From positions 1 through 64,000 of IMG/VR virus record IMGVR_UViG_3300017917_000095: 64,000 nucleotides of DNA; one strand, written 5' to 3'. The notes beneath the pieces are model-generated. The model searched no databases and was not told where the DNA came from. It saw only the letters and a program-made list of their open reading frames with translations. Origin of the DNA: a virus. The position numbers were made by a program, and so were the translations under genes. Numbering within the stretch: the first letter of the stretch is position 1; each line of letters begins with the position of its first letter. Below are positions 1 through 64,000 of the stretch, piece by piece.

Positions 1-1227
1 ATCAGGACCTGTAGGAAGATAGCTACTTGGCACACGTAAACCACGTGCTAATCTGTTGTTAAAGTAGCGCAAGTCATCAATCTCGCCCAAGTTTTGACCG
101 CCAGGAAGGACTTCAACACTTGATCCTCTTCCGTCAGCAGTGACAGGGAAGAAGTAATCTTCGTTCATTGACAATGGGTTGTATGATGCATCAACTACGG
201 ATGAACCACCATAGATACTTGGAATTCTACGCTGGTGAATCTCATTCTTAATACGTTCAACGAATGCCATAGCCATATGACTTGGCATGTTACCAACGTC
301 AATCTTGAACATTCTACGTTCAGGAGCACGTTGTACACGATAGATTAGAACCGCATCCTCAAGCAATTCTTTTTGCTTGTAGACTTTGAAAATGTTTTCT
401 AAGATAGACTGACCGAAAGGCCAGAAGCGATCTAGACCTTCTGTTAAGCTTAGGTGAACCACGTGCTTTGCATCGATTGCTGATTCACTTTGACCCAATG
501 TGAAGCGTGAACCACTTGTATTGTATGGCATACTAGGAACAGTGTATCCACCACCGCCACCTGTGCCACCGCCACCTGTGCCACCTAGACCGGTTGCAGG
601 GTTAGCGGCAAAGTCTGTATTTGTTTTCTGTGCTACAGTTAAGTTCTGTAGGTTAATGTTAATGTCTTTGATAACGTATTGCTCGGGCTTCTTGCCTTCG
701 CTTTCATTGACAATAACTTTGATAATCTTGACCATATCAAGCCAGTATAGCTTGAAGTTCTCTGGGTCACGAACGAATACTTGATCTCCGTACTTAATAA
801 CGTTACGGAATATTTTGAAGATACGAACGTCAAACTCATTGAGTTTACACCATTGTTGCAATTGGGTTTTGAGCATTTCTACTTCGTGTGGAGTAGGATC
901 TTCCTTAAACTCAAACATGAAAGGAGTCTTGTTTTGCTCATTCTTCATAGTACTGAACTCTGAAATAATGTCCAAACATGCGTTGATTTCAGCATCAACG
1001 TCCATCATTTCATATTGATTGTAACGTTCAATACGGTTTGGGTGACCTGTATAGACTTCAGGAAGTCTACTCATGTAGTTACGATAACCCCAATCTAAGT
1101 TGTTTGCACCACCAGTAGAGCTTCCATTCTGACCAGGGCTTCCGTTCCAGGCCCCCTGGTTGCTATTGCCACCTGAAATGGGACTAGATACGCCGCTTCT
1201 GTTTAAAAATTTCTTTTTGTATGTCAT
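1..1227 (-). CDS. gp20: T4-like portal vertex protein (3' end runs off the window)
   Basis: Not in the ORF track because it has no stop in the window. Manual translation from ATG 1227 gives MTYKKKFLNRSG... with gp20 motifs YEMMDVDAEINACLDII, LLEDAVLIYRVQRAPERRMFKIDVGNMP, NEDYFFP, GRGSSVEVLPGGQNLGEIDDLRYF and LRVPSSYL. Confidence 0.95.
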   Translation of the reverse strand, partial: MTYKKKFLNRSGVSSPISGGNSNQGAWNGSPGQNGSSTGGANNLDWGYRNYMSRLPEVYTGHPNRIERYNQYEMMDVDAEINACLDIISEFSTMKNEQNKTPFMFEFKEDPTPHEVEMLKTQLQQWCKLNEFDVRIFKIFRNVIKYGDQVFVRDPENFKLYWLDMVKIIKVIVNESEGKKPEQYVIKDININLQNLTVAQKTNTDFAANPATGLGGTGGGGTGGGGGYTVPSMPYNTSGSRFTLGQSESAIDAKHVVHLSLTEGLDRFWPFGQSILENIFKVYKQKELLEDAVLIYRVQRAPERRMFKIDVGNMPSHMAMAFVERIKNEIHQRRIPSIYGGSSVVDASYNPLSMNEDYFFPVTADGRGSSVEVLPGGQNLGEIDDLRYFNNRLARGLRVPSSYLPTGPD

Positions 1228-1246
1228 AATGTAAATGGGTTATCTA

Positions 1247-1254
1247 TATTTAGT
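1247..1254 (-). promoter_or_regulatory. gp55-type late promoter (ACTAAATA) for the portal gene
   Basis: Variant of the T4 late -10 box TATAAATA, about 20 nt upstream of the portal ATG. The TAA(A/G)TA core recurs before most structural genes in the window. Confidence 0.6.
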
Positions 1255-1255
1255 A

Positions 1256-4200
1256 TCAAACTCTTGAATTCTGCAATAACTTTTCCTGCGTATCATGTGA
1301 TTCTGATAGTTTATCTTTGATATCAGCTAGAATGCTTACCATTTCTGTCATTGGATCTTCACCTGGGTCTGCACTATTTGCGTTCATTACATTGTCAACT
1401 GTTCGCTGTACTAACACATCTTTTAGTTGACTCAATGCATCCTTGAACTCACCTGTTAACTTTTCCATTGCAGTAGACAAGTCATCGTTATTGTTTTCCA
1501 TGAGTTCTTTTAATCTATCACCCAATATGTCACCTACATCAGCATCAAAGGACTTTGTACCCATCTCTGCACCGGCGATATTGTAGTTTAGACCTATACC
1601 AGAACCCAAAATCTTCTTCCATGCTTCTGGATCAGTAATCGTCTGAGTCTTGTCATCGTATGCACCGATCTTACTAGCCATCTTAGAAATAGCAGTAATG
1701 TCAGTTGACATGGGACCTTGATTATACCCAGTGTATTCATTCATGCCAGCGAATGTCGGACCTGTTTCTTCCGAGAACAGCTTGATTGGATTCTTAGCTA
1801 CACTAGCAATTTGATCGTTAGGAATAACAGTTTCATTACCATGCAACTCAACCATGTATCCTGATTCAGGACCCTCAAAGACGCCGCCGCCTTGTGCTTT
1901 TGGTATCTCGTCTTTCTTAGATTGTGCGGTGGCGACCATTGTACCACCTGATGAAGGTTGAATACCTTGAATGTCTTTAGATCCTGCGTATGCAGTAACC
2001 TTATTCATTACTTCGCCGGCTAGATAACTACCCTTTTTACGAACGTCCCCACCTGCAATCTGACTAGTAGCTAACAAGTTCGCTTGATCTTGGGTCATGT
2101 TCTTTTCATCAATGCCCATAGCACTAGCCATTCGAGACTTGCCCTTCTCCATGTACCATGCTACAACTTCTGCTGCAACCTTAGGATCGTTAACTAAGTC
2201 AGGATCTTTAACTAATCTATCATCACCGAATACTGCTTGTGATGCTTGTGCGTAGTTACTCTTACCGGTAAGCTGAATGTATCCACGACCTCTATACTTG
2301 AATCCATCTCCGGGCTCTGTGTTGCCCATGCTACGACCGATCTTGGTATCCTTACCGTACATGAACTCGCCCATGCCTTCTTCGCTTGACTTGATCTGAT
2401 TGAGTTCTGCATCTGATTTGCCGGCTGCTCTAGATCCAAAGATACTACGAATACGTTCGTTACTAGTCTTACTATAATCTAATTTTTCATTTACAATCTT
2501 ACCACCAGATTCTTTCATGACGTTACCTAACACAGCATTGAGATATTTTTCATCTCCCATGCCACGCTTCATCAATGCGGCTTTAACGTCACCTAAATTC
2601 TGTTTGATATCTTGATCTTTGGATGGTTTCAATCCTGTGCCACCACCCATACCTGCTAAAGGTGGTGCTGACGGTGGTTTAACACCTTGTCCGCTCTCAG
2701 ATGCGGCTTTGCCTCCACCGGCTCCTCCACCTAGTATTCCACCGATATCAGGCATCTTGACACCAGTGCCTCCGGCTGCGCCGCCGGCGGCACCAGTTTC
2801 TTGTGTTACTATCTTTATACTGCTAGCAAATTTTGAAAGATCAATTGAAGCACTGTGGAACACGTTCTTTAGTTTATCTTGAACTGAACCTAAACCTTTA
2901 GCTGCATCTTCTTCTTTGTCTAGCTTGTCTTTTTCTATTTCATCTAACTTGACAATAGAACCTGTCAACTTCTTGAAGATGCCATCAGTATCCTCAATAG
3001 TTTCTTTCAACTGCTTGATTGCTTCACGTTCTTTTTCCAACTCATCTTCATCATCATCGTCAGGAGTTGGTAATGCTGAGGTTTTCATACCAGTACCCAA
3101 CGGTGTAATCATTTCTTTACCGTGCAACTCTACTGGATAACCTGACTTAGGTCCCTCGAACACACCACCAACTGCGGCTTTTGGTGCACTTGGTTTATTG
3201 TCTGGCATGATTCCGGCGCGCATAGCTAGCATCGGATCTATTTGCATTGATTGGCCTAGACCCGCTTTATCAAGAGCAGGTGCACCCATACCACCCAATG
3301 TTTTTAGTGCGGTGGTATCATCAAATTTCTTAACAACTACTGGTATTGGTTCAGCACTCTTTTTATCTTTTCCTACATCTTTATTAAGTTCAGTAGACTT
3401 CTTATCTGCTTTTGCTTCTTGCTTCTTAGTTGATTCGTCTACTTTCTTATCAGCATCAGCGGTCATCTTAGCAATGCTGCCACCCGCAACTTCACCGATT
3501 GCTTTACCGCCCTTGCTACCTAGCCATCCACCCAATGCAGCACCGATGATGCCACCGATAGCAGTTCCCACAACCGGAACGACTGAACCAACTGCTGCAC
3601 CGGCTGCTGCGCCTGCCCATGCGCCGCCCGCGCCGCCTGCTGCGGTACCAACACCACCACCAACTGCTTCGGCTTTGGCTTCTCTATGTTCTTCTTTATT
3701 GATAGTACCTTCTTTGAGGTCTTTATCTGCTTTCTTTATACCCTGATATGCATCAATGACACCATCACCCACTGCCATTACAGTACCAATCATTGGTGCT
3801 GCTTTTGATAACTTAGACAATGGGCCGGCTAGTTTTCCTAATGCTGAAGCAGCAGTTGATGCAGCCGTTGCCGCAGTTCCTGCTCCTGCTGCTCCTGTTG
3901 CCGCGACTGGTGCGGCTGCTGTCGCAGCGGTTGCAGCCGTTGTTGCTACTGGTGCTGCCGCAGTTGCAACTGTAGATGCTACTGGTGCGGCACCTCCTGC
4001 AAGACCAAGACCTTTGGCTGCAGCCTTTACAGCATCTGTACCTTTACCTAATATGCCTGATATTAATTTGTTACCACCTGCGCCTGCAAGACCTATCAAT
4101 GCAGCCGCGGCTGCAGTACCTGCAACGGTCAAGAATGTGAAGCCACCTAGAAGTGGGTTGATTTTACTTGTTAGCTGGTCTAGAGCTTTGCCGGCTTCAA

Positions 4201-5671
4201 TCTCAGCCGTTGTCATCTTAGCTCTCATGTCCTTAGCTGGATCGGCTCCTTCTTTCTTAGCCTTTTCTCTTTCTGCTTTAGACTTCTGCATCTCTGCAGC
4301 CATATCTTTGTCGAGCATCTGACCGTAGTTCTGCATCGACTTCTTATTCATGCCGAATGCTTTTGCAGTTTCATCCGAGAACTTCGCAGCATCACCCTGA
4401 TTCTTGATGGCTTTGTCCATCTGCTGGGTGTACGAGTTCATGAACTTGCCGGCTGTCTCGGTTCCGTCAGCACCCTTCTTCAGTGATTTTTCAAACTGCT
4501 CCATTGGCACGCCCATGCGTGCTAAATACGCACTTTGCTCTGTCCAAGTGCCAGTTGCAAGTCTTGCTTGTGCAGCCGCAGTCAATTGACTATCGCCCAT
4601 TGCTGCAATACCATCTAGGAATTCTTCCCTAGCTTTCATTTCCTTCTTCTTGGCGTCGGCGCCTGCAGTGTCACCTCTAGCCTCAAGAGCCTTAGCTTCT
4701 TGGGCTAACTTAGCTTGAGAGATTTGGAAGTTAACGGCTGCTCTAGCTTCTTGTTGTTGTTTCTTGATATCTTCGGCGTTTTGACCAGTGATGGCACTTA
4801 ATGTCATCAATCTATCAGTGTACTCTAATGATGCACGTTGTAATGCCTGTTTATCCTGTAGTTCACCCTTTAGGCTCTTACCGGTTAGCTGCTGCAACTT
4901 AATATAGTCAGCTTGGTTCTGCATCAATTCTTCTTGACTGACGCCCAAACGCTGATATTGCTCACGTGTTTCGTTTGAAACGGCTGCTAGTTTGGAGAAT
5001 GCTTTGACACCCTCACCTGTTGTTCCACCTAAGCTAGTTAATGCAGGACCTAAACTCTGAATAGGCTTGATAAGGACATCCATGTTCTTACTTGTGACAC
5101 CGGCTTTGTTAGCCATGTCCAGTAACTCTTTAGTTGTGAATGAGCCTGCTGTACCAAACTTAGATAGATTGTCGTTAGCTTTTAATACTGCATCTGCTTG
5201 TTCGGCGTACATGCTACCAAGTTTGGTCAACCCTTGAATGGTCATTCCAACTGCTTTGCCCAATGGACCGAAGTTTTCTGCGGCCTTAGACACTGCACTA
5301 CCTAATGTAGATAGACCTTCGTTGTATTTGGCAAAACTACGACTTGGATCTTGACTGATTAACTTGTTGAATACCTTACCTAAACCATCTGCACCTGTTT
5401 TCAATGACTGAGCAAAGTTTTGCATTGCTTTGTCATATTCTTGGGCAGCTTTCAAATTCTCTTGATATGCCCTAGAGTTTCTATCAACTGCAACGGTGTT
5501 ATCGCCTACAGCTTTTGAGTTCTGCCCAAAAGTATTTCTGAGGTTTAGTCGTTCGATTTCGTCTGGCTTCATTGCTGCCATACGCATTTGGCTATTCATA
5601 GCCAAAGCCTCATTGAGCGATCTAAGTTCTTCGCTTAACTGTTGAAATACTTGTTGAGAATTTTCGTCCAT
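1256..5671 (-). CDS. Tail tape measure protein with a GH19 (chitinase/lysozyme-like) peptidoglycan hydrolase domain
   Basis: Long Ala/Gln/Lys-rich helical N-terminal half, hydrophobic and glycine-zipper segments, and GH19 motifs (NVMKESGG, EKLDYS, GDGFKYRGRGYIQLTGKSNY, DPDLV). Divergent from gp26. The start is more likely ATG 5671 (MDENSQQ) than 5713, because the upstream codons overlap the promoter motifs. Confidence 0.8.
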   Translation of the reverse strand: MDENSQQVFQQLSEELRSLNEALAMNSQMRMAAMKPDEIERLNLRNTFGQNSKAVGDNTVAVDRNSRAYQENLKAAQEYDKAMQNFAQSLKTGADGLGKVFNKLISQDPSRSFAKYNEGLSTLGSAVSKAAENFGPLGKAVGMTIQGLTKLGSMYAEQADAVLKANDNLSKFGTAGSFTTKELLDMANKAGVTSKNMDVLIKPIQSLGPALTSLGGTTGEGVKAFSKLAAVSNETREQYQRLGVSQEELMQNQADYIKLQQLTGKSLKGELQDKQALQRASLEYTDRLMTLSAITGQNAEDIKKQQQEARAAVNFQISQAKLAQEAKALEARGDTAGADAKKKEMKAREEFLDGIAAMGDSQLTAAAQARLATGTWTEQSAYLARMGVPMEQFEKSLKKGADGTETAGKFMNSYTQQMDKAIKNQGDAAKFSDETAKAFGMNKKSMQNYGQMLDKDMAAEMQKSKAEREKAKKEGADPAKDMRAKMTTAEIEAGKALDQLTSKINPLLGGFTFLTVAGTAAAAALIGLAGAGGNKLISGILGKGTDAVKAAAKGLGLAGGAAPVASTVATAAAPVATTAATAATAAAPVAATGAAGAGTAATAASTAASALGKLAGPLSKLSKAAPMIGTVMAVGDGVIDAYQGIKKADKDLKEGTINKEEHREAKAEAVGGGVGTAAGGAGGAWAGAAAGAAVGSVVPVVGTAIGGIIGAALGGWLGSKGGKAIGEVAGGSIAKMTADADKKVDESTKKQEAKADKKSTELNKDVGKDKKSAEPIPVVVKKFDDTTALKTLGGMGAPALDKAGLGQSMQIDPMLAMRAGIMPDNKPSAPKAAVGGVFEGPKSGYPVELHGKEMITPLGTGMKTSALPTPDDDDEDELEKEREAIKQLKETIEDTDGIFKKLTGSIVKLDEIEKDKLDKEEDAAKGLGSVQDKLKNVFHSASIDLSKFASSIKIVTQETGAAGGAAGGTGVKMPDIGGILGGGAGGGKAASESGQGVKPPSAPPLAGMGGGTGLKPSKDQDIKQNLGDVKAALMKRGMGDEKYLNAVLGNVMKESGGKIVNEKLDYSKTSNERIRSIFGSRAAGKSDAELNQIKSSEEGMGEFMYGKDTKIGRSMGNTEPGDGFKYRGRGYIQLTGKSNYAQASQAVFGDDRLVKDPDLVNDPKVAAEVVAWYMEKGKSRMASAMGIDEKNMTQDQANLLATSQIAGGDVRKKGSYLAGEVMNKVTAYAGSKDIQGIQPSSGGTMVATAQSKKDEIPKAQGGGVFEGPESGYMVELHGNETVIPNDQIASVAKNPIKLFSEETGPTFAGMNEYTGYNQGPMSTDITAISKMASKIGAYDDKTQTITDPEAWKKILGSGIGLNYNIAGAEMGTKSFDADVGDILGDRLKELMENNNDDLSTAMEKLTGEFKDALSQLKDVLVQRTVDNVMNANSADPGEDPMTEMVSILADIKDKLSESHDTQEKLLQNSRV

Positions 5672-5682
5672 GGTTTTTACCA

Positions 5683-5704
5683 AATAAATATACTTGTATT
5701 TAGT
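5683..5704. promoter_or_regulatory. Two overlapping, face-to-face late promoters (AATAAATA on +, ACTAAATA on -)
   Basis: AATAAATA at 5683-5690 points to gp26. TATTTAGT at 5697-5704 (ACTAAATA on the minus strand) points to the tape measure gene. Confidence 0.55.
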
Positions 5705-5745
5705 ATTGGGCAAAGACCCAATTTTAACTTAAAGGAAAAAACCCA

Positions 5746-6576
5746 ATGGCACTAGACAATAACCCACTAAAGCAGTATTTCCGTCGTCCTTCTGTATACA
5801 TCAAACTACCTAGCGGAGGTAAATACTACCCAGCGGGAATGATAGATATGCCCGAGAACGGAGAGATCCCAATCTATCCAATGACTGCAATCGATGAGAT
5901 TACTACCAAGACACCTGACGCACTGTACAACGGTACTGCAATGGTAGAATTGATGAAAAGCTGTGTTCCTAATATCAAGGATCCTTGGACTATCAACAGC
6001 ATGGACCTCGATGCTATCTTAATCGGCATTAGGGCAGCAGGTGGTGGTAATGACATGGAAATCGAATCAGCATGTCCTAAGTGCAATGATATCGGTAAGT
6101 ATGGATTGAACCTAATCAATATGTTGAGTCAAATGCGTCCCGGTAACTATGACAAAGAGCTAGAACTTAACGATTTGAAGATCAAATTCAGACCTTTGAC
6201 ATACAAAGAGATGAACGAGGCCAGCATAGGACAGCTTGAAATTCAACGTATTTTCTTCTTGTTAGATCAAGAACCCGATGAAGAAGTTCGCAAGAAACGT
6301 GGTCAAGATGCATTGAAACAAGTCACTGAATTGACTATCAAGTTGTTAACTAGTGCCATTCAGTATATTGAGACACCTACTGTACGTGTAGATACCAAAG
6401 ACTTCATTCAGGATTTCTTGAATAACTGCGATAAGAACATCTATGTAGCCGTGCGTGATTACAACGCGGAATTGAAATCCCAGACTGAAATTAAGCCACT
6501 CAAGATCAAATGCGTACATTGCACTCATGAGTATGAACAACCATTCACATTGAATACATCTGATTTTTTCGCATGA
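5746..6576 (+). CDS. gp26: T4 gp26-like baseplate hub / tail assembly chaperone
   Basis: NNPLKQYFRRP..YIKLPSGGKYY N-terminus, PMTAIDE, two CxxC pairs (CPKC, CVHC) and a C-terminal DFF. AAAGGA RBS upstream. Confidence 0.8.
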   Translation: MALDNNPLKQYFRRPSVYIKLPSGGKYYPAGMIDMPENGEIPIYPMTAIDEITTKTPDALYNGTAMVELMKSCVPNIKDPWTINSMDLDAILIGIRAAGGGNDMEIESACPKCNDIGKYGLNLINMLSQMRPGNYDKELELNDLKIKFRPLTYKEMNEASIGQLEIQRIFFLLDQEPDEEVRKKRGQDALKQVTELTIKLLTSAIQYIETPTVRVDTKDFIQDFLNNCDKNIYVAVRDYNAELKSQTEIKPLKIKCVHCTHEYEQPFTLNTSDFFA

Positions 6577-6612
6577 CGCTTCTCCGCCTTGACCCACAAG
6601 GCATACAGAAGC
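6564..6612 (+). other. Candidate programmed -1 ribosomal frameshift signal (slippery T TTT TTC plus a downstream stem-loop)
   Basis: In-frame GAT TTT TTC at the end of gp26, then a 7-nt spacer, then the hairpin GCTTCT-cc-GCCTTG-accca-CAAGGC-atac-AGAAGC (6578-6612). The next ORF is in the -1 frame. Confidence 0.6.
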
Positions 6613-6800
6613 TTATCGAGGGCTATGAAAAAGCCGTCGAACAAATAAGAAAAAACGCCATGACATTGGCGTGGTACATGCGGGGTGGTGCGACATATGA
6701 AGATGTTCTGAATATGTCCGCTACCGAACGTGATTACCTAAATGAATTAGTAGAAAAGAACTTAGAAGTCACAAAGAAATCAGGACTACCATTCTTCTGA
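6573..6800 (+). CDS. Small gp51-like baseplate hub assembly protein (possible frameshift extension of gp26)
   Basis: 75 aa with ATGA overlap to gp26. The LAWYMRGGATYEDVLNMSATER pattern resembles the small protein that follows gp26 in T4-like phages. No Shine-Dalgarno sequence. Confidence 0.65.
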   Translation: MTLLRLDPQGIQKLIEGYEKAVEQIRKNAMTLAWYMRGGATYEDVLNMSATERDYLNELVEKNLEVTKKSGLPFF

Positions 6801-6842
6801 TCTTCTTTCTTTTATCCATAGCTATTCATTTATCTAATTTTT

Positions 6843-7320
6843 AAACTCATCTGTTCTCTTTAGAAGATGTCCTACGGACATCTAAGAATTCGCTATCGCT
6901 CATTCTTACACTGTTTGAGTTTTCTTTAGAGTTTCTTTCATATCAGGCCTATTGAATTAGTATTGCACTTGAAGCCATGGTAGTGCTATTTTAGCACTAC
7001 CACTGGTAAAGGCTGTCTTGCCCGTCATCCATTGTTATCTTTTCCCCGTAGTGTCAGCTATTTGTGCTACATCTACGCTACCGGTTGCTCTGTAAAGTTT
7101 ATGGGACTGTAGTTAGGTCTGTCAATGATCTTTCAATTGACGCCTTCGCAACGCACATCCTATGACTCAAAGATAAAGTCATCATAGGCTTGTTGAAGGT
7201 TCGCTTTGTCGATTGCCTTCTCGGTATATCCAGAAAAATTAATTTCTGCTGCTCCAGAATCTGACGGCACAGCCGAACTGTACAATCTCAAGGAGAGTCG
7301 AGGTACCCCGACCAAACTAG
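6843..7320 (-). ncRNA. Putative large structured non-coding RNA or replication-origin element (family unknown)
   Basis: Only long ORF-free gap in the window, with at least 8 stem-loops (6865-6883, 6884-6907, 6978-7002, 7047-7078, 7121-7141, 7143-7199, 7231-7248, 7297-7312). Two stems contain G-U pairs only on the minus strand. Boundaries are approximate. Confidence 0.55.
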
Positions 7321-7341
7321 TTTAACGATAAAGTGCGTTTC

Positions 7342-7911
7342 TTAAACGCTTGGTAAAATGTTTTTGATTTCGATGTTTTCGATTTGTGACTTGGTGTCTG
7401 TAGAGCCTGTAGAGTATGTCTTAAAGAGGTCTTTGTTGTGATTCCAAAAGTGATCGAACTCAATCATGAGCCAATCACCATATTTTTCCGATGTGTAATA
7501 TAAGAATTGATCGGTTACCCAAGTTAACTTGGACTGAACGCAAACGAACTTACCTTTACGATTGAACTTCATAAAGAGTATGTTTACATCGTCGGTCTCA
7601 GCCACTGCCATAAGTTGATCCAACCAACTATTTAGTTGCTTGCAGTCTCCTGCAAGTACTAAGTGAAAAGGAAAATCAGCGTAAGATTTGCATTCTGCAT
7701 TAAACATCTTGAAGCTTTGTCCTGGTACGATATCGCCCTTGAAAGAACGAATCTGACCCTCATGTAGAAACTCTGTACGCTTTTGGTTCTTGCCACCTAC
7801 GTAGGCGCCTGAACCCGGTGCACGAATGAACGACTCACCGTAGATTTTTGATAGATATTGAGCTACTTCACGCTCAAAACTAGAACCTTTTTGTTTTTGT
7901 GGACTTGGCAT
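7342..7911 (-). CDS. Holliday junction resolvase, Hjc-like PD-(D/E)xK nuclease
   Basis: SPQKQKGSSFEREVA, RAPGSGA, GDI and AECKSY motifs, next to gp46/gp47. Start probably ATG 7911 (MPSPQK). Confidence 0.8.
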   Translation of the reverse strand: MPSPQKQKGSSFEREVAQYLSKIYGESFIRAPGSGAYVGGKNQKRTEFLHEGQIRSFKGDIVPGQSFKMFNAECKSYADFPFHLVLAGDCKQLNSWLDQLMAVAETDDVNILFMKFNRKGKFVCVQSKLTWVTDQFLYYTSEKYGDWLMIEFDHFWNHNKDLFKTYSTGSTDTKSQIENIEIKNILPSV

Positions 7912-7916
7912 ATACA

Positions 7917-7924
7917 TACTTATG
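7917..7924 (-). promoter_or_regulatory. Late promoter variant CATAAGTA, 5 nt before the resolvase ATG
   Basis: The minus strand reads GTCATAAGTATGTATATG. The identical 8-mer precedes the giant gene at 24413. Confidence 0.55.
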
Positions 7925-7944
7925 ACGGCTTCAAGGCGCTGAAA

Positions 7945-10017
7945 TTATTCTATGTCAACTGATGTATTGTATGATGTAAAGCCGTTTTCTTTCACAACTT
8001 TCAGAACGTTAGGTACACGACCTGCAAGTTCTTCACGGTGTGACACAAGCCAAATAGACTTTTGACGCCGGCGACTCATATCTTTCAGAATTGCTAACGC
8101 ATTCTCAACACCGATCGTGTCGAGACCTGAGTCAATCAATTCGTCAATGAACAACGTATTGATAGGTGTGTACAATGATTCCCAAACGTCACGGAAAGCA
8201 AATGATAGACCTAAGATCAATCGATTACGTTCACCGCGACTCAAGTTATCAAAGTCAAGTTCACGACCTAATTCAGTGATTTCAACTGACAAGTCATTCT
8301 TGAAAACAACTTGATGTGGTAGACCAATCTTATCTAAGTAGTGAGTCAATCGTGTGTTCAAGTAACTCAGGTTCTGGTCAATGATCTTCTTACGAACGAA
8401 CGAATCTTTGCTAGTCAACAAGTCAAGTAAGAACTTTTGATGATCCATAGTCTTGGTTAATTCATTGATCTTGTCAAACTTTACTTCTTGAAGTGCTTGA
8501 GCTTCCATGTCTTGAATTTGTTCTTGATACGGATCAGCTTCCTGCGCTTTGCTCTCAATTTGTGATAGTAACGATGAAACCCTACTTCTATGTTCGACTG
8601 CTTGTGACTCTGAATCGTAATGAGTAACCGGACGCTTGCCAAGATTGACGCTAGGCGTATCAAAAAGTTGTTCACTAAAGGGGTTATTCTCGCTGGATTT
8701 CTCTGCAATCTGCTTTTTGATGTTATCAATTTCCGTTGACTGACGGACAGCCTCAGCTTCTGTCTTATAATGTGTAACAGGTTTGTCTCCTAATGTGATA
8801 GGTCTAGCAAGCATTTCATCAAGTTGGAATTTCAAATCATCTAAGTGACTCTTACTAGTATTCCATAGCTCAACTTTGGCATTTAGTACGCTAGTGTGTT
8901 GGTCATCATGGAAGTCTTGACCACAAGCATAACACTTGTGTTCCTTTAGAGTTTCAACTTCTGCTGTCAACTTCTCATAGTTCTTATCTTCTTTGATAAT
9001 GTCTTTTCGCAGACTTTCAATCTTGCCATCATACAAGGCTTTCAACTGCACTTGTTTGATATACTCAGCTAAGTCTTTGTGTGCTTGCAATTCAGCGTCA
9101 AAGTCAATGTGACTCAACTCATCCATTTTCAATTGTAAGGCAGCGATATCTTTATCTTGCTTTTGCATCCATGCTGTTTGTCGTGCAATCAGTGCAGTGT
9201 ATGCGTCATGCTGTTGCTTTTGTTGATTCCAAACTACTAGATCCTTATGTGCTTGAAGTTCAACATCAATGTCTATCTTGCTAAGGTCATCATACTCGAT
9301 AACCAAATTACTCAAATCTTCATCGTGTTTCTTTTGCCACAGCATCTGACGGCGCTTGATAGCATCAATCTGTTCTTTGACTCGCTTGTTAGCTTCTTCA
9401 ACTGCTTTGATGCGGAATTCTTCTTGTTGGATCTCGTCTTTAGATTGACGAATCAAATCTTTGACCACCTCTGCTTTCTCTGAAAGCAATGTGATACCCA
9501 ACATCTGTTCAATAATGTCCTTCTGCTCGTTGTTCTTCAACGCAAGGAATGGTTCACTATAGGTGTTCAACACAACGATGTGACGGAACATGTCAACAGA
9601 CATGTTGATAACTCGCTCAATGTGTGCTTGTGTTTCTTTGTTCTCACCTTGTTGGTCTTCAGTAGCTTTTGACTGAATATCATTAACATAGAACTTCAGA
9701 ACGTTTGGCTTACGACCACGCTCAATCTTGTAGTTTGTACCGTTGATACTAAACTCTAAGGTCACTAACATGCCTTTGGCATTAGTGCGATTGACTAGAT
9801 TGTCCTTACGAATGTTGTTGATGGGTACGCCAAACAGTGCATAGCATAAACCCTGAATCAATGTGGTTTTACCAGTACCATTTCTAGCACCGTCACCACC
9901 TAAGTCTAAGTTTTCTCCTAAAATCAGTGTAATGTCTTTCTTGTCAAAGTCAACTGCTTGGGTTACTTGACCGATACTGAGGAAGTTTCTTAGTGTAATG
10001 TTTTTTAGTGTAAGCAT
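7945..10017 (-). CDS. gp46: Recombination endonuclease ATPase subunit (gp46 / SbcC / Rad50-like)
   Basis: RNFLSIG, Walker A GARNGTGKTT, zinc hook CYAC, signature LSRGE, Walker B LFIDE, H-loop VSH. Confidence 0.95.
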   Translation of the reverse strand: MLTLKNITLRNFLSIGQVTQAVDFDKKDITLILGENLDLGGDGARNGTGKTTLIQGLCYALFGVPINNIRKDNLVNRTNAKGMLVTLEFSINGTNYKIERGRKPNVLKFYVNDIQSKATEDQQGENKETQAHIERVINMSVDMFRHIVVLNTYSEPFLALKNNEQKDIIEQMLGITLLSEKAEVVKDLIRQSKDEIQQEEFRIKAVEEANKRVKEQIDAIKRRQMLWQKKHDEDLSNLVIEYDDLSKIDIDVELQAHKDLVVWNQQKQQHDAYTALIARQTAWMQKQDKDIAALQLKMDELSHIDFDAELQAHKDLAEYIKQVQLKALYDGKIESLRKDIIKEDKNYEKLTAEVETLKEHKCYACGQDFHDDQHTSVLNAKVELWNTSKSHLDDLKFQLDEMLARPITLGDKPVTHYKTEAEAVRQSTEIDNIKKQIAEKSSENNPFSEQLFDTPSVNLGKRPVTHYDSESQAVEHRSRVSSLLSQIESKAQEADPYQEQIQDMEAQALQEVKFDKINELTKTMDHQKFLLDLLTSKDSFVRKKIIDQNLSYLNTRLTHYLDKIGLPHQVVFKNDLSVEITELGRELDFDNLSRGERNRLILGLSFAFRDVWESLYTPINTLFIDELIDSGLDTIGVENALAILKDMSRRRQKSIWLVSHREELAGRVPNVLKVVKENGFTSYNTSVDIE

Positions 10018-10040
10018 CTTTTTTTATTTCGTAATCCTGT

Positions 10041-10069
10041 ATTATAATCGAAAGAGTTATGAGTGTCAT
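10041..10069 (-). promoter_or_regulatory. Sigma70-type promoter for gp46 (ATGACA-N17-TATAAT)
   Basis: The minus strand reads ATGACA ctcataactctttcgat TATAAT, ending about 23 nt before the gp46 ATG. Confidence 0.6.
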
Positions 10070-10701
10070 GCCATTTCGGCTATCCATGCCTCTACTTCAT
10101 CGTAGTTTGTAAAAACTCTCTTTTTGTAGTCAGGCAATTTACTAGTGTGACTCTCAACTTGAACGTTGTGTAGGTTTAGCTCCGGAATACTAAACGGTGC
10201 ATCAAAGTCCTCATAGAACATTGTATAGGTTTGATATCCTACTGTATATTTTTCCCAAAGAGCCTGGTTTTCTTTTTGTATGTCCATGTATTCTTGAACT
10301 ACGGACTTCGCTATAGTCACTTTATTGGTTGCTATAAACTTGTAGAAACCCATAGTGTTCGGACTATCAGTGAACTTTTCAAAATTATGAAAGCCTGAAC
10401 CTACAAACTCTTTTAGTTGCAAACTTAAAAACTGTTCACATAGATTTCTTCTAATGCATCTGAATACAAAAGGATTGTTATATAAATGCAGGTCAGCTAA
10501 CGTCTTAGGGAAGTGTGTGTTCAGCATCAACTGATTGCTAGGTATGTCTTCCCATAGAACCGTATCATTGTCAATTCTATACTGTTTGTCATCTATACAG
10601 AAGAATTGCCTGTTTAATTTAGTCGCCATGAACTTTGAAAATCCGGTACCCCCTGACCGAGCTTCTCTGTAAATCCATATGTCTCTTGTAGTTATGTCCA
10701 T
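10066..10701 (-). CDS. Stf0-like sulfotransferase
   Basis: N-terminal 5'-phosphosulfate loop IYREARSGGT, 3'-phosphate motif IRRNLCEQFLS, and the later FYED motif. Confidence 0.7.
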   Translation of the reverse strand: MDITTRDIWIYREARSGGTGFSKFMATKLNRQFFCIDDKQYRIDNDTVLWEDIPSNQLMLNTHFPKTLADLHLYNNPFVFRCIRRNLCEQFLSLQLKEFVGSGFHNFEKFTDSPNTMGFYKFIATNKVTIAKSVVQEYMDIQKENQALWEKYTVGYQTYTMFYEDFDAPFSIPELNLHNVQVESHTSKLPDYKKRVFTNYDEVEAWIAEMA

Positions 10702-10708
10702 TTGATAT

Positions 10709-11371
10709 TCAACACGTTGTATCAGCCATCCACTCAGCTAGTTTGTCTCTGAGTCCTTGTCTGTCAATCTGTATTTCCCTTAACTGTCGCATCCAGATAG
10801 AGATTTGATTGTAGTTAGGAAATACGTCATGCTTGTAGTCAGGCAATTTGTACGTAGCCACGATATCAGTCTCAATCCCCGGATTGAGACGGCTCAAATC
10901 TAGTTCGGGTATGTCGAATGATTTCGAAAACGCATCCTCGTACCAGATTCGTGTGTATGGTATGTTGTACTTTGCAGTAGTTTCTAAAAACTTGAGTTCG
11001 AGGTTAATCTTTTTATCGAGGTACAATTGTACATCAGACAAGATAACAGGAATAGTAGATTCTTTGATCCTGTCCCAAATAGGATTAGTGGGTTCTTCTG
11101 GTTTTAGGTTTGTAAACTTGAACCCTGCACTAACCGCAGCACTGATACTCAAAAAGTGCTCTGTCAGATTTCTTCGGTCGATACGAATCACGAACGCTTT
11201 TGGGTCATTCTTAATGATAGTATCTAATATAGAGAAGTCATGGGTATCATGGTATATTTCAGAATTGATATGGACACCCCAACGCTCAGTAACTTTATTG
11301 CCGATATATGATGAAAGGAAGGTTCCACCGCATCTAGCTTCTCGTAGTACATATATTTTTTTATCAAACAT
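10709..11371 (-). CDS. Stf0-like sulfotransferase (paralog of the adjacent gene)
   Basis: VLREARCGGT, DRRNLTEHFLS and WYED motifs. Shares KLPDYK..VF.NY with the neighbouring gene. Confidence 0.7.
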   Translation of the reverse strand: MFDKKIYVLREARCGGTFLSSYIGNKVTERWGVHINSEIYHDTHDFSILDTIIKNDPKAFVIRIDRRNLTEHFLSISAAVSAGFKFTNLKPEEPTNPIWDRIKESTIPVILSDVQLYLDKKINLELKFLETTAKYNIPYTRIWYEDAFSKSFDIPELDLSRLNPGIETDIVATYKLPDYKHDVFPNYNQISIWMRQLREIQIDRQGLRDKLAEWMADTTC

Positions 11372-11372
11372 A

Positions 11373-12389
11373 TCACAAGGTGTTGTAAATGTCTAACAAA
11401 ATCTTCTTGTCGAATGAGTTAGACTCGATTGCATTGATCTGGTCGATGATGATTTGGTCAACAGATTCAAATTTTAGACCATCTGTGTTTTGTGCAGTAT
11501 CACCTGGCTCACCCTTAACTGGAATCAGAACCATTTCACGTAGTTTGTATTCAGGTAGCCATGTTTCACGCAAGAAGTTAGCCTCTTCATAGCTAATTTC
11601 AATATCCAGATGCACACGAACGTGACTGTCAATCAATAACAATCCTTCTGGATGCTCAATCACATCACTGAGTTTATGCACACGGAATACAGGCTGACGA
11701 GGCCATGTCTTGAACACTGGTTCTTGATCCCATTCTAAGATCATCATACCACGTGCATCATCACCTGCATCTGCGTAGTTATGTGGGAACGCATTGCCAA
11801 TATACCACACGTTGCCCTTTGCTTGACGTTTGTGAAAGTGACCGCTGAACACTTTTTCGAAATTGCGAACATGGTCATTATTGAGTTCACCGTGATCGGG
11901 CATCTCAACCATGGCATTCATGAAGTAGCCAGGTAGTTCAAAATGCCCAAACATATACTTCCCGCTCATTTTTTGTAGCTTCTTGTAATCGTCTCCAACT
12001 AGCCACGGCGCAATAACGACTTGTCCCTCATTGAAGAAATCATTAATAACTTTAACGTTGGGAAGATGTTTCGCCCATTCAACGCTATGAATATCGCGGC
12101 GATCACGATAGTAGAGGTCATGATTACCAGGGATAAAGTAGACAGTATCGAATGCAGCATTTAATTTCTCCAGTGCTTGTAGACCAAACTGTAGTGTGTG
12201 TATGTTGATACTTGCACGGTGATGATTCCAATCACCCAAGAAGAAGCAGGTCTCGCAACCCTCTTTCTTTGCAGTTTCAATAAACCAATCTACAAAATTG
12301 GCACAGTCTTGATTATGTTGTAGGCTGTTAGACTTCAATCCAAAGTGAATGTCAGTGAACACAGCGGCTTTTTTGAAAAGATTACTCAT
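11373..12389 (-). CDS. gp47: Recombination endonuclease nuclease subunit (gp47 / SbcD / Mre11-like)
   Basis: Metallophosphoesterase motifs FTDIHFG, LGDW, PGNHD, GHFE and SGHFH. Start at ATG 12389 (MSNLFKK). Confidence 0.95.
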   Translation of the reverse strand: MSNLFKKAAVFTDIHFGLKSNSLQHNQDCANFVDWFIETAKKEGCETCFFLGDWNHHRASINIHTLQFGLQALEKLNAAFDTVYFIPGNHDLYYRDRRDIHSVEWAKHLPNVKVINDFFNEGQVVIAPWLVGDDYKKLQKMSGKYMFGHFELPGYFMNAMVEMPDHGELNNDHVRNFEKVFSGHFHKRQAKGNVWYIGNAFPHNYADAGDDARGMMILEWDQEPVFKTWPRQPVFRVHKLSDVIEHPEGLLLIDSHVRVHLDIEISYEEANFLRETWLPEYKLREMVLIPVKGEPGDTAQNTDGLKFESVDQIIIDQINAIESNSFDKKILLDIYNTL

Positions 12390-12395
12390 AGATTG

Positions 12396-12425
12396 ATTAT
12401 AAAGGAATAGGGAGTGCAAAAGCAA
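12396..12425 (-). promoter_or_regulatory. Sigma70-type promoter for gp47 (TTGCTT-N18-TATAAT), with an inverted repeat over the -35 box
   Basis: The minus strand reads gggagTTGCTTttgcactccctattccttTATAATcaatctATG. The -10 box ends 6 nt before the ATG. Confidence 0.6.
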
Positions 12426-12443
12426 CTCCCCTGGTTAAATTGA

Positions 12444-13352
12444 TTATTCTTCGTAAACGGTTGAACTAGATCCAGAACCTTGTCTAGACCAACTTGGATT
12501 CAACCCATTCAACTCTAAAATGTCATCCCGTATGTTCTGGTTACGCTTTTCAGTGTTCAGTACCCGACAGAAGCTATTAGTGATAGCAGCCGTGTAATAA
12601 GCGAACGGGTTAGCAGATTTGGCTTCGTTGAATCGTAAACCTACGTAAGTCAGTTGAAGAATAGCACTGTTACGCATTTCATCATTGTATGTATAGCCAC
12701 GCCAATTGTATTTCATTGCGTACTTTTCACACATCATGATGTACATTCGGGCTAGTTTGTTTGTAATCTGCCCATGATCTTTTGTGAAGTATCCCTCTGT
12801 CAGCCCACCTGTCCAATGACTCTTGCCTACACAATAGAATGAATTGTTCTCGTCAATCTTGTAATGTTGGAACGGAGGGAAATTGACTTTGACATGCACC
12901 ATGTCATCGACTTCGGCTTTGGTTGTAGTATCTTCTAAGTCAGCAAAAATTTCGTCAGGATCAACTTCCTCGAACTCGAAAATGTCTTTTGCTGTTTTCT
13001 TTTTGACTGTTTTTCTAGGTTGTTTCTGTGAAACCGGGACATGATCCCAAGTCATAATACGAAACATCAAGTCAGTGACTGGGATAGATAATGGATCAGT
13101 TGTTCCCTTTGCTAGTCCTTGCTCTATATCTAATCTAGCTGCCCTAGTCTCACGGGCTTGTTGAATTATTTCAGGGGAGAACGCATGTTCGAATGACTTT
13201 TCTAGAGGTTCTTGAGGCATGTCTACGATGTAATCGTACTGATGATATTCAGGTTTAGTGAAGTAACAATACGTTGTTTTGCTTTCGTGAATCTCTTTTA
13301 GAATGTCTTTGTTGTTAAGGTAATTAACCGGTTTTTTAGATGGTAAACTCAT
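12444..13352 (-). CDS. gp55: T4-like late transcription sigma factor
   Basis: VNYLNNKDILKEI, NWRGYTYNDEM and FNEAKSANPFAYYTAAITNSFCRVLNTEK motifs. AAGGA RBS before ATG 13352. Confidence 0.92.
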   Translation of the reverse strand: MSLPSKKPVNYLNNKDILKEIHESKTTYCYFTKPEYHQYDYIVDMPQEPLEKSFEHAFSPEIIQQARETRAARLDIEQGLAKGTTDPLSIPVTDLMFRIMTWDHVPVSQKQPRKTVKKKTAKDIFEFEEVDPDEIFADLEDTTTKAEVDDMVHVKVNFPPFQHYKIDENNSFYCVGKSHWTGGLTEGYFTKDHGQITNKLARMYIMMCEKYAMKYNWRGYTYNDEMRNSAILQLTYVGLRFNEAKSANPFAYYTAAITNSFCRVLNTEKRNQNIRDDILELNGLNPSWSRQGSGSSSTVYEE

Positions 13353-13376
13353 AGGGTCCTTGTAGTTATTTGCTGT

Positions 13377-13405
13377 AGAATAGCACAATCGTTGCTGAAA
13401 AGCAA
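13377..13405 (-). promoter_or_regulatory. Sigma70-type promoter for gp55 (TTGCTT-N17-TATTCT, with extended -10 TG)
   Basis: The minus strand reads gTTGCTTttcagcaacgattgtgcTATTCT. The -35 box lies inside the inverted repeat GTTGCT-gaaa-AGCAAC (13391-13406). Confidence 0.5.
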
Positions 13406-13437
13406 CACTTAGGGTTAGGAAAAGGTAAAAGACGCAC

Positions 13438-13458
13438 TATATTTATCAGATAAATATA
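13438..13458. promoter_or_regulatory. Palindromic back-to-back late promoters (GATAAATA on both strands)
   Basis: TATATTTATC-A-GATAAATATA is a perfect 10-bp inverted repeat between gp55 and the baseplate operon. Confidence 0.65.
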
Positions 13459-13474
13459 CATAAGGAAAACTATT

Positions 13475-14332
13475 ATGCCACTAGGACTACAAGGACAAAT
13501 AGATCAAACCCAACAGCAAGCGACTGCTCAGGACCAAGCTAATTTCTCACAATACAGAGATTGGCGTGTAATTCTCAGTCTGGCTCCTGAATCTTCCGGG
13601 TATCTATACAAGGCGCCCAATCCGGGCATTTTATCGCCACTGGCTTTGACGGATGGAGTGATCTTCCCTTATACTCCTCAAGTCGCAGTGCAATACTCTG
13701 CAAGTTATGATCCTACTGAAATAACGCATAGCAACTATAAGATTTTTCAATACAGATCAAGTTCAGTGGACTCGGTTTCTATAACTGGAGACTTCACTGC
13801 ACAGGACACATATGAAGCAAACTACATGCTTGCAGTGATTCACTTCTTTAGATCAATCACTAAGATGTTCTACGGTCAAGATCAGAACCCTAGAAACGGC
13901 ACCCCTCCACCATTGTGCTACTTGTACGGACTAGGGTCGTTTCAGTTCAATAAACACCCCCTAGCTATTACTGGATTTAATTATAGCTTACCCAATGATG
14001 TTGACTATATACGTGCTAACGTATCAAGTGTGGAGAATCCCGGGGCAGCTAGTGGTCAATACTCTAACAATCCTACTAACATAAGAACAGCATCTTCAGG
14101 TATAAGCCCAGGTGGTGTACCAAATCCCCCTCAATGGGCACTGAATCAAGCAAATAGTTCCGGCGCAGGCTCAGACGGTCCGACATACGTACCTACTAAA
14201 ATGCAAATACAAATCAATGCTATACCGATCATCAGTCGTAGAGACATTAGTGAAAACTTCAGCTTGGAGCAATATGCTTCAGGGAGATTGTTGCTTGGCT
14301 CTAATAATAATGCAGGCGGAGGTATCTGGTAA
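13475..14332 (+). CDS. Baseplate / tail-tube junction protein (gp48/gp54-like)
   Basis: GVIFPYTP, ISITGDFTAQ, GTPPP and LPNDVDY motifs typical of tube-initiator proteins. First gene of the baseplate operon. Confidence 0.6.
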   Translation: MPLGLQGQIDQTQQQATAQDQANFSQYRDWRVILSLAPESSGYLYKAPNPGILSPLALTDGVIFPYTPQVAVQYSASYDPTEITHSNYKIFQYRSSSVDSVSITGDFTAQDTYEANYMLAVIHFFRSITKMFYGQDQNPRNGTPPPLCYLYGLGSFQFNKHPLAITGFNYSLPNDVDYIRANVSSVENPGAASGQYSNNPTNIRTASSGISPGGVPNPPQWALNQANSSGAGSDGPTYVPTKMQIQINAIPIISRRDISENFSLEQYASGRLLLGSNNNAGGGIW

Positions 14333-14649
14333 TGGCAACTACTAACAACGGCACATATCCAACAACCAGTCCTTACTATATGACTGATGTTGTCAACAAG
14401 AAATTCTTGGATGTAATGACAAATCGCACTGTACCTGCATTGAGTTCAGATGTTTTCTGGGCTATTACTCCGGTATATGAATTCAGACCTGACTTGCTAG
14501 CATATGACTTGTATGCTGATAGTAGACTATGGTGGGTATTTGCACAACGAAACCCAAACAGACTTAAAGATCCGTATTTTGACTTTGTTGCTGGAGTAGA
14601 GATATACCTACCCAAGATGGATACACTAAAGAAAGCATTGGGCATTTAA
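14332..14649 (+). CDS. gp53: Baseplate wedge protein, gp53-like (LysM-like)
   Basis: YEFRPDLLAYDLYADSRLWWVFA..NP motif. Confidence 0.8.
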   Translation: MATTNNGTYPTTSPYYMTDVVNKKFLDVMTNRTVPALSSDVFWAITPVYEFRPDLLAYDLYADSRLWWVFAQRNPNRLKDPYFDFVAGVEIYLPKMDTLKKALGI

Positions 14650-14650
14650 T

Positions 14651-16891
14651 ATGGCAGAACCGATATACGATGCAATGGGTAACTTCACTGGGATGTACGC
14701 AGACGAGACTCCTGTGCAGCCGGCCCCTGCAACTGCTGATCCAGAAACATCAAATACTGGAACAACACAATCTGGATCATCGGGGTCAGACATAACTGGG
14801 TCTCTTGTTGGGATAAGACAGTACAATCCATTGAGTCGTTACTCAAGCTATACATACCAGATATCATTGTACATGATAACCCCGGATGCATATGATGAGT
14901 TTAACAATAGCGGTAGAAAAAACGTATTTCTAACAAACAACAGCAACAGAGAAGGTGCTGGAGCATATCTAATTGCACAAAGCGGTGGTATAGAAGATCC
15001 GTCATACAGAGCGCCCGGCTTCCATTTCGACTATTTCATCGACAACCTAACGATAACATCTGCTCTCAATGGATCGGGTTCAGGTGGTCCAACTAGTAAC
15101 GTTGACTTCACGTTTACGATAACAGAAGCATATGGCTTCTCATTCATCACGAATTTGAAACGAGCTAAACAAGCATTAGATCAGTATTCTAAAACACAAA
15201 ATATTAAAGAAAGTGTTAACGCTAGTAGGCAATTCTTCATTCTAGGGATCAAGTTCTTAGGTTATGATGCAGCAGGTGTTCCAATAACTCAGTCTAACCT
15301 TTTAGGAGATGAAACTGATCCTACGTTCCAACGCTTCTATGACATTCTATTGACTGACATAAAATTCAAAATTGACGGTAAGACGGTAGTTTATAACATC
15401 AAGGCAGCACCCAATGCGATTACAGCGGCAGCAGGGCAAAAACGAGGAGTTATTGATAAGGGTGCTAACCAACTATCAGGTAATACAGCAGGTGACATCC
15501 TCAATAAGCTAATGGCTAAAGTCACTAAAGACCAAGAAGATGATGTAAAAGCAAATAAGAGAGAATTTGCCAATACTTATTCAATTGAATTCTTCGGGGA
15601 TGCTGACCAAATTGCCGCTTCAACAATTGTTAGTTCTGCTGACTTAGACAAGATCAAATGGCCAATGGGCACCCCCACAGACAAGACAACAGTAAACGAT
15701 AGTCTTGCCATCAAAGCACAGCCCAATAGCAAAGAACGTATCATGGCATTCAACCGTGATACACCAATTCTACAAGCAATCACTAGCGTTATCAAACAAA
15801 GTGACTACTTGGTTAATGGTTTGAAAACAGTATATTCTACTGATACTGAACCCGATCCTAAAACTAATTCACAATCTGCCGAAAAGATTGATAGCAAAAA
15901 GAGATTAAAGTGGTTCAGTGTTGTTCCTAAGATTTCAAACACTAAGTTCGATACTAAACTGAAAGACTGGGTTTTTGATATCACATATCAAGTAAAAACC
16001 TACGAGATTCCTATTCTAAAATCAGCATATGCTGACAACACAACTCCGTACTATGGTGCAGTGAAGCGGTATGAGTACTGGTGGACAGGTAAGAACTCCG
16101 AAATCATCAAGTACGAACAAGCGATGAACAACACTTACTTCACGGTAGCATTATCCGGTGAAGATGCTTCTAGTGCTGCTACCGGTGGCAACGCACAAAT
16201 TCCAATGGTTGTTGGTAAGAGACAGAAAGCAGACCGTCTAGGTAAACTAGATGTAGGTATGGAAGCTCAGAACAGTGTTGTCACTGACATAACAGATCCA
16301 GGTGCATGGGCAGAAGCTAAAATTGAAATCTTAGGAGATCCTGATTGGTTATCTAATCCACAGCCTGCAGAAGGGGACGATAAATCATTCTATGGTCCTG
16401 ATGGATACACTATTGATGCTAGTGCCGGACAAATTTTCATCGAAATAAAATTCTTAGAAGCAGTTGATTACGATCACGGTAAAGGCGTCATGAACATCAA
16501 TGACAAGATTATGTTCTTTGATTATCCAGTTGCTGTAGTTAAACAATTAGATGGGGCAATTAGCTATCAAGTCGTTAACGTAAAGCATAGCTTTAGGGGT
16601 GGCAAGTTTACACAAGAATTGACATGTAACATAAACACTTTCCCTAACGTAGAAGGGCCTAAAATGTCCGAACAAGCACGTGAGGATGCAGCAAACGAAG
16701 ATTACAATGACACCGAGATGCAAAGATTGCAGAATAAATCAACTGGTCTTGCAACTGATCCTGCGTCTACTGGTGGATCAAGTGGTGCATCAAAGGCAGT
16801 TGAAACTCCGACACAGGGTCCAGATGATGATTTGAATGCAAGTAATCAATACACTGCAATGGGTGATTACGGCGGAGGCAGGGGAATTTAA
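14651..16891 (+). CDS. Baseplate hub protein (gp27 / late-control-D-like)
   Basis: Lies between gp53 and gp5. Motifs NPLSRYSSYTYQISL, IEILGDPDWL and YQVVNVKHSFRGGKFTQEL. Confidence 0.65.
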   Translation: MAEPIYDAMGNFTGMYADETPVQPAPATADPETSNTGTTQSGSSGSDITGSLVGIRQYNPLSRYSSYTYQISLYMITPDAYDEFNNSGRKNVFLTNNSNREGAGAYLIAQSGGIEDPSYRAPGFHFDYFIDNLTITSALNGSGSGGPTSNVDFTFTITEAYGFSFITNLKRAKQALDQYSKTQNIKESVNASRQFFILGIKFLGYDAAGVPITQSNLLGDETDPTFQRFYDILLTDIKFKIDGKTVVYNIKAAPNAITAAAGQKRGVIDKGANQLSGNTAGDILNKLMAKVTKDQEDDVKANKREFANTYSIEFFGDADQIAASTIVSSADLDKIKWPMGTPTDKTTVNDSLAIKAQPNSKERIMAFNRDTPILQAITSVIKQSDYLVNGLKTVYSTDTEPDPKTNSQSAEKIDSKKRLKWFSVVPKISNTKFDTKLKDWVFDITYQVKTYEIPILKSAYADNTTPYYGAVKRYEYWWTGKNSEIIKYEQAMNNTYFTVALSGEDASSAATGGNAQIPMVVGKRQKADRLGKLDVGMEAQNSVVTDITDPGAWAEAKIEILGDPDWLSNPQPAEGDDKSFYGPDGYTIDASAGQIFIEIKFLEAVDYDHGKGVMNINDKIMFFDYPVAVVKQLDGAISYQVVNVKHSFRGGKFTQELTCNINTFPNVEGPKMSEQAREDAANEDYNDTEMQRLQNKSTGLATDPASTGGSSGASKAVETPTQGPDDDLNASNQYTAMGDYGGGRGI

Positions 16892-19800
16892 TGGCAGAAG
16901 ATATTGTAAAACAAGCAGGTGCCTCGTCATCTAGTAAACCAGACGCCGGCGGCGGCGTTGTTAGAAACGTACCTGTACTAGGCATAGTAAAGAACAACAT
17001 CGATCCAACTCGCACTGGTCGTATTCAAGTATACATATCTGACTTAGGAAGTGATGATCCTGACAATCCAGAAAGCTGGGCAACAGTATCATATATGAGT
17101 CCGTTCTTTGGATCAGTCGAACCAACGGCAGCAGATACAGGTGAAGGTGACTTCACTGCGAACCCTGCAAGCTATGGCGTGTGGAATAGTCCTCCTGATC
17201 TAGGTTCTACTGTTATCTGCATCTTCATTAACGGTGACCCTAACTATGGTTTCTACATCGGTTGTGTTCCAAAAGCAGAAGCATTGTTCATGGTTCCTGC
17301 AATTGGTTCTAGCAGCAAGGCAGTCATTGGATCAGACGGTGAATCACAAAGCTTAGGTGGTGCTGAACAACTACCTGTTACTAACATTAACACTAACAAC
17401 GCAGCAATAGCCGATGGTGCAAATTTCTTAGATGAACCAAAACCAGTACACAGTTATCAAGCTTCTATTTTATTCAAACAAGGTTTAGTTCGTGACACAT
17501 TGCGCGGCACTATCACATCTAGTGCCCAACGTGAAAGCCCCTCACGAATTGGTTGGGGTGTAAGTTCTCCCGGTCGTCCTATCTATGCAGGTGGATACAA
17601 TGATACAAGCATTGCACAAGCAGCCGTTGATGGCAAAGATGATAAAGGAATGTCAGTCATCTCACGCAGAGGTGGACATTCTATTGTACTAGACGACGGT
17701 GATCTAACAGGTAAAGATCAGTTAGTAAGAATACGTTCCGCTGCCGGACATCAAATTTTAATGAGCGATGATGGTCAGACTATCTTCATCATTCATAGTA
17801 ATGGTCAGTCATGGGTTGAGTTGGGCAAAGAAGGCACAATCGACATGTTCTGTACGAACAGTTTTAACGTCAGAACACAAGGTGATATCAACTTCCATGC
17901 AGACAAAGACATTAACATTCACGCTAAAAAGAAGCTGAATATCAAAGCCGAAGATATCTATATCAACTCTGAAAAGAGTACAAAACACCTGATCGGTAGT
18001 GATTACAACATTGAAACTACAGGAACACACGGGCATAAAGTAGGTGGGTCATTCAGTTTAGAATCAGGTGGTGAGGGTAGTTTAGTATCAGGTGGTGTAT
18101 TCTATATAAACGGAAGCAAAGTTAACTTGAATACAGGGCAAGGTGCAGCACCTGCAGCAGTGGCACCATTGACAGATAAGACCCATACTGACACTATGTT
18201 TGATAGTGTCAAGGGCTACTTGGCTGCACCCGGAACACTCAAGACAATCGCAACAAGAGCACCTGCACACTCGCCGTGGGCAAACGCCAACCAAGGCGTC
18301 GATGTTGAGACTAGTCCAAACGCATCAGACAACTTACCGTCATCACCAAGTTCAGCAGTACAAAGCGCAAACGATGCAGCCGCAGCAGCACCTACTAGCA
18401 CTCCAGTTGCTCCGGCAGCGTTAGCTACTGTTCCTGCTGTACCAGCAGCGAGTGCGGCTCTAGACCAACAAGCAACTGGTTCTATGCTTGGTGCTGTTGC
18501 AACGAATGCAGCCACTGGTCCTGCTATGGACGCAGTACAACAAGGTGCTGGCATAGTTCAAACTGCAACTGCAGGGGCTCAGGCAGCAATCGGCTCGTTC
18601 GCACAAAGCCCTGCACAGTTAGAATCAGCAGGATTCTTAAAACCAGGCTCATCATCTCTAGTAGATTCTTTGGTTCAAAGCGGAGCACCGTTATCACAAG
18701 CAATGCCTAGCAACTTGTTTACTGGTAAAGACGGGGTAGCAAGTCTAACATCATTCGTCAACAATCCTACTGCACAAGCATCAGGAATGATATCGAACTT
18801 CCAGCAATCACAGACTGCATTGACAAGTGCAGGTTTAATGTCAGGAAAAGAATCATCAGTTTCCATTGCTGGTATGGTTATGGCAGGAGCAACTGCAGGG
18901 GTGAACAACACTATTAATGCAGTCAAGAATCTAGGAACATTAGCATCTAACATTTCGCTACCAAACAGCATAGGACTTCCTGGAATAACTAATCCAGTTA
19001 CTAGTGCAATCAGTTCTGGTAATTTTGCAGCAGGATTGGCACAGTCTAGTACTGGTGGCTTAGGTTCTATTTTGAATACAGCATTACCTGTTGCAGGGTT
19101 GATTGCAGGATCGAAACTAAATGCTAGAGGAGCAAGCGCAGCCGCATTCGGTGTGATTGCAGCATCTATCGCAACACTGCCAAAAGGTCCTGTAAACTTG
19201 AAAACAAATGCGTCATTGAACATCGATAGTGCATTAGCAAGGGCAACTGACTTGAAGGGGGCCGCAAGTATTCTAAAAACTACTGGTCAGATCCTAGGTG
19301 GAAACATAGGCAAAGTGACCGGAGCAGTAGCCGGCGGCTTAACTGCAATTGATAGATTGAACGGTGCAAAAACACCAAGTCAAGGTCTAGCAGGTTTGAC
19401 GGGCGTAATCGGAAGCTTGGGCACGATTGGGTCTGCATTGGGCAATAAGTCAATAGCAAAAGCAGCAAGAGATGTAAACTCTATCATTGGCGTTTCTACT
19501 CAGATTAACCGTAACTTGGGTGTTATTGCTAACGCTAGAAATGCATCACAGGCACTTGGTGGTATACTAGGTGTACTAGGTGGAATCGGTAGGGGTGGCA
19601 CTGTATTTGGTAATAAGAAGCTAGCAAACACTACACGTAAGATTGGTAGCGTTGTAAGTAATACCGGAAATATCTTTAGGGCAGTGGATGTTCTAGCGAC
19701 AAGCAAGAACATCAACACAACACTAGGAGCATATGGTTCTATCCTAAATTCTGCAGGTAGAATTGCCGGAGTGTTTAGCAAGAATAGCAGAAGTAGTGGC

Positions 19801-20535
19801 TTATTTGGTATACCGGGCGGACAACTAAGTGTTGGTTCGATTGTCAATAAATCTCTAGGATCTTTGGGCGTACCAAAGAACCCAGCATTGAACGCAATCA
19901 TCACAAACGCAGTGACCGCATCGATTAACAAGATAGCGTTCCCAACAGCAGTCAAGGGAATGACTGGTGCTGGTATAGCTGCAGGATTAAGCATGCCTTC
20001 TGGCTTGCCTAATGTCTCTAACCAGATAACACAGTCGTTGACTGGACTACAAGCACAGGGTCAAAACTTGACTACACTTGCTTTGGGAGATTTGAGTGCA
20101 GGGGAAGCTGGTCCATTGAATGCGGCCATGTCAGCGATTGGATTCGGTGGTGCCGGAGCATTACAGATGCCTACTATCGGATTGAACACCAATGATATGT
20201 CAGAAGTAGAAGCACAGATGACCTCATTGTTGGGTGATCCTAGAATTCCTGCACCGAACTTCGGTGATGATAACGAATCAGCAGTTGCGGTCTTAGAGCA
20301 ATTCTTGCAACAAAATGAGCAGGTTGATTCTATGTTTGCAGAAGTCGATGATCTAGCTACACAAGTTATCTCAGCAAGAGAAGAATTCTACGCACTAGAA
20401 TTGTCACTTCCTGCAGGAGACCCAGAAGTAGCAGCAGCAAGAGAGGAATATGTTGCAATGAGCCAAGAATTACAAGCCAAACTAAATCAGATTGACAATC
20501 TAATTAGTGACTATGGCGACTCATCAGTAGCATAA
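16891..20535 (+). CDS. gp5: Baseplate central spike gp5 / VgrG-like, with a C-terminal extension of about 750 aa
   Basis: OB-fold region GIVKNNIDPTRTGRIQVYI and PPDLGSTV, followed by beta-helix entry motifs GGHSIVLDDG and RSAAGHQILMSD. After RAPAHSPW comes a long Ala/Gly-rich extension. Confidence 0.85.
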   Translation: MAEDIVKQAGASSSSKPDAGGGVVRNVPVLGIVKNNIDPTRTGRIQVYISDLGSDDPDNPESWATVSYMSPFFGSVEPTAADTGEGDFTANPASYGVWNSPPDLGSTVICIFINGDPNYGFYIGCVPKAEALFMVPAIGSSSKAVIGSDGESQSLGGAEQLPVTNINTNNAAIADGANFLDEPKPVHSYQASILFKQGLVRDTLRGTITSSAQRESPSRIGWGVSSPGRPIYAGGYNDTSIAQAAVDGKDDKGMSVISRRGGHSIVLDDGDLTGKDQLVRIRSAAGHQILMSDDGQTIFIIHSNGQSWVELGKEGTIDMFCTNSFNVRTQGDINFHADKDINIHAKKKLNIKAEDIYINSEKSTKHLIGSDYNIETTGTHGHKVGGSFSLESGGEGSLVSGGVFYINGSKVNLNTGQGAAPAAVAPLTDKTHTDTMFDSVKGYLAAPGTLKTIATRAPAHSPWANANQGVDVETSPNASDNLPSSPSSAVQSANDAAAAAPTSTPVAPAALATVPAVPAASAALDQQATGSMLGAVATNAATGPAMDAVQQGAGIVQTATAGAQAAIGSFAQSPAQLESAGFLKPGSSSLVDSLVQSGAPLSQAMPSNLFTGKDGVASLTSFVNNPTAQASGMISNFQQSQTALTSAGLMSGKESSVSIAGMVMAGATAGVNNTINAVKNLGTLASNISLPNSIGLPGITNPVTSAISSGNFAAGLAQSSTGGLGSILNTALPVAGLIAGSKLNARGASAAAFGVIAASIATLPKGPVNLKTNASLNIDSALARATDLKGAASILKTTGQILGGNIGKVTGAVAGGLTAIDRLNGAKTPSQGLAGLTGVIGSLGTIGSALGNKSIAKAARDVNSIIGVSTQINRNLGVIANARNASQALGGILGVLGGIGRGGTVFGNKKLANTTRKIGSVVSNTGNIFRAVDVLATSKNINTTLGAYGSILNSAGRIAGVFSKNSRSSGLFGIPGGQLSVGSIVNKSLGSLGVPKNPALNAIITNAVTASINKIAFPTAVKGMTGAGIAAGLSMPSGLPNVSNQITQSLTGLQAQGQNLTTLALGDLSAGEAGPLNAAMSAIGFGGAGALQMPTIGLNTNDMSEVEAQMTSLLGDPRIPAPNFGDDNESAVAVLEQFLQQNEQVDSMFAEVDDLATQVISAREEFYALELSLPAGDPEVAAAREEYVAMSQELQAKLNQIDNLISDYGDSSVA

Positions 20536-20538
20536 ATA
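20531..20538 (+). promoter_or_regulatory. Late promoter CATAAATA, 5 nt before the gp25 ATG
   Basis: 7/8 match to TATAAATA. Confidence 0.65.
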
Positions 20539-20543
20539 TTATC

Positions 20544-20996
20544 ATGCCACAATATATCGGATTCAGCACAATCAACAGCAATGTCCCTAGGACAACTAAT
20601 GCACCGACGGGCAACGACGGGGGAGTCGGCGGAGTAACTAAATCAGTGAACACAGGAAAGAAGTTTCGTTTGGTTGATACTCCCCTTGTTGTTAGAGACT
20701 TTCTTAATGCATTGAACATTCCCCAAGGGCAGAAAGTCGGACAACCTCAATACGGTACGACTCTCTGGTCCTTTGTATTTGAGCCGAACACTGCCGATAC
20801 TCAGTACAAGTTAGAAAACGAACTAAGGCGCGTGGCCAGCTTAGATCCAAGATTACTGGTCAACACAGTCAAAGCATATCCCCAAGAAAACGGGATTCTA
20901 ATCGAAATGGAGATCGCCGTAGCTCCATTCAACCAAGCACAATTATTAAGTGTATTCTTCAGCCAGGCAGCAAATAGAGCAAGCATTCAAGGCTAA
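20544..20996 (+). CDS. gp25: Baseplate wedge subunit gp25
   Basis: YIGFST, DFLNALNIPQGQKVGQPQYGTTLWSFVFEP and DPRL motifs. Confidence 0.88.
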   Translation: MPQYIGFSTINSNVPRTTNAPTGNDGGVGGVTKSVNTGKKFRLVDTPLVVRDFLNALNIPQGQKVGQPQYGTTLWSFVFEPNTADTQYKLENELRRVASLDPRLLVNTVKAYPQENGILIEMEIAVAPFNQAQLLSVFFSQAANRASIQG

Positions 20997-21022
20997 CCGA
21001 AAAAAACACGGTTTTTAGGTAT

Positions 21023-21030
21023 GATAAATA
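21023..21030 (+). promoter_or_regulatory. Late promoter GATAAATA for gp6
   Basis: 7/8 match to TATAAATA, 18 nt before the ATG. Preceded by a small hairpin AACCG/CGGTT (20995-21013) and a short T run. Confidence 0.6.
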
Positions 21031-21048
21031 CTATAAAGAGATATACCT

Positions 21049-24000
21049 ATGGCTACAAGTTCAAGACAATCAGCATTATTTGGCGTCAACGATTGGCAAG
21101 CAATCTACCAAACCTTTCGTGAAGCCGATTTTAAAAGCTATGATTATGAGACTTTGCGTAAAAGTTTCATTGATTACTTGCGTGTGTATTACCCGGAAAC
21201 ATTCAATGACTTCATTGAATCATCGGAATTTATCGCCCTACTTGACGTTATAGCCTTCATGGGTCAGGGTCTTGCTTTCCGCAATGACGTTAACACCCGT
21301 GAAAACTTCATCGATACCGCTGAACGCCGCGACTCTGTTATCAAGCTAGCCAATTTAGTCAGCTACACTCCTAAGCGTAACCTAGCTGCCCAAGGATATC
21401 TAAAAGTAGTCAATATCCAGACTACCCAAAACATTACAGACTTGAACGGTGTCAACTTAGGTAATCTTCCTATTCTTTGGAATGATCCTGCTAACCCAAA
21501 TTGGTTGGAACAGTTCAACACAATTATCAATGCTGCACTGGTCGATACTCAGCGTGTAGGTCGTCCTGCAAACGTAGCAGATTTGCTAGGTGTTACTACC
21601 AGCGAGTACACACTACGTATCCCAAATAACACATTGCCAATCGTTCCGTTCAACTCAACAGTTGACGGTATCAATATGAACTTTGAGCTATGCAGTGTAA
21701 CCAGCGTAGATGCTGATTACATGTACGAGATTCCTCCAGCTCCAAGCGGTAGATTCAACATGCTATATCGTAACGACAAATTAGGTTACGGCAGCCCAAA
21801 TACTGGTTTCTTCTTCTACTTCAAGCAAGGAACATTGCAGAATTATGATTTCAATTTGCAACAGCAAATCAGTAACCAAGTCATTAACATTGACATTCAA
21901 GGTGTCAACAACGAAGATACCTGGTTGTATCAACTAAACGCTAACAACGGCAATAGAACACTGTGGACAAAAGTAGATAACATCTATGCTGATGCGTACC
22001 TACAAAACACTACTAGCAACAGAACTATTTTCTCGGTGAATTCACGATTCAACGATCAAGTAAGTTATGTGTTCGGTGACGGTGTGTTCAGTCAGATTCC
22101 AGTAGGATCATACAGAGCTTATGTACGTGCAGGAAATGCACTAACTTACACAATCGATCCATCAGAGATGCAAGGTATCACTGTATCTTTCAGCTATGTT
22201 AACCGTTTGGGCAAGACAGAGATTCTAACACTTGGATTAGAGCTTCAACTTCCTGTGTCAAATGCACAGGCACGTGAACCATTGGCACAAATCAAACAGC
22301 GTGCTCCTACAAGATATTATACACAGAATCGTATGGTTAACGGTGAAGATTACAACAACTTCCCATACACCTTATATAGTTCTATTATCAAGTCAAAAGC
22401 TATCAACCGTTCAAGTATTGGTGTCAGTAAGAACCTAGATATTCTCGATCCTACAGGTAAGTATTCAAGCTTGAATTCTTTTGCGACTGACGGAGCATTA
22501 TGGCAAGATGATACTAATGGTTATGCCAACCTAACTATCAACACAGTTGGTAACATCATTACATTCTTGACAGATACGTTGGGTAGTGTGTTATCTAGTA
22601 ACCGTGTCGTTCAATACTATACACAAAACTTTAACCAATACGCAATTAATAGTGCATCAGGCGATGGTACTGTTTATTGGAATGCAAGCACAGTAGATGC
22701 CAACTCGTTGACTGGTTATTTCTTTAACATTACTGATGGTAGCAATACTTCAATTCCAATTGGCACCTATTCAACGAATAATGTCAAGTACATTACACCG
22801 GGCGCATTGGTAAAATTCATTGCACCTAGTGGATTCTACTTTGATACTAACAATCGTTTAGTAGCTGGCATCGCAGGCCCAAGCAATCAAACATTTATTT
22901 GGACAACAGTATTGTCAGTTATTGGTGACGGATATAACAACGGACAAGGTAACTTTGCTAACGGAACCGGTCCAGTAACCCTTAACGGTTATGTACCTGT
23001 CGGTGCAATCTTAACTACAGTTCTACCATCGTTTGATAACTCATTGTCTAACGAAATCGTACAAGAGTGTATCATTCGCATGGAGTTGCAACAGAACTTC
23101 AGCTTAGTATTCAATAACTCATACACTGTTGCACAGGATCGCTGGTCAATCGAACAATATGATAACGCAAATTGGTTTGTTCGTTTCCAAAGTGATAGCG
23201 GCGGTCGCTATACTATTACCTATCGCTCATTGCGTTACTATTTTGGTAGTGTGTCTGATACCCGCTTTAGTTATGAGCGTGACAAGTTAGTGTACGACCC
23301 ATTCAGTGGTAAAATCTTGCAAGACTTTGTTAAAGTTCTTGCTACTAACACACAACCAAACAGCAACTATCCATTAGCTAAAGATGTTTCAGTAAACATC
23401 GTTGGACAGACAGTTGAGAGCGATGGATACATTAATGACTTTGAAGTTGAAGTTGCAAGTAATGACATTAACAATCGCGGTTTGATTGTAAATCCAGACT
23501 TCTTCCAAACAGTGACTGGCTATACAACTGGCGGTGCTAACACAGGCATTTATGTATTCTTTGAATTGATTCAAGACGCTATCAGTTTGACAAGATATCA
23601 GATTGTTCCTACTAGCGATGTGGTTCAGTATCAAACAAAGACACAGATTGAAGTTGCAAAGTATGACTACCCAGAAGGTCAGTTGTTCTATGCATACGGA
23701 GAGAACACATTTTGGACTACAATCCAAGACGATACTGTTCAAACACCGTATTATATTTTGACAGAGCAACCACAGTATTCAATGAAGCCGGGGCGTCAAG
23801 GTCTACAATATCAATATCGTCACAATAGCAACAACACAACACGTATTGATCCTGCAACAACCAACATCATTGACTTGTACGTAGTGACACAGGCTTACTA
23901 TACACAATATCAAAACTATATTAAGGATACTACCAACACAGTACCTATGCCACCCAAGCCAACTATTAATGAGTTGTCAGAGGCATACGGTGGACTCAAC

Positions 24001-24417
24001 AATTACAAAATGTTGAGTGATAGCGTGGTATTAAATAGTGTAGTGTTCAAGCCTTTGTTTGGTCCTAAAGCAGATTCTGCATTAAGAGCAACGATTAAAG
24101 TTATCAAGGCGTCCAACACGAATGCAAGTGATAGTGAAATTCGCAGTTCAGTACTAGCAGCAATGAATACATATTTTGATATTAACAATTGGAACTTTGG
24201 AGACACGTTCTACTTCTCCGAACTAAGCGCATACTTACACGATCAAGTAGGTGAGTATATTAGTTCGGCAGTACTTGTTCCAAATGATCCTACAATGAAG
24301 TTCGGAGACCTTTATGAAATAAAATGTGCACCATACGAAATTTTCGTTAATGCGGCAACTGCTAATGACGTATTAGTTATCGCATCGCTCACACCAGCAG
24401 AATTACAAATAGCATAA
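21049..24417 (+). CDS. gp6: Baseplate wedge subunit gp6
   Basis: DFKSYDYETLR, FNDFIESSE, ENFIDTAERRDSV..LA..VSYTPKR, FGDGVF and YYTQNRMVNGEDY motifs. Confidence 0.9.
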   Translation: MATSSRQSALFGVNDWQAIYQTFREADFKSYDYETLRKSFIDYLRVYYPETFNDFIESSEFIALLDVIAFMGQGLAFRNDVNTRENFIDTAERRDSVIKLANLVSYTPKRNLAAQGYLKVVNIQTTQNITDLNGVNLGNLPILWNDPANPNWLEQFNTIINAALVDTQRVGRPANVADLLGVTTSEYTLRIPNNTLPIVPFNSTVDGINMNFELCSVTSVDADYMYEIPPAPSGRFNMLYRNDKLGYGSPNTGFFFYFKQGTLQNYDFNLQQQISNQVINIDIQGVNNEDTWLYQLNANNGNRTLWTKVDNIYADAYLQNTTSNRTIFSVNSRFNDQVSYVFGDGVFSQIPVGSYRAYVRAGNALTYTIDPSEMQGITVSFSYVNRLGKTEILTLGLELQLPVSNAQAREPLAQIKQRAPTRYYTQNRMVNGEDYNNFPYTLYSSIIKSKAINRSSIGVSKNLDILDPTGKYSSLNSFATDGALWQDDTNGYANLTINTVGNIITFLTDTLGSVLSSNRVVQYYTQNFNQYAINSASGDGTVYWNASTVDANSLTGYFFNITDGSNTSIPIGTYSTNNVKYITPGALVKFIAPSGFYFDTNNRLVAGIAGPSNQTFIWTTVLSVIGDGYNNGQGNFANGTGPVTLNGYVPVGAILTTVLPSFDNSLSNEIVQECIIRMELQQNFSLVFNNSYTVAQDRWSIEQYDNANWFVRFQSDSGGRYTITYRSLRYYFGSVSDTRFSYERDKLVYDPFSGKILQDFVKVLATNTQPNSNYPLAKDVSVNIVGQTVESDGYINDFEVEVASNDINNRGLIVNPDFFQTVTGYTTGGANTGIYVFFELIQDAISLTRYQIVPTSDVVQYQTKTQIEVAKYDYPEGQLFYAYGENTFWTTIQDDTVQTPYYILTEQPQYSMKPGRQGLQYQYRHNSNNTTRIDPATTNIIDLYVVTQAYYTQYQNYIKDTTNTVPMPPKPTINELSEAYGGLNNYKMLSDSVVLNSVVFKPLFGPKADSALRATIKVIKASNTNASDSEIRSSVLAAMNTYFDINNWNFGDTFYFSELSAYLHDQVGEYISSAVLVPNDPTMKFGDLYEIKCAPYEIFVNAATANDVLVIASLTPAELQIA

Positions 24418-24420
24418 GTA
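24413..24420 (+). promoter_or_regulatory. Late promoter variant CATAAGTA, 7 nt before the giant-gene ATG
   Basis: Same 8-mer as at 7917-7924. No Shine-Dalgarno between the motif and the ATG. Confidence 0.55.
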
Positions 24421-24427
24421 TTATATT

Positions 24428-27400
24428 ATGGCATCGAGAATTAGAACATTAAACTTCTTACCAGAAGTATTTCAAACTACAACTAACAGCCAGTTTTTGG
24501 GTGCAACATTAGATCAAATTGTTCAGCAGCCGGAAACTAAACGTATCGAAGGTTACGTTGGTAGTAGATTTGGTTATGGTGTAAACGCTAAGAATTACTA
24601 CGTCACTGAACCTAACAAAACAAGAACCGATTATCAATTAGATCCAGGTGTTGTCTTCACTAAGACAAACGAATCAGTCGCAAAAGACTTTATCAGCTAT
24701 CCTGGTATGTTAGATGCATTGAATCTTGAAGGTGGGTTGACACAAGATAACAACCGTCTATATAACAGTCAGTTCTATTCTTGGGATTCGTTCACCGACC
24801 TAGACAAGATTATCAACTTCAACCAATACTACTGGATCCCACAAGGTCCTGCTAGTGTTGTTGTTTCTAGTGAAACTGTGTTCTCGTCTAACGAATATAA
24901 CGTATACGATCTTCCTAGTGGTTACAATATTGTTCCTGTAACCTCTTCTGAAGGCCAAGGCACAACCAACCCAACATTAACATTGTTGCGCGGTGGTACA
25001 TATACATTTGCAGTAAACCAAGATACTCAATTCTGGATTCAAGGTCGTCCTGGCGTTACTGGTTATGATCCAACTCAACCAAACGTACAGACACGTGATG
25101 TATTAGGTGTTGACAATAACGGAACAACGCAAGGTATTGTGACATTTACTGTTCCTCCTAAAGATGCACAAGACGACTACAACTTTCCGGGTAACAACTT
25201 AGTGGATGTTGTTAGTACACTTCCTTTTGCACAAGTCAATGGTGCAAGATTAGCAGACTTAGGTGGCATCGATGGTGTAACATCATTAGATGGATTAACC
25301 GTAATGTTCTACAATACAGGTATTCCAAATGAAGTTGGATATGTATCTAACTTCTTCGACTATACTCCCTTCGATTATAACGATGATCTAACTCCTCTAC
25401 AGTCTATTACTGTTACTGCAACCACAGCATCAACAGATGCTATCACTTGCAGCAGTACCGCAAACTTAGCAGTAGGAAATGCTATTATTTTCAATGGTAA
25501 CCCATTCGGTGGGTTAGCAGCTTATTCTACAACTCTACCAAACACAATTTATTACGTAGAGTCTATCATTAACTCTACTCAGTTCACTGTTTCTACAACA
25601 GTCGGTGGCTCTGTATATCCATTGTCCAATGGTTCTGGTACAATGACAGCAATCTCTAACCAAGGTCTATATGAGCAAGGTTACTACACAAACGTAAATG
25701 AAAATTTCTATACTATTCAGTACCTAGGTGATCCTTCTGATCCGGTTATACGTTTGAAGCAAGCTAACGAGATTCCTACTAACCAAAAGATTACTGCAAC
25801 TTACGGTACACAGTGGGTAGCTAGGGCATTCTACAAGAATCCGTCTGGTGTTGTACTATTAATCCCTTATCTAAGCGCACAACTTGATACTTTATACTAC
25901 CAAGACGGTACATTTGCAGATAAGGTGGGTGTAATTAGACTAATCGAAAGTAACGTACTAAACACCCTAGATGTTGAGACAGACATTTTAGGTAAAGCGC
26001 AATATACTGCAACTAATGGAGTAGTATTCACTAATGGATTGAAAGTTACTTTCCAAGGTGATGTGTTCCCTGTAAAATATCTATCAGGTGAATATTATGT
26101 TGAAGGTGTAGGTACTGCAATTGAGCTACTACCAGTAGAAGATTTTGTTGCTCCTGAAAGTTTCACAGCTAGCACTTATGTTCCATGGGATACAATTGGA
26201 TGGGATGCTGCTAACTGGGAAGGTGATTCATATGTTCCAGTGAACCCTGAGTACATTACTATCGCTAGAAATTCTATGGATAAGAATGCATGGTCACGTA
26301 GTAATCGCTGGTTCCACATTGACGTTATCAACGCAACTGCGACATACAATAACAATCCTGATTTATTGACGTTATACACCAACGAAAACTTTAAGGCTAA
26401 GCGTCCTATCATCGAATTCTATCCTAATTTGAAACTGTTCAACTCAGGTTCAGAAGGAAAGGCTCCTGTGGATTTTATTGACGTAAGAACAACTGATGCA
26501 TTCAGCTTGGTCGCAGGTAAACAAAACTACTATCCTGACGTTGAAGTATATACTGGGTATAGTGCAACAATCACATCAACTAACTACACACCTATTCGTG
26601 CCTTTACAAGCGCAAGTGCATCAACCGACATATTTACTACTACGACCGGTACTACTGGTTTCCAAGTAAATGACTTGATCGTATTTGACGGCATCACACT
26701 AGATCCTACCATTCAAGACGGCAAATCATATTATATTGCTGAGGTAGTTTCTGGTACTCAGTTTAAAATTTCTGCTACTAAAGGTGGAAGTGTGATCGGT
26801 CCTGATAGCAACCTAGGTGCAGGCGGCAACATCATTTGGTCTCCTTTGAGTACTACTGTAACCGTTGCAGCGGATGAAATCACTGGAACATTTACTGTAG
26901 GTCAGTATGTTAAAGATTCAACTAACGCACTTCCACGCAATGCACAGATTGCCTCAATAACCGGCACAACAAATTTAACGTTGACAGTTGAATGGGACGA
27001 AGGTTCAAAATATTTCGCACAACAGACAAATGCATCTATCATTGGTACTGATACTACAAACGACAACTATGCTTTGTTCGATGGAGCCACTGTTATCTTT
27101 ACTGCCGACACAGATGCTAACGTAAGAAACAAAGTGTATGTTTCACGTTTCTCCGCTATCACTGGATCATCAACACCGATCATTACATTGACAGAAGCTA
27201 AAGACGGTGAGGTTTATCCAAATCAACAAACAGTTGCATTGCGCGGATATTTCAATAATGGTAATGAGTTCTGGTTCGATGGAGCAGAATGGATTGAGGG
27301 TCAACAAAAGACAACATTGAATCAACCACCGTTGTTTGATATTTTTGACGAAAACCAAGTTAGCTTGGGAGACCCACTAGTCTATGTGGGAACATCGTTC

Positions 27401-30400
27401 ACTGGATGTAAGTTATTCAGTTATGGAATCGGTACAGGATTAGATGATTCTGTTTTGGGATTCCCTATCAGATATAGTTCAGTAGACAACGTAGGCGATA
27501 TCAGCTTTGATGTTTCGTTGAACTCTGATACCTTTGACTATGTTAAGGGCACAGAACCAATTACACAAAATGTAAACACTGGGTACGTTTATCAGTATCT
27601 AACTAGAGACACATACAAACGTCAAATCGGTTGGCAGACTGCTCTGTCTCCTAGTGTACAGTATCAATTGTTCTCGTTTGATTTTGATCCGTTGAACCCT
27701 GCCACATCATATGTATGTGATATTGCTAAATCTTCTAGTACCAGTACTAACTGGCCTACAATCGATGTGTTTATTAACAACGTAGCGTTACAGCACAGCG
27801 AGTATACTGTTACCGTCGGACCAAATTCAACTACTGTTGTATTGAACGCAAATCCTGTAACAGAAACTGTAGTGCAGATTGCATTGTTGAGCAATCAAGT
27901 AAGCCCAACTGCGTACTATTCTATTCCTGTTAATTTGAATAACAACCCATTGAATGCTGACATTACAGTAGCTAACGTCGGTGACATTCGTGGTCAGTAT
28001 CAGAGCGCATTCTACAACAATCCAAACACTGTTGGAAAAGCATTCGGTCCTAACAACTATCGTGACTTGGGTAACATGGTTCCATGGGGCGACAAGATCA
28101 TTCAGAATAGCGCAAGCTTGGTATTGCCTGGAGCATTCCTACGCAAACAAGAACACAACCTATTCAACGCATTGTTGTTCAATGACAGAGAATACATAAA
28201 GTTCAAAAATTTGTTGGTCTACACTGTACAAAATAGTGACTATTCACAACGATTCAATCCATCGGTCATGCTTGACGATGCATTAGATCAGATCACTGCA
28301 TCGAAAGATAACAGTCAGCCATTCTTCTGGTCTGATATGTTACCAAGCAAGTCAGCATACATTTCTAATACCTATTCATTTGCAAATAGTTTAGATGTTT
28401 CTATCTATCCATTGTCTAGAGTCTATGATTTTAAGACAGCAAACTACTACGGTGTTCTTGTTTACTTGACTAGAACAGTAAACGGTGTTACCTCAACACA
28501 ACAGTTGATTAAGAATCAAGATTATAATGTAAGCGAAACATCACCTTCATTGACAGTTACAACTGACCTGTTACCAGGCGACGTTGTTACTATCAAAGAG
28601 TACAATCAGACATACGGATCATATGTTCCTAATACTCCTACTAAGTTAGGTCTATATCCTGCATATACTCCTGAAGTCGTATTAGATAGCGATTACAATG
28701 AACCTACATACTTCATCAAAGGTCACGATGGTTCATACAACAAGTTATATGGTGATTATGATCCTACAACTGGTTTGCTAGTAGACTTCAGAGACCAAGT
28801 TCTGTTAGAATTTGAACTACGTGTTTATAACAACTTGAAGATTAGCTCAGAAATACCTATCAAAGAATATGAAGTATTACCTGGCTTCTTCAGAGAAACT
28901 GACTATTCATATGCTGACTGGTTATACATCTACTCTCCTAACTTCTTAAGTTGGGTTGGTCAGAATAGACTAAACTATAAGACACAGTATTTCAATAGTG
29001 CAAACAAGTTCACTTACAACTATTCACAAAGTGGAAATGCTGTAGACAAAGCACCGATCAGTCAAGGTTATTGGAGAGGTATGTATCAGTATTTCTACGA
29101 TACCACAACTCCAAATACTACACCATGGGAAATGTTGGGCTTCACTCAAATGCCTACATGGTGGACAAATCGTTATGGTCCTGCTCCATACACTAGCGAT
29201 AACTTAGTGTTGTGGAACGATCTTGCAGAAGGTATTAACTGGAATAACGGTGATCCGTTCGTTATACCTGAAGCAGTACGTGATGGATTATTAGACATTA
29301 TCCCGGTTGATACTGCGGGTAACTTGTTAGCTCCGATCGATTCAATCGTTGGCAGTTACAATCAGAAATTATTCCAACGTGATTGGAAAGTAGGTGACGC
29401 TGGCCCGGTAGAATTTAGTTATCGCCGTAGTTCTAGTTACCCATTCGACTTGATGAAGATTATGGCTTTGATGAAGCCGGCTAAATTCTTTAACTTAGGT
29501 GTTGACGTAGACCACTACAAGTACAATGCTGAATTTAACCAATACTTGGTTAACAACAGAAGCCACTTGAAAATGAGTGACATTGATGTATATGGTTCTG
29601 GTACCGCAGTGACAAGCTATATTAACTGGGTCGTTGACTATGAAAAACAAGTAGGCATTGATGCTACAACAAACATCACTGAAATGCTAAACAACATGGA
29701 TGTACGTTTGGTATATCGTTTGGCTGGCTTCAGTGATAAGACCATGTTGAAGTTCTATGTAGAAAAGTCAACAGCAAATAGTAACAATAGCTCATTGTTG
29801 ATTCCTGACGAAAGCTATCAGGTTCTTTTGTACGATAATCAACCATTCAACAGAATCAGCTATTCAGGTGTTGTCGTGCAGATAGCACCTAACGGTGGAT
29901 ACACTGTGTTTGGTAACTCACAAACTGTCGCATACTTCAAGACATTGAAACCTAAGTTTGGTGGAAACTATGCATCAATTGACGTAGAGAAGCTATCCGT
30001 TAAGATTACACCGGACCACTTCGATCAAATTCAACTAGTACCTTACAATACTACGTTCTATACTGTACAAGAAGTTGCACAGTTCTTGGCTGACTACGGT
30101 GCCTATCTAGTTAGTTTGGGTATGCAGTTCCAAGACCTAGAGAACGAATTAGAAATCAACTGGAATCAGATGATTGCTGAGTTCATGTACTGGGCACAAA
30201 CTGGTTGGGCTGCCGGCAGCATCGTCACATTGAATCCTGCTGCAAAGAGCTTGGTCATTAACAAAGACAGTAATATTGTACAGCCACTAACCATTCAACA
30301 ATCTAACTTTGTGTTGAATCAAAACTTGTATCCTATTCAATTGAATGACATGTCTATTGTTCGTCAGGATACTGAGTTCAGAGTTACTGCATTGAACCAA

Positions 30401-33400
30401 GGTGATGTAATGTCTTATGGTCAATTCAACCTAAGTAACTTTGAACATGGTATTGTTTTTGATAACGAAACATTGTTCGGTGATGTGCTTTACAACTTGA
30501 CTACAGGTCTGCGTCAGAACAGAATCTCATTGAGAGGTACCAAATCCGCTAACTGGAATGGTACTGTCAATGCAGCAGGTTTCATCTACAACCAAGACAA
30601 CGTTAAGCCATGGTCTAGGACTGCAAAATATACCAAAGGTGAAATCGTAACATACAAGAACAAGTATTGGGTAGCTACTAAAATAATCCAAGCGAGTGAA
30701 ACCTTTAATGAAGCAGACTGGAAGAGAACAAACTATGATGAAATTCAGAAAGGTTTGTTACCTAACGCAAGTACACGTAGCTACGAAAGCACATTGTACT
30801 ATGATTCAACACAAGCTAACCTAGAGAATGATGCTGATCTATTAAGCTATAGCTTGATTGGATACCGTCCACGTGATTATCTAGCACTTGCAGACTTGAC
30901 AGACATTACACAAGTAAACGTTTACAAGAACATGATTAAGGAAAAGGGTACATTGAATGCAGCGAGTGCATTCAAAGGTGCAAACTTACCTCAAGGTGGT
31001 ATTGATTATGATGTTTATGAAAACTGGGCAATTAAAGCAGGTGAGTTTGGTGGCGTATTAAACAACAACTTCATTGAATTCAAAGTCAATGAAAAATACA
31101 TGACTGGTAATCCAGCAATTGTTGGATTGACCGATGGCATATACAACGTAGGTGTACAACAAGAAGTACCGTTGTATTCATTGTTCAATTACGGTCGTCC
31201 TATAACATCAGTGGATGCATTGCCTACTACAAGTACCAATGAACCTTCAACTGTATACCCTGATGCAGGTTATGTAAACTTCAACGATGTTAAGATGTCC
31301 GCATTCTACTATGCTCAGATGCCTTTTGCAATCAATAAGAGTGGTGTAGTAGTTCCTATCGAGAACTTCTATGTACGTGACTATGTTTGGTTGGCTAATT
31401 ACCTAGAAACATGGCAAGTATATACTACTGCGGCAATGGGTCAAGTAACTAATGCAAAGAACAACTTGAACGACACTGTTACTATTACGTTCAAGACTCC
31501 GCACAATCTAACACAGTATCAACCATTTGCAATCGTAAACTTTGACGTTGCAATTGACGGGTACTATCTAGCAACTATTGTTATCGACCAATACAGAGTT
31601 TTAGTATCTAAGACTCTTGATTCCGGTATCAAGAACATAACAGGTGAAGGTATTGCGTTGAAATTTACCTCTCAACGTGTAGCGACACCTAATGAAATTA
31701 ACACATTACCATTGACAGATGCCGAGTTCAGAAAGAATACAGTATGGGTCGATACAGCATATGATGGCTCATGGGGTGTCTATAGAAAGTCTATAAGCTA
31801 TCAACTTGAAAACCAGCTAACAAAACAATCCAGTGAATCATTTGGTAGCGCAGTAGCAATCAATGACCAAGTTGGATATTTGGTTGGTGACGCTGATGCA
31901 GGTCAAGTATACCGTTATACTTACAATGACCTAGCACAAGAGTATCAAATAGCACAGACACTAATTGGCGGCACAAGCTTCGGCAGCACAATCACTTATG
32001 CAGGTGATTTGTACGCTATCGCTGAAACAACAGGTTCTACTCGTAGTGTAAAATTATACCAACTACAACAGACTATTACATCCGATGATTTGATATTGAT
32101 TCAAACATTGACCTATCCATCAGGTGCAACTACTTGGGGAACATCAATTGCTATATCAGGTGACCAAGATTGGATGTACATATCAGACATTGACCAAAAT
32201 ACTGTTCACGTATATGAAAGACTAAACGTACCGACTACTGCTGGTTACTTTGTCGTAGGACAAACTTACACAATTCAAACTGTGGGTACTACTGACTTCG
32301 TTGCAGTAGGCGCAACATCAAATGATGTTGGTGTCTCATTCATTGCTACTGGTGTGGGTTCCGGAACAGGTGTTGCTAACAAGACAACATATACAAACGT
32401 CACATCTATAGACGGTGATGCACTAGGGTTGACAACTAGCGGTGATAACTTTGGTTACTCCGTTGCTACTGATTATGACGGTGACGAAATCATCATCGGT
32501 ACTCCTAATCAAAACAACGGTGCTATTGATAACTGGGGTTACACTTATGTGTTCCAACGAATCTATCAAAATGTTGAGATTAACTACAACACAATATCTC
32601 CTGCATTCCAAACTTTACAGTTAGCATGGACTCCTACTACTGTATCTAAGACAGTAACTTCTACAAATGCGACTGGTAACAAAGTAACATTGAACAGTGT
32701 TTCTGGAATTACAGTTAATGATCCTATCATCTTTACAGGCACATTAACTGGTACTGATATTGCATCTAACAAGGTATACTATGTTGCAAGTATCAACGTA
32801 CCTAGCACTTATATTACTCTAAAAACATCTAGAGAAAGTACATCAACAGTGACAGTTGCAACCAATGCATCTGTCAGTGCAACCGCTACGGCACAGACAG
32901 AACCATTGATCGTTTCTAAGAACGGTACTGTGGTAACTGACAATAATTATGCAGTGATTGACGACTCAATGATTTATACTGGATCATTGAACGCCGGCGA
33001 TATTGTCAATATAAGCGGACATGAGATTGTATTACTACAAACATTGACAACCGAAGAAGCACCACAGACTGGTTCTCAGTTTGGTATCTCAGTAGACACA
33101 AACAACAATGCAAGTGAAATTATTGTTGGTGCCCCATTCCAGTTAGATTCTCAGATGCAAGAAGGTACTGTGTATCGTTATACAGACTCTGGTGCTAAGT
33201 TTGGTATGTATATGGGAACAAGTGATTGTAACGTCACTACCACTCGCAAGATACTAATTAATGGTTTCTTGACATTCATCCCTGCAGGTGATGCAGAAGA
33301 TGTTGCGAACTCTATCAAGAGTGCTAATATAACTAACGTAACTGCCGCAGCAGTTGACGGTAAGTTGGCTATCTATCTATTGAATACTGAAATTTCCCCT

Positions 33401-36400
33401 CATGACGAGAAGTTATTCTTGGGTATAGTAGACACTGCAACATTATCTGAATTAGGTCTAGAAGTGTTTGTTAAGACACAAGAAATTCTCTGCCCTCACA
33501 AAGTAGGTCCTACTCAGTTTGGTTCGGTAGTCAAGTTCAATCAATACGGTAGCTTTGTAGCTAGCGCGCCTACTGGAACTCGCTACTCAGCAACTACCTT
33601 CGACTTCTCAGATGATGAAAACCAAGATGATGATACTGTATTTGACAACAACGCAACACAGTGGGTAGACGAAACACCAAACTTTGGTGCTGTCTACATG
33701 TTTGACTACATCAGCGAATACAATGAAAGCTTGGCAGCTCCTGGCACATATGTGTATGCACAATCTGTCAACTCACCTAACTTGGTATACTCTGCATTCA
33801 ACTCATATGACCAAGCAACTGATGTAACATACAACAATCAACCTCGTTACGGTACTGCATTGGACTTCAATGACTTTAGCGTAGCTATCGGTACACCTAA
33901 CGACACTGGCGCAACCAGTGGAAGTACGTATGCTGGTTCAGTTACTGCATATCGCAACGCCACTAGAGTTCAAGACTGGGCAATCTATCGTCATTCTGCA
34001 CCGGTTGTAGATATCAACAAAATCTACAACATTCAGTTGTTCAGTGCTGAAACAAACAACACACTAATCAACATGGATTATATTGATCCATTACAAGGTA
34101 AGATCCTAGGTGCAGCCCGCGAGAACATTGACGTTGTTTCAAACGTTGACCCAGCAACCTACAACAATGCACCTACAGTAACAGGTGGCATTACATGGGG
34201 AGCAGCACAATTAGGCACCGTGTGGTTGAACACAAAAGGTATGCGTTATGTAAACTATCACCAGAATGATGATATTTCATACAACAGTCAATACTGGGGA
34301 ACACTGTTCCCAGGTAGCGATGTTGCAGTATACAGCTGGATAGCAAGCAATGTATTGCCTGCTGAGTATAGAGGCCCCGGCACACCATTTGATGTCAACT
34401 CTTATTCAGTACAGTATGTAATCAATGCAGCTGGTTCCTTGGTACCTACATATTATTTCTGGGCAAGAAATACTAACATGATTTTCTCTGACAATGGTAA
34501 GACATTAGCAGACTCAATCATTGCTTCTTATATTGAGAGTCCAAAAGCATCAGGTGTAAGCTACTTTACCCCATTGTTGCCTAGCGTATACGGTCTATAT
34601 AACAGCGGCGAGTACATCAACGCAAACGATAGTGTATTGCATATTGGCTTTGCTACTGGATCAAATGATGACCCTGCACACTCACAATTCAACTTGATTC
34701 GTGATGGGTATGCTAGCGACTTCTTACCGGGCGTACCGTTAGTTTCCGGTGAATCACCTGATAGTTTGTACGACAGACTACTAGATAGTCTTTGCGGTGT
34801 TGACGAATTGGGCTCAGTTGTACCTAACCCATACTTACCAAAAGCAGTTCAAGTTGGTATTCTAGCAAGACCTCGTCAGAGCTTCTTTTTGAATAGATTC
34901 TTGGCATTGAAGAACTATCTACAATATGCTAATACTGTGTTGGCACAATATCCTATTACAGAAATTAGATATTCTTCTTTCCTAACATCAAGCGGTGAGT
35001 TCTATGACACTGCTAATTACTGGCAGTTCATTAACTGGTGGGCTCCTGGTTACAACGACAACACTAAGGCTTCCCTACAAGTTCCTCTATACGCTGATTT
35101 GTCTACCCTATCTGTAGTTACTGGTACAATTGTCACTGTAGCTACAAACGGTAACGGTAAGTCAGAAACTTATGTCTACGAAGCAGACGGTACATGGAAG
35201 CGTATTGGCTTAGAGAATGGTACAATCGAATTCAAATCATCACTATGGGATTACTCATCAGTGAGACTTGGTTACGGTGACAACTTCTTTGACACTGACA
35301 CATATGATGTGTATCCAAGTGAAGAAACTCGCAAGATTGTTCGTGCATTGAACGAGCAGATTTATACTGATGATCTAATGATCTATAGAAACAAGAGTTT
35401 GGTTCTATTGTTCGAATACATTCAAGCTGAAAGCACAGAGAATCAGAACTATCTACCATGGTTGAACAAGACATCCTTCATCGATGTGGCTCATACTATT
35501 CGTGAACTACGTCCTATCGAGGTGTTCCAAAGTGACAACCAAGCATTCTTAGAAGGTTACTTGAATGAAGTAAAACCATATCACGTAGTCATCAAAGAAT
35601 TCTTGTTCAAGTACACCGGCGAAGAAGTCTTTGCAGGTGACATAACTGACTTTGATTTGCCAGCAAAATACAATAGCTCAATTGGACAATTTGTAACTCC
35701 TCAGTTAGTTTACTCTAACTCTAACGGAATCAATCAATTCACACCAGATGATCCCATCTGGCAAGAACCTGAATATTCACAATGGTTCAACAACCACGGT
35801 GTATCACTGACTGGTCAAGATAATGTACAAATTACTACATTAGCATCTTACATTTCATTGAATGCAAACGCATTTGCAGTTGACAACGCACAGGGTTTAC
35901 CAATCAACGGAGTTCTTCAAATCGGAACAGAACAGATTGGTTATGCATCAGTGGATCGTTCATTGAATGTAGTTTCGGGGTTAACTAGAGGTGTAAATGG
36001 TACTACCGTTTCTACTCACATTCCGGGTGACTTGATTTATATTAACTTGCCGGCTGTCTTAGTACTAGACGGCGGCCGCGGATATACTGAGCCTCCTAAG
36101 GTAACAGCATATATCGATACTACGATTTATCCTGCACCAACTAGAGCAGCAGTGTTAACAGCAGTAATGAACTTGGATAGCGTATTACGTGTTGACGTAG
36201 TAGATCCGGGCCAAGGCTACGCTGTATTACCTAAGATCATTATTGATTCTGCCGTTGTAGTTCCTTTTGACGATACTAGTGTTAGCACATTGACAAATAC
36301 AGTTCAATTGTATGCACCATTGCTACAAACTGGTGACTTGATTCAATACAAAGTTGGAGCAGGTAGCACATCAGTCGGTGGTTTAGAAGATGGTCAGTGG

Positions 36401-39400
36401 TACTACATAAACGTATTAGAAACAGTACCTTCAGTGACTGTAGGTCTGTATGATAACTATGCAGATGCTATGAACAATCATGATAGATTGTCATTGTTTT
36501 CAACTGGATCAGGTTCGTTCACATTCAACGTAGGCGCAAGAGCAAGTGCTATTACAACAGCAGTTCCTGTTAGAGAAAACAACATCACTCTCCGATTCGA
36601 TAGAACATCATATGGATCTGATTTGATCGAATGGGAAGCAGGACGTTACTACGGTGCATTCTATGCAGGTACATACCACAACAGCAGCCAAGTCTCTAGT
36701 TCTTCTATCACATTAGAAAGCACACAGCCACCAGTAGCTTCTATCTTAGCTAGTGCTCAAGGTGTAGCATTTGAAATCACGGATGTTCGTAATGAGCGTA
36801 TCGTTGAATACAGTTCGTTCATTCGCCACGTAGGTAGCACAATTGCATCTAGTGATGCAGTTAGATTGACACTGCAAGACGATGGCTCAGGTAACCCTAA
36901 CGCATCGGGTGGTACTATCGGTTTCTACATTGGCATGCCGATCAAGTTCGTCGGAGCAGTAGGTGGGTCTGGTATCGTAAATGAACAAGTTTACTATGTA
37001 AACAGCATACTAAACCAAACTGATTTCACACTGTCGTCTGATCCTAGCGGTTCACCGATTGTTGCATTGTCAGATTGGACAATCAGCGTTGCTGGTTTAG
37101 ATTGCTATGTGGGACAAGTTTCTGATGCAGCAGTTATCACAGTTGACTATCCTGGAATCCTGAATATCACTGCGACTGAGGCTGTAACAAACAATATCAC
37201 TGTGCCGTTGCACTTATCTGGTACAGGTGGCACAGCAGGTTTCTACATTAACTTGCCGATATTCTTCACTGGTACTGACTCGTCATTACCGCAGAACGGC
37301 GTGTTTGGTGGGATCATTGAAAACCAAGTTTACTACGTAACTACTGTGGTCGATAATCAGACATTCACTATGTCTGAGAACAAAGATCCTGTATGGTTCA
37401 ATGTATTGTCTACATCTGCGTCTACTGATGCAATCACAATCGACGGAGATACTCAGAAGTTATCAGTCAATGAACCTATCATCTTCAACACTATGGTGGT
37501 TGCAGGTACAGAGACAACAAGCTTTGGTGGCATAACATCTGGAACAACATACTATGTTTCAGCTATCTTGTCTACTACAGCATTCCAGATATCTGCAACA
37601 GTTAATGGTGCAGTGCTAGCATTGTCCGATGTTGCTGCGGCATCAAATACTTCTGCACTATTGACAAGTCAGAAAGACACTGTAAAGTTGACTACAGCAA
37701 CAGGTAACACTATGGTTGTGAACGTCAGCTTGCCAGTAAGTCCTGGTCAAGTCAACGGACAAAAGTTCACACTATACGAAACATCTGGTCAATACCCAGG
37801 ATCAACTGGTACAGACACATCATTGATTACTAGAGGTGTCGCTGCGTTGATCGGTACAGTAAATGTAAGTGCAGGTAGCTTTGTAATAGGTGAGACTTAT
37901 ACTATTGCGTTTGTAGGTACAACAAACTTCACTGCAATTGGCGCATCTGCGAATACAATAGGTGTTACATTTACTGCTACAGGCGCAGGCACTGGCACAG
38001 GTACAGCTAACTTAGAAGTCAATCAGGTTGTATTGACTAACTTCAATCCAGGTGACACTGTTGCACTATGGTTGACTAACATCTACAATAACTTACCATT
38101 AGAAATTTCTACAACATACGGTTCTAGTTTCTTAACAGCAGGTACTCCTTATTATGTTATTGACAACGGTATTATTGAAGTAGAAGTGACATATACATCT
38201 TCAAGCGACAATTCATTGAAGTGCGAATCTACTGCATCTCTATTCGAAGATATGCCAATCACATTCTCCGGTGCAGGTGTAGGTGGTGTGCAGATTGATG
38301 TTGAGTACTGGGTTAAGTCTATTATTGACGACCAGCGCTTTACTATCACAAACACACCAGGTGGACTAGAAATAACAGTCACTACCGCTAGCGGATTGAT
38401 GACAGGTACAGGCTTGCCGTATGTCAAGGTATCTACTTCTGTAGGTGGCTCAGTTACCAATCCAGGATCTACACAGCAGACAGCTACATTTACGATTCCA
38501 TCGTCAACTATCACTGTATCTGCGGCACCTGACACTGGCACCAAAGTATTCTTTAGAACAACTGGTTCATTACCAGGTGGTGTGTCAGAGAACACAGAAT
38601 ATTTTGTAACCAAGACTGGTGCAACCACTTTCGAAATCTCATTGACTTCAGGTGGTTCAGCTATTACTACTTCAGGTACACAGTCTGGTACACATACTAT
38701 GATTATCGCAACAGAAGCTACAATGGATCAAACTCCATCTGCTACTGTTCCTGAATTTGATGTAAGCTATGTATTAGGTGGATACCGTGTTCTAATAACT
38801 GAACCTAGTTCAGGTTATGCAGTTGACAACGTAATCACTATTCCAGGTACTGAAATGGGTGGAACTACACCCGAGAATGACCTAACGTTGACTGTCAATG
38901 CAATCAGTAGCACCGGTGCAATTACTAGTGTTATCTGTGATGGTACTGTACCAGGTGCATCACAACAATACTACTTAAAGGTAATTTCTCCTACTGAGTT
39001 TGCATTGTATGAGAATCAATTGATGACTGTTCCTGCTAGTGGATTGGGTATCCCATTCGTTGGCACCACACAGAGCACCGTCACTGGTTTAACTTCAGGT
39101 ACAAATGCATTAACCTTAGCAGATGCATCTGGTTTCGAGTTGAACGATTTGGTTGTATTTACGGGTGATATGACACCTACTATCGGTGCAATCACTGCGG
39201 GTCAAGGTTACTTTATCACTTCTATCACTGGTAATGATATCACTATATCAGAAGATCCAGATGGCACTGATGTAACTATTACAACTACCATTTCGGCAAA
39301 CTTCACGATAGCCAAGTCAGGTTCATTTGCATTGCTACCTGAACCATTCATCTTTAATCAGAGTCTTGTTAAGTATAACAACCGTGTTTACGTCTGTATC

Positions 39401-42400
39401 ATCTCCAACAACGACAGAGAATTCGTATTTGGTAAGTGGGAACTATTGACAAGCGGTGATCGTAGACTAAACGCTATGGATCGTGTACTAGGTTACTATC
39501 AACCTACAGATAACATGCCTGGTGTAGACTTGACACAGTTGTTTGAGGGCGTTACTTATCCAAATAGTACATACTTGGGTAATGCGTTCGAACCAGACTT
39601 GCAATACCCAATCGACACTGTATTGCAAGATCAAGCATTCTATCCTACTGAGGTAGATATAAAAGCTATTGCTTGGGACGGTACAACTTATGTTGCGACT
39701 GCCGATACTCCTACATATTCAGGAGTTCTTTCTAGTACTGCCGGCAGCACATGGGAAATCGACAAGCTAGCAAACACTCCGTTGAATACAACTGACATTA
39801 TCTATGCAGGTGGATACTATATCCTAACTTCTAACAACCAAGCAACTCCGTTGTTCAGAAGCGTTGATGGAATCACATGGACAACTAATGGATACTTCAC
39901 ACCATGGGGGTCTACCCCGTATGATGATACAAACTATGACATGACTGCATTGAGTGTAGCGTCATTGTATCTAAATTCTGTAGCATACAGAAATGGTGTT
40001 TGGGTAGCAGTTGGACAGAATATCGTTTCTAGTACAGACACATTTGTTTGGAATGAAAGATACACTTATGCTAACCCATTACTATCCAACACATTGTATG
40101 GAGTTGACAGTATTGATATCACATCATTCACTGGCTTCATCGCTGTAGGTAAAGGTCAAGAATTCGACTACTCAGGTCCAGTGTCTGCGGTAGTAGATAT
40201 CAACTTGATTCTAACAAGCGTTGACGGTTTGACATGGACTCAATTACCTGCAGTAAGTTCTAAGGGCATGTATGCTATTGCAAACAATACAACAAATGCT
40301 GTTGCAGTAGGCGAAGACGGCATCATCTACATCTCTAACAACGGTGCAAACTGGACAGGTGTTAATGAAGTATTTGTAATCAGTGCTAACCCTTCAACTA
40401 ATGTGTTGAGTGTTGCAAGTACTGCAGGATTTGCAGTTAATAGTGCGGTACGATTCTCTAGGGCGTTTAACGTATTTGCTGCAGGAACAACCTACTATGT
40501 TAAGACCATTGTTAATGGTACGCAACTTCAATTGAGTGCGACACCAGGTGGTGCTGCGGTCACATTGACTGCCGCAGCTCCGACTGCAACTACATTCATG
40601 TATGCATACCCAAGAACAGGATCATTGAGAGATGTAAGTTACGCTAACGGTACTTTCATCGCTGTAGGTGATACTGGCTTAGTAAGAACTTCTGCTAATG
40701 GTATCACTTGGACAACAAGAACGTCCGGCACAACTCAGGATTTAAACGGCATCACATATAATGCTGATGACGCAACTTGGATTGCAGTTGGTGATAACAA
40801 TACAATCTTGATTAGCGTTAATGACGGTGTATCTTGGTCAGCTTCTTCTGTGTTTGCTCCGCAACCAACAGTATACGATGTTCAGGGTTCTACATTCGAA
40901 TATGGTTATGGTCCAGAAGAATTAGTACCAGGCGTTGTTACTGACAACATTACAATGACTGTTGCTACTCGTCCTGGTACTGACTGGGATGCTACTGTAT
41001 ATGCTCACGTTGGTTACAATGTAGTATCCGTAGAATATCAACCAGTTTCAGCAAGTCAAACTGCGTATAGCTTTGATGTTAGAAACTTGTACAGCGTACA
41101 AACTCCTGCTCAAATTGCAGTATTCAAGATTAACGGTACTACAGGACTAAGCACATCCTTGTATGAGACTTTGGACTACACAGTTGATTGGGTTAACTTC
41201 GTTGTTTCGTTGAACACTCCGTTGACATTCTTACCAGTGTCAGACAAGCTACGTGTAGACGTATACGAAGTGGGTAACGGTAACCAATTAGTCAAAGCTA
41301 GTACAAATACTGACCCAATCAGAACAAATGACACAACAGGTTGGAACGAAATCTATGTTAACTGTAACTACACAGGACAAATTTATAACGGTTCCGGTGT
41401 AGTACGTCCTGACACATTCCCAGTGGATGTACTTGCTACTGAAACTGATTCAACATCTAACGCAATTACTTGTGAAAGCGTTAAGGAATTCACATTGAAT
41501 GATCCAATTAGATTCCAAGGTAATGTATTCGGTGGTATACAGGAAGACACAACTTACTATATCAAGACCATTAGTTACATTACAAATAGAATCACAGTAT
41601 CAGAGACAATCAACGCTGGTACCGGAACTGCTGGCCCTACATTCGCATTGACTGACGGTACTGGTTCTATGAACATAGTTATCAAGGTTGGTTATGGTGC
41701 ACCTTGGACAGATCCGATCATCTATCACAATGGAACTAAGTTGTTGATGGGTACTACAAGTACAGTTACTAGAACAAAAGCAAGTAACAACGCAGTGACA
41801 ACTAACACAACTGATGGAATGGTCCCTGGTGAAGCTATTGTATTCAGTGATACTATGTTTGGTGGAATCTTGCTACCACAGACAACGTATTACATCAAGT
41901 CAATCTTTGACACTAATGAATTTACAGTTTCTGCAACACCAGGTGGTCCTGAGTTGACACTAACTGATGCAACCGGTGGCGCCGAGTTCATCACCAATGA
42001 CTATGCATTTGGTATTGCTGATAACGGCATCTCTGCATCTATCATCTTCTCAGCACAGTATGATGCAAACGTTGACTATATCACTTATACATTGTTTGGT
42101 GAAACAACACCTTCGCAGTATGGATATACTATCCCTGAAGTACAACGATTCACCGGTGATGGCACTGCAGGACCGTTTGAGTTGACTAACTTCATTGGTC
42201 AAGACAATCCTGAAAACGCTGTAGTTGAAGTTAACAGATTACGTCAGCCTAGCTCGACTTACACTATTGACTACAATACCAATGAGCTTACATTCAATGC
42301 AGGTTATGAACCTTCAATTGGTGTACCGGTTGTCGTTACTTCGTTCAATCAAACAACTCGTCAATACTTGAATACCCAATCAGGTATTACATCTAAGACA

Positions 42401-44017
42401 GTTTCTAAGATTACATCTATCAGTAACGCTATAACACCTTATGCTGCAATTACAAACTGTACTGCAACAGACGGAACTACCGAGTACATTACATGCTCTA
42501 CAACTAGTGGATTTGTCGCAGGACAAACTGTACAGTTCAAGGGAACAACATCGTTCGGTGATATTGATATTTCTGGATTAGTGTATTATGTCAAGACAGT
42601 AGTAGACGGAACCCACTTCACTATTTCTGCAACACCGGGTGGTTCAGCAGTTGACTTATCAACCGGGTCTGGTTTGATCGTAGCATATGTCGGTGGACAG
42701 CCAGCAGTACGTGTAACAACATCTGCGGCGCACAACTTGACAACTAACGATGTAGTACGTATAGACGGTACATTGGGTTCATTACAATTGAACAACAACA
42801 CTTACTATGTACACGTAATAAGTCCTACTCAGGTTGACTTGTACACTGAAGCATATGATGCTGGTTTAACAGCATTGAATTATCCAGTGACTGACATTTC
42901 TTCGTACATCTCAGGTGGTTATCTATGGGCAATAAATCAGTTCATTTTGGTTGCTGCAACAGTAACTAATACTACAACAAGTCCAACGCTAGGAAACTAT
43001 TTGACTGTTTCGGATACATCTATGTTAGTCGCAGGAACTCCTGTAATCTTTAGTGGAACAGTATTCGGTGGTGTAGTTGCAGGAACAACCTACTACATCC
43101 GTGAAGTAATCAGTGCAACGACATTCTCTATCACCGACACACGTGATGGTAGTGAATTTACATTGTCAACTGCTAGCGGTTCAATGGGAGTTACTCAGTG
43201 GGAACAGGACAACGTAGATCGTCTATGGGTTACAGTTAACGGTTACCGAGTTCCATCAAGTAGCTTGAGATTGAATTCGGGTAACAGAGTCAGTATTTTG
43301 ACCGAGATTACACCATCTGATGTAATTATTATGGAATCTATGATTCCAAGTGCTACTCCTAACGAAGAAGTATACTTGTTGAATGTTAACCAAGTTCAGG
43401 ATGCTGTGGTTTACCGAGCAAATACACAAACTAGAACATGGTTAACTCAGCCGTTAAGCAGTACAGATGATACGATCCATGTATTTGACGCAACTCGCTT
43501 GACAGATACCGTAACACAAAACGTCACTACTCCTGCAGCAGTTGACGGTGTGTATAGCATCGGGTTGACTGCGGACAAGCGCATGATTTCTAACGTTGCT
43601 GTGTACAACAATACTACAGGACAAACTATCTCTAGTACAAACTATGAAATAGTTATCGAAGCATTAGCTCCGATATTGAAGATCACTTCTGGCGCATATA
43701 TTTCTGCTGGAAATTCATTGACAATAACCATACTTGAGGGTAACTTGCTGTATGTCAACGGGGAACAAATCAAATTTACGCAGGTAGATTTGGCTAGTAA
43801 TACGTTAACTGGCCTACAGCGCGGAGCGAACGGTACAGGCCAGCAGGAATACATTCCTCTATACACTGAATTGTTCGGATTATTGTCTAATAACCAGATG
43901 ACTTCTGTTCAGTATGGTGAAACTTGGAATTCTGACGTATACAATACGACTGACGGGGATCCTCTACAGATCAGTGAAACAGCGGCTGCAACATTCTTGC
44001 GAGGCGATATAAACTGA
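24428..44017 (+). CDS. Giant (6529 aa) baseplate wedge / fibre protein in the gp7 position, with beta-sandwich repeats and beta-propellers
   Basis: Follows gp6. N-terminus RTLNFLPEVFQT. About 16 copies of a 70-85 aa repeat (I.F.G..FGG....T.YYV..I...T.F.IS.T.GG), FG-GAP-like blades (about 31.8-34.0 kb) and Asp-box S.DG.TW blades (about 39.7-40.85 kb). Thr/Ser/Asn-rich. Confidence 0.75.
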   Translation: MASRIRTLNFLPEVFQTTTNSQFLGATLDQIVQQPETKRIEGYVGSRFGYGVNAKNYYVTEPNKTRTDYQLDPGVVFTKTNESVAKDFISYPGMLDALNLEGGLTQDNNRLYNSQFYSWDSFTDLDKIINFNQYYWIPQGPASVVVSSETVFSSNEYNVYDLPSGYNIVPVTSSEGQGTTNPTLTLLRGGTYTFAVNQDTQFWIQGRPGVTGYDPTQPNVQTRDVLGVDNNGTTQGIVTFTVPPKDAQDDYNFPGNNLVDVVSTLPFAQVNGARLADLGGIDGVTSLDGLTVMFYNTGIPNEVGYVSNFFDYTPFDYNDDLTPLQSITVTATTASTDAITCSSTANLAVGNAIIFNGNPFGGLAAYSTTLPNTIYYVESIINSTQFTVSTTVGGSVYPLSNGSGTMTAISNQGLYEQGYYTNVNENFYTIQYLGDPSDPVIRLKQANEIPTNQKITATYGTQWVARAFYKNPSGVVLLIPYLSAQLDTLYYQDGTFADKVGVIRLIESNVLNTLDVETDILGKAQYTATNGVVFTNGLKVTFQGDVFPVKYLSGEYYVEGVGTAIELLPVEDFVAPESFTASTYVPWDTIGWDAANWEGDSYVPVNPEYITIARNSMDKNAWSRSNRWFHIDVINATATYNNNPDLLTLYTNENFKAKRPIIEFYPNLKLFNSGSEGKAPVDFIDVRTTDAFSLVAGKQNYYPDVEVYTGYSATITSTNYTPIRAFTSASASTDIFTTTTGTTGFQVNDLIVFDGITLDPTIQDGKSYYIAEVVSGTQFKISATKGGSVIGPDSNLGAGGNIIWSPLSTTVTVAADEITGTFTVGQYVKDSTNALPRNAQIASITGTTNLTLTVEWDEGSKYFAQQTNASIIGTDTTNDNYALFDGATVIFTADTDANVRNKVYVSRFSAITGSSTPIITLTEAKDGEVYPNQQTVALRGYFNNGNEFWFDGAEWIEGQQKTTLNQPPLFDIFDENQVSLGDPLVYVGTSFTGCKLFSYGIGTGLDDSVLGFPIRYSSVDNVGDISFDVSLNSDTFDYVKGTEPITQNVNTGYVYQYLTRDTYKRQIGWQTALSPSVQYQLFSFDFDPLNPATSYVCDIAKSSSTSTNWPTIDVFINNVALQHSEYTVTVGPNSTTVVLNANPVTETVVQIALLSNQVSPTAYYSIPVNLNNNPLNADITVANVGDIRGQYQSAFYNNPNTVGKAFGPNNYRDLGNMVPWGDKIIQNSASLVLPGAFLRKQEHNLFNALLFNDREYIKFKNLLVYTVQNSDYSQRFNPSVMLDDALDQITASKDNSQPFFWSDMLPSKSAYISNTYSFANSLDVSIYPLSRVYDFKTANYYGVLVYLTRTVNGVTSTQQLIKNQDYNVSETSPSLTVTTDLLPGDVVTIKEYNQTYGSYVPNTPTKLGLYPAYTPEVVLDSDYNEPTYFIKGHDGSYNKLYGDYDPTTGLLVDFRDQVLLEFELRVYNNLKISSEIPIKEYEVLPGFFRETDYSYADWLYIYSPNFLSWVGQNRLNYKTQYFNSANKFTYNYSQSGNAVDKAPISQGYWRGMYQYFYDTTTPNTTPWEMLGFTQMPTWWTNRYGPAPYTSDNLVLWNDLAEGINWNNGDPFVIPEAVRDGLLDIIPVDTAGNLLAPIDSIVGSYNQKLFQRDWKVGDAGPVEFSYRRSSSYPFDLMKIMALMKPAKFFNLGVDVDHYKYNAEFNQYLVNNRSHLKMSDIDVYGSGTAVTSYINWVVDYEKQVGIDATTNITEMLNNMDVRLVYRLAGFSDKTMLKFYVEKSTANSNNSSLLIPDESYQVLLYDNQPFNRISYSGVVVQIAPNGGYTVFGNSQTVAYFKTLKPKFGGNYASIDVEKLSVKITPDHFDQIQLVPYNTTFYTVQEVAQFLADYGAYLVSLGMQFQDLENELEINWNQMIAEFMYWAQTGWAAGSIVTLNPAAKSLVINKDSNIVQPLTIQQSNFVLNQNLYPIQLNDMSIVRQDTEFRVTALNQGDVMSYGQFNLSNFEHGIVFDNETLFGDVLYNLTTGLRQNRISLRGTKSANWNGTVNAAGFIYNQDNVKPWSRTAKYTKGEIVTYKNKYWVATKIIQASETFNEADWKRTNYDEIQKGLLPNASTRSYESTLYYDSTQANLENDADLLSYSLIGYRPRDYLALADLTDITQVNVYKNMIKEKGTLNAASAFKGANLPQGGIDYDVYENWAIKAGEFGGVLNNNFIEFKVNEKYMTGNPAIVGLTDGIYNVGVQQEVPLYSLFNYGRPITSVDALPTTSTNEPSTVYPDAGYVNFNDVKMSAFYYAQMPFAINKSGVVVPIENFYVRDYVWLANYLETWQVYTTAAMGQVTNAKNNLNDTVTITFKTPHNLTQYQPFAIVNFDVAIDGYYLATIVIDQYRVLVSKTLDSGIKNITGEGIALKFTSQRVATPNEINTLPLTDAEFRKNTVWVDTAYDGSWGVYRKSISYQLENQLTKQSSESFGSAVAINDQVGYLVGDADAGQVYRYTYNDLAQEYQIAQTLIGGTSFGSTITYAGDLYAIAETTGSTRSVKLYQLQQTITSDDLILIQTLTYPSGATTWGTSIAISGDQDWMYISDIDQNTVHVYERLNVPTTAGYFVVGQTYTIQTVGTTDFVAVGATSNDVGVSFIATGVGSGTGVANKTTYTNVTSIDGDALGLTTSGDNFGYSVATDYDGDEIIIGTPNQNNGAIDNWGYTYVFQRIYQNVEINYNTISPAFQTLQLAWTPTTVSKTVTSTNATGNKVTLNSVSGITVNDPIIFTGTLTGTDIASNKVYYVASINVPSTYITLKTSRESTSTVTVATNASVSATATAQTEPLIVSKNGTVVTDNNYAVIDDSMIYTGSLNAGDIVNISGHEIVLLQTLTTEEAPQTGSQFGISVDTNNNASEIIVGAPFQLDSQMQEGTVYRYTDSGAKFGMYMGTSDCNVTTTRKILINGFLTFIPAGDAEDVANSIKSANITNVTAAAVDGKLAIYLLNTEISPHDEKLFLGIVDTATLSELGLEVFVKTQEILCPHKVGPTQFGSVVKFNQYGSFVASAPTGTRYSATTFDFSDDENQDDDTVFDNNATQWVDETPNFGAVYMFDYISEYNESLAAPGTYVYAQSVNSPNLVYSAFNSYDQATDVTYNNQPRYGTALDFNDFSVAIGTPNDTGATSGSTYAGSVTAYRNATRVQDWAIYRHSAPVVDINKIYNIQLFSAETNNTLINMDYIDPLQGKILGAARENIDVVSNVDPATYNNAPTVTGGITWGAAQLGTVWLNTKGMRYVNYHQNDDISYNSQYWGTLFPGSDVAVYSWIASNVLPAEYRGPGTPFDVNSYSVQYVINAAGSLVPTYYFWARNTNMIFSDNGKTLADSIIASYIESPKASGVSYFTPLLPSVYGLYNSGEYINANDSVLHIGFATGSNDDPAHSQFNLIRDGYASDFLPGVPLVSGESPDSLYDRLLDSLCGVDELGSVVPNPYLPKAVQVGILARPRQSFFLNRFLALKNYLQYANTVLAQYPITEIRYSSFLTSSGEFYDTANYWQFINWWAPGYNDNTKASLQVPLYADLSTLSVVTGTIVTVATNGNGKSETYVYEADGTWKRIGLENGTIEFKSSLWDYSSVRLGYGDNFFDTDTYDVYPSEETRKIVRALNEQIYTDDLMIYRNKSLVLLFEYIQAESTENQNYLPWLNKTSFIDVAHTIRELRPIEVFQSDNQAFLEGYLNEVKPYHVVIKEFLFKYTGEEVFAGDITDFDLPAKYNSSIGQFVTPQLVYSNSNGINQFTPDDPIWQEPEYSQWFNNHGVSLTGQDNVQITTLASYISLNANAFAVDNAQGLPINGVLQIGTEQIGYASVDRSLNVVSGLTRGVNGTTVSTHIPGDLIYINLPAVLVLDGGRGYTEPPKVTAYIDTTIYPAPTRAAVLTAVMNLDSVLRVDVVDPGQGYAVLPKIIIDSAVVVPFDDTSVSTLTNTVQLYAPLLQTGDLIQYKVGAGSTSVGGLEDGQWYYINVLETVPSVTVGLYDNYADAMNNHDRLSLFSTGSGSFTFNVGARASAITTAVPVRENNITLRFDRTSYGSDLIEWEAGRYYGAFYAGTYHNSSQVSSSSITLESTQPPVASILASAQGVAFEITDVRNERIVEYSSFIRHVGSTIASSDAVRLTLQDDGSGNPNASGGTIGFYIGMPIKFVGAVGGSGIVNEQVYYVNSILNQTDFTLSSDPSGSPIVALSDWTISVAGLDCYVGQVSDAAVITVDYPGILNITATEAVTNNITVPLHLSGTGGTAGFYINLPIFFTGTDSSLPQNGVFGGIIENQVYYVTTVVDNQTFTMSENKDPVWFNVLSTSASTDAITIDGDTQKLSVNEPIIFNTMVVAGTETTSFGGITSGTTYYVSAILSTTAFQISATVNGAVLALSDVAAASNTSALLTSQKDTVKLTTATGNTMVVNVSLPVSPGQVNGQKFTLYETSGQYPGSTGTDTSLITRGVAALIGTVNVSAGSFVIGETYTIAFVGTTNFTAIGASANTIGVTFTATGAGTGTGTANLEVNQVVLTNFNPGDTVALWLTNIYNNLPLEISTTYGSSFLTAGTPYYVIDNGIIEVEVTYTSSSDNSLKCESTASLFEDMPITFSGAGVGGVQIDVEYWVKSIIDDQRFTITNTPGGLEITVTTASGLMTGTGLPYVKVSTSVGGSVTNPGSTQQTATFTIPSSTITVSAAPDTGTKVFFRTTGSLPGGVSENTEYFVTKTGATTFEISLTSGGSAITTSGTQSGTHTMIIATEATMDQTPSATVPEFDVSYVLGGYRVLITEPSSGYAVDNVITIPGTEMGGTTPENDLTLTVNAISSTGAITSVICDGTVPGASQQYYLKVISPTEFALYENQLMTVPASGLGIPFVGTTQSTVTGLTSGTNALTLADASGFELNDLVVFTGDMTPTIGAITAGQGYFITSITGNDITISEDPDGTDVTITTTISANFTIAKSGSFALLPEPFIFNQSLVKYNNRVYVCIISNNDREFVFGKWELLTSGDRRLNAMDRVLGYYQPTDNMPGVDLTQLFEGVTYPNSTYLGNAFEPDLQYPIDTVLQDQAFYPTEVDIKAIAWDGTTYVATADTPTYSGVLSSTAGSTWEIDKLANTPLNTTDIIYAGGYYILTSNNQATPLFRSVDGITWTTNGYFTPWGSTPYDDTNYDMTALSVASLYLNSVAYRNGVWVAVGQNIVSSTDTFVWNERYTYANPLLSNTLYGVDSIDITSFTGFIAVGKGQEFDYSGPVSAVVDINLILTSVDGLTWTQLPAVSSKGMYAIANNTTNAVAVGEDGIIYISNNGANWTGVNEVFVISANPSTNVLSVASTAGFAVNSAVRFSRAFNVFAAGTTYYVKTIVNGTQLQLSATPGGAAVTLTAAAPTATTFMYAYPRTGSLRDVSYANGTFIAVGDTGLVRTSANGITWTTRTSGTTQDLNGITYNADDATWIAVGDNNTILISVNDGVSWSASSVFAPQPTVYDVQGSTFEYGYGPEELVPGVVTDNITMTVATRPGTDWDATVYAHVGYNVVSVEYQPVSASQTAYSFDVRNLYSVQTPAQIAVFKINGTTGLSTSLYETLDYTVDWVNFVVSLNTPLTFLPVSDKLRVDVYEVGNGNQLVKASTNTDPIRTNDTTGWNEIYVNCNYTGQIYNGSGVVRPDTFPVDVLATETDSTSNAITCESVKEFTLNDPIRFQGNVFGGIQEDTTYYIKTISYITNRITVSETINAGTGTAGPTFALTDGTGSMNIVIKVGYGAPWTDPIIYHNGTKLLMGTTSTVTRTKASNNAVTTNTTDGMVPGEAIVFSDTMFGGILLPQTTYYIKSIFDTNEFTVSATPGGPELTLTDATGGAEFITNDYAFGIADNGISASIIFSAQYDANVDYITYTLFGETTPSQYGYTIPEVQRFTGDGTAGPFELTNFIGQDNPENAVVEVNRLRQPSSTYTIDYNTNELTFNAGYEPSIGVPVVVTSFNQTTRQYLNTQSGITSKTVSKITSISNAITPYAAITNCTATDGTTEYITCSTTSGFVAGQTVQFKGTTSFGDIDISGLVYYVKTVVDGTHFTISATPGGSAVDLSTGSGLIVAYVGGQPAVRVTTSAAHNLTTNDVVRIDGTLGSLQLNNNTYYVHVISPTQVDLYTEAYDAGLTALNYPVTDISSYISGGYLWAINQFILVAATVTNTTTSPTLGNYLTVSDTSMLVAGTPVIFSGTVFGGVVAGTTYYIREVISATTFSITDTRDGSEFTLSTASGSMGVTQWEQDNVDRLWVTVNGYRVPSSSLRLNSGNRVSILTEITPSDVIIMESMIPSATPNEEVYLLNVNQVQDAVVYRANTQTRTWLTQPLSSTDDTIHVFDATRLTDTVTQNVTTPAAVDGVYSIGLTADKRMISNVAVYNNTTGQTISSTNYEIVIEALAPILKITSGAYISAGNSLTITILEGNLLYVNGEQIKFTQVDLASNTLTGLQRGANGTGQQEYIPLYTELFGLLSNNQMTSVQYGETWNSDVYNTTDGDPLQISETAAATFLRGDIN

Positions 44018-44019
44018 AT

Positions 44020-44027
44020 GATAAATA
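44020..44027 (+). promoter_or_regulatory. Late promoter GATAAATA, 6 nt before ATG 44034
   Basis: GATAAATA-AATAAT-ATG. Confidence 0.6.
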
Positions 44028-44033
44028 AATAAT

Positions 44034-44186
44034 ATGAGTGAAAATTCTTCTAAAAGTCAGGAAACTACACAAGAAAAGCCCGAACCCGTGCCAAATGAGC
44101 ACGGGGGCTTTTACTTTTCTTCTTTCGTGAAGATTTTTGACCCAAACACAAAACAAGTTCTAGTACAAAAAAGAGGCGATAACTAA
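44034..44186 (+). CDS. Small 50-aa protein (missed by the ORF track), similar to the N-terminus of the next gene
   Basis: MSENSSKSQETTQEKPEPVPNEHGGFYFSSFVKIFDPNTKQVLVQKRGDN. Late promoter upstream and TAATG coupling to 44186. Confidence 0.75.
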   Translation: MSENSSKSQETTQEKPEPVPNEHGGFYFSSFVKIFDPNTKQVLVQKRGDN

Positions 44187-44806
44187 TGTCAGCAATTACA
44201 ATTTCATATAAAGTTGAGGGCTTTTTGAAAGTCTACGACCCCAACAGTGGTGAGGTCTTTGTAGACAAGCACAATGCTATCAACTACGAAAATATGTCGG
44301 AAGCTATTGCTGACACTCTAAGCAGTCGCGGTTACGGGGAAATCTATCAAATGGCCTTTGGTAACGGTGGTGCGTCAGTAGACGAAACCGGCGTTATTAC
44401 GTATTTGCCCCCAAATACAACAGGTCAAAACGCTGCCCTATACAATCAAACGTATGAAAAAATCGTTGATGATACCAGCGTTTTCAACTTAGATCCTACA
44501 CGTAACAAGATGACAGTTTCACACACCACGGGTAAGGTTTATACTGACATTTTAGTCCAATGTTTGCTAGATTACGGTGAACCTGCAGGACAGAACGCAT
44601 TCGACAACAGTACTCAAACTGACGGAGAATATGTGTTTGACGAACTAGGACTACTAGCAAATTATGGTACGGACAATGACGGTAATGTTATCACAAGACT
44701 ACTAACCCATGTCATTTTCCACCCCGTTCAAAAGAGTTTGAACAGACAGATTCAGATAGATTACACGGTTAGAATTCAAGCACTAACTAACTTGGTAACT
44801 ATATAA
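44186..44806 (+). CDS. Baseplate / virion structural protein
   Basis: MAFGNGG, LDYGEP, YVFDELGL and LTHVIFHPVQKSLNR..I.YT.RI resemble baseplate and tail-fibre attachment proteins. Position after the giant wedge gene. Confidence 0.6.
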   Translation: MSAITISYKVEGFLKVYDPNSGEVFVDKHNAINYENMSEAIADTLSSRGYGEIYQMAFGNGGASVDETGVITYLPPNTTGQNAALYNQTYEKIVDDTSVFNLDPTRNKMTVSHTTGKVYTDILVQCLLDYGEPAGQNAFDNSTQTDGEYVFDELGLLANYGTDNDGNVITRLLTHVIFHPVQKSLNRQIQIDYTVRIQALTNLVTI

Positions 44807-44814
44807 GATAAATA
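44807..44814 (+). promoter_or_regulatory. Late promoter GATAAATA
   Basis: Immediately after the stop of the previous gene. GGAG RBS before ATG 44838. Confidence 0.6.
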
Positions 44815-44837
44815 AGAGAATATCGGAGTGATTTGAA

Positions 44838-46058
44838 ATGGCATATACAATTGTTAAAAGTGATGGAACAGTTTTAACAACCGTACCTGATGGTACGATT
44901 AACACTACTAGCACATCTATTGGACTTCCCGGACGTAATTACGCCGGTTACGGTCAAACCCTAGACACGAACTTTGTTCATCAACTAGAAAATTTTGCTG
45001 ATTCAACCCCTCCTGCAAATCCATTGCGCGGTCAGTTGTGGTATGATATTAACTCAAGCACCGTTAAAGTTTGTCCTACAGACGGAGAAACTAACGCACT
45101 TGCTTGGTTATCATTGACTTCTACTAGCTCAGGTGGTACAACTACTTTCGGTCAAGTTACTGTTACAGGTACTATGCAAGCTAACAACCTAGCAGCAACT
45201 AATAACGTAACAGGTAACGCAGCATCATTTAACTATCTAACAGTTTCTGCTAATGCAAACATTGCAAACGCAAACTTGTCTGGCACTACAACAGTTGCTA
45301 GCTTGGTCACTACATCAATCACAACCGGCGCCAATACTACTGCAGGTGGCATCACTGGTACATGGACAGTCAACGGCGGCTTGAGTGGTAACGCAATCAT
45401 ATTAACAAATGGTAACTTGTTCATTGGTAACAGTTCAGGTGCCAACTTGTACGGTGTTCGTACAGACAAGTACATGTACGCTAACGGCGATCCTATCTCG
45501 TTTGCAGGTACATATTCTAACTCTAACGTAGCTGGTTATTTACCAGTGTACAACGGACAAGTTCTAGCAACTACTGTCCAAATGACAACAATCACGACCG
45601 GCGCAAATACAACTGCTGGCACAATGACAGGTAACTGGACATTGAGTACTGGTTCTAGACTAAATGCTACATACGCTGACTTGGCCGAACGTTTCGCTGC
45701 TGATGATGTTTATAGCCCAGGCACAGTCGTTGAACTAGGTGGAGAGAAAGAAATCACTGCGGTTCAATACGAACTATCCGAAGATGTATTTGGTGTTATT
45801 TCTGATACTGCGGGTTACTTAATGAACGCCGGCGCTGGTAATGACCAAACTCACCCACCTGTAGCTATGAGTGGTCGAGTTAAAGTTAAAGTCGTTGGAC
45901 AAGTCAAAAAGCATGAGCGTTTAGTGAGTGCAGGTAACGGTATCGCACGTGCTGCAAAGCCGGGTGAAGCAACTGCATTTAATACTATCGGTAGAGCACT
46001 TGAAAACAAGACGACCACAGAAGTAGGCACTGTAGAAGCCATTGTAATTATAAAATAA
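44838..46058 (+). CDS. Tail fibre-like protein with a C-terminal intramolecular chaperone (peptidase G2-like) domain
   Basis: N-terminal GRNYAGYG..NF..LENFA..PP.NPL.GQLWYD, a Thr/Gly/Asn-rich shaft, and C-terminal YADLAERF..GTVV..GGEKEIT..GVIS..PVAMSGRV.VKV.G. Confidence 0.75.
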   Translation: MAYTIVKSDGTVLTTVPDGTINTTSTSIGLPGRNYAGYGQTLDTNFVHQLENFADSTPPANPLRGQLWYDINSSTVKVCPTDGETNALAWLSLTSTSSGGTTTFGQVTVTGTMQANNLAATNNVTGNAASFNYLTVSANANIANANLSGTTTVASLVTTSITTGANTTAGGITGTWTVNGGLSGNAIILTNGNLFIGNSSGANLYGVRTDKYMYANGDPISFAGTYSNSNVAGYLPVYNGQVLATTVQMTTITTGANTTAGTMTGNWTLSTGSRLNATYADLAERFAADDVYSPGTVVELGGEKEITAVQYELSEDVFGVISDTAGYLMNAGAGNDQTHPPVAMSGRVKVKVVGQVKKHERLVSAGNGIARAAKPGEATAFNTIGRALENKTTTEVGTVEAIVIIK

Positions 46059-46067
46059 GGATAAGAA

Positions 46068-47018
46068 ATGAGTTACGCACAATATGGATTAATACAGGCT
46101 ACTGATTTTAATGCATTGGCTGGTGGTAACCCTACGACTTCTAGTGGTACGATTAACGCAGTTTGGGCAACTGGTGGTACAACGGCAGGTTATGGGCAAA
46201 CGGCAGTAGCCAACGTTGCAGTTGGAGGCACTGTAGCTGCCACTGACTGGGCCAACTTAGTAAACAGAACAGCAAACTCTGCCTCACATCAGGGTACAAG
46301 TATCACTTCTGTAACAGCACCTAGCGCAGGTGGCACCGTTACATACTTGTCTGCTATTCCTACAAACTTAACAACAATTTACACTAGCAGATTAAACGCT
46401 GCTACTCAGGGTTCTACTACTTCAAACACTGCTACATATGCAAGTACATGGAGTTCTGCACTAACATTCACTCACACAGCGACATTCGCTAACGGTGATG
46501 CAGCACGGTATTTCTTCAATTCAGGCGGACAGCTAGCAATTACTTGTACACACCCAAGTGGTACAGGTATCAACTTACTATTGAACAACTTAGCAAGTAA
46601 CATCGGTACAGTCGTATTGTCAGCACCTACATCAGGTACAGTTGCAATCGCAGGAACTAACTATAACGGTATTACTAAAGTCGGTGGTGGTGGTAATGCA
46701 CCAACAACTAGCCCTAACACTGGTTACTATGCATTGACTACTGGTAATGCTACAGTCTTTACACAGACTGCAAGTACAGGTCCATCCGGATACTTATCTA
46801 CGTTCATTCGTGTAATCGTTAAGTCTAACGGTACACAAGGTTCTAACGGTGATGCAGGCTCTGTCATCACTATCTATACTATTTGGGACGAAGTTCCGGA
46901 TGGTTTAACAGCAGCCGCAAACTCGGCAACGACATTAACTGTTCGTCCGCCCGAAACAACATATCTAGCAAATACCTGGGGCGCAATCAGCCTTTCTGGT
47001 ACAGTCACCGGCGCATAA
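46068..47018 (+). CDS. Thr/Gly/Ser-rich virion structural (fibre-associated) protein
   Basis: I.ATDFN, GYGQT and ARYFFNSGG motifs. Almost no charged residues. Adjacent to the fibre gene. Confidence 0.6.
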   Translation: MSYAQYGLIQATDFNALAGGNPTTSSGTINAVWATGGTTAGYGQTAVANVAVGGTVAATDWANLVNRTANSASHQGTSITSVTAPSAGGTVTYLSAIPTNLTTIYTSRLNAATQGSTTSNTATYASTWSSALTFTHTATFANGDAARYFFNSGGQLAITCTHPSGTGINLLLNNLASNIGTVVLSAPTSGTVAIAGTNYNGITKVGGGGNAPTTSPNTGYYALTTGNATVFTQTASTGPSGYLSTFIRVIVKSNGTQGSNGDAGSVITIYTIWDEVPDGLTAAANSATTLTVRPPETTYLANTWGAISLSGTVTGA

Positions 47019-47042
47019 TTTTTAAAGTACAACTTGTATCCA

Positions 47043-47050
47043 TCTAAATA
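47043..47050 (+). promoter_or_regulatory. Late promoter TCTAAATA heading the glycosyltransferase / radical SAM operon
   Basis: 7/8 match to TATAAATA, followed by an AGGAG RBS and ATG 47067. Confidence 0.6.
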
Positions 47051-47066
47051 CTCTTAGGAGTGATCG

Positions 47067-47372
47067 ATGGATACAAAAACTTTAATAAGCGACGCCAAAG
47101 CCCGTTTTAGCCACAATGCTGCAAAAGCATACTTGAAAGAAAAGTATGAAGCACGATTAATTGTGGCTGAGCAAGGTGGTCTTTGGAGAGCTAATACTAA
47201 CACAATCAGTTTCTTAAACAGCATTCAAACCGATACAGTCGTGCTGATCGATACGTTTGAAAATCCGGTTGAAGTTAACCGTAGTGACTTGCTAGCCAAA
47301 TTAACAGAAACGTATGACACTGTTATGCGTGAATGGCTCAACGATTGGGCAGAACTAGAGAAGAAGCGATGA
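47067..47372 (+). CDS. Hypothetical protein (101 aa)
   Basis: Strong RBS and ATGA coupling to the next gene. No recognisable motif. Confidence 0.75.
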   Translation: MDTKTLISDAKARFSHNAAKAYLKEKYEARLIVAEQGGLWRANTNTISFLNSIQTDTVVLIDTFENPVEVNRSDLLAKLTETYDTVMREWLNDWAELEKKR

Positions 47373-48175
47373 GCCGAGGTGCATTACTCTTTGCATTCAA
47401 CTCCCCGAAGTACAATTACTATGAAATGGCAGAGTTTGCTGCCAAGCGTATTAATCACTTCTTGGGATTGCCTGTAACGATTGTTACAGATGAAAAGAGC
47501 TTACCTGAAAATCCAACATACAAGTTCGACAATACCATTGTCGTAGAGCCTGATAAGAACAACATCAGAGACCATGTAGTTTGGATCAATAAGGGCCGCT
47601 ATCAAGCTTATGCTCTAAGTCCGTATGACGAAACACTAGTGTTGGATACTGACTATGTTGTTAACAGTGATAAACTGTTAGCAACCTTCGACATGGCTGA
47701 GGATTTCTGCTGCCATGATAATACTAACTTCTTGATGTACCCTAAAGCACCTCAGGAAGTATTGAGTGCGTATAGCTTTAAGACATTGTGGGCTACCGTA
47801 ATCATGTTTAAAAAGACAAACAGAGCAAGGCAAATCTTTGAATGTCTAGAAATGGTACAGAAGAATTATGACCACTATGCTAATATCCATAGTTTTATTG
47901 CTGGTGTATATCGCAATGACTACGCCCTGACGCTAGCACTTAGAATTGCTAACGGCCACATCAACTACAAAGACGATATCATCCCGTGGAATCTAGTACA
48001 CGTGGGTAAGAATACCTCTGTATACAAGAACAACACTGACGAATTCGATACTGAATACACAGTGATGTATGATAATTGGCAACGTGGCAAGATTCGTAAA
48101 GAGTTTATGACAATCAAAGACATGGACTTTCACGTAATGAACAAAGACAATTTCATGGAGTTGATGAATGGATAA
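47369..48175 (+). CDS. GT-A fold glycosyltransferase (GT8-like)
   Basis: YALSPYDETLVLDTDY contains a DxD motif, plus WATV and RND. Start is ATG 47369 (ATGA overlap). Confidence 0.7.
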   Translation: MSRGALLFAFNSPKYNYYEMAEFAAKRINHFLGLPVTIVTDEKSLPENPTYKFDNTIVVEPDKNNIRDHVVWINKGRYQAYALSPYDETLVLDTDYVVNSDKLLATFDMAEDFCCHDNTNFLMYPKAPQEVLSAYSFKTLWATVIMFKKTNRARQIFECLEMVQKNYDHYANIHSFIAGVYRNDYALTLALRIANGHINYKDDIIPWNLVHVGKNTSVYKNNTDEFDTEYTVMYDNWQRGKIRKEFMTIKDMDFHVMNKDNFMELMNG

Positions 48176-48971
48176 GGGTTTTGTAATCATTTCCCAAGAT
48201 GGGGGACATGCTGATACATATCAGAAATGTTCACATGCATTGGCTAAGAGCATCAAACGCTTTATGCCAGATGCCAAAGTGTCTATCATCACAGATAACA
48301 AGGTCACTAACCCTGAGTTGTATGACAAGATCATTCCGTTACCCTACGGCGATCAAAGCCCTAAGAGTTTCTGGAAATTGAACAATGATTGGCAAGTCTA
48401 TGAAGCTAGCCCCTACGAATATACTATCAAGCTAGAAGCTGACATTTATCTTCCACGTTCTATTGAACACTGGTGGGACGCATTGAAGCATCGTGACTTG
48501 GTAATCGCTACAACTATACGTGACTTCAAGCAAGAAATTAGCCCTTCACGTGTGTATCGTAGACTCATTGACGAGAACTATCTACCTGATACATACAATG
48601 CTATCACATACTTTAAGAAGTCTGAGACAGCGGAAGAGTTCTATAAGCTTGTGCGTCACATCTTTGAGAACTGGGCTGAGTTCAGAGCTATATTGAAGTG
48701 TAGCCCATATGAAGAAGCAACGACTGATTGGGTATATGCGTTAGCTACACACATTATGGGTGTAGAGAAATGCACATTGCCAGAGTTCACTGAAATGAGC
48801 ATGATTCACATGAAACGATTGATTAACAATCTACCTACTGAGGATTGGACAGATGCATTAGTGTATGAGGTACTCCCTCACACATTAAGAATCAACTCTT
48901 GCCCACAGCTTTATCCGTTTCACTATCATATCAAGTCGTTTTCAAATAAAATACTAGAAGCCTATGTCTGA
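48168..48971 (+). CDS. GT-A fold glycosyltransferase-like protein (paralog of the previous gene; DxD appears as EAD)
   Basis: YEASPYEYTIKLEADIY, YNAITYFKKS, TTD and PFHYH motifs. Confidence 0.65.
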   Translation: MDKGFVIISQDGGHADTYQKCSHALAKSIKRFMPDAKVSIITDNKVTNPELYDKIIPLPYGDQSPKSFWKLNNDWQVYEASPYEYTIKLEADIYLPRSIEHWWDALKHRDLVIATTIRDFKQEISPSRVYRRLIDENYLPDTYNAITYFKKSETAEEFYKLVRHIFENWAEFRAILKCSPYEEATTDWVYALATHIMGVEKCTLPEFTEMSMIHMKRLINNLPTEDWTDALVYEVLPHTLRINSCPQLYPFHYHIKSFSNKILEAYV

Positions 48972-49320
48972 TACAATACAACAAGAAGATGAAGTAATCA
49001 TATATTGGGAAGCACCGAAGATCGTGCCTCCCGAGTTCCGTTTGTACTATGAAGAAGAAACCGGTAAGGTTATCTGCTATACATGCGAGAAGCCCGAAGG
49101 CAAATATCTAGTCATCGATGCAGTAACCTTTGCTCAGGCTCGTCCTGATCTTAGAGTTATTGACGGAAAGATTTCTACAGCAAGCAATCATGCGATTGTT
49201 TCTAAGCTGATGCCAAACGCTACACGTGGGCAACTATGTGAAGCTGAGGACATTAGTGTTGTTGCAACAGACGGCCCAGACACAATAAGATGGAAACTAA
49301 ACACATATGAGCTTAAATGA
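48964..49320 (+). CDS. Hypothetical protein (118 aa)
   Basis: Overlaps both neighbours. FRLYY...GKVICY pattern; function not recognised. Confidence 0.7.
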   Translation: MSDTIQQEDEVIIYWEAPKIVPPEFRLYYEEETGKVICYTCEKPEGKYLVIDAVTFAQARPDLRVIDGKISTASNHAIVSKLMPNATRGQLCEAEDISVVATDGPDTIRWKLNTYELK

Positions 49321-50260
49321 AATTGTCGATGTTGCAGACCTTGATTGCATCTATCTCAGTTACGATGAACCCCAGAAAGAAGAATTCTGGTTAAAGATCA
49401 AGAACATGGTGCCTTGGGCAAAGCGTGTTGATGGGGTCAAGGGTAGTGATGCTGCACACAAAGCAGCAGGGGAAGCATCAGACACAGAACGTTTCATTCT
49501 TATTGACGGGGACAACATGCCCGATGAATCGTTCTTCAACATGCAACTAGACTTTACTGGTAAGCCCGCTAACTATCAATTAGCGCAGTTTCGTTGGAAA
49601 GCAGTCAATGCTATCAACGGTCTACGATATGGTAACGGTGGCATGAGTTCTTGGACAAAGACTTATGTTGCTAATATGAAAACCCATGAAGCACAAACAG
49701 ACGGCGACAGTTCACGTATTGCTGACTTCTGCTTAGACAGTAAAGATAATCTATACTGGGCTATGTACGATTGCTATTCAACTACATATCCAAACATGAC
49801 TCCTTTCCAAGCATGGCGTGCAGGATTCCGTGAAGGTGTCAAGATGGTTCTAGACAAGGGTGAGAAGCCCGATGCTAACGAGTTCAAAGAACGTGTAGCA
49901 AGTCGCAATCTAAACAACTTGACTATCTGGCAGAACGTAGGAGCTGACGTTGAGAACGGCATCTGGGCTATCTACGGTGCTCGTCTTGGTACATATATGA
50001 CTATGCTTACTGAGTGGGACTGTCACAATGTTCAATGGTTCGATAACTATCCGGTACTTTGGGAAGAACACGAACTCAAAGATCCAGTTAAGCAATCAGA
50101 ATTAATCGGTGAGGCTCTAAGCGATAAATTAGGTCTACCCATGTGTACACTGAGCCCAGAACAAAGTAAGTTCTTTAAGCGTCACTATCAATCTGACTAT
50201 CATAACAAGGGCCCATTGGTCACTGAGATGGAAGTTATCCGACAAATCGAAGGATGGTAA
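49307..50260 (+). CDS. GT-A fold glycosyltransferase-like protein
   Basis: YLSYDEP, RVDGVKGSDAAHKAA, FILIDGDN (DxD), NGLRYGNGG and QAWRAGFREGVKM motifs. Confidence 0.65.
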   Translation: MSLNEIVDVADLDCIYLSYDEPQKEEFWLKIKNMVPWAKRVDGVKGSDAAHKAAGEASDTERFILIDGDNMPDESFFNMQLDFTGKPANYQLAQFRWKAVNAINGLRYGNGGMSSWTKTYVANMKTHEAQTDGDSSRIADFCLDSKDNLYWAMYDCYSTTYPNMTPFQAWRAGFREGVKMVLDKGEKPDANEFKERVASRNLNNLTIWQNVGADVENGIWAIYGARLGTYMTMLTEWDCHNVQWFDNYPVLWEEHELKDPVKQSELIGEALSDKLGLPMCTLSPEQSKFFKRHYQSDYHNKGPLVTEMEVIRQIEGW

Positions 50261-51666
50261 TGTCAGAAAGCCACGAACAAAAACGAATCAAAGATATCAA
50301 GATCAGAGTCGAAAACGAAGCTGGTCCAACGTTCTGCCTTGCTAAATGGCATCACGTTACTATGTACTTGCAAAGCGGTGAGACACACAGTTGTTATCAC
50401 CCACAGCCACATAAGATTCCATTAGAAGAACTCTATGACAATCCTAGCGCATTGCACAATACACAGCAGAAGAAAGAAGAACGCAAGCTAATGCTAGACG
50501 GTGGCAAGCCCACAGGCTGTCAGTATTGCTGGAACATTGAAGCTATGGGTCCTGACTATATCAGTGACCGTCACATTCGTAACGCTAGTATCTTCACAGA
50601 AGAACGTTATGAACAGACAGCTAAAGGCCCGTGGAATCAGAACATTAACCCTGAGTATATTGAAATCAACTTCGGTAACGAATGCAATTTCAAGTGCGGT
50701 TATTGTCATCCAAAGTACAGCACAAGCTTCTACAAAGAGATTGAGCAGAACGGTCCTGTCACAACTGTAAAGAATCATCGTTGCGACATTGACTGGATGC
50801 GTTTATATCAGCGTGAAGATGATAACCCATACGTAGATGCATTCTGGGAATGGTGGCCAGAGATGCGTAAGACATTGAACATCTTACGTGTTACAGGTGG
50901 CGAACCCACGTTGCATAGAAGTACATGGACATTGCTAGAGAAGATCGACCAAGATCCAATGCCCTGGTTAGAACTAAACATCAATAGCAATCTAGGAACA
51001 AAGCCTATTCTTATTGAACGTTTAGCTGAGAAAGTCAAAAAGCTTACTGACGAGGGTAAGATCAAGAGTTTCAAGCTATTTACTAGCTTAGACACATGGG
51101 GCCCACGTGCTGAGTATATTCGTACAGGCCTAGACTTAGAACTATGGGAACAGAACTTCCATACATACCTAAAGGGTACAGATAGCCCAATCACGTTTAT
51201 GATTACGTTCAATATCTTCTCCGTAACTACGTTCAAAAGCTTCCTAGAGAAGTTCATTGAATGGCGTAAGATTTACGGATGGTATGACGATCCTGTAAAC
51301 CCACAGCATCGTGTGCGTTTTGACACACCTTATCTACGTGACCCTATTCAGTACGATATGAACATTCTTCCCAAAGAAGAATTCATGCCCTATATGTATG
51401 AAGCACTAGCATACATGAAGGAAAACACTGACGACAAGCGCAGTGATGCCTTCAGCAGTATTGAATATGAGAAGTTCAAGCGTGTAGTTGATTACATGGC
51501 TGAAACAAACTACCCGGAAGAGAAACTAATCGAAGGTCGCAGAGACTTCTACAATTGGTTCAATGAATTAGACGAGCGCCGCGACACAGACATGCTAAGT
51601 GTGTTCCCTGAGTACCTAAGCTTCTACCGTTTGTGTCAAGAAGCTAATCAACTCAACCCACTATGA
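50260..51666 (+). CDS. Radical SAM enzyme with an N-terminal twitch/SPASM-like domain
   Basis: CNFKCGYC and TGGEP in the core. N-terminal FCLAKW..SCYHP..GCQYC. Start is ATG 50260 (TAATG) or 50254. Confidence 0.88.
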   Translation: MSESHEQKRIKDIKIRVENEAGPTFCLAKWHHVTMYLQSGETHSCYHPQPHKIPLEELYDNPSALHNTQQKKEERKLMLDGGKPTGCQYCWNIEAMGPDYISDRHIRNASIFTEERYEQTAKGPWNQNINPEYIEINFGNECNFKCGYCHPKYSTSFYKEIEQNGPVTTVKNHRCDIDWMRLYQREDDNPYVDAFWEWWPEMRKTLNILRVTGGEPTLHRSTWTLLEKIDQDPMPWLELNINSNLGTKPILIERLAEKVKKLTDEGKIKSFKLFTSLDTWGPRAEYIRTGLDLELWEQNFHTYLKGTDSPITFMITFNIFSVTTFKSFLEKFIEWRKIYGWYDDPVNPQHRVRFDTPYLRDPIQYDMNILPKEEFMPYMYEALAYMKENTDDKRSDAFSSIEYEKFKRVVDYMAETNYPEEKLIEGRRDFYNWFNELDERRDTDMLSVFPEYLSFYRLCQEANQLNPL

Positions 51667-52895
51667 ACTCAGACAAGGAGCATAACTTAACAAAAAACAA
51701 ATCGTTCTGTATGCTTCCATGGGTTCATTTGCATATCACCCCTACGGGGCTAACTGCTCCGTGCTGTATAGCAACAACAGAGTCCGATCCTGAAATTGAT
51801 AATATCAATGGAAAGACTATTCAATCGGCAGTAAACTCTGATAAGATGAATACTATTCGAAAGAATATGTTAAAAGGTGTATTGAGTAAAGAATGCACAA
51901 CTTGTCACGTGCATGAACAACAGAATGTTCATAGTACAAGGCAAGTTATGAATAAAGACCTATCAGCTTATTATGATTCAACCGTACCAAATACTAATAG
52001 TGACGGCTCATTAGACGACTTTAAAATGCATTATTTCGATATCCGATTCAGTAATATTTGCAATTTCAAATGTCGCACATGCGGTCCGGACTACAGTAGT
52101 CAATGGGGAATAGAAAAGAATAAGCCAAAAGTCATACATATTGACAATGGTAAGGGTAAAATACTAGAAGAAGTAATTGCACAAGTACCCAATATTAAAA
52201 TAGCGTACTTTGCGGGAGGGGAACCCTTGATTACCGAAGAGCATTATGTTATACTAGAAGAAATGATACGTACAGGTGCCGCCAAAGACATTCAATTAAA
52301 GTATAACACAAACGCCAGCAATCTCAAGTATAAAGACAAGGATTTACTGTCACTCTGGAAACATTTTGATAAGGGTGTGATTGTCGATGCTAGTATAGAT
52401 CATTATGGTACTAGAGCCGAATATATTCGTCACGGGACTAACTGGGCTACAGTTGAAGAAAACATTAAACTCTTACGTACATTGCCTCATGTCTCACTGA
52501 GAATGAACACAGTATTGAGTGTTTTCAATGTATTGACTATCGGTGACTTCTATGAGTATCTAATATCTAACGACCTGTACAATAACAAGGATATGGGATA
52601 TCTAGTGTATAACATGATAAGCCCTGCTTACTTAGCATGTCATATACTTCCCCCTGAGTATAAGACTATTAGTAGAGATAGCATTATGCGAGCCATATCA
52701 TTGTTGGTAACGAACAAGTTTAATATGTCAAGAATAGTGCAACTGAGACATGCCTATACATGGTCAAAGACTTATGACACGTGGGATACGCATAAGGATG
52801 AATTTAAGAGTGAAATCAACAGACTTGATGCACTACGTAATGAAGATTTTAGAAAAACGTTTCCTGAATTAGCAGGATTATTGGATTTAGAATGA
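51663..52895 (+). CDS. Radical SAM enzyme with an N-terminal twitch/SPASM-like domain
   Basis: FCMLPW..PCC..ECTTC, then CNFKCRTC, AGGEP, YNTN and ASID. Confidence 0.9.
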   Translation: MNSDKEHNLTKNKSFCMLPWVHLHITPTGLTAPCCIATTESDPEIDNINGKTIQSAVNSDKMNTIRKNMLKGVLSKECTTCHVHEQQNVHSTRQVMNKDLSAYYDSTVPNTNSDGSLDDFKMHYFDIRFSNICNFKCRTCGPDYSSQWGIEKNKPKVIHIDNGKGKILEEVIAQVPNIKIAYFAGGEPLITEEHYVILEEMIRTGAAKDIQLKYNTNASNLKYKDKDLLSLWKHFDKGVIVDASIDHYGTRAEYIRHGTNWATVEENIKLLRTLPHVSLRMNTVLSVFNVLTIGDFYEYLISNDLYNNKDMGYLVYNMISPAYLACHILPPEYKTISRDSIMRAISLLVTNKFNMSRIVQLRHAYTWSKTYDTWDTHKDEFKSEINRLDALRNEDFRKTFPELAGLLDLE

Positions 52896-54121
52896 ACAAA
52901 GATTATCTATTAAACGAAAGCAAGACGTTCTGCATGTTCCCGTGGGTTCACTTGAATGTAACGCCCAAAGGGGATATCTATCCTTGCTGTAGTAATGACT
53001 ACACAAAGCCCTATGGAAACACTAAGGAAATCTCACTTAAGGACGCATTCAACGGCCCTAAGATGAAAGAACTTAGATTGGACATGCTAAACGAGCGCAA
53101 GAATGAACTATGCAAGTTCTGTTATCAGCATGAAGAAGCAGGGCCACATAGCTTCCGTAACTATAGCAAAGAGCATTTCGGCAAGTACTTTGATGAAGTC
53201 GTACCCACTACACAAGAAGACGGAACCGTAGAAGAATTTAAGATGCGTTATTTCGATATTCGCTTTAGCAATATCTGTAACTTTAAATGCCGTACATGTG
53301 GGTCAGAATTCTCTAGTCAGTGGGGACTAGAAATGAACAAGAATTACGACAAGAATCACCCAATTGTTATTCACGTAGATGACGGACAGGGCAAAGTATT
53401 AGAAGAAGTACTTGAGCAAGTAGAACACATTGACCTAGCTTATTTCGCTGGTGGCGAGCCATTAATCACGGAAGAACATTACGTGATGCTAGAAGAAATG
53501 ATTCGCAAAGGCCGCACAGACATTACGTTGCGCTATAATACTAACGCTAGTAATATCAAGTACAAGAACCACGATGTACTAGACTTGTGGAAGCATTTCA
53601 AGAAGGTCGAACTATCTTGCAGCATAGATCATTACGGTGAACGTGCTGAACTATTACGTGCCGGAACTGATTGGGGCAAAGTCGAATCTAACTTACTGAC
53701 ATTCCGTGACTTAGATTATGTAAGCTTCCAAATGAACACTGTGTTCAGTATATTCAACTATTTGACTATCGGAGAGTTCTATCAGTACTTGAAAGACAAG
53801 AATATTGTTAGAAAAGAAGACTGGTATCATAGCTTATATCTAGCGGTGCATCCATTATATTACAGTGCTAAATCATTGCCCAAAGAATTAAAGATTGAGG
53901 CAGCAGAAAAAGCACTTAAATGGGCTGAAGCAAATAATAATGACCACACTTGCATCCCGCGTTTAGTAGTAGATGCAGTGAATTTTGCTAAAGACGGAGA
54001 CAGTTGGAGCGAAGTTCGCACACAGTTCTTGGGTCATACCAAATCATTAGATCGTATCAGAGATGAAAGTTTCTGGAAAACGTTCCCTGAATTAAATAAA
54101 TTATCTGAATTGTTGGAGTAA
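52892..54121 (+). CDS. Radical SAM enzyme with an N-terminal twitch/SPASM-like domain
   Basis: FCMFPW..PCC..LCKFC, then CNFKCRTC, AGGEP and YNTN. Confidence 0.9.
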   Translation: MNKDYLLNESKTFCMFPWVHLNVTPKGDIYPCCSNDYTKPYGNTKEISLKDAFNGPKMKELRLDMLNERKNELCKFCYQHEEAGPHSFRNYSKEHFGKYFDEVVPTTQEDGTVEEFKMRYFDIRFSNICNFKCRTCGSEFSSQWGLEMNKNYDKNHPIVIHVDDGQGKVLEEVLEQVEHIDLAYFAGGEPLITEEHYVMLEEMIRKGRTDITLRYNTNASNIKYKNHDVLDLWKHFKKVELSCSIDHYGERAELLRAGTDWGKVESNLLTFRDLDYVSFQMNTVFSIFNYLTIGEFYQYLKDKNIVRKEDWYHSLYLAVHPLYYSAKSLPKELKIEAAEKALKWAEANNNDHTCIPRLVVDAVNFAKDGDSWSEVRTQFLGHTKSLDRIRDESFWKTFPELNKLSELLE

Positions 54122-54123
54122 TC

Positions 54124-55395
54124 ATGGATAAAGTTACAGTAGAGAGCCTGGTAAAGCACGGCAAGCATTTTTGCGTGTTGCCCTGGGTTCATTTTCACAG
54201 TTGGCCAGATGGCCGTGTTATGCCTTGTTGTATTGCAGACAGCAATATGCCCGTAGCCGATTTAAAGAACGGCGAGTCTATCATCAATATGATGAACAGT
54301 GAGGACTATAAAAAGCTACGTAAGGCAATGATGAATGACGAGCCCGTTGAAGCTTGTAAGCGTTGCTATGACCTAGAACTAATGGGTACATGGACAATGC
54401 GTCAAAGTCACAACAAGCGCAAAGGTCTAGAATATGTAGACTATATTGCAGATAGTACATTAGATGATGGAAGCTTAATTGACTTTGAAATGAAGTACAT
54501 GGACTTGCGTTTTAGCAATATATGTAACATGAAATGTCGCAGTTGCGGTCCAGGCTGCTCAAGCTTATGGGCACAAGAATTTGTTGACCGTGTAGGTGTA
54601 GACACATACAAGAAGTATTTCCACACGACCAAAGTAGTTGTCAACGAAGCAGAAGAAATGGACTTTATGAACAAATTAAAGCCATATCTCAAAGACGTTA
54701 CAGAAGTATATTTCGCTGGTGGCGAGATTGTTATTACTCCTGAGCACTATGAATGCTTAGACTACTGGATCGAAAATGGAATCAACGAAACAATTGAGTT
54801 GACTTATACAACAAACTTCAGCACATTGAAGGGCTATAAGGACAATGACTTGATTGAATATTGGAAGAAATTCCCTAATCTGAAGATTTGGGCGTCACTC
54901 GATGCACACGGTGACGTTGCTGAATGTATCAGAAAGGGTACAGATTGGGATCGTATTGTTAAAAATATCAAGTTAGTTAAAGAGCAAGTTCCTCATGCTG
55001 AATTTCAGATTACTCCAACCATCAGCATTTGGAACGTGTTCACATTCCCTGACTTCTTTGACTATATGGTTAACGAAGGGTTTATTGATACTAAGAGTAG
55101 CCCACGCTTCAACTTAGCAACTAATCCATGGTATGCTAACATTATGATCCTACCCGTTAGTGTCAAGCGCAGACTAGCAGAATTGTACCGTGTCTATCAG
55201 AATAGATACAAAGACAACATCGATATCTATAACGGATTTAAGATGATTATCTACAATTTAACAGTAGGCGACGAGAACAAAGAGGGTATTTTAGAGTTCA
55301 TTAAATTCAACGAAGAATTAGATGTACATCGTAAAGAGAAATTAGAGGAAGTAATTCCAGAACTTAAAGAGGTGTTTGATTGGGCAAGAAACTAA
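54124..55395 (+). CDS. Radical SAM enzyme with an N-terminal twitch/SPASM-like domain
   Basis: FCVLPW..PCC..ACKRC, then CNMKCRSC, AGGE, YTTN and ASLD. Confidence 0.9.
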   Translation: MDKVTVESLVKHGKHFCVLPWVHFHSWPDGRVMPCCIADSNMPVADLKNGESIINMMNSEDYKKLRKAMMNDEPVEACKRCYDLELMGTWTMRQSHNKRKGLEYVDYIADSTLDDGSLIDFEMKYMDLRFSNICNMKCRSCGPGCSSLWAQEFVDRVGVDTYKKYFHTTKVVVNEAEEMDFMNKLKPYLKDVTEVYFAGGEIVITPEHYECLDYWIENGINETIELTYTTNFSTLKGYKDNDLIEYWKKFPNLKIWASLDAHGDVAECIRKGTDWDRIVKNIKLVKEQVPHAEFQITPTISIWNVFTFPDFFDYMVNEGFIDTKSSPRFNLATNPWYANIMILPVSVKRRLAELYRVYQNRYKDNIDIYNGFKMIIYNLTVGDENKEGILEFIKFNEELDVHRKEKLEEVIPELKEVFDWARN

Positions 55396-56372
55396 TAGCT
55401 ATCGAAGCACCCGAGAAGTATGTTGCTATCACATGGCAAGTAAACAACTTCTGTAACTTTAAGTGCAGCTACTGCAACCCGGGTAACTGGGGCGGCAGTA
55501 ACCGTAACGAGGGTAATCTAGACAAGTACTTAGAGAACTTGGGAGTTATCGTCAATCGTTATCGTGCAGCTGGGTACAAGAATTTCAAATTCTTTTTCTC
55601 TGGTGGCGAACCTACAGCTTGGGAGAACTTTATCCCTATCTGTGAATGGATTCACAAGACATTACCCAAGAGTACGCTAGCAGTCAATACTAATCTAAGT
55701 CGTCCTACAGCCTGGTGGGAAAAGCACTATCATCTATTTGACGATATCGTAGCAAGCTTCCATGTAGAGTTTGCAGACAAGAAACGCTATGAAGCTAACT
55801 CAATCTTTTTATGTGACAAGGTCAATTACTTGTCTACAAAGATGCTAATGCACGAAGAAAGATTCTGGGAAGTTGTTGAATTTGCAGAGCATTTAAAGAC
55901 AGTCATGCCCAATTATTTTATTGAGTGGACTCCTCTGTATGATGAATTAAATCACGTAACAGGACCATGGCAATACCAAGACGAAGCTAAGACAGAATTC
56001 TTTAAGACACACAATATTGAGATGCAATTTACACTGCCCAAGCCGGGTAAGCGTACGGAAAACACAGTGAGTATGAATCGCTATGACGATGATTCTACAC
56101 AAGTATGCAATGCCAATGACTTGATCGTTACAGGACAGAACTTCTACGATGGGTGGAATTGTAATGTGGGTGACTGCGTATTCATAAATACCATTGGGGA
56201 TGTTAGTCTTGCAAGTTGCGGGCTAGGTGGTTACGTTGGCAATATACTAGAAGATATCAGCCGTGTAGGCCCTAAGCAAATCGTGTGCAGAAAAGAAATG
56301 TGCATGTGCGGGACAGACATTATTATTCCTAAGTTTGATGGGGATTGGATGGAATTAAATGGAAATAAATGA
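55380..56372 (+). CDS. Radical SAM enzyme with a C-terminal Cys-rich auxiliary-cluster (twitch-like) domain
   Basis: CNFKCSYC, SGGEP, NTN and SFH in the core. C-terminal WNC..ASC..VCRKEMCMC. TTG start with GAGGTG RBS. Confidence 0.88.
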   Translation: MGKKLIAIEAPEKYVAITWQVNNFCNFKCSYCNPGNWGGSNRNEGNLDKYLENLGVIVNRYRAAGYKNFKFFFSGGEPTAWENFIPICEWIHKTLPKSTLAVNTNLSRPTAWWEKHYHLFDDIVASFHVEFADKKRYEANSIFLCDKVNYLSTKMLMHEERFWEVVEFAEHLKTVMPNYFIEWTPLYDELNHVTGPWQYQDEAKTEFFKTHNIEMQFTLPKPGKRTENTVSMNRYDDDSTQVCNANDLIVTGQNFYDGWNCNVGDCVFINTIGDVSLASCGLGGYVGNILEDISRVGPKQIVCRKEMCMCGTDIIIPKFDGDWMELNGNK

Positions 56373-57681
56373 CGATACACCTATTAAGATAGTGTACAAC
56401 TGGATTGGGCCTAGAGGCCCTATCATTAATACGGAGTTACCAAACATATTGAGCTTTGCTAACGTAAGCGAAGCCGCGTCAGTCAACAGTACAAGATTCT
56501 GGGCTGATGATATCTATTGGCGTGTATTCATGCACAACGGTAACTATCCTATCAGTCCTGCATACACTGTCAGTGATAAGGATGCGTTTGTTTATCCCTA
56601 TACACTAGCTTGGAGAACACAGTTTCATAATTACTTCTTAAATGATGGGGGAATTATGGAATTTAGCCACACCCCTAATCATATTATACATCAAGTCAGA
56701 CACCACAATGGTTTCTTTTTAATTGACTATAGTCCTGAGGCATGGGTGCAAGACAATCAATTGCAAGTCATGCACAGTTATTTCAGTCATTTCAACGATA
56801 TTCCAATTGGTAAAGTGATATACATCACAGGCTGTATGAATGCACAAGAGATATATGACAACTGGTGTGATCGTAACGGTATTCCAGATGATCCTATGCA
56901 TCGTATGATAATGGTTCCGTTCCCTATCAGTCAACATGCTATCTCATGTCAGTTAGATCAAGTAGAAGAACCTGTATACGATGAGAATCACTTGCCAGAA
57001 AAGCTTTTCCTATGCTGGAATAGACGTTTCCGTCCACATCGCACACAGTTAGCACTTGCACTAGATAAAGCAGGGTTAGTAGATCGTAGCTATTATAGCA
57101 TGAACCTAGTAGACCCAGAGATGAACAGTCTACATTTTAAGAATACAGTAGACATATATCACAACCCAATGCTAGGATTGACAAGTCAAGACGCAGAACA
57201 GTTTATCAATAAGCTTCCTCTAGTGATTGACGGGGAAAGCGATATTATGCGTATGTGTGGAGACTTTGACCGTGCAGCAAAAGACTTCTATGCCAATAGC
57301 TTAGTGTCAATTATTACTGAGACTAATTTTGAATTGTCTGAGTTAACTGCTACAGAAAAGACATGGAAGCCTGCTAAAGAAAAGCACCCGTTTATCATGG
57401 TTGGAACAGCAGGTGCATTGCGTACATTACAAGAGTTTGGCTTTCAAACCTTTGATGAATTCTGGGACGAATCATATGATGATATAGAAGATCCTAGACA
57501 ACGTATGCACAAGATTATTCAAGTGTGTAAAGATATCGGATCTTGGACTCCTGAACAAGTACTTGACTTCAAGCGTAGAGTAAAGCCTATACTAGAGCAT
57601 AACTACAAGATGTTGCACACCAATACTGCTAAACGTGTAGCAGATAAAATTAGAAAAGAAATGGCAAAGAGGACAAGATGA
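56359..57681 (+). CDS. GT10 (alpha-1,3-fucosyltransferase)-like glycosyltransferase
   Basis: FLCWNRR.RPHR, then SIITET...TEKTWKP..HPFIMVG..L..GFQTF..FWDESYD, which resembles the GT10 EN..Y.TEK motif. Confidence 0.55.
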   Translation: MEINDDTPIKIVYNWIGPRGPIINTELPNILSFANVSEAASVNSTRFWADDIYWRVFMHNGNYPISPAYTVSDKDAFVYPYTLAWRTQFHNYFLNDGGIMEFSHTPNHIIHQVRHHNGFFLIDYSPEAWVQDNQLQVMHSYFSHFNDIPIGKVIYITGCMNAQEIYDNWCDRNGIPDDPMHRMIMVPFPISQHAISCQLDQVEEPVYDENHLPEKLFLCWNRRFRPHRTQLALALDKAGLVDRSYYSMNLVDPEMNSLHFKNTVDIYHNPMLGLTSQDAEQFINKLPLVIDGESDIMRMCGDFDRAAKDFYANSLVSIITETNFELSELTATEKTWKPAKEKHPFIMVGTAGALRTLQEFGFQTFDEFWDESYDDIEDPRQRMHKIIQVCKDIGSWTPEQVLDFKRRVKPILEHNYKMLHTNTAKRVADKIRKEMAKRTR

Positions 57682-58655
57682 AAAAGATATTAGTCTGTGG
57701 AGCAGGTGGATTCATTGGATCCCACTTAGTCAAGAAATTAAAACAAGATGGTCACTATGTAATTGGGGTAGATTTAAAAGCCCCGTTGTACGAGAATTCT
57801 GTAGCTGATGAATTCCATTTAATGGACTTACGTGACCAACGTAGAGTCAGTAAGTTAATTAACGGAACAATTGACGAGATTTATCAATTGGCCGCTGACA
57901 TGGGTGGCGCAGGGTATATTTTTACGGGTGAACACGATGCTGATATCATGCATAATTCAGCAATGATTAACTTAAACATCCTGGATGAAATGCGTACTAA
58001 AGGCGTGAAGAAGATTTTCTACAGTAGTTCAGCATGTATGTACCCAAGTCATAATCAAGAGGATCCTGACAATCCGTTACTTACAGAAGATAGCGCATAC
58101 CCTGCAAACCCAGACAGTGAGTATGGATGGGAGAAACTATTCAGTGAACGTCTATACATGAGTTATGCTAGAAACTACGGCTTTGATGTACGTATAGCAC
58201 GTTTCCACAATGTATTCGGACCCTATGGTTCATGGAATAATGGCAAAGAGAAAGCACCCGCGGCTCTTTGCAGAAAAGTAGCAACTGTCGAGCCCGGCGG
58301 AACAATAGATATATGGGGTCCGGGCACACAAACTCGCAGCTTCTTATACATTGATGAATGTATAGAGGGTATGCAACGTTTGATGGATAGCGACTTCACG
58401 GGCCCGGTAAATCTGGGCAGTGAACGCATGATTTCAATAAACAATCTAGTATTCTTGATCGGTCGTCTAGTAGACAAGAATGTGTGCATACGTAACGTAG
58501 ACGGTCCAATGGGTGTCATGGGTCGTAACAGTGACAACAATCTTATCAGAGAAAAGCTAGGCTGGGCTCCGCAAGAGAACTTAGAAGATGGCTTGATTAA
58601 GACATACAATTGGATTGTTGAACAAATAGAACAAGGTAAATCGGATGAGAAATGA
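57678..58655 (+). CDS. GDP-mannose 3,5-epimerase-like NAD-dependent epimerase (extended SDR)
   Basis: GAGGFIG, YQLAADMGGAGYI, SSACMYP, YGWEK, RFHNVFGP.G.W.NGKEKAPAALCRKV, QTRSFLYIDEC and GVMGRNSDN are all characteristic of the GME subfamily. Confidence 0.88.
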   Translation: MKKILVCGAGGFIGSHLVKKLKQDGHYVIGVDLKAPLYENSVADEFHLMDLRDQRRVSKLINGTIDEIYQLAADMGGAGYIFTGEHDADIMHNSAMINLNILDEMRTKGVKKIFYSSSACMYPSHNQEDPDNPLLTEDSAYPANPDSEYGWEKLFSERLYMSYARNYGFDVRIARFHNVFGPYGSWNNGKEKAPAALCRKVATVEPGGTIDIWGPGTQTRSFLYIDECIEGMQRLMDSDFTGPVNLGSERMISINNLVFLIGRLVDKNVCIRNVDGPMGVMGRNSDNNLIREKLGWAPQENLEDGLIKTYNWIVEQIEQGKSDEK

Positions 58656-59734
58656 CAAGAGCCTACATCCTTCAGATTTACCCCAAGCACACTCCTGAAT
58701 ATTACATACCAATAATCCAAGATATCAAAGACAAGAACCCTGACAAAATTCTAATATTTTCGTTGGGGGAAATCACAGTAGAATATATCTATGAATTTCT
58801 GTTCAGAGATATACAGAGTTGGCTAATTGAGAATAACAAGTATCTCCATGTTTTATGGGCCGGCCCCGACATGGAGATAAGCCCGCATATACTAGGTGTC
58901 AACACAATAGGATCAGCGTTTGGAAATGTGTCAAACGTATATGCATTGAAAGAGCAGTACGGGGAACCCGATCTGTCTACATGTACCAAGTTGTTCACAT
59001 CATACAATAACAATGCCAAGTTCGAACGCAAATACTTTGTAGACTTGTGTGCAGAGTTTGATCTAATTAAAGATGGTGTTGTCACGTACAGATATCCTAA
59101 TTTAAAAGTAGTCCCTAATTATGAATGGAAATATCATGATGGCTCTGTATTATTTGACGAGCCTAATTTTGATTTAGGAGCAAGTACATCCACTCCGGGC
59201 AGCTTACCCACTCGCTATTTCGAGGGGTTTATTGACATAGTATGTGAAACAGATAGCAGAAACGGCTTTTACATACCTACTGAAAAGACAGCTAAACCAT
59301 TGGGTGCAATGAAGCCGTTCTTAGTTATCAGTAGTATGCACTATCACAAGTTCCTATATGAAGAATACGGCATAGAAATGTACGAGGAATTGTTTGACTA
59401 TACTTTTGACAACGAACCTGATCTTAGAAAGCGCATACAAGGTGTAGTTCGAAACTTAGTTAGACTACGCAATAAGTTCAATAAGAACCCAGAACTAAGA
59501 CAAGAGATATATGAGTCAATAAAGCCCAAATTGTTACGCAACAGAGAAATGGCTTTAAATACACTTCATACATTGCGTAGTAAAAACAAATTGATACCAG
59601 ACTGCTTGAAATTCATAACAGAAGAAGCTGATTACGAATTATTGGGTGAGACAGTAAATGACGGTGGTGGAAAGCATTTTTACACAGATAAAGCATGGCA
59701 CCTAGACTCTAGGTTTTATTGGGAAAAGAAATGA
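58652..59734 (+). CDS. GT10-like glycosyltransferase
   Basis: LFTSYNN..KFER and DIVCETD...PTEKTAKP...KPFLV..YEELFDYTFD motifs. Confidence 0.55.
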   Translation: MTRAYILQIYPKHTPEYYIPIIQDIKDKNPDKILIFSLGEITVEYIYEFLFRDIQSWLIENNKYLHVLWAGPDMEISPHILGVNTIGSAFGNVSNVYALKEQYGEPDLSTCTKLFTSYNNNAKFERKYFVDLCAEFDLIKDGVVTYRYPNLKVVPNYEWKYHDGSVLFDEPNFDLGASTSTPGSLPTRYFEGFIDIVCETDSRNGFYIPTEKTAKPLGAMKPFLVISSMHYHKFLYEEYGIEMYEELFDYTFDNEPDLRKRIQGVVRNLVRLRNKFNKNPELRQEIYESIKPKLLRNREMALNTLHTLRSKNKLIPDCLKFITEEADYELLGETVNDGGGKHFYTDKAWHLDSRFYWEKK

Positions 59735-60618
59735 CGAAAAAGAAATACATTGTAGGATTAGGCTGTAGTTGGACACAAGGCGAAGGTGGATATCCTGAAC
59801 ACATCTGGAATCAACACAACGGCCGTGTACAATTGCGCGGAGTCCCTGACGAACATCTGCGTGTATACGAGCATGAAAACAGTTGGGTCAATGTACTATG
59901 TAAAGAACACTTCCCAGACTATACTCCCATGAACTTAGGAGCACGTGGCATAGGAAATAATGCTGCGGTGCATCAATTGCATTTCTGTGATAGAATCGAT
60001 TGGGATAACAGTGAGGGTTATATTGTATTACTGTTGAGTGGCTTTGAGCGTTATGACTTCTTCCATCAGACTCCTCGCTATAAGAACAATCACGATGACG
60101 GTTACAGCAACGGGGAATATACACACTATAAGTGGCGCACAGCATGGCCTATTGCAGGGGAAGGTGGCGAAGAAGAACCCCTGTGGGCGACATACGGGAA
60201 AATGCTATGGAGCGAACAGTTTCAAGCAAGTAGTCAACTCATGGCCCTGTTAGACTTACAAACATTTGCAAAGGCACATGGGTTTAAAGTCATAGTAGCA
60301 AACGCATTTAACCAATATCCCAAGAATAATGGCGTAGACGGTGTAATTAGCTATATCGCACAAAACACGGGCAAGATGGCTACGAAATTCGATTGGTCTA
60401 CGTACTTACATTCACGTGTAGACTATACAGCAATGGTGCAAAGACTTGTTGAACTAGATGGACTCATGAACCCAAAAGACTGGGGAGGACATTACGAGTT
60501 CTATCAGAAGAGGGCATGGCCAGCTAAATATCTTACTAACTGTATCCATCCGACGGTTGAGGGATACAAGTTCATTGCTAAAGAACTAGCACAGTTTATA
60601 AAGACATACCATGCATAA
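59731..60618 (+). CDS. SGNH/GDSL-fold hydrolase or acyltransferase
   Basis: Block I GLGCSWTQG, block II NLGARGIGN and C-terminal CIHPTVEGY. Start probably ATG 59731 (ATGA overlap). Confidence 0.7.
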   Translation: MTKKKYIVGLGCSWTQGEGGYPEHIWNQHNGRVQLRGVPDEHLRVYEHENSWVNVLCKEHFPDYTPMNLGARGIGNNAAVHQLHFCDRIDWDNSEGYIVLLLSGFERYDFFHQTPRYKNNHDDGYSNGEYTHYKWRTAWPIAGEGGEEEPLWATYGKMLWSEQFQASSQLMALLDLQTFAKAHGFKVIVANAFNQYPKNNGVDGVISYIAQNTGKMATKFDWSTYLHSRVDYTAMVQRLVELDGLMNPKDWGGHYEFYQKRAWPAKYLTNCIHPTVEGYKFIAKELAQFIKTYHA

Positions 60619-62542
60619 GAAGAAAAAGATCAGTTTCGTTAGTCCTAATTTTCAGCAAGGCCCGAAAGAATTAAACGCCTTCTATTTACCATATAGCACG
60701 GGCGTATTATGGGCATACGTCAATCAATTTCCTATTGTACAAGACAACTATGAATTAGGGGAATTTATTTGGCGCAGAGAAGAAATCAGTGACGTTGTAG
60801 AACAATTAAAAGACAGCGATGTTGTCTGTTTCAGTTGTTATGTATGGAATCGTAGCTATACCAAAGAGCTTGGAAAAGCATTGAAATTAGCTAATCCAAA
60901 CGTATTCATGATCGGTGGCGGCCCCGAATTTCCTATTGAAAAAGAAGATATCTTTGAACGTTATAGTTTCCTAGATATCTGTGTTAAGCTTGAGGGTGAA
61001 AAGACTTTCCGTCGCATACTAGAAGAACATGTACAAGAAACACCTGACTATAAATCAATCGCAGGCATGCTATTGAACGAGAACGGCAAGCCTTTTAATA
61101 CAGGTGACACTGTTCGTATTGACGACTTAGACACGATCCCAAGTCCTTATTTGACAGGCGTGTTTGACAAGCTTATGGCTAAGTTCCCCGAGATACGTTG
61201 GAACGGTACACTAGAAACTAACCGTGGTTGCCCTTATGCATGTACATTCTGTGACTGGGGTTCACTAACATATAACAAAGTAAAGATATTCGACCTAGAA
61301 CGTGTGTTCGATGAACTAGAATGGATGGGTTCACATAACTTTGACTTTATCAGTATCACAGACGCAAACTTTGGTATCTTTGCCGAACGTGATAGCATGA
61401 TTGCTGATAAGCTTATTGAAGTACAAAAGAAGTATGGTAACCCACGTGCATACACAATCGCATGGGCAAAGAATCAAAAGAAAGAAGTTGTCGATATTGT
61501 TAAGAAATTGATTTATGAGGGTGGCAGTAAGCTTGGCCTCAACCTATCAGTACAGACAATGGACGAGAACACACTAGAGATTATCAAGCGTAAGAACCTA
61601 GATACAAACAAAATTGAAGATGTGTTTGCACTATGCGAAGAAAACAATATCCCATTGTACACTGAATTAATTCTAGGGTTGCCGGGTGAGACATTAAACA
61701 GTTGGAAAGAAAACTTCTCCAGACTCTATAAAGCAGGCAATCACACAGGTATTACTGTATATCAGGCACAATTGCTTGAGAACGCTGAAATGAGTTTGAC
61801 ACAGCGTAAGATGTATAAGCTAGAAGGTAGTATGGTATATGACTATCTAGCCGGCTCATATAACGAATATAATCTACAAGAGGGTGTTGAGATTGTTGTT
61901 TCAACACGTGACTTGCCACCTGAGAAGATGTTGCAAGCACAATTATACAGTTGGTTTCAGAATACATTCCACATTAATGGAATTACTAATTACATTAGCC
62001 GATTACTATACAAGAAATACGGTGTTGAATACAGAGATTTCTACGATAAGCTTTACACATATGTTGAAAAAGACCCATGGTATAAGTCTGAGATTGACAG
62101 AATTACCGAACACTATAAACACTGGGGAACACGTGGAAAGATTCATCATGATCTAGTTGAGGGTATGGAGATTCACGGTTGGAACTTGATTCACAGTACA
62201 ATCATTATCCTACAGAGTCAGGCTAAGCATAGTCATACCTTTGAATTGATTGAAGATTTCATGCGTAAAGAATACCCATTGGAAGAGTCATTGCATCAAG
62301 ACTTAATGAAGTTACAGCGTAACTATCTAATTGACTATACACAAGCACAAAGCTATCCTAAGACCTTAGAGTTCAAGCATGATATCTTTGGGTATTTGCA
62401 GGACCAGAATGAATTAGAAGTTCCTTCTGTCTATGAATATGAGTTCCCGGAAGATAAAGATATGTCATTGCAAAAGTTCTGTGAACAAATCTTCTTTGCA
62501 AGACGTAGAAACTTCGGTAAAGCCTGGGTCGCTAGAAAATGA
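60611..62542 (+). CDS. Cobalamin-binding (class B) radical SAM enzyme, probable methyltransferase
   Basis: N-terminal B12-binding domain (LPYSTG, FSCYVWN, GGPE, EGE), then ETNRGCPYACTFCDW, DANFG and ELILGLPGET. Confidence 0.88.
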   Translation: MHKKKKISFVSPNFQQGPKELNAFYLPYSTGVLWAYVNQFPIVQDNYELGEFIWRREEISDVVEQLKDSDVVCFSCYVWNRSYTKELGKALKLANPNVFMIGGGPEFPIEKEDIFERYSFLDICVKLEGEKTFRRILEEHVQETPDYKSIAGMLLNENGKPFNTGDTVRIDDLDTIPSPYLTGVFDKLMAKFPEIRWNGTLETNRGCPYACTFCDWGSLTYNKVKIFDLERVFDELEWMGSHNFDFISITDANFGIFAERDSMIADKLIEVQKKYGNPRAYTIAWAKNQKKEVVDIVKKLIYEGGSKLGLNLSVQTMDENTLEIIKRKNLDTNKIEDVFALCEENNIPLYTELILGLPGETLNSWKENFSRLYKAGNHTGITVYQAQLLENAEMSLTQRKMYKLEGSMVYDYLAGSYNEYNLQEGVEIVVSTRDLPPEKMLQAQLYSWFQNTFHINGITNYISRLLYKKYGVEYRDFYDKLYTYVEKDPWYKSEIDRITEHYKHWGTRGKIHHDLVEGMEIHGWNLIHSTIIILQSQAKHSHTFELIEDFMRKEYPLEESLHQDLMKLQRNYLIDYTQAQSYPKTLEFKHDIFGYLQDQNELEVPSVYEYEFPEDKDMSLQKFCEQIFFARRRNFGKAWVARK

Positions 62543-64000
62543 AAATATGGCACAGTATAGTAGAGAGTGAATTTAATAGCGACGGGTTATTAGCTATACT
62601 TGATGATGCTGTTAGTAAAAACGCATCTGAAGTTGTATTACTTGCTGAGACAGAATGGCAAACGCCCGGTGTTTATGATGCTATCGTTAATAGATACAAC
62701 GAAAAGAATATTAAACTAACCATTGTCTATTGTTCTGTTCATAGTCCGTACTATGAGAAATTCGCTAGTGATTCTAAATTACCTAGCGAGAATATTCACT
62801 ACTGGCCTACATACTGGTTGTCCTGGAGTCTTGAGAACCTAACAAGCACATATACATATCAGAATAATACAGTCGATCCTAGCAAATTCAAATACCCTTT
62901 TATCTCATTGAATAACCGTAGCCATTTGCATCGTTGTGTATTCATTGACGAGATGGCTAAACAGGATTTGATTGATCGTGGAGTTGTCACGTGGGTAAAG
63001 CATTTGAGCGAGAATCCAGACTACCCATACAAACACTTTGATAACCGTCAGTTGACATTGAATGATGACTTCGAGAACAAATTGGATTCGTTTATGTTGC
63101 CCAATGAGTTCAATGAATCACTGTTTCACATGGTTACCGAAGCTACGCATCTTACTGGGTTTATATCTGAAAAGACAGCTATCCCATTGTTCATGAAGAA
63201 GCCGTTTATTGTACTGTCTGCACCCCACTATCAAAAGCATTTAGACGATCTAGGATTCTTGCGCTATGACGAAATTATCGACTATAGCTATGATGATATA
63301 GAGGATTTAGAGTTACGCACCGAGAAATTTGTAGCCAATATTCATAGATTCAAAGATATGAATTTAGCAGAGGTCTATGAATTATTGCGTGAAAAGATAG
63401 AATACAATCACAATCGTGCAATAGAACTGACAAAGGATCTTAGCTATATCCCTGAGCCTATACGTGAACGCTATCAACATGTACAGACAAATGGTGTCGA
63501 ATTCTTAACTGACCGTAGATATATCAAGTTCGTGAATCAAGCATCTAACCCTATAGTCTATCATATATGGGATGATCGCTTGCCTAGAGTCATTGAGAAG
63601 TTAGATACTACGTTACATGGCATAGAACACATAATTCTCAATGCTGCTATCGAATACAATTACGGTGTTATCGGTGGCAGAAAAGAATTAATGGATAAGC
63701 TTATCCAGTTGACAGATTCTGCTGGAATAAAACTTGATGTCATAACGGGAACATGCGATACCTATAATTTAATTGACACTAATATACATAAGCATGTCAG
63801 TGTATATTACTGGCCCACGTTCTGGTTAACAATGCTATTGATGCGTTTGTCAGTTAGTCCCAACTATCAGATGAATATGGCAGTTGGGCTAGATGTATTC
63901 AAGATACGTGTAAATGAAAACACTCCGTTAAAGTATCCATATATCTCTATGAACAAGGCCCCAAAGCTTCACAGGGCAATGCTGATGGACATGCTTGCTA
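62539..64000 (+). CDS. Tandem two-domain GT10-like glycosyltransferase (runs off the window)
   Basis: Not in the ORF track because it has no stop in the window. Manual translation gives MKIWHSIVES..., with YWPTYWL..KYPFISLNNRSHLHR..VTEAT..FISEKTAIP..KPFI..DYSYD, then a second copy YWPTFWL..KYPYISMNKAPKLHR. Confidence 0.7.
   Translation, partial: MKIWHSIVESEFNSDGLLAILDDAVSKNASEVVLLAETEWQTPGVYDAIVNRYNEKNIKLTIVYCSVHSPYYEKFASDSKLPSENIHYWPTYWLSWSLENLTSTYTYQNNTVDPSKFKYPFISLNNRSHLHRCVFIDEMAKQDLIDRGVVTWVKHLSENPDYPYKHFDNRQLTLNDDFENKLDSFMLPNEFNESLFHMVTEATHLTGFISEKTAIPLFMKKPFIVLSAPHYQKHLDDLGFLRYDEIIDYSYDDIEDLELRTEKFVANIHRFKDMNLAEVYELLREKIEYNHNRAIELTKDLSYIPEPIRERYQHVQTNGVEFLTDRRYIKFVNQASNPIVYHIWDDRLPRVIEKLDTTLHGIEHIILNAAIEYNYGVIGGRKELMDKLIQLTDSAGIKLDVITGTCDTYNLIDTNIHKHVSVYYWPTFWLTMLLMRLSVSPNYQMNMAVGLDVFKIRVNENTPLKYPYISMNKAPKLHRAMLMDMLA

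What the first reader, a model, noticed from the sequence alone, without database searches (positions are those of the whole stretch)
6564..6612. Canonical -1 frameshift cassette joining gp26 to the gp51-like ORF (lambda G/GT-style chaperone pair in a T4-like phage)
Seen: gp26 ends GAT TTT TTC GCA TGA, giving an X XXY YYZ heptamer (T TTT TTC, 6564-6570) in the correct phase. Exactly 7 nt later a 12-bp interrupted hairpin begins (GCTTCT/AGAAGC plus GCCTTG/CAAGGC). The downstream 75-aa ORF is in the -1 frame, is open from the slip site (..DFF-R-MTLLR..) and has no Shine-Dalgarno. Known: tail-assembly chaperone genes next to tape-measure genes often make G and GT products by -1 frameshifting, and the tape measure gene is the divergent neighbour here. 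Inference: a fusion of about 351 aa is made alongside the 276-aa protein. I am not aware of this being a standard annotation for gp26/gp51.
Basis: partly seen in the sequence, partly recalled or inferred. Interest (0 to 1): 0.8.

Follow-up and report, generated by a model that had tools for sequence, protein, structure and literature searches.

The report
Frameshift site in phage tail-chaperone gene
One tail-assembly gene of this uncultured giant T4-related phage very probably makes a 276-residue and a 351-residue protein because some ribosomes slip back one base on an invariant TTTTTTC followed by an RNA hairpin. This is a solid example of a trick apparently already published in 2022 for T4-like phages.

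Summary
T_TTT_TTC (6564-6570) lies in X_XXY_YYZ phase at the end of a gp26-family gene (PF12322). A two-part hairpin starts 7 nt later, and the -1 frame is open from the slip site for 78 codons.

Comparative evidence strongly supports a programmed -1 frameshift:
- All 78 distinct related junctions keep TTTTTTC+G.
- The two Phe codons are the only 2 of 58 invariant-residue columns with an invariant codon.
- 67 of 78 junctions have no start codon near the site.
- The hairpin shows compensatory changes.
- Six cultured jumbo phages (Atu_ph07, PA5oct, Serratia BF, XacN1, BF17, Phosso) have the same cassette, un-annotated.

Some relatives encode the long form in frame. Those relatives, like T4 (genes 26 and 51), carry a second, short paralogue. 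Frameshift-type genomes carry one gene.

The extension probably corresponds to the C-terminal tail of gp51, not to gp51 as a whole.

Papers citing Vladimirov, Gautam and Davidson (Virology 2022; not readable here) indicate that the gp26/gp51 chaperone pair and poly-T slip signals in T4-like phages are already in print. This scan has also noted the same thing 83 times, in at least 79 other genomes. The verdict is a real new member of a known kind, of modest interest.

The parts
5746..6576 (+). Zero-frame gene for the short form (276 aa), a gp26-family protein (PF12322, T4_baseplate) with two CxxC knuckles, ending ..SDFFA*
   Evidence: Pfam 58.4 bits against a cut-off of 24.5. phrog_150 baseplate hub. 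Four invariant Cys residues.
6564..6570 (+). Slippery heptamer T_TTT_TTC in X_XXY_YYZ phase, on the conserved Phe-Phe
   Evidence: Invariant in 78 of 78 distinct junctions. These are the only invariant codons among 58 invariant-residue columns.
6571..6577 (+). 7-nt spacer. It holds the last zero-frame sense codon (GCA) and the zero-frame stop TGA (6574-6576). ATG 6573-6575 overlaps that stop.
   Evidence: In relatives the zero-frame stop lies 1, 3 or 4 codons after the heptamer.
6578..6612 (+). Two-part stimulatory hairpin: outer stem 6578-6583 with 6607-6612, inner stem 6586-6591 with 6597-6602, loop 6592-6596
   Evidence: MFE -16.2 kcal/mol, z = -4.3. 88.5% of cells paired, 5 pairs with compensatory changes, slid controls 60% or less. 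More stable than synonymous recodings, mean z = -3.0.
6564..6800 (+). -1 frame extension: 78 codons counted from the FF (FFRMTLLRLDPQG...WYMRGG...KKSGLPFF) plus the stop TGA at 6798-6800. Together with 5746-6570 it gives the 351-aa long form.
   Evidence: The profile finds 394 relatives, including in-frame fusions. Helical model. In the in-frame homologue it packs at high confidence, pLDDT 95.7, pTM 0.89.
1256..5713 (-). Context: divergently transcribed 1485-aa tape-measure-like protein with a GH19/lysozyme-like domain, the presumed client of the chaperone
   Evidence: phrog_167 and phrog_794 tape measure, phrog_181 endolysin. PF00182.

Best explanation
This is a programmed -1 ribosomal frameshift. 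Most ribosomes read the gp26-family gene to its stop at 6574-6576 and make the 276-aa short form. A fraction pause over U_UUU_UUC (6564-6570) against the hairpin 7 nt downstream. Both tRNA-Phe re-pair one base back, and translation continues in the -1 frame through 76 further codons to 6800. The result is a 351-aa long form with the same N-terminal 275 residues plus a helical C-terminal domain.

By homology with T4 gp26 (short) and gp51 (long), the two forms are the tail assembly chaperone pair (TAC-N / TAC-NC). They act on the hub and tape-measure stage of tail assembly.

Shown here: the cassette, its conservation, the lack of a start codon in most homologues, the natural in-frame fusions, and the complementary gene-copy pattern.

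Inferred: that slippage actually occurs, its efficiency, and the chaperone function.
For: Conservation of the slip site
- All 33 close loci keep GAT/AGT TTT TTC G in phase, with a 78-aa -1 extension conserved from the very first residues.
- Across 107 loci, 106 have this architecture. All 78 distinct junctions have TTTTTTC followed by G.
- Of 58 alignment columns with an invariant degenerate residue, only the TTT and TTC of the heptamer have an invariant codon.

No independent start
- Only 11 of 78 junctions have ATG/GTG/TTG within 5 codons of the site. In 53 of 78 the first start lies more than 15 codons in.
- Residue 4 of the extension, M in the window, is I/L/M/Q/A and others in relatives.

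Hairpin
- 88.5% of cells are paired, 5 pairs carry compensatory changes, and slid controls reach 60% or less.
- The native sequence is more stable than synonymous recodings, with mean z = -3.0 over 28 sequences.

Distant relatives
- Atu_ph07, PA5oct, Serratia BF, XacN1, BF17 and Phosso are about 30% identical, yet all keep T_TTT_TT(C/T) in phase and a 73-81 aa -1 extension.

Fusion is functional
- About 20 cluster representatives of 319-351 aa, and 7 IMG/VR loci, encode N-domain plus extension in one frame. Their junction reads ..FR.KLI.. on non-slippery DNA.
- The AlphaFold2 model of one of these has pLDDT 95.7 and pTM 0.89, including the extension.

Two forms are needed
- Four complete frameshift-type genomes have one PF12322 gene each.
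- T4 has two.
- All five in-frame-long contigs have two adjacent ones.

Link to T4
- T4 gp26 and gp51 are colinear paralogues (BLASTP E = 2e-6), and both match PF12322 over its full length.
- T4 gp26 ends EFFELL with non-slippery TTC TTT codons.
Against: - There is no direct evidence of the transframe protein: no mass spectrometry, reporter assay or ribosome profiling.
- In this window an ATG overlaps the stop (ATGA), so coupled re-initiation could also yield a free 75-aa peptide.
- The G after the heptamer, and part of the stem, are also constrained by the -1 frame coding sequence (Arg, Leu-Leu, Lys-Leu).
- The hairpin is not universal. Serratia BF and BF17 show none above the recoded controls. 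In the wider set the 50-nt MFE ranges from -0.8 to -22.3 kcal/mol.
- Homology of the extension to the gp51 tail is only moderate (hhalign probability 31-56%).
- The chaperone role rests on T4 genetics and on a paper I could not read.
Confidence: 0.88

Rival explanations
1. There is no frameshift. The downstream ORF is a separate 75-aa protein, started at ATG 6573 by termination-reinitiation coupling at the ATGA overlap.
For: The window has ATG 6573 overlapping the TGA stop. 11 of 78 junctions have a start within 5 codons. GenBank records of BF17, Serratia BF and Phosso annotate it this way.
Against: 67 of 78 junctions lack such a start, yet the peptide is conserved from the FF onward. There is no Shine-Dalgarno sequence. 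This reading leaves the heptamer codon invariance unexplained. In-frame fusions exist. Gene callers give ragged N-termini for the free ORF.
Confidence: 0.05
2. The long form arises by transcriptional slippage. RNA polymerase adds one U in the T6 run, which gives an mRNA that encodes the same 351-aa protein.
For: A homopolymeric T run is present and conserved. One extra U gives exactly the same protein sequence as a -1 ribosomal slip (read).
Against: From general knowledge, efficient polymerase slippage usually needs runs of about 8-9 or more, and here the run is fixed at 6 (7 only in XacN1). The conserved hairpin at 5-7 nt, with compensatory changes, is the hallmark of ribosomal rather than polymerase slippage.
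Confidence: 0.05
3. The split is an artefact or a decayed gene: a homopolymer sequencing error or a pseudogenised in-frame long gene.
For: Homopolymer runs are prone to errors. In-frame long versions exist in relatives.
Against: The same split occurs in 106 independent metagenomic loci and in six finished genomes of cultured phages from different laboratories. The in-frame versions have a different, non-slippery junction. Both frames are under purifying selection.
Confidence: 0.02

Closest known systems
T4 gp26 (208 aa) and gp51 (249 aa). These are hub assembly chaperones (Leiman et al. 2010, PMC3004832, Table 2), identified as the TAC-N / TAC-NC pair of T4-like phages by Vladimirov, Gautam and Davidson, Virology 2022, 566:9-15. 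That paper is known here only through citing texts (PMC10274946, PMC12846349).
   Same: - The N-domain belongs to the same family: PF12322 scores 58 bits for the window, and T4 gp26 and gp51 both match over the full length of the model.
- The domain has the same Phe-Phe end.
- The logic is the same: a short form, and a long form with a C-terminal tail.
- The gene is divergent from the tape-measure gene cluster, as T4 gene 26 is.
- The extension aligns colinearly with the gp51 tail.
   Different: - T4 uses two separate paralogous genes and non-slippery TTC TTT codons.
- This phage has one gene plus a -1 frameshift.
- The extension here is 76 aa against about 48 aa in gp51.
- The N-domain is about 70 residues longer.
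- The homology of the tails is only moderately supported.
Lambda gpG / gpGT, and the conserved -1 frameshift of tail assembly chaperone genes in long-tailed phages (Levin et al. 1993; Xu, Hendrix and Duda 2004; cited from my own knowledge)
   Same: - Two products share an N-terminus.
[quoted passage not shown]
- The gene lies next to the tape measure gene.
   Different: - No sequence family is shared with gpG (Pfam finds only PF12322).
- The gene is divergent from the tape measure gene, not directly upstream of it.
- Here a clear downstream hairpin is conserved. From memory, lambda G/GT needs no such stimulator.
P2 gpE / gpE+E' (myovirus tail chaperone frameshift; from my own knowledge) and the Pakpunavirus TAC-N/TAC-NC GTTTTT site (PMC12846349)
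   Same: Contractile-tailed phages in which a poly-T slip site joins TAC-N to a downstream ORF that is routinely mis-annotated as a separate hypothetical gene.
   Different: Different protein families. The site here is a full seven-base U_UUU_UUC with a hairpin.
E. coli dnaX A_AAA_AAG frameshift (from my own knowledge)
   Same: A bacterial-type -1 frameshift driven by a heptamer plus a stem-loop about 6 nt downstream.
   Different: In dnaX the shifted frame ends almost at once, giving a shorter product, and an upstream Shine-Dalgarno-like stimulator is used. Here the shift lengthens the protein, and no upstream Shine-Dalgarno-like element is seen.

Membership tests
Programmed -1 ribosomal frameshift cassette | X_XXY_YYZ slippery heptamer in the zero-frame phase | tested here: met
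   T_TTT_TTC at 6564-6570. Invariant in 78 of 78 distinct junctions. Codon invariance is unique among 58 columns.
Programmed -1 ribosomal frameshift cassette | Downstream RNA structure at a 5-9 nt spacing, maintained by selection | tested here: met
   Hairpin at +7 nt with z = -4.3. 5 pairs with compensatory changes and 88.5% of cells paired, against 60% or less for slid controls. Mean z = -3.0 against synonymous recoding. Not seen in Serratia BF or BF17.
Programmed -1 ribosomal frameshift cassette | -1 frame open from the slip site, with a conserved peptide and no start codon of its own | tested here: met
   the extension is 78-79 aa, and 67 of 78 junctions have no start within 5 codons.
Programmed -1 ribosomal frameshift cassette | Transframe protein actually produced | not testable with these tools
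   This needs mass spectrometry, a reporter assay or ribosome profiling. The only indirect support is the natural in-frame fusions.
PF12322 T4_baseplate (gp26/gp51 family) | Profile match above Pfam's gathering score | tested here: met
   58.4 bits against 24.5, residues 33-275 on profile positions 14-218. 57.9 bits in the genome search.
PF12322 T4_baseplate (gp26/gp51 family) | Two CxxC knuckles, and a domain end at the Phe-Phe motif | tested here: met
   Four invariant Cys columns and an invariant FF. T4 gp26 has CTC, CPEC and a terminal EFFELL.
Tail assembly chaperone pair (TAC-N / TAC-NC) | Short and long forms sharing the N-terminal domain, with both needed | tested here: met
   At the sequence level only. 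Frameshift-type genomes have one gene, while T4 and the in-frame-long phages have two. On the tree, two-gene states are nested among frameshift types.
Tail assembly chaperone pair (TAC-N / TAC-NC) | Gene lies directly upstream of, and co-oriented with, the tape measure gene | tested here: not met
   The gene is adjacent to a tape-measure-like gene (1256-5713) but divergent from it. T4 gene 26 has the same orientation relative to genes 51-27-28-29. This is the T4-type layout, not the lambda-type layout.
Tail assembly chaperone pair (TAC-N / TAC-NC) | Binds the tape measure and tube proteins, is required for tail assembly, and is absent from virions | not testable with these tools
   Only a hint is available. 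The PA5oct RefSeq notes mark neighbouring genes 'ESI-MS/MS' but not the gp26-like gene, whereas the CBB homologue is labelled 'structural protein'.
gp51 C-terminal tail (PF28602 in a newer Pfam release) | Profile match of the extension to the gp51 tail | tested here: inconclusive
   PF28602 is listed for gp51 homologues but is absent from the local Pfam copy. hhalign of the extension profile against the gp51-tail profile gives probability 56%, E = 1e-4. A wider colinear alignment of 59-78 columns gives probability 31%, E = 5e-4.
Known TAC folds in the PDB | Structural similarity to a solved tail assembly chaperone | tested here: inconclusive
   Foldseek gives nothing at E <= 0.001. With VIA-align the best Z is 7.0, on helical hairpins only. 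B. subtilis YqbN (3klu), which from memory is an XkdN-like tail chaperone, appears at Z = 6.0 with 84 residues aligned, within the noise band.

The most novel reading that the evidence does not exclude
The 2022 paper may cover only classical T4-like phages. In that case this cassette would show that the whole Rak2 / PA5oct / Atu_ph07-type jumbo-phage radiation, plus hundreds of uncultured relatives, makes its tail chaperone pair by one of the most strictly conserved frameshift sites known in phages (UUUUUUC-G, invariant down to about 30% protein identity). The frameshift would then be the ancestral state, replaced by gene duplication at least two or three separate times, including in the line leading to T4.
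Probability: 0.35. Interest if true: 0.45.

Novelty: new member of a known kind. Interest (0 to 1): 0.3.

Why it matters
- Annotation: the site corrects the annotation of a core tail-assembly gene in a large group of jumbo phages. In RefSeq records the extension is a separate hypothetical ORF, a truncated ORF (Atu_ph07), or missing altogether (PA5oct).
- Comparative evidence: frameshift and gene duplication appear as interchangeable ways of making a short and a long chaperone.
- Experimental material: the site is a very well conserved bacterial-type -1 frameshift signal, with a covarying hairpin, that could be tested in cultured relatives.
- Limit: it does not add a new principle.

Tried and rejected
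- blastn of the locus against the phage collection found no match.
- The extension hits no Pfam or PHROGs family.
- hhalign of the extension against single full-length T4 sequences gave only spurious low-probability hits: gp51 residues 32-64 at 3%, and gp28 at 0.7%. A sensible colinear match to the gp51 tail appeared only with family profiles.
- Profile against profile, the fused jumbo forms and the gp51 family gave only 52% probability on the N-domain. N-domain homology therefore rests on the shared Pfam model.
- Fold searches with the extension alone and with the long form found no convincing solved relative.
P0055 alone matched nothing; the alignment worked.
- The primary paper (Vladimirov et al. 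2022) is not held. Papers on the jumbo-phage clade contain no occurrence of 'frameshift'.
- Heptamer enrichment in the window was tested and there is none.
- Sequencing runs were not searched, because RNA reads cannot show a ribosomal slip.

Full report
**What is in the window**

ORF1 (5746-6576, + strand, 276 aa) ends GAT TTT TTC GCA TGA. T_TTT_TTC therefore sits at 6564-6570 in X_XXY_YYZ phase.

Seven bases later a two-part hairpin begins. GCTTCT (6578-6583) pairs with AGAAGC (6607-6612), and GCCTTG (6586-6591) pairs with CAAGGC (6597-6602). Its MFE is -16.2 kcal/mol, z = -4.3, and none of 200 dinucleotide shuffles folds as well.

ORF2 (6573-6800, 75 aa) is in the -1 frame, and its ATG overlaps the TGA stop. 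That frame is open from the slip site (FFRMTLLR...), and no Shine-Dalgarno-like sequence precedes the ATG. The predicted fusion is 275 + 76 = 351 aa.

The heptamer by itself is not unusual. It occurs 6 times in the window against 13.5 expected.

**Identity and setting**

ORF1 is a member of Pfam PF12322 (T4_baseplate, the gp26 family; 58.4 bits against a cut-off of 24.5) and of phrog_150, baseplate hub. ORF2 matches no family.

The divergent neighbour (1256-5713, - strand, 1485 aa) matches tape-measure PHROGs and has a GH19/lysozyme-like domain.

The window is part of an 84.9-kb IMG/VR contig estimated at 15% of a genome, so this is a jumbo phage. Its cultured relatives, at about 30% identity, are Atu_ph07, PA5oct, Phosso, and the Rak2/121Q-like, Eneladusvirus and XacN1 groups.

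**Conservation of the slip site**

- All 33 close IMG/VR loci (47-87% identity) keep GAT or AGT TTT TTC G in phase. Each has a -1 extension of exactly 78 residues, conserved from its first residues.
- A second scan seeded on the extension motif hit more than 600 stretches and returned 80 loci. Of these, 73 are the frameshift type and 7 are in frame.
- Over 107 loci, 106 have the architecture. All 78 distinct junctions read TTTTTTC followed by G. The zero-frame stop lies 1, 3 or 4 codons later, and the extension is 78-79 aa.
- In a codon alignment of 21 distinct ORF1 genes, 58 columns have an invariant residue with synonymous choices. Only two of them have an invariant codon, and these are the TTT and TTC of the heptamer.
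- Six cultured jumbo phages keep T_TTT_TT(C/T) in phase on the same Phe-Phe, with -1 extensions of 73-81 aa. Their records annotate the extension as a separate hypothetical ORF, as a truncated ORF (Atu_ph07), or not at all (PA5oct).

**No independent start**

- Residue 4 of the extension, the Met of the window's ORF2, is I, L, M, Q, A, S, T or V in relatives.
- Only 11 of 78 junctions have any ATG/GTG/TTG within five codons of the site. In 53 of 78 the first start is more than 15 codons in, downstream of conserved residues.
- Gene callers accordingly give the free ORF ragged N-termini in public protein sets.

**The hairpin**

- On 21 distinct sequences the proposed structure has 88.5% of cells paired. 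Five pairs carry compensatory double changes (13 cells). Controls with the partner slid by 1-3 columns reach at most 60%.
- The inner helix shifts register in some lineages but is still formed.
- Against synonymous recodings of the -1 frame, the native sequences are more stable in 26 of 28 cases, with mean z = -3.0.
- PA5oct, XacN1, Phosso and Atu_ph07 have unrelated sequences that still form a stem starting 6-9 nt after the heptamer. Serratia BF and BF17 do not stand out.
- In the wider set the 50-nt MFE ranges from -0.8 to -22.3 kcal/mol. The stimulator is therefore well supported in the window's own subclade but is not universal.

**The fusion is a real protein**

A profile of the extension found 394 relatives among 1.8 billion cluster representatives. 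About 20 of the best 150 are 319-351 aa proteins with the extension at their C-terminus. All of those tested have PF12322 at the N-terminus.

Their junction reads ..D.S..FR.KLI.. on non-slippery DNA such as CAA TTT CGC. They are therefore natural in-frame versions, not homopolymer errors.

An AlphaFold2 model of one of them has mean pLDDT 95.7 and pTM 0.89, with the extension at pLDDT 89-97. Alone, the extension models as three helices at pLDDT 75.

**Two forms are needed**

- Complete genomes of the frameshift type (Atu_ph07, PA5oct, Serratia BF, BF17) each hold one PF12322 gene. T4 holds two, genes 26 and 51.
- All five contigs with an in-frame long gene hold a second, adjacent PF12322 paralogue without the extension. 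One example is L049, with a 350-aa long gene followed by a 283-aa gene that ends just after the second CxxC.
- On a maximum-likelihood tree of the N-domains, the two-gene states lie in at least three places. Two of these are nested among frameshift types, one inside the window's own subclade at 99/97 support.
- That tree is unrooted, and the T4 branches are very long. The direction of change is therefore inferred, not shown.

**Relation to T4**

- T4 gp26 (208 aa) ends ..KEFFELL, with the Phe-Phe coded by the non-slippery TTC TTT, and is followed by gene 25.
- T4 gp26 and gp51 are colinear paralogues (BLASTP E = 2e-6 over 161 residues). gp51 matches PF12322 over residues 1-201 (E = 4e-52) and then has a 48-residue tail. 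A newer Pfam release models that tail as PF28602.
- The profile of the window's extension aligns with a profile of that tail at hhalign probability 56%, E = 1e-4.
- A wider comparison gives a colinear alignment running from the second zinc knuckle, through F-(R/K)-LL-x-P-(D/E)-E-I, to S..ER..I..IE. Its probability is 31%, E = 5e-4.
- I therefore take the 351-aa product, not ORF2 alone, to be the counterpart of gp51. This is probable but not proven.
- Leiman et al. 2010 list gp26 and gp51 as hub assembly chaperones (PMC3004832).

**What is already known**

My own searches found no paper on a gp26 frameshift. Papers on this jumbo-phage clade never use the word 'frameshift'.

Earlier notes of this scan led me to Vladimirov, Gautam and Davidson, Virology 2022. 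The same finding has been noted 83 times in at least 79 genomes. The paper itself is not held.

Two citing papers describe its content. One says that some T4-like phages carry a short gene and a longer fusion gene instead of frameshifting (PMC10274946). The other says that poly-T sequences are known -1 signals in TAC-N genes of T4-like phages (PMC12846349).

The principle is therefore in print. I could not check whether the jumbo clade is covered.

**Mechanism and rivals**

| Reading | Confidence |
|---|---|
| -1 ribosomal slip on U_UUU_UUC, stimulated by the hairpin, giving TAC-N (276 aa) and TAC-NC (351 aa) | 0.88 |
| Coupled re-initiation at the ATGA overlap as the sole mechanism | about 0.05 |
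| Transcriptional slippage on the T run | about 0.05 |
| Artefact or pseudogene | about 0.02 |

Re-initiation may add a free peptide in this particular phage, but it cannot explain the family. Transcriptional slippage would give the same protein, but a run of six is short and the covarying hairpin points to the ribosome. An artefact or pseudogene is excluded by 106 independent loci and six finished genomes.

**Verdict**

This is a new member of a known kind. Interest is modest. The practical value is a missing annotation across jumbo phages and a clean comparative case for frameshift and duplication as alternatives.

Noticed in passing
window 6801-7341: The gene-free stretch directly after the extension's stop was already reported by this scan as a large structured non-coding RNA on the minus strand (e1-6064875). 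In PA5oct, Serratia BF, BF17 and CBB a long un-annotated gap likewise follows the gp26-like locus, before an endonuclease VII or resolvase gene.
   Followed up: no
L037 6106-6228 (Atu_ph07), L038 6850-7072 (PA5oct): In the RefSeq records the extension is mis-annotated. In Atu_ph07 only the last 40 codons are called as a hypothetical protein. In PA5oct nothing is annotated, although a 75-codon -1 frame is open from the heptamer.
   Followed up: yes
L049 3878-5800; L044 2961-4960; L045, L047, L048: Relatives with an in-frame long gene carry a second paralogue next to it. In L049 this is a 283-aa short form with both CxxC knuckles, lying downstream. In L044, L045, L047 and L048 it is a 305-335 aa divergent paralogue with no CxxC and a different C-terminus (..AGAP..W..FMGSSF..), lying upstream. 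Its role as the 'short form' is assumed, not shown.
   Followed up: partly
window, both strands: TTTTTTC is under-represented: 6 copies against 13.5 expected, and 99 of 100 shuffles have at least 6. The frameshift site is the only copy on the + strand, which carries most genes here. This may reflect avoidance of accidental slip sites.
   Followed up: no
window 1256-5713 (-): The tape-measure-like neighbour is 1485 aa and carries an internal GH19 chitinase / lysozyme-like domain (residues about 1036-1225) behind the tape-measure-like region.
   Followed up: no
model macddf4c6cd85 residues 97-216: There is a weak structural match to B. subtilis prophage protein YqbN (3klu; Z = 6.0, 84 of 119 residues, rmsd 3.1). 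From memory, YqbN is an XkdN-like tail assembly chaperone. The match lies within the noise band of helical hits, so it is only a lead.
   Followed up: no
L124 2989-3846 (phage CBB) versus L038 5995-6849 (PA5oct): The CBB homologue is labelled 'structural protein'. In PA5oct, by contrast, the neighbouring genes carry the 'ESI-MS/MS' note but the gp26-like gene does not. Whether this chaperone-family protein stays in the virion is unsettled.
   Followed up: no

What the first reader, a model, noticed from the sequence alone, without database searches (positions are those of the whole stretch)
6801..7341. About 480-nt highly structured non-coding element, probably a minus-strand RNA, downstream of the Holliday junction resolvase
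Seen: this is the only long ORF-free stretch in 64 kb, and it is tiled with stems. They include GTCGGG-gtac-CTCGAC (7312-7297), CAGAAA/TTTCTG (7231-7248), a nested CCTTC..CCTATGA/TCATAGG..GAAGG domain (7143-7199), GTCAAT/ATTGAC (7121-7141), a bulged CGTAG..CTACG stem (7047-7078), a perfect 11-bp TGGTAGTGCTA/TAGCACTACCA stem (6978-7002) and AGATGTCC/GGACATCT (6865-6883). Stems 7297-7312 and 7162-7182 have G-U pairs on the minus strand but A-C mismatches on the plus strand, which points to a minus-strand transcript continuing from the resolvase gene. I do not recognise it as tRNA, tmRNA, RNase P or an intron. Inference: a new large phage ncRNA, or a structured replication primer comparable to ColE1 RNA II or T4 R-loop origins.
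Basis: partly seen in the sequence, partly recalled or inferred. Interest (0 to 1): 0.85.

Follow-up and report, generated by a model that had tools for sequence, protein, structure and literature searches.

The report
New knotted RNA of jumbo phages
The only long gene-free gap in this fragment of an uncultured giant phage encodes a real, intricately folded non-coding RNA of about 450 bases, kept in one copy directly behind a DNA-junction-cutting nuclease gene in well over a hundred related phages; it matches no catalogued RNA family and its job is still unproven.

Summary
Confirmed. Window 6865-7316, minus strand, encodes a conserved structured RNA. No ORF is conserved. Rfam, tRNA and tmRNA searches find nothing.

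The gap is 66-89 % identical in DNA across about 140 IMG/VR loci, where the flanking 75-aa protein is only 43-93 % identical.

Covariation is very strong. In the central domain 96.9 % of cells pair, against 30-39 % in slid controls, and 24 of 34 pairs show compensatory changes. In the 3' domain 98.1 % pair. Two pseudoknots covary. G-U outnumbers A-C 192 to 43, which fixes the minus strand.

The core is a four-way junction (P4-P7). The RNA and an Hjc-like PD-(D/E)xK resolvase gene each occur once, side by side, in three complete 350-367 kb genomes.

New here:
- A covarying hairpin lies inside the nuclease coding region.
- A diverged "type B" RNA fills the same slot in relatives.
- Its CCCA/UGGG helix replaces CUCC/GGAG, so the anti-Shine-Dalgarno look is only a helix.

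I found no support for a replication origin or primer. Function is unknown. My best guess, about 30 %, is a protein-binding partner or regulator of the adjacent resolvase.

This scan already found the same family on other genomes, with the same verdict.

The parts
7388..7398 (-). P0: small hairpin GAC-ACCAA-GUC inside the 3' end of the nuclease coding region, 55-85 nt upstream of P1
   Evidence: In relatives the stem changes in a compensatory way (GAC/GUC, GGC/GCC, GAG/CUC, GACAC/GUGUC), and these changes alter the encoded amino acids (sequence). The protein tail it encodes is predicted to be disordered.
7312..7326 (-). A/U-rich box (GUUAAACUAGUUUGG) just 5' of P1. It may be a -10-like promoter element or an RNase cleavage site, so the 5' end of the RNA is uncertain.
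   Evidence: An AAAWWUUNG-type box sits 2-5 nt before P1 in all type A loci. It is not the phage late promoter ATAAATA. A terminator-like hairpin at 7335-7349 overlaps the stop codon in this lineage only.
7297..7312 (-). P1 hairpin (GGUCGG-GUAC-CUCGAC)
   Evidence: The hairpin is anchored just before the UCCUUGAG motif in 98 sequences. Mean stem is 6.2 bp against 3.4 bp in shuffles, with 35 different 5' arms.
7252..7295 (-). P2 (CUCC 7292-7295 with GGAG 7252-7255), enclosing the invariant UUGAG and hairpin P2a/b (7263-7287)
   Evidence: P2 is invariant within type A. It becomes CCCA/UGGG, CACC/GGUG or UCCA/UGGA in type B relatives, which is covariation across the two types. P2a/b pairs covary.
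7231..7248 (-). P3 hairpin (CAGAAA/UUUCUG)
   Evidence: All six pairs show compensatory changes (columns 145-150/249-254). There are 58 different 5' arms.
7079..7226 (-). Central domain: a four-way junction of P4, P5, P6 and P7, plus P8 and the conserved strand J8/7. Helices: P4 7222-7226/7079-7083; P5 7216-7220/7195-7199; P6 7155-7193; P7 7147-7152/7084-7089; P8 7115-7145. J8/7 is ACUACAGUCCCAUAAACUUUACAG at 7090-7114.
   Evidence: Model R1 scores 148.8 bits here. On alignment A3, 96.9 % of cells pair and 24 of 34 pairs have changes on both sides. The slid controls give 30-39 %.
7172..7176 (-). PK1, 5' strand: the P6 loop UUAUC, which pairs with GAUAA at 7035-7039
   Evidence: Five loop-to-strand pairs each form standard pairs in at least 99 % of 99 sequences. 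Example types are UA/CG, GC/AU and CG/UA.
7103..7106 (-). PK2, 5' strand: J8/7 UCCC, which pairs with GGGA at 7043-7046
   Evidence: Column pair 149/243 reads UA 61, CG 18, GC 7, AU 7, UG 3. The neighbouring C-G pairs are kept. Lineage variants seen by eye include ACC/GGU, CCU/AGG, GCC/GGC and UCUC/GAGA.
7035..7046 (-). Strand 3' of P9 (GGGAAAAGAUAA) that carries the 3' halves of PK2 and PK1
7047..7077 (-). P9, a bulged hairpin
   Evidence: Nine of 11 pairs have changes on both sides and 97.4 % of cells pair.
6978..7002 (-). P10, a nearly invariant 10-11 bp hairpin (UGGUAGUGCU/AGCACUACCA)
   Evidence: 99 % of cells pair. There are few but real compensatory changes (UA/AU at the tip; GUAGAGCC/GGCUCUAC in L067) and 11 G-U cells.
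6960..6977 (-). Conserved single-stranded tail (U)GGCUUCAAG(C)GGCAAU after P10
   Evidence: It is nearly invariant. 1-nt indels shift its frame, so it is not a small ORF.
6908..6959 (-). A-rich hypervariable linker (20-110 nt in relatives)
6884..6907 (-). H1 hairpin: AAGAAU-GA-GC-GAUA-GC-GA-AUUCUU, with tandem G.A pairs and a GNRA-type loop
   Evidence: It is conserved in types A and B. The inner pair reads GC 35 / AU 22. The outer pair has 12 U-G cells on this strand.
6865..6883 (-). H2: an 8-bp hairpin with a triloop. It is the probable 3' end and a terminator shared with the convergent baseplate operon.
   Evidence: Six of 7 pairs have changes on both sides. In the shortest gaps it abuts the stop codon of the 75-aa gene.
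7342..7917 (-). Upstream gene: an Hjc-like PD-(D/E)xK nuclease (191 aa), on the same strand as the RNA
   Evidence: It matches Pfam PDDEXK_15 at 2.4e-25 and PHROG 244. The AF2 model's best PDB matches are archaeal Hjc Holliday-junction resolvases (probability 0.98-1.0, E about 1e-3, TM 0.5 on the target).

Best explanation
**Shown.** Window about 6865-7316, minus strand, is a single-copy gene for a compactly folded non-coding RNA of about 450 nt.
- It belongs to 'type A' of a wider family carried by uncultured T4-like jumbo phages of about 350 kb.
- Its parts are a 5' domain (P1-P3), a four-way-junction core (P4/P5/P6/P7 with P8), P9 and P10.
- Two pseudoknots tie the strand after P9 to the P6 loop and to the J8/7 strand.
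- An A-rich linker and two terminal hairpins (H1, H2) follow.

**Inferred, about 60 %.** The RNA is made as the 3' extension of the gp47-gp46-resolvase operon transcript and ends at H2. A covarying hairpin (P0) already lies inside the nuclease reading frame, and no promoter is conserved across the family. An own promoter at the A/U box is the alternative.

**Inferred, about 30 %, my best single guess for function.** The folded RNA works as a protein-binding RNA tied to the neighbouring Hjc-like Holliday-junction resolvase.
- Its rigid four-way junction would mimic the enzyme's branched-DNA substrate.
- That could hold the toxic junction cutter in check, or feed back on its expression, until late in infection.
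- T4 gp32 and gp43 bind operators in their own mRNAs in a comparable way (this comparison is from my own knowledge).
For: **Real RNA**
- No ORF is conserved. Rfam, tRNA and tmRNA searches find nothing.
- The gap is 66-89 % identical in DNA where the flanking proteins are 43-93 % identical.
- Covariation statistics are strong in both modelled domains.
- The pseudoknots covary.
- G-U outnumbers A-C 192 to 43.

**Link to the nuclease**
- The order nuclease, RNA, then the convergent 75-aa gene and hub holds in every one of about 140 type A loci. It also holds in the 39 of 56 type B loci where the 75-aa gene was found. In 35 of these the gap is under 700 nt; 4 carry inserts of up to 1.8 kb.
- RNA and nuclease share the strand. 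P1 starts within a few to about 45 nt of the stop codon.
- Each occurs once, side by side, in five long contigs, three of them complete genomes.
- Hairpin P0 covaries inside the coding region.
- The C-terminal tail of the protein is disordered. It is kept better as DNA than as protein.
- The nuclease models as Hjc-like.
- The core is a four-helix junction with linkers of 1, 1, 2 and 0 nt.
- The RNA core differs between nuclease clades, type A against type B. That fits a co-evolving phage partner better than a universal host ligand.
Against: - No expression data could be obtained, so neither the transcript nor its ends are shown.
- Synteny is conserved on both sides, so adjacency to the nuclease may be plain inheritance.
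- Nuclease homologues in the cultured jumbo phages SCTP-2, PA5oct and Phosso work without a detectable copy.
- Four-way junctions are common in large RNAs.
- I know of no precedent for an RNA that regulates a junction resolvase.
- In this window's own lineage a terminator-like hairpin (7335-7349) and a -10-like box lie between the gene and P1. That would favour an independent transcript.
- I did not establish that type B keeps the same four-way junction.
Confidence: 0.3

Rival explanations
1. An independent, trans-acting ornate RNA whose function has nothing to do with the nuclease. Examples would be a self-assembling RNA-only particle like GOLLD/ROOL, a scaffold for another phage or host protein, or a new ribozyme.
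For: - It has size, pseudoknots, invariant single-stranded stretches and a possible base triple (columns 3/174/191) on the scale of ribozymes and ornate RNAs.
- GOLLD, ROOL and OLE turned out to be homo-oligomeric RNA assemblies (PMC12286853, found).
- Nuclease homologues elsewhere lack the RNA.
- An A/U box and, in this lineage, a terminator-like hairpin precede P1.
Against: - The central core is not conserved between type A and type B. That is unusual for a catalytic core or a ligand pocket.
- No known ribozyme or ornate-RNA model matches.
- The invariant position and the hairpin inside the coding region would then be coincidental.
Confidence: 0.3
2. A purely cis-acting 3' untranslated element of the recombination operon. 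It would act as a stabiliser against 3' exonucleases, or as a terminator/insulator between the convergent early/middle operon and the late baseplate operon.
For: - It sits exactly where two convergent transcription units meet.
- H1 and H2 are kept in both RNA types and abut the opposing stop codon.
- No promoter is conserved across the types.
Against: - A terminator or stabiliser needs one or two hairpins. It does not need about 350 nt with a four-way junction, two pseudoknots and dozens of invariant unpaired bases kept across well over a hundred phages.
- H2 lacks a clear U-run.
Confidence: 0.15
3. A replication origin or primer RNA of the ColE1 RNA II or T4 oriF R-loop type.
For: - The element is non-coding, structured and next to recombination and replication genes.
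- T4 oriF lies beside the baseplate genes 25/26/51 (from my own knowledge).
- Earlier notes of this scan proposed RNA-primed origins for other jumbo-phage RNAs. Those notes are unchecked.
Against: - The flanking genes converge on the element instead of diverging.
- Cumulative GC skew has no turning point at 7 kb; its minimum is near 13-15 kb.
- There are no iterons or tandem repeats.
- The covariation includes G-U pairs and loop-strand pseudoknots. That means a free folded RNA, not an RNA-DNA hybrid.
- It is single-copy.
Confidence: 0.05
4. A guide-type RNA for the adjacent nuclease. It would be analogous to the omega/reRNA of TnpB, which overlaps the 3' end of its nuclease gene, with the hypervariable A-rich linker serving as a guide.
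For: - The RNA starts inside or just behind the nuclease reading frame.
- A conserved scaffold is followed by a hypervariable stretch.
Against: - The neighbour is a 191-aa Hjc-like PD-(D/E)xK protein, not a RuvC/HNH enzyme.
- The variable stretch is A-rich, varies in length and is followed by conserved hairpins.
- No transposon ends are present, and there is one copy per genome.
- Junction resolvases recognise structure, not sequence.
Confidence: 0.04

Closest known systems
GOLLD and ROOL (and OLE): large ornate bacterial and phage ncRNAs (Rfam families; cryo-EM in PMC12286853)
   Same: - They are large (several hundred nt), multi-helix, pseudoknotted non-coding RNAs.
- They are often carried by phages or prophages.
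- They were discovered by comparative genomics and their biochemical function is still unknown.
   Different: - There is no sequence or structure match: 0 hits at Rfam gathering scores and nothing for these families at E up to 10.
- This RNA is smaller, with a core of about 350 nt.
- It is fixed at one syntenic site behind a resolvase gene instead of lying near tRNAs.
- Oligomerisation has not been tested.
Autoregulatory mRNA operators of phage T4 (gene 32 pseudoknot, gene 43 hairpin; from my own knowledge) and RNA antitoxins of type III toxin-antitoxin systems (ToxI)
   Same: This is the mechanism I favour: a nucleic-acid-binding or nucleic-acid-cutting protein is held or regulated by a structured RNA. 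That RNA is encoded on the same transcript, next to the protein's gene.
   Different: - Those RNAs are short (20-40 nt units). They lie 5' of the gene, or are tandem repeats.
- Here there are no repeats, the RNA lies 3' of the gene and it is ten times larger.
- Binding has not been tested.
RNase P RNA, group I introns and tmRNA (classic RNAs of 300-400 nt with long-range pseudoknots)
   Same: Size and architectural complexity are similar. A superficial ACAG...CCGG motif recalls CR-V of RNase P.
   Different: - No Rfam or ARAGORN hit.
- The helix topology differs: P7 is a local helix enclosing only P8 and J8/7, unlike P4 of RNase P.
- It is not inserted in a gene, and it has no tRNA-like domain or tag ORF.
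ColE1 RNA II pre-primer and the T4 oriF/oriG R-loop transcripts
   Same: These are structured non-coding transcripts in replicons. T4 oriF lies near baseplate genes.
   Different: No origin signatures were found here. The fold is a closed, pseudoknotted globule.
Unnamed candidates in 'Identification of over ten thousand candidate structured RNAs in viruses and phages' (PMC10690425)
   Same: That survey mined IMG/VR intergenic regions, the same collection that holds this family. It may therefore list this RNA as a numbered candidate.
   Different: I could not check this, because no supplementary files are held. The main text does not mention a jumbo-phage, nuclease-linked or baseplate-linked RNA.

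Membership tests
Any Rfam 15 family (including GOLLD, ROOL, OLE, raiA, RNase P, group I/II introns, 6S, riboswitches) | Scores at or above the family's gathering threshold with its covariance model | tested here: not met
   There are 0 matches in the whole 64-kb window. At E up to 10 on 6700-7450 only six chance-level snoRNA/sRNA rows of 11-18 bits appear.
tRNA / tmRNA | Cloverleaf or tRNA-like domain with a tag reading frame | tested here: not met
   ARAGORN finds 0 genes in the window.
Protein-coding gene or small ORF | A reading frame kept open in relatives | tested here: not met
   The longest open frames differ in strand and frame between 63 homologous gaps. The AUG after P10 is followed by 1-nt indels.
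Structured ncRNA (generic) | Base pairs kept through compensatory changes, well above controls | tested here: met
   - A3: 96.9 % of cells pair against 30-39 % when slid, with 457 double-change cells.
- A5: 98.1 % pair against 23-55 %.
- The PK1 and PK2 pairs form standard pairs in at least 98 % of sequences.
RNA-primed replication origin (ColE1 RNA II, T4 oriF type) | A promoter followed by an unwinding element or persistent hybrid, a strand-skew switch and divergent gene orientation | tested here: not met
   The genes are convergent. There is no skew turning point at 7 kb and there are no repeats. Origin activity itself cannot be tested here.
TnpB/IscB omega-RNA or CRISPR-type guide RNA | An adjacent RuvC/HNH effector, transposon ends or a repeat array | tested here: not met
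   The neighbour is PDDEXK_15 and Hjc-like. No repeats were found.
Retron / DRT-type template RNA | A reverse transcriptase encoded with it | tested here: not met
   No RVT_1 match in five long contigs that carry the RNA, three of them complete genomes.
Type III toxin-antitoxin RNA | Tandem repeats of a short antitoxin unit upstream of the toxin gene | tested here: not met
   There are no tandem repeats, and the RNA is downstream of the gene.
The new jumbo-phage RNA family itself (type A, as defined here by models R1 and R2) | - Full-length match to the P4-P8 and P9-P10 models.
- PK1 and PK2 complementarity.
- Position between the Hjc-like nuclease and the 75-aa gene plus hub genes. | tested here: met
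   The window scores 148.8 bits (R1) and 120.5 bits (R2). Its PK strands are complementary (UUAUC/GAUAA, UCCC/GGGA). Synteny is shown.

The most novel reading that the evidence does not exclude
The RNA is a rigid four-way-junction decoy, an RNA mimic of a Holliday junction. The phage co-transcribes it with its Hjc-like resolvase to bind and restrain that enzyme, or to autoregulate it, until branched DNA must be cleared for packaging. This would be the first RNA regulator of a junction-resolving nuclease, and a new kind of RNA antitoxin-like control.
Probability: 0.15. Interest if true: 0.9.

Novelty: categorically new. Interest (0 to 1): 0.8.

Why it matters
- Large, highly conserved RNAs with ribozyme-grade architecture are rare, and each class found so far has opened new biology (RNase P, group I/II introns, tmRNA, OLE, GOLLD/ROOL).
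- This one is a fixed, single-copy feature of a large clade of uncultured jumbo phages of about 350 kb. It has a well-supported fold: a four-way junction plus two pseudoknots.
- It has a diverged sister type at the same genomic slot, which gives natural variation for working out what matters.
- It has an obvious protein candidate to test, because the resolvase gene is next door.
- The RNA can be transcribed in vitro for probing, cryo-EM and binding assays without a cultured host.

Tried and rejected
- **Rfam, tRNA/tmRNA, promoter/terminator scans.** Rfam at gathering and permissive thresholds, and tRNA/tmRNA searches, found nothing. The promoter/terminator scan gave one internal promoter-like site and one terminator-like hairpin at the stop codon, neither conserved family-wide.
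- **Coding potential.** Rejected. The AUG-GCU-UCA frame after P10 is rejected because 1-nt indels shift it.
- **DNA similarity to deposited phages.** None.
- **Cultured relatives SCTP-2, PA5oct, Phosso.**
  - The nuclease is present, but R1, R2 and nhmmer find no RNA.
  - The four published PA5oct ncRNAs lie elsewhere in that genome (PMC7318152).
- **Bacterial and archaeal genomes.** A strict pattern search of 185,579 species genomes gave 0 matches.
- **Anti-Shine-Dalgarno mimic (CCUCCUU).** Rejected.
  - The motif pairs with GGAG.
  - The pair is replaced by CCCA/UGGG, CACC/GGUG or UCCA/UGGA in type B.
  - No complementary site occurs in the window apart from the element itself, and the phage hardly uses strong SD sites.
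- **Alternative-fold ideas.** Two were tried: CACUAC in J8/7 against the P10 arm, and the tail GGCAA against the P7 strand. Covariation does not support them, because the partners change without the 'alternative' changing.
- **Pairing of CAUGGC with the invariant CCAUGG.** Rejected, since one side varies freely.
- **Origin model.** No skew signal and no repeats.
- **Reverse-transcriptase partner.** None in complete genomes.
- **Covariance model for the 5' domain.** Not built, because MAFFT put P1 and P3 out of register. I used per-sequence hairpin counts instead.
- **Type B fold.** Only partly worked out.
Full report
**What is there.**
- The + strand ORF 6573-6800 encodes a 75-aa protein and follows a T4-type baseplate hub gene at 5746-6576.
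- The - strand ORF 7342-7917 converges on it, leaving 541 bases without a credible ORF.
- The - strand gene is a PDDEXK_15 nuclease (Pfam 2.4e-25). PHROGs calls it 'RusA-like resolvase'.
- An AlphaFold2 model of it (pLDDT 77, C-terminal 18 residues disordered) finds archaeal Hjc Holliday-junction resolvases as its best PDB matches. Probability is 0.98-1.0, but E is only about 1e-3 and TM about 0.5 on the target.
- Upstream on the same strand lie the gp46/SbcC-like and gp47/SbcD-like genes.
- The record is an 85-kb fragment of an uncultured phage. Relatives with the same locus reach 350-367 kb at 100 % CheckV completeness.

**Is it more than chance?**
- Both strands fold 3.5 SD better than dinucleotide shuffles. 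That shows hairpins but not the strand.
- Rfam 15 gives nothing at gathering scores for the whole window, and only chance-level rows at E up to 10. ARAGORN finds no tRNA or tmRNA.

**Conservation.**
- Using the nuclease as bait, 80 IMG/VR loci were fetched out of 285 relatives. A DNA pattern from the element brought 62 more true copies.
- Every locus with enough flank has the same order: nuclease, gap, then the convergent 75-aa gene and hub.
- The gap is 66-89 % identical in DNA over about 350 nt, while the 75-aa protein is only 43-93 % identical.
- No reading frame is conserved.

**Fold.** Coordinates are in the parts list. RNA sense is the window's minus strand.
- RNAalifold on 58 distinct gaps predicted 62 pairs, 43 of them with compensatory double changes.
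- I built two covariance models and aligned 100 loci to each:
  - R1 covers the central domain (window 7078-7228).
  - R2 covers the 3' domain (6952-7086).
- Central domain (34 pairs):
  - 96.9 % of 3094 cells form standard pairs, against 30-39 % when partners are slid by 1-3 columns.
  - 24 pairs carry changes on both sides (457 cells).
  - 0 of 500 shuffles reach any of the five measures.
- 3' domain (21 pairs): 98.1 % pair against 23-55 % slid, with 342 double-change cells.
- Core:
  - It is a four-way junction of P4, P5, P6 and P7, with linkers of 1, 1, 2 and 0 nt.
  - P7 encloses hairpin P8 and a 25-nt, nearly invariant strand (ACUACAGUCCCAUAAACUUUACAG).
- Joining the two alignments exposed two pseudoknots:
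  - PK1: the P6 loop pairs with AGACAA after P9. All five pairs form standard pairs in at least 99 % of sequences, switching between UA/CG, GC/AU and CG/UA.
  - PK2: UCCC of J8/7 pairs with GGGA just before that. The key column pair reads UA 61, CG 18, GC 7, AU 7.
- The A of CGGUA in P4 also covaries perfectly with a U in J8/7 (columns 174/191: UA 64, UG 14, AU 12, CG 9). It covaries less well with its P4 partner. This hints at a base triple or a small extra helix.
- 5' hairpins:
  - P1 is always present but has 35 different 5' arms; P3 has 58.
  - Mean stems are 6.2 and 7.5 bp, against 3.4 and 5.2 bp in shuffles.
- H1 and H2 at the 3' end also covary.
- Over 64 supported pairs there are 192 G-U cells against 43 A-C cells.

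- Six of the seven are conserved helices, and one (7121-7141) is the lineage-specific tip of P8.
- The proposed outer CCTTC/GAAGG pairing (7143-7147 with 7195-7199) is not the conserved one. The CCUUC strand covaries with the upstream GAAGG of P5.

**Ends and expression (inferred).**
- P1 begins a few to about 45 nt after the nuclease stop codon.
- Inside the coding region, 55-85 nt upstream, a small hairpin (window 7388-7398, GAC-ACCAA-GUC) changes to GGC/GCC, GAG/CUC or GACAC/GUGUC in relatives. These changes alter the encoded amino acids, so selection acts on the RNA.
- tblastn even aligns this tail past the real stop codons of two loci.
- The phage's late promoter motif ATAAATA sits before late genes (5684, 13450, 20532, 21024, 44021, 44808) but not before the RNA.
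- An A/U box (AAAWWUUNG) precedes P1 in type A but not in type B.
- I therefore favour read-through from the operon, possibly with processing, ending at H2. In the shortest gaps H2 abuts the opposing stop codon.
- In this window's own lineage a terminator-like hairpin overlaps the stop codon, so an independent transcript is possible.
- Public RNA data could not be consulted.

**Distribution.**
- There is one RNA and one PDDEXK_15 gene, side by side, in each of five long contigs. Three of these are complete genomes.
- None is detectable in the nearest cultured jumbo phages (SCTP-2, PA5oct, Phosso), whose nuclease is about 40 % identical. The four ncRNAs published for PA5oct lie at other loci (PMC7318152).
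- A strict pattern search of 185,579 prokaryote genomes found none.

**A sister type.**
- Nuclease relatives 50-67 % identical to the window's were fetched with a bait of that clade (562 in IMG/VR).
- In the 39 of 56 such loci where the 75-aa gene could be found, the synteny is the same. In 35 of them the gap is about 330-600 nt.
- Model R1 does not match there, but the gaps hold a related RNA:
  - The type A profile matches their 5' domain (E down to 1.7e-10).
  - P1, UUGAG, the P7 strands (CCGUUG ... ACAGGNCAACCG) and H1/H2 recur.
  - The middle is different.
- P2 reads CCCA/UGGG, CACC/GGUG or UCCA/UGGA there, instead of CUCC/GGAG.
  - This proves P2 by covariation.
  - It removes the idea that CCUCCUU is an anti-Shine-Dalgarno mimic.
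  - The complement of that motif occurs nowhere else in the window, and strong SD sites are rare in this phage.
- Type B also carries two direct repeats (ACUC-AGAUGAW and AUCU-AGAUGAW) flanking a G+C hairpin.
  - They change in lock-step: AGAUGAU, GGAUGAA, AGAUAAA, GUCGGAA.
  - This is as expected for two sites read by one co-evolving dimeric partner.

**What it is not.**

| Candidate | Result |
|---|---|
| Replication origin | Genes converge; cumulative GC skew has no turning point at 7 kb; no repeats |
| Retron or DRT-type template | No reverse transcriptase in complete genomes |
| Guide RNA of a TnpB/IscB/Cas effector | The neighbour is Hjc-like |
| Coding sequence | No conserved frame |

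**What it most likely does.** All of this is inference.
- The evidence fits a free, rigid, protein-binding RNA rather than a hybridising or cis-only element:
  - the ribozyme-grade fold;
  - the many invariant unpaired bases;
  - a core that diverges between phage clades.
- The only specific lead is the neighbour. The RNA is on the same strand as the resolvase, probably on the same transcript, in one-to-one copy number, and starts inside its reading frame. It also presents a four-helix junction to an enzyme whose substrate is a four-helix DNA junction.
- I therefore rank 'partner or regulator of the Hjc-like resolvase (junction mimic)' first at about 30 %.
- The rivals are:
  - an unrelated trans-acting ornate RNA or ribozyme, about 30 %;
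  - a cis-acting 3' element, about 15 %;
  - an origin or primer, about 5 %;
  - a guide RNA, about 4 %.
- The remainder is unassigned.
- Against the resolvase link: synteny is conserved on both sides, the nuclease exists without the RNA in cultured relatives, and nothing has been measured.

**Novelty.**
- No Rfam family, no deposited phage annotation and no paper I could search describes it.
- The IMG/VR-wide catalogue of candidate structured RNAs (PMC10690425) may list it anonymously.
- The same family was already found and followed up several times in this scan on other genomes, with the same conclusion: a new doubly knotted RNA whose job is unknown.
  - the hairpin in the coding region;
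  - the extra 174/191 covariation;
  - the Hjc-like model of the neighbour;
  - the one-to-one copy number in complete genomes;
  - the absence of a reverse transcriptase;
  - the link to type B, with covariation of P2.

Noticed in passing
L211-L266 (for example L252:2483-2945, L257:2492-2940), downstream of the nuclease: A diverged 'type B' RNA occupies the same slot in relatives. It shares P1, UUGAG, P2, the P7 strands and H1/H2 with type A, but its middle is different. It also carries two direct repeats (ACUC-AGAUGAW ... AUCU-AGAUGAW) that change in lock-step between phages. Two subgroups exist, of 13 and 18 distinct sequences.
   Followed up: partly
window 7388-7398 (-): A small hairpin inside the nuclease coding region has compensatory changes that alter the protein sequence. 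It is followed by a G-poor stretch up to the stop codon. The encoded C-terminal tail is predicted to be disordered.
   Followed up: partly
window 6816-6836 (-): A conserved box, AGAUAAAUGAAUAG(U/C)UA(C/U)GG, lies between H2 and the stop codon of the 75-aa gene in roughly half of the type A loci. It resembles the late promoter (ATAAATA) but differs in the last base (ATAAATG), and it would point antisense into the baseplate genes.
   Followed up: no
L035:5026-5772, L041:5049-5792, L046:5053-5787 (all -); L050:1938-2456; L075:5050-5661: Five relatives carry an extra gene between the RNA and the 75-aa gene, on the strand of the baseplate operon. The 244-248 aa version matches DUF6071 (7e-10). The 172-aa and 203-aa versions match nothing in Pfam. 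The RNA itself is intact in these loci.
   Followed up: partly
window 5684, 13440/13450, 20532, 21024, 44021/44025, 44808: The T4-type late promoter core ATAAATA is depleted overall (9 copies against 17 expected). Most copies sit 20-170 nt upstream of structural-gene starts. Strong Shine-Dalgarno sites are rare (AAGGAG occurs 7 times in 64 kb), which hints at a host that uses SD pairing weakly.
   Followed up: partly
window 24428-44017 (+): A single open reading frame of 6529 codons lies in the structural region.
   Followed up: no
alignments A3+A5, joined columns 268 and 352 (type A loci): Two unpaired positions change together to the same base (G/G in 56 sequences, U/U in 15). One is the last G of GACGGG. 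The other is the G of AAAGCGG in the 3' tail. This is unexplained; a base triple or a shared partner is possible.
   Followed up: no
L084:1987-3000 (Sinorhizobium phage Phosso) and L083:803-2991 (PA5oct): In these cultured jumbo phages the nuclease gene is preceded by 1.0-2.2 kb with no ORFs or only tiny annotated ones. Rfam, R1 and R2 find nothing there.
   Followed up: partly

Follow-up and report, generated by a model that had tools for sequence, protein, structure and literature searches.

A hypervariable island of sugar and radical SAM enzymes behind the tail-fibre genes of an uncultured jumbo phage: a candidate virion glycan pathway

The window analysed here, a stretch of 64,000 nucleotides, derives from an uncultured freshwater phage of ~350 kb that lies near RsoM2USA and the Rak2/GAP32 group. 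Its last part (47067-64000, the window end) is occupied by 16 co-directional + strand ORFs, all of which overlap or lie no more than 2 nt apart. The successive junctions measure -4, -8, -8, -14, -7, -4, -4, +2, -16, -14, -4, -4, -16, -8 and -4 nt, and the ATG at 47369 is most likely the start of the second ORF, giving an ATGA overlap with the first gene. The ORF coordinates and junction distances thus confirm the 16 tightly packed genes described in an earlier note, but not the window end as the limit of the run: the cluster extends a further 11.8 kb, to 75789, as a 29-kb block of 23 genes that terminates at a 2313-aa repeat protein.

Directly upstream on the same strand lie three conserved fibre-type genes rich in Ser, Thr, Asn and Gly (44186..47018), whose products are candidate acceptors. 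With a Ser/Thr/Asn content of 24-36% and a Peptidase_G2 intramolecular-chaperone domain within 44838-46058, they agree with their earlier description as Thr/Ser/Asn-rich fibre genes, and they share 64-94% identity with their counterparts in complete relatives. Mass spectrometry identified the RsoM2USA homolog of the upstream giant ORF as a component of the virion, in a proteomic study that took in ten major bands only (PMC8504454). A late-promoter-like box of the T4 type, CTAAATA (47044..47050, + strand), stands 17 nt before the start codon of the first gene of the run. The MTAAATA class that includes it is rarer than expected in the window (15 sites versus 28.4), and at least 9 of the 15 immediately precede a gene, in one of the few short spacers or at a gene junction. 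Genes preceded in this way include those for baseplate, virion and fibre proteins; the phage also encodes a gp55-like late sigma factor (12444-13388). The late-promoter motif proposed earlier is supported as a member of this class; the exact 8-mer TCTAAATA, unique in the window, is alone not above chance. Neither sigma-70-like promoters nor terminators exceed chance within the 16-gene run, the sole good terminator being at 44085-44105. The cluster is thus attached to the fibre/baseplate module behind a late-type box, and is probably transcribed late.

The first five genes constitute a core that is found in 80 of 80 related loci (79 of 80 for the first) and in the cultured Ralstonia phage RsoM2USA. 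The first encodes a 101-aa protein (47067..47372; median identity 62%) with no family match in our searches. It is followed by a 268-aa probable GT-A transferase of the GT8/PF03407-like type (47369..48175), an assignment drawn from motif and language-model leads: D93 and D95 are invariant (LLDTDY), and the closest Pfam-bearing Atlas clusters hold PF03407 or PF01501 (score 0.96). The 267-aa third product (48168..48971; phrog_1903), with invariant E90 and D92, is a paralog of the second (hhalign 97.9%, E 3.4e-13). After a conserved 118-aa protein (48964..49320; 80/80 loci, median identity 55%), the core closes with a 317-aa protein (49307..50260), a possible GT-A enzyme with an invariant DGD motif that forms the left border of the variable island. 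Its identity is 78-94% across the 80 loci and 41% in RsoM2USA, an Atlas cluster is auto-named GT2-like, and its domain recurs, without DGD, at the end of the 2313-aa repeat protein. The three GT-A labels of the earlier note accordingly keep the support of invariant DxD-type motifs and language-model neighbours, but none of the three proteins has a match in Pfam, NCBIfam or the PDB, and AF2 modelled the 317-aa protein poorly (pLDDT 54). The trio follows the fibre genes in 80/80 related loci and in RsoM2USA, a synteny that the note had thought worth checking. Its members share 55-94% identity across many phages and 33-41% in the Ralstonia phage, and the conservation of the five core genes in phages whose hosts must differ favours a phage-conserved acceptor.

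Beyond 50254 lies an island that is swapped cassette by cassette among relatives and is hypervariable even between near-identical phages. In four complete ~350-kb relatives, this island sits between the fibre genes and the conserved giant repeat protein. It opens with four paralogous radical SAM genes in which a four-Cys twitch domain precedes the CxxxCxxC core. All four are members of NCBIfam NF033640 (N_Twi_rSAM; cut-off 170 bits): a divergent first paralog (50254..51666; 313 bits) with an ortholog of 36% identity in RsoM2USA, and paralogs 2 (51663..52895; 368 bits), 3 (52892..54121; 373 bits) and 4 (54124..55395; 362 bits). In paralog 3, Pfam SPASM covers residues 14-77 and Radical_SAM residues 124-278. 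Paralog 2 is an extra cassette, missing in the nearest relatives and at most 54% identical to any relative; in the related loci L003, L016 and L006, paralog 1 is joined directly to paralog 3. A fifth radical SAM gene (55380..56372) encodes CxxxCxxC at residues 25-32, a Pfam Radical_SAM match at residues 21-135 and a Cys-rich, SPASM/twitch-like tail at the C-terminus, which completes the five twitch/SPASM genes previously counted. The number of twitch-first genes ranges from 2 to 14 per genome.

As far as our searches reached, no assayed member of NF033640 was found; its occurrence here as tandem paralog arrays within a sugar pathway suggests the class of substrate. Among solved structures, the twitch domain is closest to that of BtrN (E 2e-8), the founding twitch radical SAM enzyme, which acts as a dehydrogenase on the sugar-like 2-deoxy-scyllo-inosamine of butirosin. 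The likeness is confined to the auxiliary-cluster domain, since this is C-terminal in BtrN, so that the domain order is reversed, and the cores show no close likeness; viperin, which acts on a nucleotide, gives the best solved match to the core (3e-5). These relatives speak against an improbable alternative, in which the paralogs would crosslink or epimerise a phage protein, such as a fibre or the adjacent giant protein at its ~23 FDFSWxPDP repeats, and the sugar enzymes would serve a separate function. Characterised SPASM/twitch enzymes are mostly peptide-modifying, and the repeat protein adjoins the island in 4/4 complete relatives. Against this, neither a RiPP recognition element nor a leader-like ORF was found, radical SAM gene counts (2-14) do not follow repeat-protein length, and Vibrio phage K566 has five twitch-first genes with no repeat-protein match in the surrounding ~31 kb.

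The remaining genes of the run point more directly to carbohydrate chemistry. One (57678..58655) encodes a GDP-mannose 3,5-epimerase (GME), as had been proposed, which aligns over residues 3-322 with the Arabidopsis thaliana enzyme 2c59 at E 2.2e-101, the runner-up family scoring 1e-28. A 299-aa product (59719..60618) is a putative acyl esterase or transferase; its SGNH label is suggested by GCS and HP..G.Y motifs, but not by any profile match. The next gene (60611..62542) has the Pfam B12-binding and Radical_SAM domains expected of the B12 enzyme recognised earlier, and resembles the KedN5-like C-methyltransferase type, scoring 256 bits against NF033712, below that model's cut-off of 700. Three further genes encode proteins of a mostly viral, unnamed family without a Pfam model, here called family X. 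By paralogy and the family model, the 440-aa product (56359..57681) is predicted to contain one GT-B domain and the 360-aa product (58652..59734) to be a GT-B glycosyltransferase-like protein, while the 686-aa product (62539..64000, continuing to contig position 64599) has, by paralogy, two such domains. Seven copies of the domain occur in the cluster.

Family X has no sequence-profile match to any Pfam family and no sequence match to any solved structure, but its GT-B fold is predicted with confidence (AF2 pLDDT 93.9). The closest structural neighbours are T4 beta-glucosyltransferase (BGT; VIA Z 11.3), T4 alpha-glucosyltransferase (9.8), Helicobacter pylori FucT (9.4) and FUT9 (9.3); BGT and the GT10 alpha-1,3-fucosyltransferases share with it the two-Rossmann-domain GT-B fold. 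Of the label 'GT10-like' given in the earlier note, the fold stands, but not membership of GT10, whose Pfam model finds no match anywhere in the contig at E<=10. Family X has invariant motifs, E-x9-E-K and N-x6-R, that are reminiscent of the donor-binding motifs of GT10.

The T4 neighbours bear on the possibility that modified bases in the phage DNA carry the glycan, and a best neighbour that is a DNA glucosyltransferase was counted against a virion glycan. Viral glycosyltransferases reportedly place diverse glycans on DNA (Pyle 2024, cited in PMC12619734). The margin of the T4 DNA enzyme over ordinary GT-B enzymes is, however, less than 2 in Z, and the genes lie among fibre genes, not replication genes. 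Moreover, each of the four complete relatives has one thymidylate-synthase-family gene (345-360 bits to the family model); that of G004, the one compared with NCBIfam, scores above the equivalog cut-offs for thymidylate synthase. None has a TET/JBP match above cut-off. An ordinary thymidylate synthase and the lack of TET/JBP enzymes weaken DNA hypermodification, raised earlier as an alternative, to the point that it is very unlikely.

Considered as a whole, the cluster also holds an NDP-sugar dehydrogenase, a DegT aminotransferase, a carbamoyltransferase, a second B12 radical SAM enzyme and a C-terminal GGxFHC motif of the amidinotransferase-like type. The islands of relatives add an NDP-hexose C-methyltransferase (Methyltransf_13/14), another SDR epimerase and more methyltransferases. 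Together with GME, the seven GT-B domains and the BtrN-like twitch domains, these enzymes bear out the sugar pathway with radical tailoring that had been suggested. A toolbox of BtrN-type twitch domains, B12 radical SAM C-methylases, DegT, amidinotransferase-like motif and carbamoyltransferase also recalls aminoglycoside pathways, and could make a soluble pseudo-oligosaccharide for competition or host manipulation, attached to no macromolecule. Such a product is improbable given that the cluster lacks a cyclitol synthase, an exporter and a self-resistance gene, at least 10 transferase domains exceed what a small molecule needs, and the island is both placed within the structural module and hypervariable between near-identical phages.

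The closest published analogue of the island is the host recognition cluster (HRC) of pelagimyophages and cyanomyophages, aquatic T4-like myophages in which it forms a hypervariable island inside the structural module (Zaragoza-Solas et al. 2020, PMC7029224). The HRC contains tail fibres, GT8-type glycosyltransferases, UDP-glucose dehydrogenase and Asp/Asn hydroxylase-like genes, along with radical SAM cassettes gained or lost between close relatives (PMC7029224). Both are thus large hypervariable islands that combine fibres, glycosyltransferases and radical SAM cassettes within the structural module. They differ in lineage, and the present island, unlike the HRC, has constant borders (the five-gene head and the giant repeat protein), has an unnamed GT-B family as its dominant transferase and carries arrays of as many as 14 twitch-first NF033640 paralogs. 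The authors of the HRC study, which gives no enzyme-level analysis, favoured modification of the host O-chain (PMC7029224). By analogy, the enzymes may, during infection, alter a surface glycan of the host such as the LPS O-chain or the capsule, which would block superinfection or avoid re-adsorption of progeny to debris. This explanation is unlikely, but it carries appreciable weight: the ingredients and hypervariability of the HRC match, bacterial O-antigen loci are similarly hypervariable, and O-antigen glycosyltransferases attach to the membrane peripherally rather than being integral to it. However, across 25 scanned proteins no hydrophobic 19-mer reaches 1.6 and no membrane helix is predicted, so that the cluster encodes no flippase, polymerase, ligase, ABC exporter or polyprenyl-phosphate primer. 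The absence of transport and priming functions tells against envelope remodelling, a late-type promoter in the structural module would be late for exclusion, and the conservation of the GT-A-like trio fits a conserved phage acceptor better. That O-antigen GT-B enzymes are also soluble, and that a host could supply export machinery, was weighed on the other side, against a virion glycan.

The lack of any membrane protein, flippase, polymerase or priming transferase favours a cytoplasmic, phage-conserved acceptor. The explanation we tentatively prefer, at a little short of an even chance, is a phage-encoded, wholly cytoplasmic pathway of the late module that makes and heavily decorates a glycan, most likely for the virion. 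Host NDP-sugars such as GDP-mannose and UDP-glucose would be converted by GME, the NDP-sugar dehydrogenase, the aminotransferase, the amidinotransferase-like enzyme, the carbamoyltransferase and methyltransferases, and would be C-methylated by the B12 radical SAM enzymes. The twitch-first paralogs may abstract H atoms from the sugars, resulting in oxidation, epimerisation or deoxygenation. The three conserved GT-A-like enzymes would build a constant inner glycan, and the changing set of family X transferases a strain-specific outer glycan. The acceptor, the most conjectural element of all, would be a structural protein of the adjacent fibre/baseplate-distal module. If this is true, each phage strain would have its own 'serotype'.

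Virion glycosylation of this kind has counterparts elsewhere. In mycobacteriophages the glycosylation genes adjoin structural genes, and capsids and tail tubes are reportedly glycosylated (Freeman et al. 2023, cited in PMC12619734). The island described here, for which a glycan is predicted, is far larger than the mycobacteriophage clusters and includes radical SAM, B12, amidino and carbamoyl reactions unreported for them. In Mimivirus, the fibril glycosylation clusters differ between clades, and both there and in mycobacteriophages, as proposed here, the virus supplies its own transferases and sugar-nucleotide enzymes.

The glycan gene cluster lies on a viral contig of 84,897 bp, estimated to be ~15% complete, of which the window forms the first 64 kb. 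Upstream of the cluster are T4-type genes for a tape-measure/lysin protein, gp46/47-like nuclease subunits, a baseplate hub and a gp6-like wedge, the last being 32-34% identical to the wedges of jumbo myophages of the Rak2, GAP32 and Atu_ph07 type; a gp55-like late sigma factor is also encoded (12444-13388; E 7.6e-71). A + strand ORF of 6529 aa (24428-44017) separates the wedge gene from three fibre-type genes rich in Ser, Thr, Asn and Gly (44186-47018), one of which carries a Peptidase_G2 intramolecular-chaperone domain. The 6529-aa product has a combined Ser, Thr and Asn content of 27%, a single FG-GAP repeat match and 41-71% identity among relatives, and its 2541-aa counterpart in Ralstonia phage RsoM2USA has been identified as a virion protein by mass spectrometry (PMC8504454). 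The sole convincing intrinsic terminator of the region, with a 7-bp stem containing six G-C pairs and a T-rich tail, sits between the end of this ORF and the fibre genes (44085-44105, + strand).

From 47067 to 64000, 16 ORFs follow one another on the + strand, and their earlier description as one compact run holds, every junction being an overlap or a 2-nt gap. A scan inside the run found no sigma-70-like promoters or terminators above chance level, and megablast of the 17-kb run against 50,697 phage records gave zero matches. The T4 late promoter consensus is TATAAATA. The CTAAATA box at 47044 is one of 15 MTAAATA sites in the window, against 28 expected by chance, and at least nine of the 15 lie in short spacers or junctions immediately 5' of genes, including baseplate, virion and fibre genes. 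Owing to this placement and to the encoded gp55-like sigma factor, the boxes represent a credible candidate class of T4-type late promoters. Further + strand boxes at 74178, 83762 and 84508 bound transcription units. A near-palindromic ATAAATA pair (13440 on the - strand, 13450 on the + strand) within 13389-13474 separates the gp55-like sigma gene from a virion gene transcribed in the opposite direction, an arrangement that would place the late sigma factor gene itself under its own promoter type.

ORFs 47369 and 48168, near the head of the run, are paralogs (hhalign 97.9%). In the former, 20 sequences share invariant D93 and D95, which form a DxD-type motif after a hydrophobic strand, and in the latter E90 and D92 are invariant in seven sequences. 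Their Atlas language-model neighbours carry PF03407 or PF01501 (Glyco_transf_8) with a score of 0.96, to be read as a lead only; neither ORF matched Pfam (E<=10), NCBIfam or the PDB, and hhalign comparisons of the two with Escherichia coli WaaJ/WaaO (GT8) and with the 317-aa product of ORF 49307 were negative, the alignments being very shallow. This third protein, termed the DGD protein, bears a D67-G68-D69 motif that does not vary among the free enzymes and is missing from the copies within giant proteins, and one Atlas cluster of it is automatically named GT2-like. Its AF2 model reached a pLDDT of 53.9, too low to be of use, from a shallow alignment (19 sequences, 78-94% identical), and PDB profile searches were negative, also with a more diverse alignment. 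For ORFs 47067, 47369, 48168, 48964, 49307 and 59719, and a 272-aa ORF beyond the window, Pfam, PHROGs and NCBIfam offered nothing usable. The GT-A label that the earlier note gave to ORFs 47369, 48168 and 49307 retains the support of the invariant DxD-type and DGD motifs and of the language-model neighbours, with no family profile or solved structure to match it, and the three may at most be termed probable GT-A enzymes.

The domain of the DGD protein recurs at the C-terminus of the giant repeat protein, the next gene after the cluster (contig 75790-82731; L001:13790-L002:4731 in the stretches covering the contig beyond the window), where DGD is replaced by FAK. This 2313-aa protein comprises ~23 tandem repeats of a ~68-aa unit (FDFSWxPDP...YIYxFG...GGPxY). 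Its length in relatives ranges from 1234 to 2313 aa, and searches of Pfam and PHROG gave no match. The repeat units resemble the segment that follows the DGD motif in the 317-aa core protein.

The variable part of the cluster, from 50254 onward, begins with radical SAM enzymes. Membership of the NCBIfam family NF033640 (N_Twi_rSAM), defined by a whole-protein score above the curated cut-off of 170 bits, extends over the full length of ORFs 50254, 51663, 52892 and 54124 (313, 368, 373 and 362 bits, respectively). ORF 55380 scores 30 bits and is a non-member; it is the fifth radical SAM enzyme, with a Cys-rich tail at its C-terminus, so that the count of five given previously is confirmed. Ten paralogs share invariant C14, C32, C74 and C77, followed by C129, C133, C136 and G187-G188-E189, and in the Pfam order a SPASM match (residues 14-82) precedes the Radical_SAM match (residues 124-290). 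A four-Cys twitch domain is situated N-terminal to the CxxxCxxC core with its GGE SAM-binding motif. For the N-terminal domain the best solved match is BtrN, in its C-terminal twitch domain (E 2e-8), and for the radical SAM core it is viperin. A literature search for an assayed enzyme with an N-terminal twitch domain found none, and NF033640 is apparently a catalogued radical SAM family without an assayed member. The sole find in a search of genome contigs with the twitch radical SAM enzyme was a 1.7-kb phage fragment in a Flavobacteriaceae MAG (CBFHVY010000169.1; L097), which encodes an 81%-identical copy of the 409-aa enzyme of ORF 52892 (52892-54121); it may be phage DNA placed in the wrong bin, or else a weak hint of the host.

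The second expanded family of the cluster, here called family X, is a domain present in seven copies in six proteins of the contig and in at least 13,875 clusters at 50% identity in a library of 1.8 billion proteins. Pfam offers no model for it and no family that recurs among 47 of its members, and a PDB profile search found no solved relative by sequence; profile searches of the PDB for family X, the GT-A-like paralogs and the DGD protein returned only chance matches (S20, CD2AP, BamA). Its AF2 model (pLDDT 93.9, pTM 0.92) shows a two-Rossmann GT-B fold of glycosyltransferase-like type, and the 50 best-ranked structural matches listed by Foldseek and by VIA were all GT-B-fold enzymes or unannotated proteins (Z 8.8-11.3 over 223-272 residues). 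In the PDB listing from Foldseek, the top 50 consisted of GT-B-fold enzymes throughout. The putative activity is the transfer of sugar from a nucleotide donor. The earlier note had called three of these proteins GT10-like. The glycosyltransferase-like fold survives in the model and in both structural searches; the GT10 assignment gained no support from sequence, the PF00852 (GT10) profile having returned nothing at E<=10 across the whole 84.9-kb contig. The VIA Z scores of Helicobacter pylori FucT (2nzw; 9.4), FUT9 (9.3) and FUT11 (9.1) lie below that of T4 beta-glucosyltransferase (11.3) and are tied with those of many other GT-B enzymes, T4 alpha-glucosyltransferase scoring 9.8. In BFVD the close structural relatives of family X come from uncultured aquatic Caudovirales and are uncharacterized; one is a fusion with an NDP-sugar dehydrogenase. 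A tblastn search of cultured phages gave no match. Among 301 sampled Bacteroidota genomes there was one match, and it is interrupted (L105; G084:C2:1180415-1181131), being broken by one TGA and one TAG codon.

The accompanying enzymes likewise concern sugars. The product of ORF 57678 matches the Arabidopsis thaliana GDP-mannose 3,5-epimerase (GME) 2c59 over residues 3-322 (342.6 bits, E 2.2e-101), compared with 101.6 bits for the next family, UDP-glucuronate decarboxylase; with a match that is near full-length and far above other SDR sugar enzymes, its previous identification as a GME of the extended SDR type is upheld. The B12 radical SAM label of ORF 60611 also proved sound, as PF02310 is followed by PF04055. 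This class B architecture is shared with a 754-aa ORF at contig 68578, and ORF 60611 is of the KedN5-like C-methyltransferase type, scoring under the cut-off of that family. The label of SGNH protein for ORF 59719 can be kept at the level of motifs (GCS and HP..G.Y, found also in the 272-aa ORF), no usable profile match having been obtained.

The gene run continues beyond the window to contig 75789. There it encodes the rest of a double GT-B protein, the second SGNH-like protein (272 aa, by motif), a 1039-aa protein in which an NDP-sugar dehydrogenase, a family X domain and a methyltransferase are fused, the second B12 radical SAM enzyme (754 aa, by Pfam), a DegT-type aminotransferase of 200 aa (contig 70839-71441; L001:8839-9441), a 324-aa protein that ends in GGxFHC (Pfam ADI match, E 0.15), a 606-aa protein joining a cupin/Asp-Arg-hydroxylase-like domain to a family X domain, and a NodU-type carbamoyltransferase. 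The GGxFHC motif is typical of amidinotransferases. A further single-domain family X gene (340 aa, contig 82728-83750) follows the giant repeat protein. The DegT-type protein is short for its family (~360-390 aa), and since the short form is kept in two complete relatives (194-196 aa, 65-67% identity) it is not a recent truncation.

Taken together, the cluster very probably performs nucleotide-sugar and glycan chemistry. A peptide-directed role of the radical SAM enzymes is improbable, and a free aminoglycoside-like product more improbable still, the companions expected of each being absent. The highest Kyte-Doolittle mean over 19 residues is 1.42 among the 25 cluster proteins, none of which has a segment of transmembrane strength, and neither Pfam nor hydropathy revealed a flippase, polymerase, transporter or polyprenyl-phosphate priming transferase in the cluster. 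In this it differs from Wzx/Wzy- or ABC-dependent O-antigen and capsule loci, which combine a membrane flippase, polymerase or transporter with a primer.

The lineage is very abundant in metagenomes: the protein collection contains more than 8000 homologs of the ORF 49307 protein, which is encoded by 392 IMG/VR contigs, including four complete or nearly complete genomes of 335-364 kb. The succession of the GT trio after the fibre genes, remarked upon earlier, recurs in all 80 related loci, where genes 44186-50260 are present throughout at a median identity of 55-90%; from 50254 on, best matches in these loci fall to 30-40% or vanish. In the four genomes of this completeness the island measures 7 to 25 kb and lies always between the orthologs of 49307 and of the giant repeat protein. 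NF033640 genes of the island number 2 to 14 and stand in tandem. Island ORFs found only in relatives are likewise of sugar-tailoring kinds, with products that include an NDP-hexose C-methyltransferase (Methyltransf_13/14), an SDR epimerase/dehydratase, several SAM methyltransferases and more radical SAM/SPASM proteins. The nearest relatives (92% identity in 49307) have the same gene order and lack ORF 51663, suggesting that cassettes are gained singly.

An island of this kind resembles the host recognition cluster (HRC) of pelagi- and cyanomyophages, which contains fibres, GT8 enzymes, UDP-glucose dehydrogenase and radical SAM cassettes (PMC7029224). Both are hypervariable islands within a structural module that unite fibre and glycan genes; the HRC, however, lies between VrlC and the neck gene gp14, whereas the present island belongs to another lineage and follows the gp6-like wedge, the 6529-aa ORF and the three fibre-type genes. 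The authors of that study hold that the HRC acts on the host surface, and a host-surface target of the glycan genes is a serious rival to a glycan carried by the phage. A literature search combining jumbo phage, radical SAM and glycosyltransferase found nothing, and the moraphage paper (PMC12619734) concerns a different lineage.

A glycan built on the bases of phage DNA is a weakened alternative. T4-type DNA glucosylation needs a hydroxymethylated-base route, by way of a thymidylate synthase (TS)-family hydroxymethylase or of TET/JBP, and neither was found in the complete relatives. Each of the four holds one TS-family gene (345-360 bits), and the one copy compared with NCBIfam, from the complete relative G004, passes the equivalog cut-offs for thymidylate synthase; no TET/JBP enzyme scored above cut-off in these relatives, the genome of the window itself being ~15% complete. 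RsoM2USA (W01) has, beside a strong TS-family match, a second and weak one (7739-8398, 85 bits) that could be a nucleotide hydroxymethylase; this second copy is absent from all four freshwater relatives.

With regard to the acceptor, the glycan may tentatively be placed in the cytoplasm on a phage-encoded protein, most simply the neighbouring structural proteins. This reading is favoured because a constant head of three GT-A-like genes precedes swappable tailoring enzymes and GT-B transferases, because the flanks of the island are fixed, because the module stands behind a late-type promoter within structural genes, and because membrane and export components are lacking. More speculatively, the phage-borne glycan may be elaborated into a joint reading in which an abundant freshwater tailed-phage lineage carries, on its fibre or baseplate-distal proteins, a glycan coat specific to each strain, with synthesis in the cytoplasm and as many as 14 twitch-first radical SAM enzymes editing the sugars. 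The locus would then evolve as bacterial O-antigen loci do, by swapping cassettes between two constant flanks and giving phage "serotypes", and NF033640 would form a novel class of radical enzymes that edit carbohydrates.

That aquatic T4-like phages carry islands of glycan genes in their fibre module is already published in outline. Added here are the full 29-kb extent and the borders of the island, the modelled assignment of the seven-copy family to GT-B at fold level, with GT10 not demonstrable, and, at the level of sequence, the confirmed GME, the relation of the N-terminal domain to the twitch domain of BtrN, the single-cassette gain of ORF 51663 and the degenerate 49307-type domain ending the giant repeat protein, along with the negative evidence against the DNA route. 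Were the glycan on the virion, it would represent the most elaborate protein-glycosylation system known in any bacteriophage and a phage counterpart of bacterial O-antigen diversity, with bearing on host recognition, on escape from defences and grazers, and on the reading of "hypervariable islands" in aquatic phages. Whatever the target, nucleotide-sugar and glycan chemistry would provide the first functional context for NF033640 and family X.

Among the 50,697 cultured phage records, the head module occurs only in RsoM2USA, whose counterparts of 47369, 48168 and 49307 are 33-41% identical to them and are joined by a single twitch-first radical SAM enzyme (36% identity) and a second short 49307-like gene. 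By sequence this set, ORF346-354 of that phage, is a minimal version of the system, with a pair of GT-A-like genes, the DGD protein and a second protein bearing its domain, and a single twitch-first radical SAM enzyme, and its head-module genes are all annotated as hypothetical. The question is thus directly testable in a cultured phage, for the putative product and the radical SAM chemistry alike. Five twitch-first-like radical SAM genes also occur in Vibrio phages K566 and K567, in a different context, BLAST having detected neither family X nor 49307-type genes at the K566 locus. In K566 (L104; OZ196521.1; 255 kb) the five genes fall within ~17 kb, at 161.5-179 kb.
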